A stretch of 64,000 nucleotides of DNA, taken from Trichosphaerium sp. ATCC 40318 (Eukaryota > Protista > Tubulinea). The position numbers and the translations under genes were made by a program. Under the pieces are notes generated by a model, which was not told where the DNA came from, made no database searches, and saw only the letters and a program-made list of their open reading frames with translations. The stretch covers positions 31,008-95,007 of the forward strand of contig JALMLS010000355.1 in the NCBI GenBank assembly GCA_038496445.1. Reading direction: 5' to 3'. Every line of letters starts with the position of its first letter. The first letter of the stretch is position 1. Shown here one piece after another: positions 1 through 64,000 of the stretch.

Positions 1-1117
1 GTTATTCTTTTTATGCTCTGTTTGGTTTCTCCACGTGTACAGAAAGCGCGTTAGACGGTGCCAAACCGAAAAGATAACGGCCCAAGGAGTACGCATACAT
101 GCTAATGCCGTTGTAAAAAATCGTTCTTAGCTATCTAATTTTTGAACACGTGCTTTTCATTCTTGATACAGAATTTGTCTAGCATCTGGTTAGGCGCATT
201 AAAAATTCTCTATTGGAGTACTCGGACGCGCATCACGGTTGGTGGCAAATGAATCAAGCAGATTTAACAGACTTATTTCGTCAAAGGCGTAGCTTCGTTG
301 TGTTTGCCTAAAATAGTAAAGATGATCTATGAAGCGTTTAAACGCAAGCGAAGCAATATGGAAGCAGACTATCGACAACATTTTTTCATACCAGATTACA
401 ATAACAATACACAAAAACTGCGATCACAATAACCACTTTCCTTCTCCGTCGTGTTAACACGATACAAAGGCATAGTAATACATGTCATTTTTTACATTTT
501 TACAAACGAACAAGCAGAGCTAGCGCAGATTCAAGGGCGAAGTGCAAGCTATCTTTGGGCCTTCTAAACCGAATGAGGAAGCTGTCGCTCAAGAACAAAA
601 GTCCTCGCTTTCTAATTTATTTAAAATTTGAGTGAGTTCAAAGACACCTAAATTGTTGTTATAGAGAACAACATGGCCGTGTTTCTACATAAACGAGAAA
701 CGAGAAATTTCGCAAGTAAGTAACTTGACACTTCTTTTTAGAAAAGAAGCTCAACTCTATATTCTTTTCTTCGGTTTTTTGGTTTGAGTTACACCTGTAA
801 GGATTAAGCTGTCGCTTCCCCTCACGTGTTATTTTTTGGAAGCACAAAAACCGATGAAATCTGGGTGTACATTAAATTTTTTGATCTATTTGTCGATACC
901 TCAGGCTGGTTACTAACCAAGAGGTTTTAAACAATTGGTATGAACTTGTTTAGGAAGTTTACAGAATTTATGTGAATGTGTGTGCCACCCGTTATTTCTC
1001 GAAGCTGTAAATGGGTTGTAAGAAATTGATAAAGAAGTTTACAGTGCAAATGTGAATGCGTGTACTTCCGTTATGTCTCTTAGTTTTTAAAAGCTTACAA
1101 CAGAAGAACATCAAAGG

Positions 1118-2828
<1,711 letters not shown>

Positions 2829-2963
2829 ACACGTGAACAATAAAGTACTTCAGTTTACACCCAATCGTAAACCTGAAGTTTCTCAGAATATCATGTATTG
2901 TTTAGTTATTAGCGGATAGCCGCCTACTATTTTATTGTACAAGTTACTTTAACATTCCATCGT

Positions 2964-4112
2964 TTATTGTATAAGTGAGAAATCATCTACTTTGTCATAT
3001 GCAGTTATAGATAGTAATGAATCCTGTAACAAACATAAGTACTTAAGAGAGCGTGATATTGCAAAAATTGTGTTGATTTTTACCTTGTTTTTTAAAGCAA
3101 GTTCAATGACATCACCAACATCACCATCATCTACAATACTAATCATAACTTTTCCTACTGGATGATAATACTCGAAATCCTTTAAATCAGACGAATTTAG
3201 TTTTAAACAGCAATAGGTGTTGAACCACATAATGTTTGCATCCGCTAGTAAACAAATAAGTGTTAATAATTCCAAGTGGCTAAAAAGGAAGAGGGCGTAC
3301 TGTTTATCTTTAAAATATAATTTTTGTCATGGTATTTCAGTAAAACATCACAAGTCTGCTTCAAAAGTGTTGGAGGTATGCTACTTGTGATAATTGGTGA
3401 TGTTGATACTGGCCGTTGAGGTGTTGCAGAAGGAAACGAGCCAACTGATAGGTTAGTTGAATGAATTGAACTTGTAGCGAGTGATGTCCTTTGACGTTGA
3501 GCTGGCCTTTGGGCTTCAGGTCCCTGATCTGGTTCTACACGTGCTCGTTTTGATATTTTTCTTGCTGTGGTTGGGACAAGGCTATTGTAGTCACCCAACT
3601 TACCCCGGTAGGGCAAAGTAAGTATGGAACATACAATACTTTCATCTGTTTGATGTGCATTAAAGCCTTCAACATTTGAACAATCAGCAATGATGTCTTC
3701 CACCTCTCGTTGAATAGAAATCGAATAGCGTCTTAATTTTTCTCTTAAGATTCTGCGTGTGACATCATGTCTCCAAGTAGTTGCCAAATAATCAAGCAAT
3801 GCTTGTGCGTTTGCCAAAAAACTAAAAGAAGACTTAGTAAAAAAAAAACTGCATTTATGTCACGTGATTCGGTTGGTTTTTTTATTTTGTTTTGTTTACA
3901 ACGCACGTTGTTTTGGTCTGCCATGTAGCACGTAAATCGTTGGGGTCTTGCAGAATACGGAAAATATGTACCAATAAATGTCCTTTGCCTTTGCCCCTTT
4001 ATTATATTTAAGGGGGCTGCTCCCTTAAGACTGGTAATCAAAAAAATGTAAAAACTTACCGGTGGCGTACAGGTCTATTTCTTGGTGGATCTAAGATTTG
4101 AATGTTGCTCAT
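2964..4112 (-). CDS. Unknown protein: N-terminal F-box-like motif, S/T/P-rich linker, C-terminal PB1-like segment (copy 1)
   Basis: Spliced frame MSNIQILD..R|GKGKGHLLVHIFRILQDPNDLRATWQTKT|TFLANAQALLDYL; frame supported by synonymous differences versus copy 2 (CGT/CGC, ATT/ATC, CTG/CTA, GAC/GAT). C-term DFEYYHPVGKVMISIVDDGDVGDVIELA. Further 5' exons are possible (4270-4430). Confidence 0.6.
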
Positions 4113-4924
4113 AATTTCTAGAGATGCAGTGTCGTATAGTATCAATAGGTTAACTTGGACTTTGAAAGAGTAAGAAAAAGTCAAAAAGAAGCACATTATG
4201 GACCGTTTATTAAACGTGTTCTGTTCGAATTCTGTTCGAAATTTTTTTTTGATGCTAACACTTAACTAACGGCTGGGCTTTTATTGAACGAAGTGCGGGT
4301 TCTTGTACTGAGGAAGTGAGCGGACCCAAAGGAACATCATAGGTGCCGTCCCACATTTTCGAACAGCTTTGGTATTCATTTAAGTTCTTCTCTTCGGAGT
4401 ACAAGCAATATTCAAGCTCCCACAAGTCATGATATTACAATTCGTTCAAGGGAAACTTTCGAACATTGTTAAGTTCTTCTGGTTTTTTTTACATCTTTTT
4501 TTCTTCTGGTTCGAATTTGTGTTTATCCTTGTTCACTATTTGTACTGCACAATACAGCGCCAATTAGATCTTAGGAAGGACATAGGGTCATCATGCCTTT
4601 GTGGATATGACGTAACAATAGAAGAATGTAACAGAAAACCCACCGAAATTGAAATGCCTTAAACATACAATATGATAGATCGTGTGTGAAGCCCAATTCA
4701 AAGAGACGTTACCACCTGTCAAATGCATGTATAATATATTTTACCACTTTAGTGGCAAATCCTCTGGTTAACCAAAGACCAATATGTCCTAACTAAACCT
4801 GTCATGACAACATTAACATTCCACAACAAAAAATACTAGATATTTACATCCATTTACCAAAAAACAAATGAGATCAAAAACAAAACAGTTGGTTGTTACC
4901 AACTATTTTCTTTACTAATTTTAT

Positions 4925-5581
4925 TCAAACACTCTGAATTATTTGTACATTATTAGAATAGATACAATGATAGACCAGGACACCATTTTCATTCCACTCC
5001 CTGTACTCTCCTTCAAGTATATTGTTCACAAAAATAAAACACTCCTGCAATTGTCCGTTATCATGCCATACCTTGTACTCTCCATGCTTTTTTCCTCCAA
5101 CGTAATTACCCTGCTCTGACAGCTTTCCATTTCTATACCAACACTTGTATTCACCTTCTTTTATGTCATTGACAAAGTGACAAAGTGCATACAAGGTACC
5201 ATTGTCAAAAAAGTAGTTGTGCTCGCCATCACGTTTACCATTGGCATAATAGCATTGTTCGAGTAATTTACCATTACTACGCCACTTTTTATACTCTCCA
5301 TGACGTAATCCATGGCTCCAATAGATCTGTTGTACTATTTTAGACCGTTTAAATTCTTTTTTGATCCATTTCCCTTGTTTATTAAACTCGTCATCAAACC
5401 TTGTTGTAACAGCTGTGTTTTTTGATAAACAAGGCCACTTTACATAAACATCATAGTCATAATCGACTATTGTAAACTGTAGCTCCAGTGGAAGTCTTAG
5501 AAGAAGACAATAGACAGTATTCATAAATGATAGTAACTTATTTGAATGAAGCAACAGAATTCGCAAGACTATTTCAACCAT
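4925..5581 (-). CDS. Intronless F-box-like + MORN-variant (YwqK-like) repeat protein
   Basis: LLRLPLELQFTIVDYD motif, then ~24-aa repeats (GLRHGEYKKWRSNGKL, GKRDGEHNYFFDNGTL, DIKEGEYKCWYRNGKL, GKKHGEYKVWHDNGQL, NILEGEYREWNENGVL). Start may be the Met at ~5523. Confidence 0.85.
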   Translation of the reverse strand: MVEIVLRILLLHSNKLLSFMNTVYCLLLRLPLELQFTIVDYDYDVYVKWPCLSKNTAVTTRFDDEFNKQGKWIKKEFKRSKIVQQIYWSHGLRHGEYKKWRSNGKLLEQCYYANGKRDGEHNYFFDNGTLYALCHFVNDIKEGEYKCWYRNGKLSEQGNYVGGKKHGEYKVWHDNGQLQECFIFVNNILEGEYREWNENGVLVYHCIYSNNVQIIQSV

Positions 5582-5743
5582 GTGTTAAAATCACGTGGGA
5601 GCTAAATAAGAGCTTGGACATAGTGAATCTTTAGATTACTCTAACTCCTACAAAACTAAGACCTCATAGGATAGTAACCTTATTCTTGCTTTGTCTATAA
5701 CTAGTTTATTGTGACATCAACTTCACATTCACCGTTCTACCAT

Positions 5744-6920
5744 TTATTGTCTTAGTGAAAAGTCATCGACTTTATCATACGCAGTTATAGATAATAACGA
5801 ATCCTACAAAGCAACAAATAAGATCAGTGTGGTGTACTTTCAAAAATGGTGTTGTGCTGATGTTTACCTTGTTTTTTAAAGCAAGTTCAATGACATCACC
5901 AACATCACCATCATCTACAATACCAACCATAACTTTTCCTACTGGATGATAATACTCAAAATCCTTTAAATCGCGCCAATTTAGCTTTAAACAGCAATAG
6001 GTGTTGAACCACATAATATTTGCATCCGCTAGTAAACAAAATAAGCGTCGGTCATTCCATGACTTGTTAGGAACAAGAATGGTGTAATGGGGGCGTACTG
6101 TTTAACTTTAAAATGTAATTCTTGTTGTGGTATTTCAGTAAAACATCACAAGTTGGCTTTAGAAGCTTTGGAGGTGTGCCGCTCATGGTCGCAATATTTG
6201 GTGATGGTGCTAAAAAAATAGGTGCAGCGAATCCCAGCTGTTCTACTGTTGGTGAGCTTTGGACTGTTACAGGTGAACTGCCTATGTTTGTCGCATTTGG
6301 TACTGCATAAGAAAGAAATGAGCCAATTGATGGATTAGTTGAACGTATTAAACTTGTAGAGGGTGATGTCCTTTGACGTTGAGCTGGCCTTTGGGCTTCA
6401 GGTCTCTGATTTGGTTCTACACGTGCTCGTTTTGAGGTGTTTCTTGCTGTGGTTGGGACAAGGCTATTGTAGTCACCCAAATTGCAATCGCGAGACAAAG
6501 TTAGTATGGAACATACAATACTTTCATCTGTTTGATGTGCATTAAAGCCTTCAACATTTGAACAATCAGCAATGATGTCTTCCACCTCTCGTTGAATAGA
6601 AATCGAATAGCGTCTCAGCTTGGCTCTTAAAATATCACGTGTGACATCATGTCTCCAAGTAGTTGCCAAATGATCAAGCAATGCTTGCCTGTTTGCCCAA
6701 AAACTAATAAAGCAATTAGAAACTGGTTTATTGTAACGTGATTACTTTTTTTTTTCAAACTAACCGTTAGTTCACATGTTCATGTGTCGGTTATTTTGTT
6801 ATTTTGATTTTATTTTATACGCACGTTGTATTGGTCTGCCACACAGCACGTAAATCATTGGGATCTTGTAGGATGCGGAAAATATGTACCAATAAATGTC
6901 CTTTGCCTTTGCCCCTTAGC
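5744..6920 (-). CDS. Paralog (copy 2) of the 2964-4112 gene; 5' end unresolved
   Basis: Near-identical exons (TTWRHDVTR.., DANIMWFNTYCCLKL.., DSLLSITAYDKVDDFSLRQ*), with a longer S/T/P linker. Confidence 0.6.
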
Positions 6921-7621
6921 CCATGTCAGATTTGAAGTTTTAACAACAAGTTTTATCAACAGCGAAACGTGCCTATTTCTTCTCCAATCCCTAGTTCGCT
7001 TAGCGCTCATAATTACCAGTTGCGTTTGGCGTCAACGAATGCTTCAGGATTTGTAGCAAAAACTGGTCAAACAACGAGCAATTAATTGCCCACGACTTTT
7101 TTCAAATCTTTTGGTGTTGGCATGGATTAAGTTTTTTTGTTTGTTTTTCTTTAGTTTTAGGGTTGATGTTTATCCGCATCGCGGCACAAAAATATATGAA
7201 CACGAGCCAGATGAGCATCACTCACGGTATTTTTTAGTAAAAGGCGAAAAAATAATACGTTCTGAGGATACTCCAGCAAGGTGAGAAAACGGTGAAAACC
7301 CAATTTCAAAATAGCATTTTCAAAAAAAAAAAGAGTGGTATACGTGTCACTGCTACGTTTAGCACTCAATAGCACTTAAAAGTACCCCTAGATGCTACTA
7401 CGGAACAAAGTTCCTGCAATGTGGAAAGATAGACAATCTTACGCTCTAAACTTGCTCACAAGGTGGTAAATACGCTGGCAGAGCACTTTGGGGTAGTACA
7501 GAACTTCAATATCTTGGGCTTAGAGAATGCAGAGTTTGTGCGCTCTCTCGCTTGGTTTTTCTTCGTTCTACACAGAACCCTACAAATTTAGAAGGACACA
7601 ACTTGACTAAATTATTTAACA

Positions 7622-8662
7622 ATGCAAGGACCAGTTATTGTAGGTCACCGAGGCGCTCGCGGTATCGTAGCCGAGAATACTCTCGCAAGTATCAAAGAGG
7701 GTTTGAAATACTCCCATCGTATCGAATTCGATGTGCATCTCACTAAAGACAACCACGTACATCATTTGCAGGGTTGAAAATACAAAATGTAACAAATCAC
7801 TATTATCAACCTCCATTTTACGCTATATACTCATATTGCTCTAGATTGTTGTTATTCATGACGACACAGTTGACAGAACAACTAATGGTAGTGGCAAAGT
7901 GGGTGATATGACACTAGAGGAGCTGAGGTGCCAGAATGCGCTAATAGACGCGAACTAATGTTAACGTTAGAAAATTAGACGCTGGCGAAAAACAACCTGT
8001 ACCAACGCTAATCGAAGTACTGGAAATTATTAAAGAACGCCCAGAGATACTGATTCACTTAGAACTGAAAGGTATGCAGTGTGAAAAAAATTGTAGTCTG
8101 TTTCGCGATTTTCTCTCCTTCTCACCAATGATCAAGGTGATGGAACCGCAAAACCATGTGTAGAGCTTGTAAAGAGCATGAAAATGGAAGATCAAGTACT
8201 TTACATAAGCTTCAAGCATGACATGCTTCAAACTGTTAAAAAGTTAAATGCTTCTCTTTCAATTGGACCGTTATTTAATAGAGACGTGACCAACGAGTTG
8301 ATAACGAAAGCAAAGGTACACGCTCCATAAAAAAATCTCGTTTCTTTTTTTTTTTGATTCAATCGTCGCTCTTGCGCTTCTTTAACGTACCAAACTAACG
8401 TCAAACAGGAGATGGGTGCTATAGAAGTTGGTGTAAACCATACACGCTGGAATGAATCCTTCATGAAGCACGCAAAGTCTCTTGGTACAACTTGAACAAT
8501 TATTTCTGTATTTTATAATTTTAACACCTCTCTTTAGGCTTAAAAGTACATTGCTATACGGTTAACGCTAAGGAAGATTTTGAAAAGTGTCTTACGCTTG
8601 GTTACGATGGTATAGTAACGGATAGACCGGATGAACTTAAAGTATTTTTATCGTCAAAATAG
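7622..8662 (+). CDS. Glycerophosphodiester phosphodiesterase (GDPD family)
   Basis: [55 protein letters not shown] and DGIVTDRPD motifs across exons. Confidence 0.95.
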
Positions 8663-8881
8663 TACCAATAAATATACTCTAGTAGTGGCTGGATACCTTG
8701 CTTTAGTCTAGTGACTTGATTTGTAAATGTTGTGGGCTATATTAAGTAAGTTGTCGCTTAGTCACTCCAGTGTACAACTGTTCGAAGCAGTGTCTATCAC
8801 TTCCGCCTAGTTTTTCACATACGTGTATTGTACGAGTGTTTTTGCGTTTTTCTCAGTTGTCATTAACTAGAGTTAGATAAT

Positions 8882-10272
8882 ATGGAAAACGTCGTAGATA
8901 CACTCCAGTCTATATATGATTACGGTTTAGACTATCCCTGGTCTTTTAAGGGAGTAGGCATTCCACTTATTGATAGTATGTTTTGGCCGTCTTTAATTGC
9001 CGCGATAGTATATTTCCCGATCATTTTTGGGTTGAAAAGGTAAGTCTAGTCACTATAATACTAAAATTTGATAAACACTCTAAAAGCGACCGCACGCGCT
9101 TACTCGTGCCTTGTCACGACTTTTACCAAAACAATTTCTTGGGGCATAACAGTGTGCCTGGATGGTTTACCATGATTCACCACGCTCCCATTACACCTAA
9201 AATCCACCTTTGCTCGCTTTTAACTACAAATTTGGGAAAAATCGGATTAGCGCTTACAAACACCTTAGATATATGAGAGATCGCCAACCATTTCAACTGA
9301 AGGGCCTATTGGCTCTTTGGAATTTTTTACTAGCCGGGTTTTCACTTATCGCAGGGATTTACGTCGTACCAATGCTTCTAAATGTCGTCAGAACAAAGGG
9401 ACTAGAAACAGCCATCTGCGACACGACTTGTCATGATCATCCGGGAACATTTTGGGTTTTGCTATTTTGTTTCTCAAAGGTACGTTTTTTGATCTATTTG
9501 GATAGCGTACAAAAAATCATTTTGCTAAAGGCGCACAAACAAGACTATTTTTTTTGAATTCAATTGTTCCCTGCTACTCGCGAGTAGTCAGTTTCTTTTC
9601 GCTATATTTTTCATTCCAAAACGCTAGTAGTTTGCTGTATGTTATCTAATGTTGTTAATTGTAGATTCCTGAGATGATAGACACCGTTTTCATTGTCTTG
9701 AGAAAAAGACCTTTAATATTCCTTCACTATTACCACCATTTGATGACACACTGCTACTGTTGGTTTGCAAACATTTATACGACGCCAGACTCATGCATTG
9801 GACACTGGTTCGCAGCAATGAATCTTATTGTACATACCATCATGTATACGTACTACGGTATGGCAAGCATGGGCGCAAGACCAACGTACGTCAAAAGGGA
9901 TACCAAAAGAGTGCTTTTTGATAATTCTGACCAAAAAAATCTCAAAAAGGAGAAAAACTAACACAAAGTGATTTGTGACTTTTTTTGTGATCTTTTTTTT
10001 TCTCTTTTCTCCGCACGTTTTTCTTACTTTTTTATTTTAGGTGGGGTATAGTACTTACAGCACTTCAAATATCACAAATGGTTGTTGGTATATGGACAGC
10101 TTGGATGAGTACAAAGTGTAAACCGTTCGACCCTTATGACAAAGTTTTCCTATTCACTTTTGGCATGTACCTCTCATACTTTTATCTCTTCAGCCAGCTA
10201 TTCTATTCCAAGTATTTATCAAAAGATGATACACGACTGTCAAAACGTGTCAAAGGCTTGAAGGATCAGTAG
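8882..10272 (+). CDS. Very-long-chain fatty acid elongase (ELO/GNS1/SUR4 family)
   Basis: FCFSK|IPEMIDTVFIVLRKRPLIFLHYYHH, MNLIVHTIMYTYY, TALQISQM, GMYLSYFYLF; basic C-terminus. Confidence 0.95.
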
Positions 10273-11165
10273 AGCCAAAAAAAAACAGTCAACAAAAAAA
10301 AAAACCTGAATAGCCTTTATTTTATTTTTTTTCTATTTATATTTGGGTCTTGGGTTTAATCAATACGCATATCACTCGTCCAAATACAGGAAAAAATAAA
10401 ACTTAACTTGTATACGCTATTGTGTTGGTTTTGGATTTAGAAGCATCCATCTTTACTCTACGTTGTAGTACATTATTGCGTGAAGCAAGTCATCAACCTT
10501 AACGTCATTTTATCTTATGGCAATTTTGGCCAATTTACAACGCCACATGGCATACTATCCACCCATTTCCTCAGTATTAGGGCTACCGCTTTTGAAACTT
10601 CCTCCAGTGCACAGTAAAAAACGTATGTTAATCGAACTAATTTGGTATTTTTGCACAATAATTATTTTAGTGTTACTAAAAAAAACCGTTTAGGAACACA
10701 TCGTGAAATTTCCTAACTCTAAGTCTTTATAAAACCGCTAGAACAGTTTAGTTCTTTGTGTGGCAGATCAGAGTTTGTGGATAGAATGAATATGTTATTA
10801 CTTGCTAATCGCTGTTTGAATTTTTTTTGAAATTACTTGTTTAATTATGACTTTACAGAATGTAAGTTGCCTTAAAATTGCACTATTATGAATTAGCACT
10901 AAGCTCAGTTGTTAGAATGGTTTGCGAACATAGGTAGCCCTCGTGCGACTCTGTAAGCTATTCATCCATGTATCCTTAAGGAGTACTTAAACGTGATGAA
11001 AGCAGGAAGTCACGTGCGTGCTACAAGCTTAGCGTTATTCAAGTCAAATCCATGTTGTCTTTAACGGTTTGTTGTGATGTAGTTAGATAATCAAAGCACT
11101 AAAGAGGTTAAGTGTAGGAGTAGATAGGTTTACTTAGGTACCTTGCTAAATACCATTATTTCACG

Positions 11166-12506
11166 ATGGATACTCTATTTATTGAGCTGTTAGTAGAAGT
11201 ATTGGAACATCTACCTTATGGGTGTATCTATAAAGCAAGTCAAGTAAATAAAGCGTTCTTGAAGGCCTCAAAAAACGAATTATTATGGCGACGGGCTTGT
11301 GTGCGTAGAGGATGGACAAAAAAAGCGACAGATGTGCGTCTGTACATGTATTTCGACATAAAAATACTAACAGTGCTCTAAAGCAATCTTGGCGCGTATA
11401 CTTTATCAGAAGAGAGCAGAATTACCATAAATACGCCGATATTATTAAAATTGCCCGAGAACAATCACCTATGGCTTTAAACGATACCAGTAAACCAAGA
11501 AATATCGTATACGATTCTAGTACACCTCCTAGGCACGAACGAGATGAGAAAATTAGATTTTAACGTTTCCAACTTCAGAGTTTTTTGACTTTTTGGTTTT
11601 TTTTTTTTGACTTTTTTTTGAGTTTAGGCAGGTCGTATGTTACAGTGGTGATATTATAAATGGTACACGGACTGATAGATCTTATCTTAAAATTAAAGTA
11701 TTGATGAATGTGCCCTTTGACGTGATTGTACGCGGTTGAACGCCGAAATTATCTTTTTTTTTTTGGTCACGTGACAACTTTTTCATTATTGCAGTTTGTT
11801 GACTTGTTATCGTTTTTTGTAACTTGTGTTTGATTTAATTATTAGGTATCGATTTTGAAGGATCCTACACAGAGAGCAAAGTGGGATAATACTCTATCTT
11901 TTGGTACAGTTATTTCAACACTAGATAATTGCAATCACATCGCTCATATGGTTTATTATGGTACTGGTTGGCTTCATTCTTTGATTATTTACTCAAGTCT
12001 ATTGTTTTAATTAAAATATGCTATTAGGTATGCACGTACAAGAGGTTAGGAGCATTATATACGCAGACAATGGTAAGTATTACATCTACACTGTAGGTGG
12101 TTGAGCCAATGAAGTTGGATTTTGAAGTTTTTTTGAAATCTAAGCGATCATTTTTCGGAATGTAACTTAACTTTTCAAAGGGAAAACATGTTACATTTGT
12201 GAACATTCGTTGAATGCTTCTTCTCCTGAGATACATGCATGCCTTGGGCTAGATATGGAAAATGAAATATGCAAGTATGGTTCAGGCAAGTCATTTTTTA
12301 TGAAGCTACTTCAATTTTTTTTACCTGTTACTCATGTATGGTTGTTAGGTTGGTGTTTCCATAATGTTGGTCCCAAAAAGACAAGCGTAACTTATTGTAT
12401 TCAAGTACTTGGAAATCAAGGGTATTCAATGGCTATGTTTGTTAATATACGGATACGAGTACTTAGTGCACTTGAACGTTATTGTATTTCCAAAATTGTA
12501 AAATAG
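11166..12506 (+). CDS. F-box + START-like domain protein (copy 1)
   Basis: N-term MDTLFIELLVEVLEHLPYGCIYKASQVNKAF..NELLWRRAC (F-box). Later exons ILKDPTQRAKWDNTLSFGTVISTLDNCNHIAHMVYY and GWCFHNVGPKKTSVTYCIQV resemble the START/SRPBCC core. Confidence 0.7.
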
Positions 12507-13364
12507 ATCTATAACTTCTACTGTTTTTCCTTCATCACAATTATGTAACAGTTGTTTATTGCTCACATGAACCATAGACACTATACCCGGTAAACTATAG
12601 TGATTGAAAATAGTAAAGTCTTGTGAATAGCTATGACTTTAGTGTGCGGATAGTAGTGACATTTATTCTTTGGTACTTACTTTTGTCAATACAATTACAA
12701 ATTGGGGTTGTTTTGAATACTTCCAAATTCTTGTGTCACGTTAGTACTCTTGAGATAAATAAAACGAATACCATATAGCGCTTTGATTCCCTCATCTGTT
12801 ATTTGGATTCCTTCAAGTAGATAGTGTGTCACCTGTCGACTTTCATTTAAAACAGGTACATTTTTTGGACAAGAGGATAAAATTTTGAGTTTTCTAGGCG
12901 CCTACAATCACTTAAACCCTTTTGTTGCTAAGAATTGGTACGTAATTGGCTGTTCTACGGGAAGTTGCCAATCAAATCGCCGTGACTGTCCGAGCTATAT
13001 GTAAGCGCTTCCACATAGGCTTAAACGCTTTGTTTAACACCATGTACCAAGTGTGAAAGTACGAAAGTTTATAACTACGGTATGCACAATAATTTATTTT
13101 CCCTCAGGATGGGACATTTTATCTCACCAAATTTGATGAAAACTCGCAAAAAATCGGCCAAATAGTTGTGTTTTGTATTTCTTTTGAAAACTCGTGCTCA
13201 CTTTCGGTGTAATAATTTCAACGTTTAACGTTTAAAAAAGCATCAAACACGCGTTTATTACGTAGGTTAGAACATGTTACCAAAAATGTCGCGAAATTCA
13301 CAAAAAAAGCGGACAAACGTTTTGGCCATCTCTTCTTTTCAAAATTGGCTCGTAAACAACTCAT

Positions 13365-15437
13365 ATGTATCTTCTCCTTGTTGCGTTTGCCGTAGTTCCA
13401 TTCATAGTAGCAGTATTGCTGTACACAAGGCATAAAGTACGTTAATGGATTCAACAGAAAAGAGCTTACTCCCGTCAGTTGTACCTCAACAATAGACCTT
13501 GTAATGGACCTCCAGGCCTCCCAATCATTGGAACGCTGGCAACAGACTTCAAAAATAAAGAGAGGTATTTAGACTATCTGGGTGACCTCAAGGATGAGGT
13601 AAGTACAAAAAAGAACATAGCTTTCTTAGTTGGCCTTCTTTTTTCCTAACACGTGTTGATGCTTACTATTAATAGTATGGCTCTGAAATATTCCTTTCAA
13701 ATCTGTTTATGGAGGGTGTATTGTTGCTTCAACCAGAGGATGTAAAACATATACTCTACAGTAACAACAAAAACTATACAAGACAAGGTACGCATAGGCA
13801 CACTTAGCTATTGTTTTTGTAGTCTTTTGCTATCACTTAATGATTGCTCATGATGTCCGTAGGTATGAATAAGAATTACTTCTGGTTCAAGTGGCTTGGC
13901 GCAGGCATTTTCAATGCATGGGGAGCTAACTGGAAAGAACAGAGGTGAGCTCAAGAGATTGAAAAAAACCACTTACAATTTGTAGGAAAACAGCAAGACC
14001 TCTTTTTCATAAGCTTGTACTGAAAGAGATGATGCCTCAGTTTAGAGAAAACGCAAGAAAAGTGATAGATATACTTAACGATCATGTCAAATCAGGAAAG
14101 TCTATTGATATACAGGATTTATACTTTCGTTATACACTGGATACTTTTGGGAAACTCGGATTTGGTGAAGATCTCAATTCTCTTAGATCTAAACCAGAGT
14201 TTGCCTCATGTTTTGACAAGACACAAGAGTTTGTGGCATCTTCTTTTACAAACCCATTCCTGATTGTACGTCCATAGACACCACTGCTTCTGAGCGCTAA
14301 TTGTTGGTGTAGTACACAGGGAAAACTGAGTTTGAAAAGTGCATAGCGACTATAGAAAAGGCTGTTTATGGTTTCATTTCAGATAGAAGAAAGTTACCAC
14401 GTGAAGAGTTATTAAAACGAAAGGTAACAATATGATTAGTGAACATTAAAGCCCAAATATTGCTTTGTCTTCAAGGCGTTTAAGCAAGTGTTTAATTGTG
14501 TTTTGTTAGGATTTGTTATCAAGATTTATGTGCCTACGGGACGACGATGGTGAACCTTATTCAGACAAATACCTCGTGATATTTTTATGAACTTCTTAAT
14601 AGCAGGCAGAGGTAAGTTCCAGTGACAGTTCTCATACTTTTATGAGCTTTTTTGTGACCTCCTTTCTACAGACACTACAGCTGTATTGATGTCATGGTTT
14701 ACTTACTGTATCGCTCTCAATCCGAAGTGTTTAAAGGAAATAGAAAAAGAGATTGATATGAAGTTCCCAAACAACATTGAACCAGATAGCGCAGTGTACC
14801 AAGACATGCCTGTTCTCAGAAATGTATACTTTTAGTACACAATCTTCAGCTGCTTATCGTCTCATTAGACTATTCAAGAAACTCTGCGTATGTATCCTCC
14901 AGTACCACTAAACGGAAGATTTGCGATCAATGACGATGTTCTTCCAAGTGGTGTAAAGATCAAAGCGGTACGCAAATCAAGAGTACACTCTGTATACAAT
15001 AGTTTGAAGTTGACGTATTTTATAGGGTTTGAGAGCCCGCACGTGTACATATTTAATGCACCGTGACAAAGAGTGGTGGAGTGAACCAAATACTTTCAAG
15101 CCAGGTAAACCATTAACACATGATGGATTGTTTATTAACGAACTCTGTTTATAGAACGTTGGGAAGACCCTAATCTATTAAAGCATCCGTTTCAGTTTGT
15201 ACCTTTCCACGCAGGTCCACAAATATGTATGACATTTACTGAAACATGTGACAGGATTTTAAGATTTGTTTAGGCTTAGGGAAAGGTTTGGCTTTGATGG
15301 AAGCAAAGACACTTCTTATAATGATATTTCAAAGATTTAAAATACAGTTATCACCTGAGCATCTAGTTGTACCTAAAGCGAAAGTAATCCTATTCTCAAA
15401 AACAGGTATCAAAGTTAATGTTAGCAAAAGACTTTAG
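13365..15437 (+). CDS. Cytochrome P450, CYP86/CYP704-like; apparent frameshift near 14572
   Basis: N-terminal TM anchor, GPPGLPIIG, LGAGIFNAWGANWKEQRKTARPLF, FMNFLIAGR|DTTA (I helix), ETLRMYPPVP (ExxR), FKP|ERW, FVPFHAGPQIC|LG (heme). Confidence 0.9.
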
Positions 15438-15799
15438 AATAATAAAGACACCATGCTGTGTTCAAGCTATTTCGAACTGAGTGCTTTAAGTGATATGTCA
15501 AGATATGGCTTAAAAGTAAACGATCTAATCCTTGTTCAGTTTCCTTAGCCCTTGTATTTGTATCATTTTCTTTTCGTTGTCAAAAACTTTCATCAAAAAT
15601 CCAGATTGACTGATAAGGAAACTCTTTGAATACTGGCCAGGTCGATGCGCTACAAACTCGAAAACAGCTACCCAACATTACGGTCTTAAACGTAGACATA
15701 GACTTAATAGACAAAACATTCATTCATTCCTAATACTTGTTATTGGCTTTAGTACTACAAGTAGTTATGTACAATATATTTTTTATTTTTGGTTTGGGT

Positions 15800-17803
15800 T
15801 TAAATAGATGGTGGTATCCAAGGTTTGCCAACACCTATCCTACGAATTGGTTTGGTAACTTCTCTTACAATTTTTCTCTTAAATAATTTGGTTGCCAATG
15901 CTACCAATTTCCTGTAAACACGTGTTAGCTCAAAGGAAACCAACATAAAAAGCAAAAATAGTAAACAATAAGTAGTCTCAAGCAAGATAATGACGAAAAG
16001 AAAAAATTGTTTTGAGTTATTTGTACCTTTGTAAAGTCTTTTTACTTCGTGCTTTAAATATTGATAGATCCCAATCAAAGCGAGGATATATTAATTGCAA
16101 GCATTCAGGAAAAATCTGTCGTGATAATCCAGAGAAACAAGAATTATATTGCCTCATCTGATCATAAGAAACACGATACCAATCCGCTGCATGTTTTATT
16201 CCTATTTCCTTCTCGCAATCTTTAATAAAAGTAAGCTTGTTGGTACACACTTCACCATACAATTTGTATGAATCGTGTATAAAAATCACGTGATTCATCA
16301 ATTTTTCGTGGGTGTTATCAAAGAAAACTTTTCCGCCTTTTTGGCAAAAAACCCCCGACTTTTTACATTGGATTATTACTTGGACGATACTCATCCGATA
16401 TCACGTGGTTTTTTAAAGTTGTGGGAGTAATTGAACTAGAAAATAAGTGCTTACTCCTTAGAAATGAAATTATATTCTCATTTTTCTTCCAGCAATCGAT
16501 AGATAGGTTCCTGTAATAATAAAAAATTATTTTTTAATGGTTTTTGAACAAAATAAAATTTGTACCTGAAACGCCACTCCTCCCATGGATGATGTGGATA
16601 TAATGTTGTTACAGCTCTGACGAATGAACCATCATACCTTGTTCATAAAGAATTAAGACAAAAGAAAGGAACAAAGCGGTTAATATGAAACTCACCTGGC
16701 ATAAACAAGGGTAAATTCTCCATGCTTTATGAGCGCTGCACCATTACAATCATACCAATCATCTAGTATTTTGATATTCATAGCTTCAGCCATAGTATTC
16801 ATTTTACGATGTTGATGTGTCATATCTTCCCAACAGTTCGATGGAGAGTTACTGCAGAAAGCAAAAAGTAAGCGCTAGACAAAAAAAATTTACGCAAAAA
16901 CTATGAATTGTTGAGGCAACGGTGGCCTTTATAATATGGAACATACGTGAAAAGGTAAGGTATAAAATCATATTCTGGGTATATCTTAATTAAAGCCTGA
17001 TAAATGGAGTAGTTATAGCTAGACAAAGTAAGTTCATCGAGCTTTCTTATTTTATTCTGATTTTTTTTGTTTTCATTTATTCACGTACTGGTATTTCATT
17101 ACTGCCTCACTTCCGTATGTATGGAAATCCTTCATTGATACATCATACCATTGATCAAAAGTCTTTACACCCATTAATTTTCCGATACCTTCAAAGAAAG
17201 TTTTATGATTTTTAATATCGTTCCAATATTTCTGAGGTACTTTTCTATCACGTGTATTGTTAACAACAAAAATATATAAAAAGAATAGATAAAATTCCTG
17301 CTCAAACAAGTACGTAGTACAAGATACTGGCAAATTATTTCTCCAGCAGCAGTCGTTGCCTCAAAAAACTTAAATATTCGCATTTTTCAAAAAATTACTC
17401 CTGTCGCAACAGATGCCAAAACAGTTGGCTTTCTTTATGATTTTTAATAACGTACACAAAACGCCATGGTTCCCATTTATGTTCTGGGTAAATATCCGTC
17501 AATGTTTGGAACATAGAACCGTTAAATCTGAACGTAAAAAAAAATGTAAGAAAAAAGCGTGTCATCAAAATATTTGTTTCTATAAACGAACATAGCCTAT
17601 TGGTAAGGCCGTTTAAGTGGTTTTGGCGTTCTTTTAGCGATGTTTAGGGTCTGTGACGTACTTTGATGATACAAACGCTCCTCCATATTTGTTAGAGTGG
17701 AAATTAGTGACCTATACCAGTCTTCTGCGATTTTAACGCGTAATTGTGGCGCGAGGATTCTGTCAACAAAATATCGTTCGGCAACCAGTGCTCTGAGGTT
17801 CAT
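15800..17803 (-). CDS. Protein or pseudogene made of W..N.K.F...G..LG.K...DWY.V repeats; frameshifted in the 5' part
   Basis: Repeated exons: KYWNDIKNHKTFFEGIGKLMGVKTFDQWYDVSMKDFHTYG, GSMFQTLTDIYPEHKWEPWRF, IGIKHAADWYRVSYDQ, LQLIYPRFDWDLSIF. The DWYR->VTNFHSNKYGG continuation at ~17710 needs a frame change. Boundaries approximate. Confidence 0.55.
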
Positions 17804-18003
17804 ACGCGTCTCGCTATAGCATAAGCATATATGCGCTAATTTTCAGGCAAATCAAGTATATTTTGATTTGATGCTTGTCAATTAATGTACCAATGCTACG
17901 ACAAGCGTTATACTATCAGTTACAATCACAAAAGAACGGTTTTGACTGTGAACGCTACAACTTGCTCTGTAAATGCTCTAAAAGAGCGTGTCATTGGCGT
18001 TTA

Positions 18004-19406
<1,403 letters not shown>

Positions 19407-19635
19407 AGACAAAACCAAAACTGCAGAACTAGAAACTAGTTACCTTGTAAAGCTCATTGACTATTTTGACGTTGCAATAAAACCGCAGTAGTTGTAAACG
19501 CCTAAACATTATGATACCGTTTGGCTGCTTTCTCAGGTTATTGCAAATTCTTCGACACACGTGAGAACACTTAAGTGATGCTAAGTTGTGAATCAAAAAG
19601 AAATCAGTTACAAAAAATCAAACGAAGCATAAAAG

Positions 19636-21216
19636 ATGTCAAACGATATGAAATTGTTCAAAGGGTTCACAACCAAAAACTACGCCGACCAAGGCAAAGC
19701 TTTTCTAAACGTACGCATGAAACAAATCCTTCAAACTTTCTTTAGTTGTTAACTTCAAGCCTCTTCTCACTGTATACGAATAGGCTTACTGGGGAGATTG
19801 CGGTGGTATGTCTAAAACAGCGCGAAGAGCAGGTAGAAATGTATAAATACTAAACTTTGATTATAGAGAGTGCTGAGAAGGTTTGGAATATTGTAAACAA
19901 GTTTGTAGAGCTAGACTTGGATAAGGCTGAAAACGGTTGTGACTTGGATGAGTTCAAGTACGCTTTATAATATCTTCTTTCGCTTGAATTAATCAATATA
20001 TAGCGCCCACAGAGTGTTGGAGTTCTTTGGCACGTTTTTTTTCTAATGTCCACGTTTTTTTTAACGACGTCCCACCTGTTTTGTTTCGAGACCGACAAGC
20101 GCTTATACTTGCGTAGGAGAAACCAAAACAGTGAAGGAAATGAGAGAGGTACCGTTTTGTTTTTTTTTCGTTATTTTAAGCAAGATCACGTGTGGGAAAA
20201 TGGTAAATTAAATCCTCTTGTAGGAGCTCCTCAAAGCTGATTTGGATTTTAACAAGAGATTGGCTGTTATCGAGTATTGTCTCTGGTCTAACGGTAAAAC
20301 CGTTTCAGAGTTTGTAAAACGCCCTCAAGTATGTGCACAGCTTTTAGTAGAAGATAGGGTTCATTTTAACTTTTAAAAAAGGGCGAGAGTGACGCCATCA
20401 AGAAGGCTCAAGAGATGCTTAACCAAGTGCTTGTAGCACTTGAAGATGCTAAAGCAAAGGCAGCAATAGCAAAAGAAAAACTTGCTGAAGCTGTGTCATG
20501 CGAGAAACAAGCAAAAGCTGATTTAGAAGAACAAAAGGCAGCGTTAGCCGAGGTTCAGGTATGAGCAGTTGGTTCAGTTTTTTTTCTCTCGTAATTACTC
20601 ATTTTGTTCAATAGCAACTTGAAGACGCCTACAACAAAAAGACAGAGAGTCTCAAAGCCAAAACTGAAACAGGTGGTGTTGTTACAAGAAATAGGGCAAA
20701 GAATGAGCTCGCTCAACATTTAGCAGGTAACGTCAAATTTCTCTCAAATTGTCATATATTTACGAATTATTAGAGGATCCGTTACCTCTTCGTACTGCAA
20801 AGATTTCAAACGAAGCTGCTACCAGAAAAGCAGGTACTTGAATCTGATAGTGGCTACATTATAATAATGCCTTTCCTTTTAGAAAAGTCAACTGCTGCAG
20901 CCGTAGCAGCAAGAGAATCAGCCGAAGCAGCTAAAAAAGAAGTACATATTTACTTCCCTGTTACGTGGAATGTGCACTAACAGTTTTTAGGCTGATGATG
21001 CTGTTGCAACAATGCAACAAAAGATGGCGGAGGCTCAAGCAGCGCTTGATGATGCTAAAAAAACTGGTTGTGGTCAAGGCAATATTTGGGCACGTGCTCT
21101 TTTTTTTTTTTTGTTGTGTTTTTTTGACTAATTAAATACACTAGTGGATTGAAAGACAACTAACAGAAGCCAAAAAGTATATGCCAATGAGCAAAGGAGG
21201 TATTTCCAAAAAATAG
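19636..21216 (+). CDS. Protist 'TolA-like' / 34-kDa actin-bundling protein (ABP34)-related coiled-coil protein
   Basis: QGKAFLN|AYW, DLDEFNAHRVLEFF|GETKTV, DLDFNKRLAVIEY, Ala/Lys/Glu-rich coil, EDPLPLRTAKI, GNIW|WIERQLTEAKKYMP. Resembles Dictyostelium ABP34 motifs FLNAYW and GAIWWM, recalled from knowledge and not searched. Confidence 0.8.
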
Positions 21217-21484
21217 ACTTTTTGAGAACCTTTTGCAGTTGGATGTTTGATGTAACACCTATAAAACGTAATTAAATAAGTAAGTTTATGTTCTACCAAA
21301 AAGGCTTTAATTCTGAGAGTACTTTTTCTTTTTTCTCTTTTCTTGTTTGCTGCATACGGTACCATTCTGAATACACTCAACCATGAGATTAATTACATCT
21401 TGTTTGCACAACAATGGTACAGAGTGCTCTGTGGTCGTTTCAGTTCGATTAAAACACAATATTGTTTTTGATTAGATAGATATT

Positions 21485-22471
21485 TTATTGCGGTACAATT
21501 TCGACACTATCGCCAACGTAGTGTAGATTCACATGTAAACGCCACTTCCCTGTTGGAACAGGTATGCTAATTTTTACTTGCGACTGCTCCAAAGAAAGAA
21601 CATTGTTTTTGAGTACCATGGTAGCTTTCCCAGTGAAAAGTTGTGTAGTAGTTGTTGAAACTGGACTTCCCTTGATGAACTTTTTATCTCTGGTCCAACC
21701 GTACGTATCTGAAGAATACGAATTTTTGGTAGGCTTCGTTGCTGCTCTTACTATACCGACAAACATCCAGCTATTAGTACAATGTATTTTAAGAGTCCAC
21801 ACAGCACTGTCTTCAACAATATTTGTACCAAAAACAGCTGAATGACCATCCACACGTTTAGAAGCACGTTGTGGAGTTACAGTAATGTTACCAGCACATA
21901 ATGTTGAGGAGAAGCTATCAATCGCATGTTGTGTAATTTGTATTCCGAGGTAGTCTACAAGTACAGCAAAATCTTCGTCTACTTGCTTGAGTTTGCTTAC
22001 TTTTGGAAGATTCGGCATTTTTTCTCCTTTCATGCTGGCTGCTCTAAGAGAATCCAGTATTACATCGAAATGTCTTGGATTTATGTCTAGAAATACTCTG
22101 CCGTCCTCGTCTAGGGTATGCTTGTCTTCCCAGCGCCCACTGAACATTATTTCGAGCAGCGAGCCTGGAATCATGCAAAGTGTGCGTCGCGTTGTAGACA
22201 CGAAGGTACCACCGATGTTTAGCTTGATAATATCTGATTTGCTCGTTTTTCCTGCCATGAGCTTCTTTTCGTCCTCAAATTGCTTTAAACGTTCTTCTAG
22301 CTCTTTAGCTTTCTCCGAGCAAGTTTCTTTTTGTGTTTTTAGTTCGTTGCTGAAAGATTGATACAATGAATCAAGTTTTGTGTCTGTCATGCTATGCTTT
22401 TTAGAAGAATGAATTGTCGAACCGTTGACTTGACTTAACCACCTAATCAACTTACTTGGTTTTACCGGCAT
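21485..22471 (-). CDS. Intronless coiled-coil + BTB/POZ (KCTD-type) + beta-rich (SPRY-like) protein
   Basis: IIKLNIGGTFVSTTRRTLCMIPGSLLEIMFSGRW..GRVFLDINPRHFDVILDSLR; C-term WTLKIHCTNSWMFVGIV..YGW. Likely start MTDTKLD (~22390). Confidence 0.85.
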   Translation of the reverse strand: MPVKPSKLIRWLSQVNGSTIHSSKKHSMTDTKLDSLYQSFSNELKTQKETCSEKAKELEERLKQFEDEKKLMAGKTSKSDIIKLNIGGTFVSTTRRTLCMIPGSLLEIMFSGRWEDKHTLDEDGRVFLDINPRHFDVILDSLRAASMKGEKMPNLPKVSKLKQVDEDFAVLVDYLGIQITQHAIDSFSSTLCAGNITVTPQRASKRVDGHSAVFGTNIVEDSAVWTLKIHCTNSWMFVGIVRAATKPTKNSYSSDTYGWTRDKKFIKGSPVSTTTTQLFTGKATMVLKNNVLSLEQSQVKISIPVPTGKWRLHVNLHYVGDSVEIVPQ

Positions 22472-22628
22472 GTTTTTATGTTTCGCCTTGACAATACTTG
22501 TCTCCCAACCACGTTGATAATCTTCTTGAGCAACACATCAACGGAAAAGTGAAGCAAAAGCACATTATTCAATATGACTGTTTTTTTGGTAGGGTACGCT
22601 AGGTGTTGCCAATTAAGTCATTTTAAAG

Positions 22629-23901
22629 ATGGATACGTTACTTCCAGAGCTAGTTATAGTCATTATAGAACAGTTGTCCCTGTACGATATACACAGGGCT
22701 GGGTTGGTAAACAAACACTGGCAGAAAGCGGCAACGAATGATTTATTTTGGCAAAAACTCTGCGTATCACGTGGGTGGCTACGAAAGTCGAACGTATTTC
22801 CTCATTTTCGTTTTTTTTGCGAAATTAAATCTGGAGCTTTTAATTAATTTACAGGAGACCACCTGGCGCGCTTTCTACAGTGACAAGTATAAATGTTATA
22901 CCGTATATGCTCCTCTTATTACAGCATCAAAAAAAGAAACGGAGAAAGCGCTAAAAGACAACAACAGAGGTGTACACATGCTACACATAGCGTCGACGTA
23001 CTCGGGGTATAGTTTATCCAAAATTGCCCGCATTGTCTTTTATTTAATTAGCACATTATATCTTTACGTTATCACGTGATTGACAACACACATAGGGCGA
23101 TACGTAGTTGGCAAATAGCTCCAGCCGTAGCCAGAAAGATATCGCGACTTGAGTTGGAGACAGTGCTCGCTGTGCCTTACGAGAAGCTAGTTCGTACATT
23201 AGATATACATAAGTTATACTTATACGCCACTAGATCAGTGCGATGCTTGATGTAGAAAATAGGCACGCTTGGGATAAAACTGTTACTTCAGGAAGAGTTG
23301 TAAATAGGCTTGATAGTAACAATTGTATTGCTCACTATGTTCACTTTGGTACGCTCTCTATAAAGGATTTATTGGTTTTAACTACCATCAGGTATAATAC
23401 ATACACTCGAGATGCGCTCTGTACAATATATAAACAATGGTATAACTATGGTGACCTCTACAAAACTGTTTTTGTCTTACATTTTTATGATACAGGCAAC
23501 ACTTTTCTTATTTCTGAACAATCTGTAAATTCTCACCCTGATGTTCCTCATGTTACCCTTCCAGGAAAAGAAATGCTTAAATTTGCATGTAAGTTATTAG
23601 ACGAAAACGTGGGTGAGTACTAACTGTTTACGGAAAAGGTTATAGGATACAAAAACTAACAGAGAAGTTGTGCAAATTTAGATATATAGTCCAAGCTTTC
23701 TATGCATTATATGACCCTCAAACGTTTAAGAACATTAGAATAAAAGCAATATGTAAATTGGAGAAGATTTACGGAGCTCAGAATATAAAAGAAAGCAACC
23801 ATCATGGCACATATGATCAGAATCGCATGCTTTCAATTTTCAAAATAGATTATCCTCCCAATACTGAAGACTCCTCTCTAGCAATAGACTCCCATTTCTA
23901 A
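22629..23901 (+). CDS. F-box + START-like domain protein (copy 2)
   Basis: MDTLLPELVIVIIEQLSLYDIHRAGLVNKHWQKAATNDLFWQKLC (F-box); RLELETVLAVPYEKL|ISAMLDVENRHAWDKTVTSGRVVNRLDSNNCIAHYVHF (START-like). Confidence 0.75.
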
Positions 23902-24385
23902 TTTTATTTCCTCGCAAGAAGTGTTTGTACATTAGTATTAAATAATGTTTTAAAAAGGTATTCCTGTACGTCAATTTAGTGAAAAATCAATATTTGCTAA
24001 AAAAGCATCGTTAAAAAAGACTTTAATACGATAAGTCTGAGGTAGTATAAGGTTCATAACAAATGGGCCACTGAAATGTCAATATAAGGGGTTGTGTTTA
24101 TAGATTCAAATAAATTGTAAAGTATTGTAGAATTTAGCGAAAGCAAACACAAAACTTTTTATCAAATTTATTTCAGTTAAAATTAGTACATTGTAATGCA
24201 CAAAGCACTGAAGCTGTAATGGTTCGTTTTTTTATTATAACGATTGCTGACAATGTTGCATGTAGAAACAAAGCAAGAGAGGTAGTATAAACATTGTATT
24301 CAGAACCAAAGAGCGAGATCGGTATTATGAGAGCTCAAATACATGTTTAACTGTTAAATCGGATGTATACATTCATTATAAAGCA

Positions 24386-27300
24386 ATGAGAGGCGAATAT
24401 ATTAATACTTTGTCGAATCTATCACCAACGGACTCAAACTCCGGCACAGATTTAACAGACGCGAAAAGACACGCTTTTATACAACAATTCGGAAAATGGG
24501 TGGAGTACAAGCTTAAGAAGTCAGGATACCTTAAAGACAGCGCAATGTACGGGAAGACAACCTTGCTGATGTACTCAACTGATTTTGTTCGTTTTAAAGG
24601 TGTTTGTATAAAGCAACATGGAATGACAACAACCTGAAAAGAAGCCATCAGGTTTATTGTAAGAGAAATGGTCCTTATGTAAGACATGCTCTTGTTAAAT
24701 TACGTGTGCTTGGGAACTATAAAGTACCACACTTTGTTATCATGGCGACACGTAATCCTGAGTTATTGTAAGTGATTTATTGACCTGGTAGTCATGAGCC
24801 AAATATCTTGGTTTTTTCCTTTCTTTTCGGAGTTTGTTTAATAGCTTGGTAGGTTCTGTACAGAAACCTTATTCGAGCGCCTTTCCGCTAGTTGGGTATT
24901 GTCGAAGAGAAAAATAAGGGTTGGTGATGAATACTGGATTGTCATAGACTATGTTGCTCTTAGTACAACCTCTTATTTTCTTATTTTTTTCTTATTTTGA
25001 TGGTAGTTTTGATACAAGCTTTGGGACTTCGTAATACTCCTAGAATACAGTTCCCAGTAAAAAATATAACATTAGAGGTAATAGAAAGAGTAGCAGTTGT
25101 TTTTTAAGATGGATTTACAGGCAAGCTTTGGTAGAAAGTATAAGGTAGTAGCTCCCCAATTTAGTTGTAGAAGACGTCTTAACTTTGTTACTCAAGAATA
25201 TGTACGCCGCACTCCTTTTGGTCTTTTTCAGATCTTATTACTACCTATTAGAGTAACTATGGATATGCTCCATATGTACCAAGTATCCTACCGCATCTTA
25301 AGGTGTCTGAGAAGAATGAACGTATTGCTGTACTCACAAAATGTGCAAAAGGCAACTCCTATCGAAAGTACGAGCGTTTGGCTGATAGCATGAAGGTCCA
25401 AAAAGGCCGTTTTGCTGGATTGTATCCTTTGAATTACGCTAACAACGATTAAGAACCCTTTTACTTGTTCCCTTAACGTTTTCAAAAGAACAATTACACA
25501 AGCACGTGAACAAGCATTTTCTTTGGTGAAAGATCCAAATATTCCTGAGTTTTATTGTACGCCTATGTCATTACAATCGGCCGACTTAAATCCCTCTAGT
25601 GCCAATTGTTGCTGAAAATGATCAGTTTATGCTTAATACTGAAGGACCTTGTGTTGCATTGGAAGATGAAAGTTTGAAGAACAAAGCTAAAAAGTACCGC
25701 AACTTGAGTTTCTTGTTACATGCCATCATTTAACTCATGTTTGCTTTAGGTTCATTGATGAGCGTACTATTCATGCTAAACACAAAAGAACATTGAACAA
25801 ACAGGTTGACTTGATATGCAATGCGTCGTTAGAAGCCGTTCTACAAAGCTCTTTTCAATGCTTTATTACCCCAATGATGAAAGCACTTTCGAAGAGTATA
25901 ACTGTTGACGCTATACAACAACTTTCCGTTGATATAATTGATGCAATTATATTTGATGATGTAGTTACATTACAACCAGATTCCCTGCTAAACCCAAGCG
26001 ACATACAAGCTATGAAGCACGCTATCAAAAGGCATGTTCTATTTTGGTTTTTTTTTTGGGCTTGTTAACATTCTCTTAGTTGTCTTCCTGTACATGTAGC
26101 TTTTAGCAATTATGGATCACGCACAAAACTTCCATGATGCTTGTTCAGTTGATGTTGCATATTGCAATACTACCAGAAGTAAGCGTTTGTAGTATTTACA
26201 AAAATAACACATTGAAAAGGAATTCTTGCCAAAACAGCTAAATCTTACTATTGAACAAGAAACATTTCCTCCCAGGGAACCGAAATATGAACAATATTGG
26301 CGTTGGGAAATGGGTATGCGAAAGGTGAGGCTATTGTTTTAATCTGATTGTTATTTATTTAACTAGTCAGAGTATAATTGGTATATATGTCAACAAGTTC
26401 AACGGAAGACTGTTGCAGTCAAAACAAAGTATAAAATGATAAATAGCATGGCTTGTGAGGAAAGAGAGGTACTGACTGCTATAACAGAGGATTCTCATTT
26501 TAATGTTTATAGCCATGTTGTTGGTATGAAATACACTATGAAGAATTGATGAACAACTTTATACATGAAGCTGAAATTGCTTATGAGTTGTGCGTGTTTC
26601 TTCTTTGTTTGTATTTTTTTTTCTGTTATTTTAGTTTGACTTTGTTAGGATGAATTTCTGTATGAAGAATATTATCCTAGGTTCAATGATGCGTGTATGG
26701 AAGGTATATATGCATTTACTAAGATTCAAAGGGAAACTACCTCTAAAAAGGTATACAGGCGGAACACTCTTAAAAATGTTTTAGCGCCCTCACTTAACCT
26801 GTTGTAGATTTAAGGAACGATTTACCAACGTCATGCTAGATCTTGCAAAACCACTAATGTATAAGTTTGATAAAGAATCTGTAACAAAGTGGCCAACAAG
26901 AGGAGAAACAAATATGAGACTTATGATGGAGCACAAACGCATATTCTTTATTTTTCGCCAACATGCAAGACAAAAAAGACGTAACAATGTTATTAGTACA
27001 AGGCTTCATTGGCCAATACATAGTTGGCATAATGATTGTCTTAATTCTTTGAGAAGATTGACTTCTGTACGTTCATTATGTAAGAAGAATTAAAACGTTA
27101 ATAGTTACTTTAGAAACTTGGAAGAAAACCATCGAATTTAGAAATATCTAAAGCTCTGCTTCCTAAATACGCTAGTAAAGAAATAAGGTGGACAATTTTG
27201 GCTGGGATTATGCTCTCAAATACAACGTATGGAACAAAACCACTTGTTCATCAACCTAATACGAAGCTATGTATCATTGAGAATATGCCTGTAAGTACTG

Positions 27301-27635
27301 GTTGTTTTGACCAGAAGGAAACTGTTAGTGTTCAACTTTTCTCGCTCACGTTTTTGTAATAGGTTGAAGTCCTTGTTGCTATCTTCTGTGGTGCTCCAGC
27401 TGACTATGTCAGTATTGGTTTTACTTGCCGGTTTTGGTACGAGATTGTAAACACTTACTTGGGATCTATTTTATTCCGTGATACTTGCTCTTCGGATATG
27501 ATTAAGGGATACAAGTATTTGTGGCAAGATGTATCATGTGCTCTTCAATGGGCTTTTAAAATCCCTGTTCTTGTAGATGCAGATAACACCTGTGATACCA
27601 TATCCTTTCCTGAAGTGATTTATGAAACAAAATGA
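24386..27635 (+). CDS. Large multi-exon unknown protein with an F-box-like motif near the C-terminus; 5' boundary uncertain
   Basis: Chain of exon-like segments with GT/AG borders; terminal exons IIENMP|VEVLVAIFCGAPADYVSIGFTCRFWYEIV...EVIYETK*. Confidence 0.5.
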
Positions 27636-27989
27636 ATCACTCAACTGTACCTTTTACTTAAACAATTCAAACATGTCTACCCTTGTTAGAAAAGCTGAAA
27701 AGCTAAGTGCTACCTGGCATTGGCAATCGTAATCTGTATTGTTTGTTAAAGTTGAGGGGCGGTAATCGAAATTAAACTGCGATAAGTTCAAAAACTATCT
27801 GTAATGTTAGCACATTTTTTACACTTATCCTTTGGTATGTTAATACTGTCTGTTGTAAAACTCTGCACTTTGTGGAAATATAATGTAACACGTGGTAGTA
27901 ATTTGTGTGGCGTGGGTTACATTTGGGTAGAAAGTTTTTCCGGAGAAATTCAATCAATCTATTCATTCAATTCACTCGCAATTGTGGCA

Positions 27990-30900
27990 ATGTATCGTAT
28001 TATCCTGTTGGTTTTAATTACGTTGTTCTGCGCTTGTTGCGGTCAAAAAACAATTAAAATATCAGCTGTATTATCTTTAACAGGAGAACCTGGTTCAATT
28101 CCAGTGTATGTAGACAACCGACTACGCATTGGGATGGAGTACGACTTTTTTTAATACTTTTACTTTTGGTAGTGACAAAATTAACGCTTTATTCCTTGTA
28201 ATAGGCTCTACGTGGAACGTATTAACAGTCTTGGCTATATTAAAGTTGGTGGAGATAACTACACTGTTGAACTGAATATAATTGATGGAGAGGATAATAC
28301 AGCAAAAATTGTGGACCATTACGAGCAGTTGTGCCAACAGATCAAAAGCGTCAATGGCACAGAGAATCACTTTTTGGTTACTTCTAATGCGCCTCAACAC
28401 TCTGTATTCGTCTCTAATGCACTAGAAATCCTTGAATGCCCATCAATAAACGCTGGATCCGAAATAGAAATTATTTGGCGTGGATTCTCTGGACAGCATA
28501 ATCTTACAATTCCTTTGGGTCTGTCGCCAACAAAGTACGTAATACCGCACTTTGGTGTTTTATTAATTGTTTTGTTGAATTTAAGGGCTTTCAGCACTAT
28601 GCTTCCTTTTTTGCGTATTCAACGGATGAAAAAAGCTGTTCTTGTTTGCGAAAAAATACATGCTCTTATTGAGAGCTCAAATTGTGACGCACGTGATTTT
28701 TTTTGTGTCCAAACTTGGTTCTTTTTATTTTCTCATTTTCTGAACAAACTGCAACTTTTTTTTTTTAACTCGCTGTTTTTAGACGCTTGTGAAGGACTTG
28801 CCACGTTTATACGGTTTGGAAGAAACTGCAAGATATAGTGTTACAGATGGAGTTGTATCAGCCCTGCCCGAATTTCTAGATCCAGAGAGAGTAGCAAACT
28901 GGACAGCGACTGCAGATCTCATTTACCAGGTAATCTCCATTCTTTTGTTGTTAAACACGAAGTGAGTGACATTGTTTTAAGAATCACAAGGATGCTGATG
29001 TTATATTTTTTGGCTCTCCTGGTGTAACTCCGCTATTTCTTTTGCGGAGGTTCATTGAGATTGGATGGTTTCCAAAACTTTTTGTGGGTGCTTCTGCAGA
29101 TGGTTTTTATAGCGAATTTGAAGGTACGTACAACTTGTCCTCAATATTGTCTAACATATTAGCTCTTCTTGAGATTGTCCCATTGAAATACCTTAACCTT
29201 TTAAGTGGTTTGACAAGAGTAAGTGTTATCAAGGTATAAGTATTCGACTCACTTTTGTTAGTTTGTTACATCTTCAAGGTTTAGTAAAGATGAATACACT
29301 GGATACGATCTTGCTGATTTTATGAAAGCGTACAAGGACAAAACAAACGAAACATTAGCTATAGCTGCCCCTATAATGGGGTTTCTGGCACCAATGATGT
29401 GGGTTGAATCTATAAAGGTACAACAGCGTACGTATACTTCGCAACCTAATTCTTGAATAGAAAGCCGAAACTCTTGACCACATGAAAGTATTCAGCGCTC
29501 TTCGTACATCAGAGTTCGATACATTCAATGGTCAATACTCGTGGGATCCAGGTAACTGATTCTGTTTGTTAGTAAATAATATTTATGTCTATCAGAGGAT
29601 AATTCTAATCGATGGGATCCGTACTACATTCAAGTTCAAATCCCAAATGGTTCTGATAATGCCACGGATGCTCTAAAAGTTCTAGCTCCTCTTGGTGCCA
29701 CAACAAACTCTGAACTTGTCTATCCAATACCTCAACCCCACGAACGTTTTGTCACTGTCGAGTTTGGTGCGCACCAGGGAATTATGAAAGTTATCTAACA
29801 TAACTCAGGACGTGCCAGTGAAATCATAATGAGTGTACTCACTATCATTGCGGTTCTTATAACATTTGCGTTTTGTGTGTTTGTGGGAATGGCAAGAAAC
29901 CATAGAGTTGTGAGAGGATCGTCTGTCAACTTTTTACTATTGGTCGCTTTTGGAGCTATTTTAATGCTTTGTACAAACTTTGTTTGGTTTCCATCACAAT
30001 GGACAACATTCACATGTCATTTGGCATTCTATACATTTAATATTGGCTTCTCCATCATGTTTGGGTACTAGAACCTTTAGCGACTTTTTATTCACTGATA
30101 TTACAGTTTTTGGTTATCGCATTTTGACTAACTTCTTTGTACTTAGATCACTGTTTGCAAAGTCTTTGCGTGTTGTAATGATCATGCGACAAGCGGACAA
30201 GCTGAAAGTTATAATTGTGTCTGATGCACATGTATTTTTCTACGTATTACTATTTGTTGGAGTTGACTTGGTACTATGTTTTTTTGCTGGTTAACTGTTT
30301 TACATTATTTTCTCACATCAACAAGGTACTTTTAGTATTGTATTCAATATTAGCGAATCCACAGAGTGTATTGAACTACCCTGATCCTTATCGTTTGGAT
30401 ATGGCGTACAAAACATGTGTTACAAAGAATGAAACAACAAACACAGTTTTTATTGCACTCTTCGCTTCTTACAAGGTAATGCTCCAATTGCGCTTGTTAT
30501 TATGTACTCATACTTTCTATGTAGTGCTTGTTGATGTTGGTTGGCATTTACACTGGATGGGAAGTACACTACATCAAATACAAACACTTGAATGAGAGCA
30601 AAGTGATTGCATTCGCATTGTACAATGTGATATTCTTTGCTGTCTTGGGTTTTGGATTCTCATACGCTCTCAATGATGACAGTAATGAAACAACAAGATA
30701 TGGCCTTTATGCTTTAAGATCGTTGTCAGTGATACTCGCTGCAGGTACGTAATACCTATCAAGGAACAGAAATAAGTTCTTACTCTTTTTTTAGGACTAA
30801 CAATTGTTGCTTTGTTTCTTCAAAAGATTCTCCTCATCAAGGGTCTGCTGGAAGATTCTTCTTCTCCGAGTTCCTCAGGAACAGCATCTGATCCTCAATT

Positions 30901-31048
30901 GGAAATTCCTGATATTGATTCAATGACATCTAGAGCGAATTCAGAATGGGAGAAAAGATACCTTGAAGAGAAGAATAAAACTGCAAAACTGAGAAAACGA
31001 GTTGCAAAATTAAAAGCAAAAGTGATCGAATTAGAAAATCAGAAGTAA
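27990..31048 (+). CDS. Class C (family 3) GPCR, GABA-B/Grl-like, copy 1
   Basis: Signal peptide, IKISAVLSLTG periplasmic-binding/Venus-flytrap N-terminus, 7TM motifs RGSSVNF, IGFSIMFG|SLFAKSLRV and LNESKVIAFALYN, C-terminal coiled coil. Confidence 0.9.
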
Positions 31049-31529
31049 TCTAAACCTGTTGTAAATAAACAAAAGTACATGTATATACGAACAAATAAAT
31101 TACCGTAACATAAACAAGAACAACATAACCAACATGAAGTTACCTCCATTCAACAACTCATCCAAAAATTATAAGTAATATTATCTTATTCTCGAGATTA
31201 TTCTACAGTTCTTTTGGTTTTCTTTTGCGGGATACTACACCATTCTCCGTAGTTAAATTTCAAAAAGAACATAGTATTCTTATCATATTCTTTGATAGGC
31301 ACTTGTTTTCAGGTAGGTTCGAAGTACAAGCAGTTTTTGCTCCCAAAAAACATTGATGTTTCACGCTAAAGTACCTATTTTGGATGTTATTTTTTTGACC
31401 CAAACTCCGCCATACTTAAGAAGAATAAAAAGAGCACGTGAAGAAAACTACATACACGTGAAGTAACGAGAAAAGTTTTCCGGCGATATTCAAGCAATCT
31501 ATTCAATACAATCATTTGCGTTTTTGGTA

Positions 31530-34500
31530 ATGTACCGTATTGTTATAATAGCGCTTGCAGCGTACCTCTACACTTGTTGCGGTCAAAAAACAATTAAAAT
31601 ATCAGCTGTATTATCTTTAACAGGAGAACCGGACTCAATTTCAGTATTAATTGACAACCAGCTACGAATTGGAATGGAGTACGCAGTTTTAAGTAGTTTA
31701 TTTTCGAAAGAAACCAATAACGCTTATTCGCTCATGAAAGGCTCTACGTGGAACGTGTTAACAGTCTTGGCTATATTAAAGTCGGTGGAGATAACTACAC
31801 TGTTGAACTGAATATAATTGATGGAGAGGATAATACAACAAAAACTGTGGGCCATTACATAGATCTGTGCCAACAGATCAAAACTGGCACAGAGAATCAC
31901 TTTTTGGTTACTTCGCTTGTACCTCAACACTCTTTAAACGCCTCTATTGCATTAGAACGCCTAAAATGTCCGTCAATAAGTGCAGGGTCTGAAATAGATA
32001 TCACGTGGCTTGGAACTAAACAAACAAAGCACAATATGACAATTCCTTTAGGGCTATCTCCTACGCGGTTCGTAGTGTTTTATAGTATTTGTAAGAGCTA
32101 ATTATTGTTTTGTTGAATTTAAGGGCTTTCAGCACTATGCTTCCTTTTTTGCGTATTCAACGGATGAAAAAAGCTGTTCTTGTTTGCGACAAGTTAAGCC
32201 CACTTGCAGAAAACTCAAATTGTGACGCACGTGATTTTTTAATCAAAACTTTTTGAAATTCTCTTTTTTTTTTTGAATGAAATGGAACTTATTCGTTAGA
32301 AATTCTTATTCGTTTAGGCACTTATGGACGAGTTGCCACGTATATATAATGTGCAACCTACGAGATACGAGGTTTTACCAGGGCTTGTATCGCCTACGCT
32401 TGGGTTAATGGATCCACAGAGAGTGGCGAACTGGTCAGCGACTGCAAGCATTATTTATCAGGTAAAGTGTATATTGATTTTTTGATTATGTTGATTTTGT
32501 TTCTTTTAGAACAATCAAGATGCTGATGTTTTATTTTTTGGGTCTCCCGGTATATCACCTGTATTTATTATACGAAGATTTGTAGATCTTGGATGGTTTC
32601 CTAAACTCATTGTGGGTGCTTCTGCTGATGGTTTTTACAGCGACCTTGGAGGTACTATTATTTTTTTGTGCGTCTTGATGTCTAACATTCAATATTATAG
32701 ATCTTTCTAACATTGTCCCACTGAGATATATGAACCTTATAACCGGGTTGACTAGAGTACGTTTAAAGGATGTATCAGATTTACGGTTAACAACTTTTAG
32801 TTCGTAAGAACTTCAAGGTTTAGCAAAGATAAGTACACTGGATACGATCTTGCAGCTTTCATGGAAGCATACAAGAATAAAACAAATACAGAATTGCCTC
32901 TCGCTGCTCCTATAGCGGGCTTTCTATCATCAATGATGTGGGTTGAATCTATAAAAGTACAAATATCGTCGATAGTACTCCAGTAAACTAATGTTTCTTA
33001 CAGAAAGCTGATACCCTTGATCACATGGAGGTACTCGATAAGCTTCAAAGGTCAGAGTTCAATACATTCAATGGTCAATACTCATGGGATCCAGGTAACT
33101 GATTCTGTTTGTTAGTAAATAATATTTATGTCTATCAGAGGATAATTCTAATCGATGGAATCCATACTACATTCAAGTTCAAATGCCAAACGGTTCTGAA
33201 AATACGACAGATGTTATTAAAGTTCTAGCTCCTCTGGGTGCCACAACAACATCTGAGATTGTGTATCCAATACCTCAACCTCACCAACGTTTTGTATCAG
33301 TCGAATTTGGTAACACAAAAAATTACTCCTTACTTTTTTAGTTAATGGTAACATAGGACATACAAGCGAAATCGTGATGAGTATACTCACTGGCATTGCG
33401 ATTGTAATAACATTTGCGTTTTGTGTGTTTGTGGGTTTGGCAAGAAACCATAGAGTTGTGAGAGGATCGTCAATCAACTTTTTATTATTGGTTGCTTTTG
33501 GAGCTATTTTAATGCTTTGTACAAACTTTGTTTGGTTTCCATCACAATGGACAACATTCACATGTCATTTGGCATTCTATACATTCAATATTGGATTCTC
33601 CATCATGTTTGGGTACTAAACCTTTTACTCACTGGTATTACAGCTCTTTACTTACTTTTTTATTCTTAGATCACTGTTTGCAAAATCTTTGCGTGTTGTA
33701 ATGATCATGCGACAGGCAAACAAACTCAAAGTTGTTGTTGTATCTGATACACATGTCTTCTTCTATGTTTTGTCATTCGTACTTGTGGATTTAGTAAGCA
33801 TATCTTACGCTGACAATTACTAACCCACCTAGGTACTTCTTATACTATACTCGATAATAGTAAATCCTACAAGTAAATTGAACTACCCTGATCCTTATCG
33901 TTTGGATATGGCGTACAAAACATGTGTTACAAAGAATGACACAACAAACACAGTTTTTATTGCACTCTTCGCTTCTTACAAGGTACTGCCACAATAGCTC
34001 TTTTATTTATTGTTTCTGTGTAGTGCTTGCTGATGTTAGTTGGTACCTACACTGGATGGGAGGTACACTACATCAAATACAAACACTTGAATGAGAGCAA
34101 AGTGATTGCATTCGCATTGTACAATGTGATATTCTTTGCTGTCTTGGGTTTTGGATTCTCATACGCTCTCAATGATGACAGTAATGAAACAACAAGATAT
34201 GGCCTTTATGCTTTAAGATCTTTGTCAGTGGTACTCGCTGCAGGTACGTAATACCACATCAAGGAATAGAAGTAAGTTCTTACTCTTTTTTAGGACTAAC
34301 AATTGTTGCTTTATTTCTTCAAAAGATTCTCCTCATCAAGGGTCTCTTGGTCGATTCTTCTTCTCCCAATAGCTCGGGAACCAAATCTGATCCTCCATTG
34401 GAAATCCCTGAAATAGCAGTGATGGCATCAAGAGGGCGTTCAGAATGGGAGACAAAATACAATGACGAGAAGAACAAAAATACTCAACTACGGAAACGAG

Positions 34501-34589
34501 TTAGAAGATTAAAAGCAACTATAACTGAACTAAAAAACCACGTTGAAGAATTGAAAAGTAATAATGAAGCAAAAACTGTTGTAATTTAG
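31530..34589 (+). CDS. Class C GPCR, copy 2
   Basis: Same exon structure and motifs as copy 1. Confidence 0.9.
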
Positions 34590-34823
34590 GACAAAATGTA
34601 GAAGGAAAATAATAAGAAAAAAAAATCAACAAAACCTTAGGTACACGTGATTACTCAATTAAACCGATATCTGGTGGTATGGTACTAGAGTGTACCAGTT
34701 AACCCATCATATTAGCGAAAGACTAGATTTTTTTTGGCACGTGCGAAAAACGTTGATGCACGTGAAAACTGCGTAATTTTTAAAGTAATAAATAAATTCA
34801 CAAATCTCTTCGCAATTGTGGCA

Positions 34824-37800
34824 ATGTATCGTATTGTCCTGTTGGGTTTAATTACGTTGTTCTGCGCTTGTTGCGGTCAAAAAACAATTAAAATATCAGC
34901 TGTATTATCTTTAACAGGAGAACCGGACTCAATTAGAGTATTCATTGGCAACCAGCTACGAATTGGAATGGAGTACGCAGTTTTAAGTAGTTTATTTTCT
35001 AAGGTAACCAATAACCCTCATTCGCGCGTGACAGGCTCTACGTGGAACGTGTTAACAGTCTTGGCTATATTAAAGTTGGTGGAGATAACTACACTGTTGA
35101 ACTGAATATAATTGATGGAGAGGATAATACAATAAAAACTGCGACCCATTACAGGGATCTGTGCCAACAGATCAAAAGCGGCAATGGAACAGAGAATCAC
35201 TTTTTAGTTACTTCACCTGTAGCTCAACACTCTATAGTCGCCACTGATGTACTAGAAAGCCTTGAATGCCCATCAATAAACGCTGGATCTGAAATAGACC
35301 TTATTTGGCGTGGATATAAGATGCGCCGCAACCATACAATGACAATTCCTTTGGGTCTATCTCCTTCACGGTAAGTGCGTTTTACAGTATTTTTAAGAAC
35401 GTGGTTAATTGTTTTGTTGAATTTAAGGGCTTTCAGCACTATGCTTCCTTTTTTGCGTATTCAACGGATGAGAAAAGCTGTTCTTGTTTGTGAACAAATA
35501 GATCCACGTATAGATAGTACAAATTGCGATGCACGTGATTTACAAATTTAATTTTTTTTTGATGGGAATTAAGAATAACATCTTGTTCTGTTTTAGATGC
35601 TTATAGAAGAGTTACCAACTATATACGGGATAGAACCTACAAAGTATGAAGTCATAAATGGGTTTGTTTCTATCATAGGCTTTAACGATACAGAGAGAGT
35701 GGCAAACTGGACAGCGACTGCAGATCTTATTTACCAGGTAATCTCTTTTCTTTTGATTTGTTTTTTGCCTGACTTTGTTTTCAGAACAACCGAGATGCTG
35801 ATGTTATTTTTTTTGGGTCACCTGGTGTAACTCCTTTATTTATTTTCCGAAGATTTGTTGAACTTGGTTGGTTTCCGAACCTTAATGTAGTTGCAGCAGC
35901 GGATGGATTTTATAATGAACTTGATGGTACAACTATTCTTAGAAAAGAATACTGTGTTAACTAGTATCTTACAGCTATTCTCGACATTGTTCCACTGAGA
36001 TTCTTAAACCTTGCTAGTGGTTTAACAAGAGTACGCGAATACAGTGGAGATCATAATGTTTGTTTAACTTTACAACTTAGTTTGTTACATCTTCAAGGTT
36101 TAGTAAAGATGAATACACTGGATACGATCTTGCTGATTTTATGAAAGCGTACAAGGACAAAACAAACGAAACGTTATCAATACCTATACCAATAATGGGT
36201 TTTCTATCAGCAATGATGTGGGTTGAATCTGTAAAGGTACAAGCAACAACATTCACAAAAATGACATATTCAGCAGCTAACGTTCATGTAGAAAGCTGAT
36301 ACACTTGATCACATGGAGGTATTCGATAAGCTTCAAAGATCAGAGTTCAATACATTCAATGGTCAATACTCATGGGATCCAGGTACTTGATCGCTTGTTT
36401 TTTCCTCCGTACATTCTTTGCACTCATTAATGTATCAGAGGATAATACAAATCGATGGGATCCATACTACGTTCAAATTCAAATTGCAAATGGTTCTGAA
36501 AATACGACAGATGTTATTAAAGTTCTAGCTCCTCTGGGTGCCACAACAAACTCTGAACTTGTCTATCCAATACCTCAACCTCACCAACGTTATGTGTCAG
36601 TAGAATTTGGTACAAAAAATTACTTGTTACTTTTATAGTTAATGGTAACATAGGACATACAAGCGAAATCGTGATGAGTATACTCACTGGCATTGCGATT
36701 GTAATAACATTTGCGTTTTGTGTGTTTGTGGGAATGGCAAGAAACCATAGAGTTGTGAGAGGATCGTCAATCAACTTTTTACTATTGGTCGCCTTTGGAG
36801 CTATTTTAATGCTTTGTACAAACTTTGTTTGGTTTCCATCACAATGGACAACGTTCACATGTCATTTGGCATTCTATACATTTAATATTGGATTCTCCAT
36901 CATGTTTGGGTACTCACAATACTTTATTCTTACTACAGCTATTGCATTTTTACTAACTTCTTTATTCTTAGGTCCCTGTTTGCAAAGTCTTTGCGTGTTG
37001 TAATGATCATGCGGCAGGCAAACAAACTCAAAGTTGTTGTTGTATCTGATACACATGTCTTTTTCTATGTTTTGTCATTCGTGTTAATTGATTTGGTACA
37101 AGTCCACCTAAACATAAATATATCTAACATCCAAAGGGGCTACTAATACTATACTCAATCACAGTAAATCCTACAAGTAAATTGAACTACCCTGATCCGT
37201 ATCGTTTGGATATGGCGTACAAAACATGTGTTACAAAGAATGACACAACAAATACAGTTTTTATTGCACTCTTCGCTTCTTACAAGGTACTGCTCCAATA
37301 TCGCTTGTTATTTTATTCATTCTTTCTATTGTAGTGCTTGTTGATGTTATTTGGCATATACACTGGATGGGAGGTACACTACATTAAATACAAACACTTG
37401 AATGAGAGCAAAGTGATTGCATTCGCATTGTACAATGTGATATTCTTTGCTGTCTTGGGTTTTGGATTCTCATACGCTCTCAATGATGATAGTAATGAAA
37501 CAACAAGATATGGCCTTTATGCTTTAAGATCTTTGTCAGTGGTACTCGGTGCAGGTACATAACAATAAAGTAATGTGCGTGCTCACTGTTTGCCTGTTTC
37601 TAGGGTTAACAATTGTTGCTTTATTTCTTCAAAAGATTCTCCTCATCAAGGGTCTCTTGGTCGATTCTTCATCTTCAACTACCTCAGGACAAACATCTGA
37701 TCCTCAGTTGGAAATCCCTGAAATAGCAGTGATGACATCAAGAGGGAATTCAGAATTGGAGAAGAAGTACGCTGAAGAGAAAGACAAAACTGCTAGATTG

Positions 37801-37893
37801 AGGAAACGAGTTGCAAAATTAAAAGCAAAAGTGATTGAATTGGAAAGTCAGAACAAATCTCAAACTGCTGTACCTACTATACGTAAGGACTGA
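34824..37893 (+). CDS. Class C GPCR, copy 3
   Basis: Same exon structure and motifs as copies 1 and 2. Confidence 0.9.
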
Positions 37894-38083
37894 AACTAAC
37901 GTAATTGTGAGCGTGTATAATGAGTGATGTAAGTGTTATTGTCAATAAAATATCACGTGGTAAATGTGTTCTTGAATCTCAAAAAACATTCAAGAAATAC
38001 CGTTATAGCCTAGAAAGCCTATTCTCGCGTACAACACAGCTAGGTATAACGTTTTTATTTGTATTCCATACATTACTTCAAAG

Positions 38084-40373
38084 TTATTTTGGAACAGAAG
38101 CGATTTTCACTTCCTTGGTTCGTAACGTATAAGGGTAAATAGCTTGTCTCAACTTAGGTACAAAGAATGCAACAATCAGAGCTACAGCAATCTACATAAA
38201 CTTTAGTTTGTAAATCAAAAGATACAACGTACAAGTACAAGAATACCAAATGTAACACCTAATGCTATCCCAACATTTGCTGATCCTTTTTTATCATCAC
38301 ACCTATCAGATCTTGATGTGATCACGACAACACTTGCAAAAATTAGTGATTAGTGAAAGGTAGTAATAGTTTGGAAACCATACGATGAAAGAGTCTGCTC
38401 AAGCTCTGCCAACACACATTCTGGTGAAAGAACTGTAAAAGTACCATTGATACAGTTACTGTTGCTTCGTATTACTTCTCTTCTTGTCTCACCAACACTT
38501 GTACTATTATCACGTGTGAGGTCTATAATGAATGTTGTATTTGGTGGTATAACAATACATCCTAACAAAGAAAATGAGTGTAAAAGAAAACCTCTTGCCA
38601 TACCTTCAACTTGAAGAAAGCCACCAGGAATAATTGTAGCTGTGTCTGAGTTAACAAAGTCACCATTTATTGTCAAACGACCAGACAGCACTATTTCAGG
38701 TGGGAGAGTACCCACTGTTGGTGCGGGTGTTGGAGGAATGAAAGTTTTGCCTTCACAAGTAACTATTCAACATTGTAAGCGAGCGAATACAGTATAAACT
38801 ATACCATTAGCTTGACAATCTACAAAATATGTGGTGATATCAGAGTAGCTGCAGCCACATGTAAGATTGGTTGGTGTTGAAGGACAATCAAAAACACCTC
38901 CAGTATCTATTTCATAATTAGTACAATACAATTGCTTGTGCAGTACTATTGTTGAGGCTGTTTTCGAATGTTGTTGTATTTCTAAACATGACATTTAGTA
39001 TTCTTACTGTGTTGTTAGTTAGTGTACCTGATTGTAATGTCCATGGAAGAGCCAATCATTGCAGGGGATATTGTAGTTGTTGAATTATTTTGTACTTGTT
39101 TTCTAGAAGTAGGAATCAGTTATTTCAGTTGACTATTTAATTTAGTAGAACATTACACGCATGTAGTATTCTCAAATACACATGAATCTATGTCTGCTGA
39201 TCCACCGTTCGATATGCTCTCTAAAACCAACACTCCGACTATTACAGGTGATTAATATGGCGCTTGGATAGAACACGTGTACCAGTACATCTGTCCTCAA
39301 AAGGCTCAACTTCTTCCATAGTATTTCCAATAAAAGTAGAATTTAATATCTGTACATCATCTGAATTTAAGTATACTAGCGAAGCAGAGTATGCATTCAT
39401 TGCTATAACATAAGTTCGAACAAGTGCGATTGCATGTATTGTACCTTTTCTTGTTGAAACTATGTAATTGTCCTTGAACAAACAAGAGTTGATTACAACC
39501 TAAACAAACTTTAGCAGGTTCAAACAAAAATAAACGTACTTTAGGGACACTAATGAACGTAGCAATAATTCCTTCCCCAAACAATTATCATCAAAAAACT
39601 ACGATTTATATTACCTTGTCCTTCCATTCTGTCAAAAAACAACCCTCCTCTGATATTGTGAATGAATTTACAGTTGATCACTGATACTGTTTCCGCTGTT
39701 TCAATCCATAATCCCAAAGGGTCAGCAAGTCTTACTATATCCTCAATCTCTTGAAAAAATGAATCGAGTACAGCAACGTTTCGGCTGTTTACTATTTAAC
39801 ACAAAGACGAATTTAATTATACGTGCCTATCAACTACTTGCATGAATGCTCTGTTGCCTTTAACTACCATATTCCTAACCAAGCGATCAATCAATAACAA
39901 AACGCTTTTGTAAAATCAATGTAAGGTTTGTACTCTAAGGTAACATTTTCAAAGTTCAGAAATCTTATTTGACAACCCTCTAGCGTAAATCCTGATAGTG
40001 ATATACTTAGGTTTGGTCCATCTAGCGCGGCTTGAAGTGCGCACGATACAGTTATACCCATACCAAGTCCTATAACGTATTATAATCCATGTAACTGCTA
40101 TCTCTTTACCATCGATATGTATGCTTTCCGAAATTTGGTTCAGAATTGTAGCAAACGTTAATCCAGTAGAATTGAGAATAAGTGTTGTTGGCGCTTCCTC
40201 GAGATAACAACCCATATTATCACCACAAACATGTTCACTTGAAGTTATGACTAATTTGGTAAAAATTAGCGAATGCCCTTTTGGTTGAAAGTAATCGTAC
40301 TTGTGTTGCCGTTGGTTGGTACCACAAATGCGAAAATCAAGAAGACGATACAGAAATAAAACAAGCTCATCAT
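38084..40373 (-). CDS. Single-pass surface protein with beta-helix-like repeats, copy A (divergent, shortest stalk)
   Basis: MMSLFYFCIVFLIFAF signal; VxxxNCxFxxN / xxSCxFxxN coils; PPTPAPT stalk; GDFVN..GGFLQVEGC..CINGTF..C domain; TM; tail VPKLRQAIYPY..SVPK*. Confidence 0.8.
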
Positions 40374-40749
40374 TAACGTAGGTTATACGCTGTATAGGTG
40401 TTAAAAGGTAGAAGAAAGTAAAGATTATTTAGTAAAATAAAAAATAAACGCACGTGATACTTCGGCCAACTATTTTAGAAAAAATGAATTCTACGCTATT
40501 GTGATTTGTTATAATTTTAGTTTTCGCTCCCAGACGCGCTACTACTTGATCTCTCGTTAAACCGGGATTAAAAAAAGCCGCGGCAAAATTAATACTTTGA
40601 CAACAAAGAAAGTAACATTTGACTTCAAACAAAACCATCCACACGTTTGTGTCTGAAAGTAACCCTTGTTGTGAGGTTTTTTTGTTTATTCTTGGGCAAA
40701 GTCCAAAGATAAAAAATCGATTGGGACGATGAGTATTTTAGTGTTAGGT

Positions 40750-43147
40750 TCAAACAGAAGATATTTCTACTTCCTTGGTTGTTAAAGTATAAGGGAAAAT
40801 GGCTTGTCTCAACTTAGGTACAAAGAATGCAATAATCAGGCCTACAGCAATCTACCATACAAATTTAGTTTGCAAAAAATAAATGAAAACAAGAAAAAGA
40901 AATGATCATTCACATACGAACACAAAAATCCCGGCTATGACACCTAATACCAAACCAACGGGTACTGAACCTGTTTCATTATCACAACTATCAGCTCTTG
41001 ATGTGATAACAATTATGCTAACAAAAGTTAGAGATCAGTGCAAAACTAAAAAGCATACGATGAAAGAGTCCGCTCAATTCTCGCCAATACACATTCTGGT
41101 GAAAGAACTGTAAAAGTACCATTGATACAGTTACTGTTACTTCGTATTACTTCTCTTCTCATCTCACCAACACTTGTTGTGTTATTATCACTTGTGAAGT
41201 CAATGATGAACGTTGTATTTGATGGTATCACAATACATCCTGAAAAGGAAATGAGAATTAACCAATAAACAGACAAATGAAAACTACAACGTCATACCTT
41301 CAACTTGAAGAAAGCCTCCTGGAGCGATTGTTGCTATCTCTGAGTTTACAAAGTCACCATTTATTATCAAAGGACTAGACAACACTATTTCAGGTGGTAG
41401 ACTACCCACTGTTGGTGCGGCTGTAGGTTCGAAAGTTGGTGCAGTTGTAGTGGTTGGTGATGTTGTTGGAGGAATGAAAGTTTTGCCTTCACAAGTAACT
41501 ATTCAACACTGTAAGCAAGCAAATACATAATACTGTACCATTAGTTTGACAATCTACAAAATGTGTGGTGATATCAGAATAGCTGCAGCCACATGTAAGA
41601 TTTGTTGGTGTTGAAGGACAATCAAAAACACCTCCAGTATCTATTTCATAAATTAGTACAATACAATTGCTTGTGCAGTACTATTGTTGAGGCTGTTTTC
41701 GAATGTTGTTGTATTTCTAAACATGACATTTAGTATTCTTACTGTGTTGGAAATAACATATTAGTTAGTGTACCTGATTGTAATGTCCATGGAAGAGCCA
41801 ATCATTGCAGGGGATATTGTAGTTGTTGAATTATTTTGTACTTGTTTTCTAGTAGGAATTAGGTATTTACTAATTAGTTTAGGAGAACGTTACACGCATG
41901 TAATATTCTCAAATACACAAGAATCTATCACTGCTGATCCACCGTTTGATAGACCACGCAAGACCAATGAGCCAACTATAACCAGCAATTAATATGATAC
42001 TTGGCTAGAACATGTGTACCAGTACATCTGTCCTCGATTCTTGGTATTTCTTCTTCCACAGTATTATCAATAAAAGTTGAGTTTATTATCTGTACATCAG
42101 TTGAATTTGCGTATAGTACTGAAACATAGTAATCAAAGTTTGCTATATATAAATGAGAATATAAGTCGACTAAGAGACACATACCACGATCTCTTGCAAG
42201 TACATAATTGTCCTTGAACAAACAAGAATTGATTGTAACCTAAGTAATAAATGCGTGTGAATAAGTTTAGGCTGCTATACAAAGTCACAAAAGTACTCTA
42301 TCAACAGTTCTGAATGTAGCAACAATGCCTATGCTTAAATAGTTACGATCAAACAAAATAAGGGAATCGAATATTACCTCTCCCTGTCATTCTATCGAGA
42401 AGAAGTCCTGCTTTAAAATTATGTTGAAAATGACAATTATTCACAGAAACTGTTTCGACTGTTTCAATCCATAATCCCAAAGGGTCAGCAAATCTTAGTC
42501 GGTCATCGTACAGTTCATGGAAAAGTGAATTGCGAACAGCAGCATTTTGGCTATTTTTCTCATTAAAAGTGACAAAATCGAATAAATCACGTGTACCTGT
42601 CAAATATTTGAATAAAACTCTCTGTGCCTGTAACTACCATATCCCTACACAATCGTCAATAAAAACTACAAACTCTAACGAATGTGAATGTACTCTACGG
42701 TAACATTTGCAAAGTTGTTCAAGCTGATTTTACAACCATCAAACGTAAATCCTGATAATGAGATACTTATGTTTTGATTCCCGTTCACCGTCTGCGTTTG
42801 AAGTGCGCATGAAACATTTATGCCTTTATTTAACGCTAAATAATTTGTTACAAGAACCTTTCAACAGCGTCAACATACCATAAATGTCTATACTTTCGGA
42901 AAATTGAACGAACAGGCTGACAGGAAAAGTTAATCCAGTAGAATTGAGAATAAGCGTGGTTGGTCCTTCGTTCAAGTAGCACGCCATATCAGTGCCACAA
43001 ACATGGTCACTTGAAGTTACGACTAAGATGGTTGGTAAAAATTAATGAAACGTCATATCGCGCTGAACAGGTATTCGTACTTGTGTTACCGTGGGTAGGT
43101 GTGGCAAGAACAAAAAACAAAAAGGCAGTACAGAAATACAAACTCAT
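40750..43147 (-). CDS. Surface protein family copy B
   Basis: Colinear exons with A; leader MSLYFCTAFLFFVLA; tail EVEISSV*. Confidence 0.8.
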
Positions 43148-43329
43148 TACCTACAGCAAGCATAAGTATTATTGGCGCGTAAGAAGGGTTTTTTTTAAGG
43201 TGGGTAGGTGCGGCAAGAACAAAAAAGAAAAAGAAAGTACAGGAATAACGCAAAGTCATTTACTATACCAGGAATAAGCATTATTTGGCGTAATAAAGCG
43301 TTTTTTTAAAAGGTAATCTTTTTTTTTTA

Positions 43330-43345
43330 AAACGCACGTGATGCT
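43330..43345. promoter_or_regulatory. Conserved CACGTG (E-box-like) site upstream of the surface-protein leaders
   Basis: aaacgCACGTGat conserved ~70-80 bp upstream of a leader ATG at 40451, 43335, 47024, 52393, 53411 (inverted) and 61036. Confidence 0.6.
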
Positions 43346-43508
43346 TTCCAAAACTATACCAAAATAAAAAAGGTGTGATACGTTCTCATTAGTTTTGTTG
43401 GACCTCTCATTGTTTTTAACTGCCCAAAGAACCTCGATCACGATACTATCACGCTTTGTGTACAAAAAAGTGGAAACAAGAGCTTGGCAGGCTGAGGACA
43501 TGAGACTT

Positions 43509-43608
43509 CAAGCTAGAATTATGTTTATGGCAGAGATGACTCCTTGAGGTACTTTTGAGACCACCTCCGGAAGTTCAAACGGAGTTTCCACGAGATCGCT
43601 CTATCCAC
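43509..43608 (-). mobile_element. Short remnant of the same non-LTR element as 48730-49630
   Basis: ~100 bp closely matching 49531-49630 (caagctagaattatg...gagtttccacgagatcgctctatccac). Confidence 0.6.
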
Positions 43609-44558
43609 TTAATAAATACGCTTACGCCTAGAGCGTCCTGTACTTGCCAAATAAAAGTAAATTTACAATACACGAAAATCGTTAAGAAAGTTCTTCGCTT
43701 AAAAATTAACACAGCCTTGCGTAAGCAGTATGAACAACAGTTTATTGGTTTGTAAGTAGACACCATGTTAAAACACATTTAGGTGGCTTATTATTCGTTG
43801 CTTTTGGTAAAATACGTCATTAAAGTGCGTGTCAAGGAGTTTAAGAATTGTTTAAAGCTGTTCGTCTTCATTTTGCCACATACACTTATATCGCTTGAAT
43901 CTGTTCATGACGCGTACTAATACGCGTACAGCGTAGCATACATACTCTGGATAGAAGTTGCAACAAGTACAACTAAAATACTACATGTGATGTTCAATTA
44001 TTGTCATCACCCGCAATGTACTACTCACGTGGCATCGACAGTGTTTAGTAAATGTCATTGTACTAAAAAGTAAAGCGTCCAACAAATGGCAGGTAGACTA
44101 TATTTGATTGCTGGTATGGCTAGGTACCATTAGCGTTGTATCTAAAGAGACAAAACACGTGGTCAAGTTTCTTTTTGTGGTTCACTGGTGATTGGGTTTA
44201 ACTCTACTTTCTGTGTTAACTTTTTCATTACATTTGCGTGCACGCGTCCATTCTACATTAAAACTGACCCCACTTGTGTCACTCTTCCATGCTATGTGAT
44301 AAGTTTTGTTGTGGCAAAATTGACAAAAAAATTTGATATAGTTACACGCTTCTTTCATGGGTAGTGGACAAAATCTAATTTTCTGTTGTACAAAAGATAA
44401 AAAATGGGGTATCTGACCACAGAGCGAAAGAATACACCAAGTTTTGACATAGCTTTGACATTTGACAAAATTTTTTGACATTTTACATTGCGGAAAAAAG
44501 TCACTTTAATTTGAATGACAGAAGATCGATTGGGTCGATAAGTATTTTACTGTTAGGT

Positions 44559-46950
44559 TCAAACAGAAGATATTTCTACTTCCTTGGTTGTTAAAGTATA
44601 AGGGAAAATGGCTCGTCTCAACTTAGGTACAAAGAAAGCAATAATCAGGCCTACAGCAATCTACCATACAAATTTAGTTTGCAAAAAATAAATGACAACA
44701 AGAAAAAGAAATGATCATGCACATACGAACACAAAAATCCCGGCTATGACACCTAATACCAAACCAACATTTACTGATGCTCCGCTATCACAACTATCAG
44801 CTCTTGATGTGATAACAATTATGCTAACAAAAGTTAGAGATCAGTGCAAAACTAAAAAGCATACGATGAAAGAGTCCGCTCAATTCTCGCCAATACACAT
44901 TCTGGTGAAAGAACTGTAAAAGTACCATTGATACAGTTACTGTTACTTCGTATTACTTCTCTTCTTGTCTCGCCAACACTTGTTGTGTCATTATCACTTG
45001 TGAAGTCAATGATGAACGTTGTATTCGATGGTATCACAATACATCCTAAACATCAGATTAACCAATAAACGTGTGCTAAATAACTTGTGATACAAGACAT
45101 ACCTTCAACTTGAAGAAAGCCTCCTGGAGCGATTGTTGCTATCTCTGAGTTTACAAAGTCACCATTTATTATCAAAGGACTAGACAACACTATTTCAGGT
45201 GGTAGACTACCAACTGTTGGTGCAGCTGTAGGTGATACAGTTGTCGGTTCAACTGTTGGTGCTGTTGTAGGCGATATTGTAGGAGTGGTAATGAAAGTTT
45301 TGCCTTCGCAAGTAACTATTCAACATTGTAAGCGAGCAAATATAAATAATTTATACCATTAGCTTGACAATCTACAAAATATGTGGTGATATCAGAGTAG
45401 CCACATGTAAGATTTGTTGGTGTTGAAGGACAATCAAAAACGCTTCCAGTATCTATTTGATAAATTAGTACAATACAATTGCTTGTGCATTACTATTGTT
45501 GAGGCTGTTTTCGAATGTTGTTGTATTTCTAAATACGAAATTAAGTATGCTTGACGTGTAACAATAGAGTACCTTATCATAAAGTTCATATCAGAGCCTA
45601 TCAATGCTGGGGATCTTGTAGTTATTGGATTATTTTGTACTTGTTTTCTACGTTGGATCAGTCATCAGTTATTGGCTATTAAATTAAGGAGAACGTTACA
45701 CGCATATAATATTCTCAAATACACAAGAATCTATCACTGCTGATCCACCGTTTGATAGACCACTCAAAACCAATGAGCCAACTAATAGGCAATTAACATG
45801 ATACTTGGCTAGGCGTGCGTACCAGTACATCTGTCATTGATTGGTTTTTCTTCTTCCACAGTATTATCAATGAAAGTTGAGTTTATTATCTGTACATCAG
45901 TTGAATTTGCGTATAGTACTGAAACATAGTATTCAAATTGTGCTATATATAAATGAGAATATATGAGGACTAAGATTCACATACCACCTCTTGCAAGTAC
46001 ATAATTGTCCTTGAACAAACAAGAATTGATTGTAACCTAAATAATAAATGCGTGTGAATAAGTTTAGCTGCTATGCAAAGTCACAAAGTACTCTATCAAC
46101 AGTTCTGAATGTAGCAACAATTCCTATGCTTAAATAGTTACGATCAAACAAAATAACGGGAATCAAATATTACCTCTTCCTGTCATTCTGTGCAGAAGAC
46201 TTCCTCCTTTATAATTATGTTGAAAATGACAATTATTCACAGAAACTGTTTCGACTGTTTCTATCCATAGTCCCAAAGCTTCGGCAAATCTTCCTCTGTC
46301 ATCGTACAGTTCTTGGAAAAGTGAATTGCGAACAGCAGCATTTCGACTATTTTTCTCATTAATTGTGACAAAATCGAATAAATCACGTGTACCTGTCAAA
46401 TATTTGAATAGAACTCTCTGTGCCGGTAACTACCATATTCCTACGCAATTGTCAATTGATCAATAAAACTAGACTTGTAATGTGAATGTACTCTACAGTG
46501 ACATTTGCGAAGTCGCTCAATCTGATTTTACAACCATCAAACGTAAAGCCTGATAATGAGATACTTATGTTTTGAAACCCTATCACCGTTTGCCTTTGAA
46601 GTGCGCATGAAACATTTATGCCTTTATTTAACGCTAAATAATATGTTACAGAAACGTCCAAAAGCGTCAACATACCATAAATGTCTATACTTTCGTTGAG
46701 TTGGGCTTGAAACAAGCCGGCAGAAAAATTTAACCCAGTAGAATTGAGAATAAGCGTGGTTGGTCCTTCGTTCAAGTAGCACCCCATGTCAGTGCCACAA
46801 TCGTGGTCACTTGAAGTTACGACTAAGACATTTGGTAAATATTAATAAAACGTCATATTGCGCTGAATAGGTATTCGTACTTGTGTTACCGTGGGCAGGT
46901 GCGGCAAGAGCAAAAAAGAAAAAGAAAGTACAGAAATAACGCAAAATCAT
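44559..46950 (-). CDS. Surface protein family copy C
   Basis: Colinear exons; leader MILRYFCTFFFFFALA; tail EVEISSV*. Confidence 0.8.
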
Positions 46951-47539
46951 TTACTACAGCAGGAATAAGCATTATTTGGCGTAATGAAGCGTTTTTTAAA
47001 AGGTAATCTTTTTTTTAAAAACGCACGTGATGCTTTCCAAAACTATTATCAAAATAAAAAGTGTGATACGTTCTCATTAGTTTTTGTTGGGCCTCTCATT
47101 GCTTTTAACTGCCCAAAGAACTCTTTATCACGATATCTTGAGTTCACAAATTATATCACGCTATGTAAACAAAGTGAAATAAGAACATGCCGAGGATACA
47201 CGAGAGAAGAAGAAGAAGGGAGTTGATATTTACCCGGGAGACCCATGTTGGCTACCTAAAGAGTCATCTATAAGCAGGGTCGGTACTCCTGCGATAGTGA
47301 AGGTTATGTTATACCATTATCATTATGGTGTATGTAATCAGAGTGAATTTGGTGATTCCCAACGCACGTATTGAGTTGAGACGTGTAGTCCGTTTTCTTC
47401 ACAAAGTGAAGCTAGTTTTTCAATTAGACTTTTGATTTGCTGTTGTCATTTTCCTTTTTTTGACTATTTCCAAGGTTCCTCAAGACCGTATTTTAACACC
47501 TACAATCAAAAACTCAACTGATCATAATCTCACATCTCA

Positions 47540-48300
47540 AAATGTTCCATTGAATATGTTTTAATTGTCTGAAGCTGAAGTTTATTCTGAATTAGCTCAA
47601 AAGAATACTGCTGATAGTGTACTTATGTATTCTATGCGACGGTACTTGGGAATGTAGACAAATTTTAGAAGGCTACCAAGTTATTACCTGATGATGCATC
47701 AAATAAAATCCATATATTTGGTAAATGCTTTCACTGGGGCAGTCGTAGAGATTTAGCTTCACTTGTATCTATACGTAGTCGTTCCAAGGTCCTAAAAAAT
47801 ATTATGACTTTTTTGCTTGATCAAAAAGGTACCACAAGACTCGATGATGTTTATAACAAAAATTGGAGAAATTCTAGTTAAGGAGTGCCTCTGAATTGAC
47901 TGACAACGTCTTGAGAAGCTTAGCACTTGATTTTCGTAACTTTTCAAGCCTTGATCTTGCAAACACAAACACTACGATAAGGCATGTGAAATATTAAATA
48001 CTTTAATGAAGTGTAAATAATACAGTACAGGGCGTAAAGTATCTTGCATAGCCTTTAAAACGAGATTGATGTACATTAACCTCAAAGGTTGCAAGAAACT
48101 TGGGAATCAATCCTTACTTGCTCTTGCATTCAGTTGCCCTAGTTTACTATTCCTTGGCTGTTTAGTCGTATGTCATAGCAACTTACTCACAGATTGTCGC
48201 CTTTTTTAAATAACATATTTTATACAGACGCTACCACTGAGAACTTGGTACTTTGGTGCAGGAATTCGGTGGAGAATTGGTTTTCGTTGATTTATATTAG
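47540..48300 (+). pseudogene. Decayed cysteine-containing LRR (FBXL/AMN1-type) gene fragment
   Basis: DNVLRSLALDFRNFSSLDLANTNT, GVKYLA*, LMYINLKGCKKLGNQSLLALAFSCPSL, with in-frame stops. Confidence 0.55.
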
Positions 48301-48729
48301 CATGAGTGAGGCAAAACACCAGAAAAAGAAGTTATTGTTTAGTTGCACGTTTTGCGAACCAAACATTGTAGATAAGGTTCCTATGAGTGAAAATAGGTAT
48401 CAAAAGCGTTTGTGAGCGTTTTAAGATGTGCATTATCTCTTTTTGAGTAATTACAATAGAATTTCAGTGAAGAGGAACAATGCAACAACTCAAAAAAGAA
48501 GTTCTCGGTTACTAGCATGTTTTTTGAACCAAAACTTTGCTGCTATGGTTTCCAAATGTTCCAATAGCATGCACAAGTCTTTAATAGCGTTTTGATATGT
48601 GCATTATCCATATTTGAGTAATTACAATAGAATTTTCAGTGAAGTGCGCTCTGTATCCCACAATTTATTTCTGAGTAGTTTTTATGGGTATAAAATGAAA
48701 CGAAAATAGTTGGTAAATTGTAGTAGTTG

Positions 48730-49630
48730 CAGTGTGTGCACCACGCGTGGGGCTTCCTAGCCATTTGGTCGAAAATATTTAAGGGAGTCCTCCGTCTAGC
48801 TTAGTGGGTGTATGCATTGCGAGGTGGAGTTGTTAAAGTTCCATCTTAATCCGACGTAGTGTGAAAGCTTGAATCGTTACATTAGCCAGCATGTCCTCGT
48901 AAGTAGCACGTAATTAACTTAGGAACTCGGTCTGGGCCAAGAAAATTATAAGGTCCGATACAGAGGTGAGTTCTGCCGTTAGGGAAAAGCTCTATATAAA
49001 CCTTGACTATCCTACGATCGTTCTTTTTGTTGCTAGGTTATATTATCTTTCTGCTTAATCTAAAACAATTTTTACGATCGTAAAGTGCAACTATTTTGTG
49101 ATACATTGTAAAATTAACTGGAAATGTTTGGTAATTTCTTGATTTATTTATTTGTGCAAGTTCATTTTACAAGTTCTAACTCAATGACTCTTCTTCCTGT
49201 ACATTTCTTAATTAGTTCACGGTCTATTCTTGCGTTTAATAAAACACCGAGTACCAAGACTATATCCTATTGAATGCGACAGCAATATCGAGAATAAAAA
49301 CAATATTAGGATGGCATTAAACTTGAAGTAATTGTCGATTTGATTATTGGAGGAACGAAGCTTATTTTCCTAAAATCTGTCAAAAAACTGTTGTTTAGGG
49401 CGTGATTAAGAGCCCAGTATTCGACTCCCTAACAATTGTTCCCAGTTGAAGACAGAGTCATGCCTTAGAGAAATCTATGTAAATTGCAAAGATATCTTTG
49501 TTGTTTGCTTCAGCATTTTCAATGATACGGCAAGCTAGAATTATGGTTATGGCAGAAATGATTCCTTGAGGTACTTTTGAGACCTCACTTCCGGAGGTTC
49601 TAACTGAGTTTCCACGAGATCGCTCTATCC
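48730..49630 (-). mobile_element. Degenerate non-LTR (LINE-like) retrotransposon, reverse transcriptase region
   Basis: RIIENAEANNKDIFAIYIDFSKA followed by (GCA)TGACTCTGTC, i.e. A(Y)DSV with a 2-nt deletion; downstream VLGVLLN and MHTPTKLDGGL resemble the LINE YLG and P..GGLG motifs. Confidence 0.75.
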
Positions 49631-49914
49631 ACAGCCGAGCTCTTCGCCACTTACCAAATTTTAGCATTAATTCTATTGTTAGTTTATTATGAGGTTTGAA
49701 AAAACGGTTGGATTCGCAACAAATTACCACGTGACAGTGCAAATGTGAGATTTGCAAGTTCTGTCAGCAGTGCCATGTCCGTCAGATTGTCTAAATAGAC
49801 AACACAAAAACCCATTAATTTACAAATACGTTGATCTAGAATTGACAAAAACTTGCAAAAAAAGCCACTTTAAGTTAACTTGAATGATTGATGATAAGTA
49901 TTTTACTGTTAGGT

Positions 49915-52321
49915 TCAAACAGAAGATATTCGTACTTCCTTGGTTGTTAAAGTATAAGGGAAAATGGCTTGTCTCAACTTAGGTACAAAGAATGCAATAA
50001 TCAGACCTACAGCAATCTACCATACAAATTTAGTTTGAGAAAAATAAATGAAAACAAGAAATGTTTTCACATACGAACACAAGAATGCCAAATGTGACAC
50101 CTAACACCATACCAACATTTACTGATGCTGATGCTCCATCATCACAACTATCAGATCTTGATGTGATCACAATTACACTAGCAAAAGTTAGAGATTCAGT
50201 GCAAAGATAAAAGCATACGATGAAAGAGTCTGCTCAATTCTCGCCAATACACATTCTGGTGAAAGAACTGTAAAAGTACCATTGATACAGTTGCTATTGC
50301 TTCGTATTACTTCTCTTCTTGTCTCGCCAACACTTGTTGTGTTATTATCATTTGTGAAGTCAATGATGAACGTTGTATTTGATGGTATCACAATACATCC
50401 TAAATATTGGATTATCCAATAAACGTGTGCTAAATAATTTTTGATACAAGACATACCTTCAACTTGAAGAAAGCCTCCTGGAGTAATTGTTGCTATCTCT
50501 GAGTTTACAAAGTCACCATTTATTATCAAAGGACTAGACAGCACTATTTCAGGTGGTAGACTACCAACTGTAGGTGATACAGTTGTCGGTTCAACTGTTG
50601 GTGCAGTTGTAGGCGATATTGTGGTTGGTGGTATTGTTGGAGGAATGAAAGTTTTGCCTTCGCAAGTAACTATTCAACACTGTAAGCGAGTAAATACATA
50701 ATACTGTGTACCATTAGCTTGACAATCTACAAAATACGTGGTGATATCAGAGTAGCCACATGTAAGATTTGTTGGTGTTGAAGGACAATCAAAAACACCT
50801 CCAGTATCTATTTCATAAATTAGTACAATACAATTGCTTGTGCAGTACTATTGTTGAGGCTGTTTTCGAATGTTGTTGTATTTCTAAACATGACATTTAG
50901 TATTCTTACTGTGTTGTTAGTTAGTGTACCTGATTGTAATGTCCATGGAAGACCCGATCAATGCAGGGGATGTTATAGTTATTGAATTATTTTGTACTTG
51001 TTTTCTAGAAGTCGGAATCAGGTATTTACTATTAAATTTAGGCAGAACGTTACACGCATGTAATATTCTCAAATACACAAGAATCTATCACTGCTGATCC
51101 ACTGTTTGATAGACCACTCAAGACCAATGAGCCAACTATAACCAGCAATTAATATGATATTTGGCTAGGCGTGTGTACCAGTACATCTGTCCTTGATTCT
51201 TGGTATTTCTTCTTCCACAGTATTATCAACAAAAGTTGAGTTCAATATCTGTACATCAATTGAATTTGCGTATAGTACTGAAACATAGTAATCAAAGTTT
51301 GCTATATACAAATGAGAATATATGAGGACTACGATCTGCATACCAGAACCACTTGCAAGTACGTAATTGTCCTTGAACACGCAAGAGTTGATTGTAACCT
51401 AAATAAATGCATGTGTAAATATTTAGCCTATTATACAAAGTCACAAATTACTCTATCAACAGCTCTGAATGTAGCAACAATTCCTATGTTTAAATAGTTA
51501 TGATCAAACAAAATAAGGGAATCAAATATTACCTCTCCCTGTCATTCTATTGAGAAGAACTCCTCCTTTACAATTATGTTGAAAATGACAATTATTCACA
51601 GAAACTGTTTCGACTGTTTCTATCCATAATCCCAAAGGTGCATCAAATCCTCCTGTTTGATCGAACAGTTCATGGAAAAATGAATTGTGAATACCAGCAT
51701 TTTGGCTATATTTCTCATTAACAGCGACAAAATCGAAATAAATCACGTGTACCTGTCAAATATTTGAATAGAACTCTCTGTGCCTGTAACTACCATATTC
51801 CTACGCAATTGTCAATTGATCAATAAACTAGACTTGTAATGAACGTACTCTACAGTGACATTTGCGAACTTGCTCAATCTGATTTTACAACCATCAAACA
51901 TAAACCCTGATAACGAGATGCAAATGTTTTGATTCCCTATCACCGTTTGCCTTTGAAGTGCGCATGAAACATTTATGCCTTTATTTAACGCTAAATAATT
52001 TGTTACAGAAACTTCCAAAAGCGCCAACATACCATAAATGTCTATACTTTCGTTGAGTTGGGCTTGAAACACGACGGCAGAAAAAGTTAATCCAGTAGAA
52101 TTGAGAATAAGCGTGGTTGGTCCTTCGTTCAAGTAGCACTGCATATCAGTGCCACAAACGTGGTCACTTGAAGTTACGACTAAGATATAAACATTAACAT
52201 TAAACAAATGTCATATCGCAATCGCACTATCGCGATGAATAATATTCGTACTTGTGTTACCATTGGTAAGTGCAGCAAGAGCAAAAAAGAAAAAGAAAGT
52301 ACAGAAATAACGCAAAGTCAT
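49915..52321 (-). CDS. Surface protein family copy D
   Basis: Colinear exons; leader MTLRYFCTFFFFFALA; tail EVRISSV*. Confidence 0.8.
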
Positions 52322-52559
52322 TTACTACAGCAGGAATAAGCATTATTTGGCGTAATGAAATTTTTTTCAAGTTTTGCTTTTTTTTTAAAACGCACGTGAT
52401 GCTTTCCAAAACTATACCAAAATAAAAAGGTGTGATATGTTCTCATTAGTTTTGGTTGGGCCTCTCATTGCTTTTACCTGCCAAAGAACCTTGATCACGA
52501 TACTTGAGTGGATAAATTATCACACTTTGTGTAAAAAAGTGAAACAAGGCCGAAGACAT

Positions 52560-52850
52560 GTCTTGAGAGGAGGTGATAGGGAAGAATATTATTATCACCA
52601 GGAAAGGAAAGGAAGATATTTGTCCAGGAGACCCCCCGGTGACTGCCAATGAGTCCATTGCAAGCAATGTTGGGTCTCCTGTGAGAGAGAAGGTGATAAA
52701 AAGAAAGTGATGATATTTACCCAGGAGAACCATGTTGACTACAGAGTCCTCTGCAAGCAGAGTGGGTTCTTCTGCGATATTGAAGGTTATGTTATACCAT
52801 TATCATTATTGGGAATGTAGGGATGGCATATGTAATCAGAGTGAATTTGT
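52560..52850. repeat. Upstream repeat shared with 47220-47350 and internally duplicated here
   Basis: gatattt.cc.ggaga..c..gt.g..t....gagtc..tgcaagca.. occurs twice here and once upstream of copy C, followed by gaaggttatgttataccattatcattat. Confidence 0.6.
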
Positions 52851-53485
52851 TGATTTTTTTAACTTAGTGATCTATACCACTTTTTAGTACTTTCCACGCG
52901 TAGAAATAGCGCACTTGAGGTAAACATTTAAACATAATTTTGTAGTTTGATCAGCCGCTGTATTAAAAAATAGTCTCAGACGTTGTGAGGATGTAAAAAA
53001 ATGGTTTTAGGACAAGTGCTAAGGATGTAATTTGCGCCGTTTTGTCTTACCACAAAAGTTTTTTTATCATACAACTTGTTGAATCTATCCATTGGAATAT
53101 CGCTAGGTGCTACAAACAAAAAGCTCCTCCAAATCCTGATTCACCAAACGCTCGTGAATATACATGAATGAATATTAATGAATATGGCTTACAGACAATG
53201 AACATGAATATTGCTTATTCATAACGGAAGAACATTACTACATACAAAAGATTGTTCACACTTCAAGTTCATATAACATGAATAATTGTACACTCCAGAT
53301 ATCGTGTTAAATGAGTGGTAAAGAGCAAGCAGGCGGTTACCTACAAAATCTTTGACCAATCATTGAGAACAGATCACACTTGCATTTTCAACATAGTTTT
53401 CGGATAGCATCACGTGCGTTAAAAAATACCCCACCTTAAAAAACCCTTCTTTACACGCCAATAATACTTATACTTGCTGTAGTAA

Positions 53486-55856
53486 ATGAGTTTGTATTAT
53501 TTCTGTACTGCCTTTTTGTTTTTTGCTCTTGCTGCACCTACCCACGGTAACACAAGTACGAATATTATTCAGCGTACCTGGTTAGTATATGATGAATACT
53601 AATTTTTGCGTCTTAGTCGTAACGTCAAGTGACCACGTTTGTGGCACTGATATGGAGTGCTACTTGAAGGAAAGACCAACCACGCTTATTCTCAATTCTA
53701 CTGGATTAACTTTTCCACTCAACCCCTTTGTTCAATTTTCCGAAAGTATAGACATTTATGGCATGTTGACGCTTTTGGAAGTTTCTGTAACATATTATTT
53801 AGCGTTAAATAAAGGCATAAATGTTTCATGCGCAATTCTACCATTTCAAAGCCAGACGGCGATAGGGAATCAAACATAAGTATCTCATTATCAGGATTTA
53901 CGTTAAATGGTTGTCAAATCAGATTGCACAGTTTCGCAAATGTTTCCGTAGAGTACATTACGAACATTCGCGTTATGAGTCTATAGTTTTATTGATTAAC
54001 TGATCGCTTAGGAATATGATAGTTACAGGCTACAACGGATCTATTCAAGTAATTGCAAGGTACACGTGTTTTAGTTCTATTTAAGGGCGCTCTCTTAATG
54101 TGAAATAGTCGAAATGTTGCTGTAAGCAATTCACTTTTCCATGAACTGTTCTATGACAGAGGATTTGGTGAGCCTTTGGGATTATGGATTGAAATAGCCG
54201 AAACAGTTTCTGTCAATAATTGTCATTTTCATCATAATTTTAACGGAGTAATACTCCTGAACAGAATGGAAGGTAGAGGTAACATTTGGCACCACTTGTT
54301 TCTGTTATAACTCTTTGAGCATAGGATTTGTAGCTACATTTATCAATGTTGATAGAGTACGTTTATGACTTGGTTTTTAAATGCTAAGATCATTTAGGTT
54401 GTAATCGATTCTTGTTCGGACAATCATGTAGTTGCAAGAATAAAGGTATGTACCAGTCTTACATATATACTTATTGGTAAACAGCACAACTCGAATACTT
54501 CACCTCAGTTGTACACATAAATTCAGTTGATATTAAAGTATTAAACTCTACTTTTGTTGGGAACAGTGTGGAAGAAGCTGATCCATTTGAGGACAGATGT
54601 ACTGGTACACGTGGTCTATCCGAGTGACATATTAATTGTGTAATAGCTGGAGCATTGGTTTTGGACGGTGCATCAAGCAGTTCTGCAGTGATAGATTCTT
54701 GTGTATTTGAGAATATTACATGCGTGTAACGTCCCACCTAATTGTAATAGCCAATAACTGAATCTTGTTTAGAAAACTAACAACAATAATACAATCCCCT
54801 GCATTGATTGGATCTTCTATGAGCATTACTATAAGGTACACTACTATTATTGTCTACGCATCAAGAATACTAAATTTCGTGTTTAGAAACACAATATTTG
54901 AAAACAATGGTACGATGTAGTCATGGCAAGTAATTGTACTGATATCTGGAATAGACGCTGGAAACATTTTTGATTGTCCTTCAACACCAACAAATTTCAC
55001 ATGCGGCTACTCTTCTATCACCACATATTTTGTAGATTGTCAAACTAATGGTATGCTAATTGTATTTGCTTGCTGACAGATGTGAAATAGTTACATGTGA
55101 AGTCATTCCAACACCATCACCGACTGCTGCTCCGACAATATCGCCTACGACTGCACCAACAGTTGAACCGACAACTGTATCACCTACAGCTGCACCAACA
55201 GTGGGTAGTCTACCACCTGAAATAGTGTTGTCTAGTCCTTTGATAATATGGTGACTTTGTAAACTCAGAGATAGCAACAATCGCTCCAGGAGGCTTTCTT
55301 CAAGTTGAAGGTATGTTTTGTATCACAAGTTATTAGTACGCGTTTATTGGATAATCTGATGTTTAGGATGTATTGTGATACCATCAAATACAACGTTCAT
55401 CATTGACTTCACAAGTGATAATAACACAAGTGTTGGCGAGAAAAGAAGAGAAGTAATACGAAGTAACAGCAACTGTATCAATGGTACTTTTACATTAGTA
55501 TCACCAGAATGTGTATTGGCGAGAATTGAGCGGACTCTTTCATCGTACGCTTTTTATTTTTGCACAAATATTTACTTTTTCGCTAGCATAGTTGTTATTA
55601 CATCAAGATCTGATAGTTGTGATGATGGAACAGAATCAACAAATCTTGGTATGGTTTTAGGTGTCACATTCGGTATTCTTGTATTGGTACGAATGACGCA
55701 TGATATTTCTTTCTTGTGTATTATTCATGTTAATTTCTATTGTAGATTGTTGCAGCTCTGATTGTCACTTGCTTTGTGCCTAAGTTGAGAGAAGCCATTT
55801 ACCCGTATGATAATACAACGAAGGAAGTAAAAATTGCTTCTATTCCCCCAAACTAA
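53486..55856 (+). pseudogene. Surface protein family copy E, inverted, apparently frameshifted
   Basis: Colinear exons on the opposite strand; GGG AAT CAA ACA TAA (~53878) and ATA ATA TGG TGA (~55250), where paralogs read GNQNIS and LIINGDF. Confidence 0.7.
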
Positions 55857-56959
55857 CAGTACAAGAATCTATAAAACATAACAGAGTCCATTTAAAATTT
55901 GTTTTATTTTTATTGGGCTAAGAGGACTTGCAATGAAAGCTTGATACCACAACGTTGCATATGGAATGAAGCAACAGAAAACCTGCAGCAACTTGTTTAC
56001 ATCTCTACTGTGTGCTGTAGAATGTGTTCTTCAAGTTGTCAAACCATAAGCATTTGCTATATACAATTCTATATACTAGAGAATGCTCCTAAAAAGCGTT
56101 ATTATGCCACTTGAAATGCTTTTTCGTCATTTTTAGAACGTGACAGTAAGGTCTACAAGAAGTTTATGTCGAGTATATGAGCAACAGTTGGTTGGTTGCA
56201 GTGCGCCGCAAGCAAACTGTGCAAATCTACAGGTACACTTTGAGATTTGACTGATCTATTGTCGTTCTCATTCAAGTTTTTCGATAGTCAGATCTGACAC
56301 TTCTGATAATTCTTGCAAATCTCACGTTTTAAGTGATCTGCTCTCACGCCGGTCTAGCAAATCCAACCGTTTCGCCGCACGTGATTTAACAAACACGCAG
56401 CACAATATTTTATTTACATAGTTGACACCCAGCTGCGTTTACAAAGCTACAGCAACGTTGGTAGTGTTTTGGGAGGTTTTAATATTGTACTAAGCTGGCT
56501 TCTGTTTGTATGCTACGAGATGGCTTTTGTTAGCATGGAGTAGGCGCTAGTGTAGCGACTAAACATACATTAGAGTAAACAGTGTTTGAGGCATTCATAC
56601 CGCGTTTGGCGGTAATGTGATACCTTTGAAGGCCATCATTGCTTTTTAATTCGATTTCAGCTCATTGAACACTTGTTGGTTTGATCATACCGTGTACAGT
56701 ACATAGGTAAAATACTGCAATCATGCCATGGTCTATTGAATCTTCTGCTAAAGTTCTAAAAACTCACTTTCTAGAAAATAAAAGTAAAGCTTGAATGAGA
56801 CAGGCAATACGCTCAAGATGTCGCGTTAACCAACGTAGCAGGCGGTTACCAACAAAGCGTTCACCAAAATCACTCAAAACAGATCACACTTTATTTTCAG
56901 TGTAGTTTTCTGAGTTGTAAAAGTTCAGAGGTGACAAATCCTTGGAGCCACGGAAGTTA

Positions 56960-57830
56960 GGTTGGATGTTTTATTTTGTGAGGTACCGTGGTGTTATATG
57001 TGTAGTCTTTATGTTTGGATATCTGGATTACCTATTTTGTTAGTTCGATGAGGTTGTTAGTTGGTTTGGTTTTTCTTTTAGATGCCATTTGTCATTGCAG
57101 ATGTGATTGAAACCACATGTGAGTGCTATATTGTTCTGTGGGGTCTATATCCTATTTTGTTAAGAGTTTTGTGTATGATGCGGTTGTGTAATTTGGCATC
57201 AATTTTTAGTGTTATGTTGGCAACTGCATATGTGCGCAAAGTCTTCTATGATAGGTATGTTGTTCTTTGCATGACATACAGAGGGCGTCTGGGTATTTGG
57301 GTTGGTTGACTAATAGCATATCCATAGGACCTCTTCAAGCCTACCAGAATCCATTAAAATTTGGTTAGCGCTGATTGGAGTTGTTGGTGTATGCGATTTA
57401 GGGTATGTGCACACTCAACTTTGCGTTTTTGTTTTAGGGGGTAGGGCGGGCAAGTTTCAATTCCAAGGATGGCTAATGTAGGAGTGGTTGAAGAGAACTG
57501 TGTTGTTAAACTTGAAGATTGGTTGAGATTATTCCGAAGTAGCTCCTTTGTTTGTTACTGAGCCGTGTGGCAATGAGGTTAAAATCTATGGCTTGGGGCA
57601 TTAGTTTTCGAAGGTTATTTTGTTAATCTTATATCGTATGTGTTCATCGTTTTTGACATTGTTATTGTTGATATGTTATTTGGAGATTGAGGTTTTGTAG
57701 AATGGATGCAGCTATGGGGTTGTGTGATTTGGGTTTGGGTGTTTGTGCGTCTTGTACACTAAAGTGGTGATTAAGTGATTGATTGGGTTAATAAAATTGA
57801 AAGCTGTCACTGGGCTTGACCTCTGATTGT
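56960..57830 (-). mobile_element. Degenerate LINE-like ORF2 3' region (zinc knuckle)
   Basis: Strong G/T skew on + (A/C-rich sense strand); minus strand reads YPDALCMSCKE..(frameshift)..IEDFAHICSCQ, matching the CxxC..E..H...C knuckle of non-LTR ORF2. Confidence 0.55.
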
Positions 57831-58434
57831 TGTTGACGGTACAAAATTTCTAACGTTTCTTGTGTCAAGGAACACATTTCTAACATATGTGGTAACACCT
57901 CTGTTCATGAGCATCCTTAACGTGGTCAACTGTTTTGCGATACATGGTAAAATCAATATAACTGGACATGTTTGGTTGTTTCTAAATATTTAGTGCAAGG
58001 ACATAACTTCAATTACAAGTGATTTTGTTCTTAGAGCTATATAGGACTATGTTTTTTGCCTTATTTTTGGATGAAAATGAGGCTACTGGTTTTCCTCTCT
58101 TCTGGAATGGTTTTGGACGCTCTACAATAGTTAAAGACTGTGAGCAGTAAAACGGAGTTTCCACAAGATAGCACAGCCGAGGTCTCGCCACTTACCAAAC
58201 TTTCGCATAAATTCCATTGTTAGTTTATTATGAGGTTTGAAAAAACGGTTGGATGCGCAACAAATTACCACGTGACAGTGCAAATGTGATATTTGCAAGT
58301 TCTGTAAGCTTGTCTGTATAGGCAACACAAAAACCCATTAATTTACAAACACATTGATCTAGAATTGACAAAAACTTGCAAAAAGTCACTTTAAGTTAAC
58401 TTGAATGATTGATGATAAGTATTTACTGTTAGGT

Positions 58435-60854
58435 TCAAACAGAAGATATTCGTACTTCCTTGGTTGTTAAAGTATAAGGGAAAATGGCTTGTCTCAACTT
58501 AGGTACAAAGAAAGCAATAATCAGACCAACCGCAATCTACCATACAAATTTAGTTTGAGAAAAATAAATGAAAACAAGGAAAAAGAAATGTCTTCACATA
58601 CAAACACAAGAATGCCTAATGTGACACCTAACACCAAACCAACATTTACTGATGCTGATGCTCCATCATCACAACTATCAGATCTTGATGTGATTACAAT
58701 TACACTAACAAAAGTTAGATATCAGTGCAAAGATAAAAAGCATACGATGAAAGAGTCTGCTCAATTCTCGCCAATACACATTCTGGTGATACTAATGTAA
58801 AAGTACCATTGATACAGTTGCTGTTGCTTCGTATTACTTCTCTTCTTGTCTCGCCAACACTTGTGTTATTATCACTTGTGAAGTCAATGATGAACGTTGT
58901 ATTTGATGGTATCACAATACATCCTAAACATTGGATTAACCAATAAACGTGTTCTAAATACCTTGTGATACAAGACATACCTTCAACTTGAAGAAAGCCT
59001 CCTGGAGTAATTGTTGCTATCTCTGAGTTTACAAAGTCACCATTTATTGTCAAAGGACTAGACAACACTATTTCAGGTGGTAGACTACCAACTGTAGGTG
59101 ATGCAGTTGTTGGTTCAACTGTTGGTGCAGTTGTAGGCGATATTGTGGTTGGTGGTATTGTTGGAGGAATGAAAGTTTTGCCTTCGCAAGTAACTATTCA
59201 ACACTGTAAGTGAGTAAATACATAATACTGTGTACCATTAGTTTGACAATCTACAAAATATGTGGTGATATCAGAGTAGCCACATGTAAGATTTGTTGGT
59301 GTTGAAGGACAATCAAAAACGCTTCCAGTATCTATTTGATAAATTAGTACAATACAATTGCTTGTGCATTACTATTGTTGAGGCTGTTTTCGAATGTTGT
59401 TGTATTTCTAAACATGACATTTAGTTTGCTTGCTGTGTTGGAAATAACATATTAGTTAGTGTACCTGATTGTAATGTCCATGGAAGACCCGATCAATGCA
59501 GGGGATGTTATAGTTATTGAATTATTTTTTCTAGAAGTTGAATCAGGTATTTACTATTATATTTAGGCAGAACGTTACACGCATGTAATATTCTCAAATA
59601 CACAAGAATCTATCACTGCTGATCCACCGTTTGATAGACCACGCAAGACCAATGAGCCAACTATAACCAGCAATTAATATGATACTTGGCTAGAACATGT
59701 GTACCAGTACATCTGTCCTCGATTCTTGGTATTTCTTCTTTCACAGTATTATCAATAAAAGTTGAGTTCAATATCTGTACATCAATTGAATTTGCGTATA
59801 GTACTGAAATATAGTAATCAGAGTTTGCTATATACAAATGAGAATATATGAGGACTACGATCTGCATACCAGAACGGTTTGCAAGTACGTAATTGTCTTT
59901 GAACAAACAAGAGTTGATTGTAACCTAAATAAATGCATGTGTAAATATTTAGCCTGTTGTACAAAGTCACAAATTACTCTATCAACAGTTCTGAATGTAG
60001 CAACAATTCCTATGTTTAAATAGTTACAATCAAACAAAATAAGGGAATCGAATATTACCTCTCCCTGTCATTCTATCGACAAAAAGCCCTCCCCTAAAAT
60101 TATGTTGAAAATGACAATTATTCACAGAAACTGTTTCGACTGTTTCAATCCATAATCCCAAAGGGTGGGCAAATCCTGTCTCATCGAACAGTTCATGGAA
60201 AAGTGAATTGCGAACAGCAACATTTTGGCTATATTTCTCATTAATTGTGACAAAATCGAAACAAATCACGTGTACCTGTCAAATATTTGAATAGAACTCT
60301 CATTGCCTGTAACTACCATATTCCTACGCAATAGTCAATTGATCGATAAACTAGACTTGTAATGAATGTACTCTACAGTTACATTTGTGAACTCGCTCAA
60401 TCGGATTTTACAATCATCAAACGTAAAGCCTGATAACGAGATGCAAATGTTGTTATTCCCGTTCACCGCCTGCTCCTGTTCAAGTGTTTGAATTGCGCAC
60501 GAAACAGTTATGCCTTTACTTAACGCTAAATAATATGTTACAGAACCTTTCAACAGCGCCAACATACCATAAATATCTATACTTTCGGAAAGTTGGGCTT
60601 GAAACATGCTGCTAGGAAAATTTAATCCAGTAGAATTGAGAATAAGCGTGGTTGGCCCTTCGTTCAAGTAGCACTCCATATCAGTGCCACAAACGTGGTC
60701 ACTTGAAGTTACAACTAAGACATAAAAATTAACAAACCTTGTCGCGTCATATCGCAATCGCACTATCGCGATGAATAATATTCGTACTTGTGTTACCGTG
60801 GGTACGTGCGGCAAGAGTTAAAAACAAAAAGGCAGCACAGAAATACAAACTCAT
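58435..60854 (-). CDS. Surface protein family copy F
   Basis: Colinear exons; leader MSLYFCAAFLFLTLA; tail EVRISSV*. Confidence 0.8.
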
Positions 60855-62211
60855 TACCTACAGCAAGCATAAGTATTATTGGCGCGTAAGAAGGGTTTTT
60901 TTAAGGCGTAGGTGCGGCAAGAACAAAAAAGAAAAAGAAAGTACAGAAATAACGTAAAGTCATTTACTATACAAGGAATAAGCAGTATTGGGCGTAATGA
61001 AGCGTTTTTTAGAAGGTAAATTTCTTTTTGAAACGCACGTGATGCTTTCCAAAACTATTATCAAAATAAAATTAAAATGTGCAATATGTTTTTGTCACCT
61101 CTCATTTGCTTTTAACTGCCCATAGAGGCTTTATCACGACATTTAGCGGATAAATTATAACACTCTTTTGTGTACCAAAAGTAAATTTGAACGTGAACAA
61201 TCCGCACGCCAAAAGAACGTCACTGGTTGAAAATTACAGATCACTCACATTAAAATGTGGGCCTTACCGGAAAGTATTATGGAAACTTGCCATGTTGAAC
61301 TACTTGAAGAAACCCATTTTGGGTTTTCTAGATTTTCTTTTATTGTTAATGTACTGTTAGTCGTCGATATTATGGCAAAAAAGCTTGAAGAGTACAGATG
61401 CTGATATCACGATTGGTCACTGCAACCATAGCAAACTTATTACGTAAATGTTAGTTATTTTAATCTCAAAATATTCTGTTTTTTGTAACATTTTTTTTTC
61501 TAGATTTGTTTATCTTGGCGTCAGGTAAAGAATCACACATACAAAAGCTTGTTGCTGAGTTTGAGAAATACGATATCCTGTATCATATTTGGTATCATAA
61601 ATATGTACGCTAACTATGTGTATTGTCGGTTTTTATCAGCTTGTGCTCCTTGAGCACTTGCTCATGATGCCTCAGTCTCGCCAACCGTATAACAAGCTCC
61701 GTTTATATGGGAACAGAAGTTACATACATTGTACAACAGTTTTAGGCTGAAAATGTAGATTGCTATCTAAAATCAAGCAACAATACTCTAGACGCCGCTG
61801 CTTACGCGTAGAGAGTGTGTAGGTTTCTACAAAACGCTGTTTAAAACAAAACGGCAATAAAAAGGTAAAACTCCCTAAACTCGCTCAATTATATTCTACC
61901 CCGCATATTTAAACCATATTCTTTATGTTACAGCTATTTGGACCGCCCTAGCCTTTAATGGTTACAAGAAAAATGCCATAGAAAACTCATGAACTGTAAC
62001 AAAAAGTAGTCACGCACATAAACAAGCATGCTTGTACTTAAATAAACAAAACGATCATTGGGTTTTTTTAATCACGTGGGTTACGCTTTCGTAATTATGT
62101 TGCTGAAATTTTGACGCTTGACCTCTAGCCTTCTCTTGACAAGGCTAAACAAATAAATTGCACTGTGAGTAACAAACTTATTCTCAGATATGACAGTATG
62201 TTGTTACAGTA

Positions 62212-64000
62212 TTAGCTTGGAGCAGAAGAGACTTCTAGTTCCTTGGTTCGTAAAGTATAAGGGAAAATAGCATGCCTCGACTTAGGTACAAAGAAAGCAA
62301 TAATCAGAGCTGCAGCAATCTACCATAGAAATTAAGTTGTGCGAAAAATACTGCGATAAAGCAATAAGGAGACATACCAGAAAAAGAATACCAAATATAA
62401 CCCCTAAAACAATACCAATATAGGCTGTTCCGGATGCAGCATCACAACTATCAGACATTGATGTAATTACAAATATGCTAGATGCAAAAGTAAGGAGTTT
62501 GGTATGTAAAGGTTAATGAAGCATACGATGAGAGAGTCTGCTCAATTCTCGCCAATACACATTCTGGTGATACTAATGTAAAAGTACCATTGATACAGTT
62601 GCTATTGCTTCGTATTACTTCTCTTCTTGTCTCACCAACACCTGTTGTGTTATCACGTGTGAGGTCAATGATGAACGTTGTATTCGATGGTATTACAATA
62701 CATCCTAAACATTGGATTATCCAATAAACGTGTTCTAAATAACTTGTGATACAAGACATACCTTCAACTTGAAGAAAGCCTCCTGGAGTAATTGTTGCTA
62801 TCTCTGAGTTAACAAAGTCACCATTTATTATTAAACGACTAGACAGCACTATTTCAGGTGGTAGACTACCCACTGTTGGTGCGGCTGTAGGTGATACAGT
62901 TGTTGGTTCGAATGTTGGTGTGGTTGTCGGTTCAACAGTTGGTGTTAATGTAGGAGCAGTTGGTGGCATTGTTGTAGGAATGAAAGTTTTGCCTTCGCAA
63001 GTAACTATTCAACACTGTAAGAGCAAATACAAAATACTGTGTACCATTAGTTTGGCAATCTACAAAATACGTGGTGATATCAGAGTAGCCACATGTGAAA
63101 TTGGTTGGTGTTGAAGGACAGTCAAAAACGCTTCCAGTATCTATTTGATAAATTAGTACAATACAATTCCGTGTACAATTACAATACCATCGTTGATGGT
63201 TTTTTCAAACGTTGTTGTATTTCTAAACACGAAATTTAGTATGCTTGATGCGTAGAAGTAGTTTACGAATTGTAATGTTCATAGAAGACCCAATCAATGC
63301 AGGAGAGTTTATAGTTCTTGTATCATTTTGTATTTTGCTAAGCAGGAATCAGATGTCTGCTAGTAAAATTAAGGAGAACGTTACACGCATGTATTATTCT
63401 CAAATACACAAGAATCTATCACTGCAGATCCACCGACAAAAACCAAAGCTCCAGCTACAGGAGATTAATATGACGCTTGGCTAGTGCACGTGTACCGAAA
63501 CATCTGTCCTCTGTTGCGTTGCTTTCTTGCACACTGTTCCCAATAAATGATGTGCTGAATAGCTGTACATCAGTTGAATTTATGTATACTACTGATGTGG
63601 GTTGTATATTTGTTGCTGCAAACAAATTAGTTCGGAATAAGTTTCAGTATTGAGGAGTACAATCTGTTGCAACAACTGAATTGCTTGCAAAGAAGCAAGA
63701 AGCAATTATAACCTTAAAATAAGATCAGATTATAGAAACCTAAGTTCACATGCGCACCTTGTCAACACTGATGAACGTAGCAACCATTCCTATGTTCAAC
63801 AATTATGTGATCACAAATTACAATGTTTGCCGAGTATTACCTTTCCCTTGCAACGATGACAGACGAGATCCTCTTCTGTTATTAACTGCAAAGCCACAGC
63901 CATTGACAGATACTGTATCGGCTGTTTCAATCCATAATCCCAAAGGCTCTCCAAATCTTGAAAAGTCTTCCATCTCTTGAAAAACTGAATTGTGTACAGC
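62212..64000 (-). CDS. Surface protein family copy G (5' part outside window; divergent ectodomain, longest stalk)
   Basis: Colinear exons; QEMEDFSRFGEPLGLWIET; tail ELEVSSAPS*. Confidence 0.75.

Follow-up and report, generated by a model that had tools for sequence, protein, structure and literature searches.

The trichomonad Pmp-like proteins, relatives of the chlamydial polymorphic membrane proteins, constitute an expanded family in which N-terminal beta-helical FxxN repeats are combined with a single C-terminal transmembrane (TM) segment, a short cytoplasmic tail that bears motifs of the sorting type, and an adhesive role (PMC6701047). In Dictyostelium, TgrB1/TgrC1 and the tgr family are type I surface glycoproteins shaped by duplication, inversion, recombination/gene conversion, and birth and death, the diversity of which is mainly allelic, between isolates (PMC12745789). 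Here, a window of 64,000 nucleotides from the amoeba Trichosphaerium sp. ATCC 40318 was analyzed, part of which is occupied by an array of surface-protein genes comparable with both systems. Similar to the trichomonad proteins, the array proteins form a protist family with beta-helix-like FxxN repeats, one TM segment, and a short tail. Unlike them, they have a Thr/Pro stalk and a further conserved domain close to the membrane, their genes are intron-rich, and PY[ST]L takes the place of NPx[YF] in the tail. As in the Tgr system, duplication, inversion, gene conversion, and birth and death are observed in an amoebozoan family of predicted type I surface glycoproteins, but the differences seen here are between paralogues within one genome, and no pairing with a partner gene is evident.

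Organization of the Array

Self-BLAST resolved seven tandem paralogues (c1-c7) at 38.1-64.0 kb of the window, all of them on the minus strand except for one inverted copy on the plus strand:

38084-40370 (self-BLAST 38093-40254), minus strand: c1, open, 16 exons, 533 aa
40750-43147 (self-BLAST 40725-43443), minus strand: c2, intact, 16 exons, 550 aa
44559-46950 (self-BLAST 44537-47000), minus strand: c3, intact, 16 exons, 551 aa
49915-52321 (self-BLAST 49880-52371), minus strand: c4, intact, 16 exons, 555 aa, head-to-head with c5
53486-55853 (self-BLAST 53434-55861), plus strand: c5, inverted pseudogene
58435-60854 (self-BLAST 58401-61200), minus strand: c6, intact, 16 exons, 553 aa, reference model
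62212-64000, minus strand: c7, cut by the window end, 3' two-thirds from exon 5 onward

A common plan of 16 exons and 15 GT-AG introns of 40-82 nt, at equal positions and in equal phases, is found in all copies, confirming the tandem array of at least seven copies with identical exon architecture that a preliminary description of this DNA had reported. However, some of the exons given there ran through the in-frame introns I2 (42 nt), I7 (42 nt), and I13 (57 nt). These were rejected as coding sequence, since their length differences between copies are not multiples of 3 and they are missing from the transcript homologue described below. The exons of the reference model c6 are located as follows:

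60797-60854, 60568-60714, 60372-60525, 60276-60323, 60059-60228, 59978-60009, 59870-59924, 59705-59827, minus strand: exons 1-8
59579-59660, 59465-59530, 59373-59407, 59236-59331, 58981-59193, 58746-58923, 58602-58704, 58435-58536, minus strand: exons 9-16

Five of the seven copies (c1, c2, c3, c4, and c6) are intact and two are broken. At least two frameshifts are present in c5, a 1-nt deletion near 53872 (exon 3) and a 2-nt deletion near 55248 (exon 13), and its intron 2 donor is GC; c7 has lost its frame through deletion of 1 nt at the donor of exon 10 (63267). The copy furthest from the others is c1, in which the donors of introns 1 and 4 are GC instead of GT. Somatic or cassette diversification was considered and rejected, as cassettes are absent and every copy is a complete gene; there is no indication of somatic diversification.

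When a HMMER profile of the membrane-proximal domain was compared with 1.84 billion representative proteins, one match was obtained, an MMETSP transcript protein. This homologue (P0001/P0002) is 47-49% identical to the array proteins and intron-less, and the splice model is colinear with it: 13 of the 15 junctions are gap-free within 6 residues, while the remaining two fall within indel-prone loops. Word-based searches with P0001 (whole, or residues 24-330) recovered only P0001 itself, a scan of JGI metagenome contigs gave no match, and phmmer against the PDB gave chance-level matches only. The MMETSP sample that contains P0001 also yielded the best match of the BTB gene in the window, at only 35% identity, so that the sample represents a relative and not the same organism. 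The seven-copy array is a real, lineage-specific, variable surface-protein family.

Architecture and Predicted Fold of the Proteins

The product of about 550 aa comprises a signal peptide, approximately 10 beta-helix-like coils, a Cys module, a Thr/Pro stalk, a 95-aa domain, a TM segment, and a 20-aa tail. The C-terminal elements of c6 are:

59087-59164, minus strand: Thr/Pro-rich stalk, the length of which differs between copies via in-frame indels
58704-59086, minus strand: conserved membrane-proximal domain, about 95 aa, spanning intron 13
58438-58655, minus strand: TM helix and 20-aa tail, the TM split by intron 15, Kyte-Doolittle mean up to 2.98

A hydrophobic N-terminus, one TM segment, and a short C-terminal tail characterize the proteins as type I single-pass. 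The Kyte-Doolittle maximum of 2.98 at residues ~500-540 corresponds to one strong hydrophobic segment, and the AlphaFold helix at P0001 489-515 is the only region with pLDDT >65 besides the N-terminal signal peptide. With regard to topology, the earlier proposal of tandem single-pass receptors is therefore borne out, as type I membrane proteins with an N-terminal xVxIxN(C/S)xFxxN repeat region; a receptor in the signaling sense finds no support in a cytoplasmic tail of only ~20 aa. Each copy contains 14-18 predicted N-glycosylation sequons (11 in the partial c7) and 18-20 conserved Cys. The tail carries a conserved PKLR...PY[ST]L motif, and the membrane-proximal domain, which is 66% identical to that of the MMETSP homologue, has no Pfam or PDB match.

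The repeat region consists of about 10 tandem coils of ~22-40 aa, with xVxIxN(C/S)xFxxN recurring in coils 5-10, and successive coils are aligned on top of one another by MAFFT as internal repeats. The coil repeats, with an alternating hydrophobic pattern and Asn after the second strand, resemble the PbH1/pectin-lyase fold, but they remain below the gathering thresholds and lack a conserved catalytic signature, and the fold is read from sequence only. No Pfam family exceeded its gathering threshold, the sub-threshold matches being consistently to the pectin-lyase-fold clan: Beta_helix (PF13229) scored at best 17.0 bits (E = 0.0046, exon-5 ORF) vs a threshold of 25.9, with E of 0.005-0.08 in four of six exon-5 copies, all sub-threshold, and NosD (PF05048) scored 15.4 bits (E 0.013) vs 23.6. 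The language-model neighbors of P0001 in the ESM Atlas were Chlam_PMP and Beta_helix clusters at 0.76-0.81, which are weak feature matches only. The beta-helix of the preliminary description is based on the repeat motif and the sub-threshold HMM matches; the single-sequence AlphaFold2 models reached a pLDDT of 36.7 (P0001) and 32.8 (P0001:40-325), too low to use. It is probable that the surface protein is rod-shaped.

Membership in the Pmp family was rejected on motif and HMM tests. FxxN occurs 3-4 times per protein, GGA[ILV] is absent, and one GGSAV is present, which falls short of the Pmp (PF02415) repeat pattern, and the Chlam_PMP HMM gave 10.8 bits (E = 0.69) on P0001:85-325 vs a threshold of 20.6 bits. 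Similarly, neither P0001, with matches up to E = 10 considered, nor the window exons had an IPT/TIG match in Pfam. This is consistent with the earlier statement that the proteins are not homologous with Tgr, and the lack of an IPT/TIG domain implies that fold and ancestry differ.

Variable Patches in the Loops

Five variable patches were delimited, with the following positions in c6:

60590-60622, minus strand: HV1 (NFPSSMFQAQL), loop after coil 1
60449-60496, minus strand: HV2 (AIQTLEQEQAVNGNNN), indel-rich loop in coil 2
60162-60194, minus strand: HV3 (ELFDETGFAHP), loop after the second strand of coil 5
60075-60098, minus strand: HV4 (FRGGLFVD), equivalent loop of coil 6
59811-59885, minus strand: HV5 (LANRSANSDYY), equivalent loop of coil 7, split by intron 7

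All the hypervariable strings quoted in the preliminary description are present in the copies to which it assigned them, and its claim that hypervariability is confined to short segments was upheld by two tests. Variable amino-acid columns were clustered (dispersion index 2.0 vs 0.74 in 5000 permutations, p<2e-4), and in the four segments named there 26 of 36 columns were variable vs 97 of 464 elsewhere (Fisher p=5e-10). The loops also bear indels in the distant homologue P0001. It can be observed that HV3, HV4, and HV5, which belong to the adjacent coils 5, 6, and 7, share one register, each being the loop that follows the CxFxxN strand, so that in a beta-helix they would align along one edge. 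This shared register agrees with the suggestion that the loops stack on one face, but it is a register in the sequence, the AlphaFold2 models having a pLDDT of 33-37.

At the raw nucleotide level, HV patches were 15-22% diverged in four pairs vs 5.5-12% for introns, a ratio of 1.4-4. In the pair c4-c6, patch nucleotides were 22% diverged, intron nucleotides 5.5%, and the remaining exon sequence 3.9%. Among c2, c3, c4, and c6, introns differed by 7-10% and pN in the C-terminal half was 0.02-0.04. Patch pN was 0.17-0.29 vs a whole-gene dS of 0.09-0.17. Relaxed constraint alone cannot produce patches more diverged than introns; selection would have to act on the patches, or they would need a separate and older origin.

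Selection Tests and Gene Conversion

Codon site models, run on six sequences only, gave omega >1 in their standard form. M2a was preferred to M1a (LRT 29.4, p=4e-7) with omega2 ~6 for 4.7% of codons, and the LRT was 37.1 for M8 vs M7 and 28.1 for M8 vs M8a; all sites with posterior >0.5 were located in the helix part, many of them within HV1-HV5. This signal was lost when three site-rate classes were allowed, the LRT for positive selection falling to 1.6 (p=0.45) under a model with a much improved fit (gain of 67 units in 2*delta-lnL for 4 parameters). It was weakened with segment-specific trees (LRT 10.0, p=0.007), for which the sites with posterior >0.8 were columns 270 and 566, outside the HV patches. 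Omega by region was 0.78 in the patches (vs 1, p=0.40), 0.37 in the framework, and 0.24 in the C-terminal part, with patch omega ~0.8-1.3 across estimates. Furthermore, the neutral rate was 1.8 times higher in the patches (p=0.017), indicating that synonymous change is elevated there too. The comparison with introns and synonymous sites proposed in the preliminary description was therefore answered in two ways: the patches exceed introns in divergence, as in c4-c6, but patch dN/dS is about 1.

Gene conversion is rampant in the array. Tracts of 160-204 bp with 0-4 mismatches connect copies with an overall divergence of 9-24%, and the trees of different segments do not agree in topology. One such tract lies in c1, a copy with an overall divergence of 22.8% from c2:

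38812-39014, minus strand: gene-conversion tract in c1, 204 bp including introns, 4 mismatches to c2 41546-41749

Recombination is known to inflate site-model tests of omega >1. That selection, and not loose constraint with copy-to-copy patching, drives the loop differences is not shown by the tests.

Discussion

The reading preferred here, at a probability of roughly one half, is that the array would encode a family of glycosylated type I proteins that is germline-encoded and lineage-specific and in which a loop ridge varied per copy serves as a surface adhesin or in ligand binding. A beta-helix-like ectodomain of about 10 coils would stand on a Cys module, a mucin-like Thr/Pro stalk, and the membrane-proximal domain, followed by the TM segment and 20-aa tail. 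The family would have grown by tandem duplication, including one inversion, with frequent gene conversion leading to partial homogenization and members being lost as pseudogenes, in a process of birth and death. Differences would accumulate in short, solvent-exposed loops, each of which follows the CxFxxN strand of its coil; in successive coils, these loops may form a single ridge along the rod. Their change would proceed at approximately the neutral rate or faster, by in-frame indels and by multi-nucleotide substitutions that occur in clusters. Each copy would then act in adhesion or ligand binding through a ridge that differs slightly from the others; the most plausible partners are rich in glycans, for example the cell walls of prey or the substratum. 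The short conserved tail may link the protein with the machinery of sorting or endocytosis and not with signaling.

Other explanations differ from this reading in the role assigned to the loops. A diversified recognition repertoire, in which a CDR-like loop face is kept different by diversifying selection for the recognition of prey, pathogen, or self/non-self, is possible although doubtful. The significant standard site models (M2a/M1a, M8/M7, M8/M8a), the many posterior >0.5 sites inside HV1-HV5, the excess of patch over intron and other exon divergence in c4-c6, and the patch pN above whole-gene dS all point towards it; moreover, the patches are sharp peaks amid converted sequence, as expected if selection resists homogenization. 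Nevertheless, the test loses significance under three site-rate classes, patch omega does not differ from 1 with synonymous change raised too, and the segment-tree sites with posterior >0.8 lie outside the patches, while rampant recombination inflates such tests, only six sequences were included, and two of seven copies are broken. The version in which a CDR-like germline loop face on a beta-helix rod is held by diversifying selection against gene conversion, perhaps with short, templated conversion of patches from other members of the family, appears unlikely.

The patch omega of ~1 would also suit a structural component of the glycocalyx, a glycosylated rod on a stalk with redundant copies and loops that vary as they are unconstrained. 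Heavy predicted glycosylation, the mucin-like stalk, the very short tail, the tolerated pseudogenes, and the loop indels of the distant homologue P0001 are in line with such a role, yet it is considered improbable: the patches are more diverged than introns, and the strong conservation of the membrane-proximal domain and tail motif across 47%-identical homologues suggests specific partners and not a bulk coat only. The pectin-lyase fold is rich in carbohydrate-active enzymes, and the weak HMM matches to families of this fold could also reflect a membrane-anchored polysaccharide-active lyase, hydrolase, or epimerase, the loops of which tune substrate range. This has very little chance of being correct, as no family reaches its Pfam threshold, no sequence match to any solved enzyme was found, and His and other charged residues of the coil motif vary among c1, c7, and P0001 (INCKFIHN, NGCGFAVN, and ETCSFINN vs NNCHFQHN in c6).

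A free-living amoeba has to discriminate between, and attach to, diverse prey and surfaces, yet few of the surface proteins used for such recognition have been described in amoebae other than Dictyostelium and Entamoeba. Several unrelated recognition systems, such as the LRR receptors, are built on solenoids whose loops or strands vary; a beta-helix scaffold is not known to serve as a variable-receptor repertoire in eukaryotes. The array pairs a putative solenoid scaffold, beta-helix-like in its repeats, with sharply localized variation, for which the diversified-receptor reading is possible and unproven. If the loops set binding specificity, an array of variable receptors would have been invented independently on a beta-helix, and the locus (five intact copies, 23 kb) would be a tractable one for the coexistence of gene conversion and diversification; if the CDR-like face is true, the amoeba would have at its surface a repertoire of receptors directed at prey, pathogens, or kin. 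If the loops do not set specificity, it would be one more fast-evolving, lineage-specific family of coat proteins.

Sequences Upstream of the Copies

Upstream of c2, the exon-1 region is tandemly duplicated (109 bp). A decamer was also located upstream of c6:

61034-61043, minus strand: ATCACGTGCG decamer

The same decamer is present upstream of c1 (40449), c2 (43333), c3 (47022), c4 (52391), and c5 (53409, plus strand).

Gene Model and Organization of the Array

The array encodes type I surface glycoproteins of one tandem family, which evolves by gene conversion together with gene birth and death; its variation is restricted to loops, and it has no assignment to any known family. Self-BLAST with one unit recovered seven copies (c1-c7) from 38.1 kb to the end of the AT-rich window (GC ~36%), in agreement with the preliminary description, in which at least seven had been counted. 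Six of the seven are on the minus strand, while c5 is inverted, head-to-head with c4. Alignment of the copies at the DNA level displayed frame-keeping blocks separated by short GT...AG blocks, whose length differences between copies are non-multiples of three. A model of 16 exons and 15 introns of 41-82 nt was obtained from this alignment for c6, the splice sites of which were mapped onto the other copies; donors and acceptors are nearly all conserved, so that the common exon architecture noticed earlier holds. The earlier ORF reading was in part a misreading, introns 2, 7, and 13 being in frame in some copies. Introns are tiny throughout, ranging from 40 to 82 nt with most at 41-57 nt; their donors are of the GTA type, and TAG predominates at the acceptors. 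Exons were joined only for translation and codon analysis, the database profile being built from unjoined ORFs.

Uninterrupted proteins of 533-555 aa are encoded by c1, c2, c3, c4, and c6, with GC replacing GT at the donors of introns 1 and 4 in c1. Copy c5 is a pseudogene: exon 3 has lost 1 nt (near 53872) and exon 13 has lost 2 nt (near 55248), and the donor of intron 2 is GC. In c7, the 5' third of which lies beyond the window end, loss of 1 nt at the donor of exon 10 (63267) breaks the frame. A tandem duplication of ~109 bp, comprising exon 1 and the proximal upstream region, was observed in c2 (43091-43305) and c6 (about 60800-61010), the distal copy in both having kept its ATG and lost its splice donor. 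On their 3' side, c4 and c6 remain similar over another few hundred bases, in which similar ORFs occur (49458-49757(-) and 58131-58328(-)), indicating that the duplicated unit extends past the gene. These ORFs have no Pfam match; the end of one of them, ...AIYIDFSKA, is similar to a reverse-transcriptase motif.

A transcript homologue provided a check on the splice model. The profile of the membrane-proximal domain (A1), built from ORFs reading through in-frame intron 13, was compared with 1.84 billion representative proteins and gave exactly one match, P0001 (551 aa, E=2e-28), the coding source of which is a 1714-nt JGI contig. Its cluster mate P0002 (553 aa, initiator Met present) is an MMETSP transcript, and the sequence of both is therefore that of intron-less mRNA. 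Over its length, signal peptide and tail included, P0001 aligns colinearly with the window copies, at 47-49% identity. The alignment has no gap within six residues of 13 of the 15 exon junctions; the remaining two fall in loops also carrying indels between window copies. The best match of the single-exon BTB gene in the window is only 35% identical and comes from the same JGI sample as P0001, indicating that this organism is the nearest database relative and a different species. The family occurs in at least two amoeba lineages and is older than the split between the window amoeba and the P0001 organism.

Location and Possible Origin of the Variation

Variable columns are strongly clustered, with a dispersion of 2.0 vs 0.74 in permutations (p<2e-4). 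Among c2, c3, c4, and c6, pN is 0.17-0.29 in the hypervariable patches, 0.04-0.06 in the framework, and 0.02-0.04 in the C-terminal part, with a whole-gene dS of 0.09-0.17 and an intron divergence of 0.07-0.10. Between c4 and c6, 35 of 159 raw patch nucleotides differ (22%), compared with 5.5% of positions in introns and 3.9% in other exon sequence; in other pairs the patches reach 15-21% vs 11-12% for introns. The earlier observation that differences are concentrated in short segments is sustained, and these segments exceed the introns in divergence. Patch changes consist of in-frame indels and of mismatches in tight runs of neighboring positions. HV3, HV4, and HV5 occupy the same loop position in coils 5, 6, and 7, and HV1 is placed after the corresponding strand in coil 1; in a solenoid, the loops of these four patches would be located along one edge.

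Sliding windows revealed mosaic relationships among the copies. Copies c1 and c2 differ by 22.8% overall, yet a tract of 204 bp that includes introns has 4 mismatches between them. A 196-bp tract of c1 and c4 has 2 mismatches, while c2-c4 and c3-c6 share 160-170 bp with 0 mismatches. It is because of gene conversion that the framework and introns appear "almost identical", as they had been described, and the mosaic violates the single-tree assumption of site models. This should be noted for the dN/dS analysis, performed on six sequences and 500 codons with a purpose-written codon-model likelihood program. Standard models were significant: M2a vs M1a gave an LRT of 29.4 (p=4e-7; omega2=5.95 for 4.7% of codons), M8 vs M7 37.1, and M8 vs M8a 28.1, with all candidate sites in the helix part. 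Addition of three site-rate classes greatly improved the fit and reduced the LRT to 1.6 (p=0.45), which does not mean that selection is absent, since such a model has little power to separate selected sites from neutral sites that evolve fast. In a partition model with branch lengths in neutral units, the patches had an omega of 0.78, which does not depart significantly from 1 (p=0.40), and their neutral rate was raised by a factor of 1.82 (p=0.017); fixing this multiplier at 1 gave a patch omega of 1.34. Framework and C-terminal omega were 0.37 and 0.24. When five segments were given their own trees, which differed in topology, the LRT was 10.0 (p=0.007); both sites that reached a posterior >0.8 were outside the patches. 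The omega>1 signal of the standard site models is not robust.

Relaxed constraint alone is insufficient to account for the patches, since they have diverged more than the introns. Either the patches are kept apart by selection as conversion homogenizes the remaining sequence, or their ancestry is separate, through short templated conversion from other members or through divergence that itself blocks conversion. The raised synonymous change in the patches is equally compatible with selection, templated conversion, and a block to conversion. No indication of somatic diversification was found in the window copies.

Architecture of the Protein

A signal peptide is followed by a helix part of about 310 aa with roughly ten coils. 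From coil 5 onward each displays xVxIxN(C/S)xFxxN, a loop, and a third hydrophobic strand (GLWIET, GIVATF, ISVLYA, GSLVLRG, ALIGSS). Next come a Cys-rich module, a Thr/Pro stalk whose length varies, and a 95-aa domain 66% identical to P0001, and the C-terminus consists of one strong hydrophobic segment and a 20-aa tail. N-glycosylation sequons number 14-18 per copy (11 in partial c7), and Cys residues 18-20. The tail motif PKLR(x4-5)PY[ST]L (c6 58438-58497(-), with equivalents in other copies) is conserved in 47%-identical P0001, whose longer tail (residues about 517-551) includes EMPPIEMPPNKEE. The copies had been described as receptors; a signalling receptor would need a longer tail.

Pfam gave sub-threshold matches only, all in one clan.

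Sub-threshold Pfam matches
Beta_helix, exon 5 of four copies, E 0.005-0.08
NosD, E 0.013
Chlam_PMP, E 0.69

Searches of PDB sequences and the ESM Atlas gave no firm match. The ectodomain is probably a beta-helix; two single-sequence AlphaFold2 jobs, run without an alignment, reached pLDDT 36.7 and 32.8. Such a rod would carry a ridge of variable loops that may bind extracellular partners. The nearest architecture is that of the trichomonad Pmp-like family, whose members have beta-helical repeats of the FxxN/GGA type, a TM domain at the C-terminus, and endocytic motifs in a short tail (PMC6701047); unlike those proteins, the window family is negative in the Pmp motif and HMM tests. The nearest behavior is that of Dictyostelium tgr genes, which diversify by duplication, recombination, and inversion (PMC12745789), although their fold differs. 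Full-text literature searches retrieved no amoeba beta-helix family of this kind.

Upstream Motif and Neighboring Genes

In each of the six copies with its 5' end inside the window, the decamer ATCACGTGCG, which has the core CACGTG, is found upstream of the start codon. If one mismatch is tolerated, the window has 18 occurrences vs 1.7 expected, and the decamer may be a promoter element of this amoeba.

Positions of the decamer and genes at 1-27000
40449, 43333, 47022, 52391, 53409, 61034: decamer upstream of copies
56376, 28688, 32226 and others: decamer elsewhere in the window
1734-2123: subtilase fragment
4925-5581: MORN-repeat protein
about 9200-9960: ELO fatty-acid elongase
21485-22471: single-exon BTB/KCTD-like gene

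A class C GPCR-like gene is present as three tandem paralogues on the + strand (about 27800-37900), directly upstream of the array. An ORF of this set (36671-37003) matches Pfam 7tm_3 (E=3e-10), and similar N-terminal ORFs are repeated at about 28.2, 31.7, and 35.0 kb.
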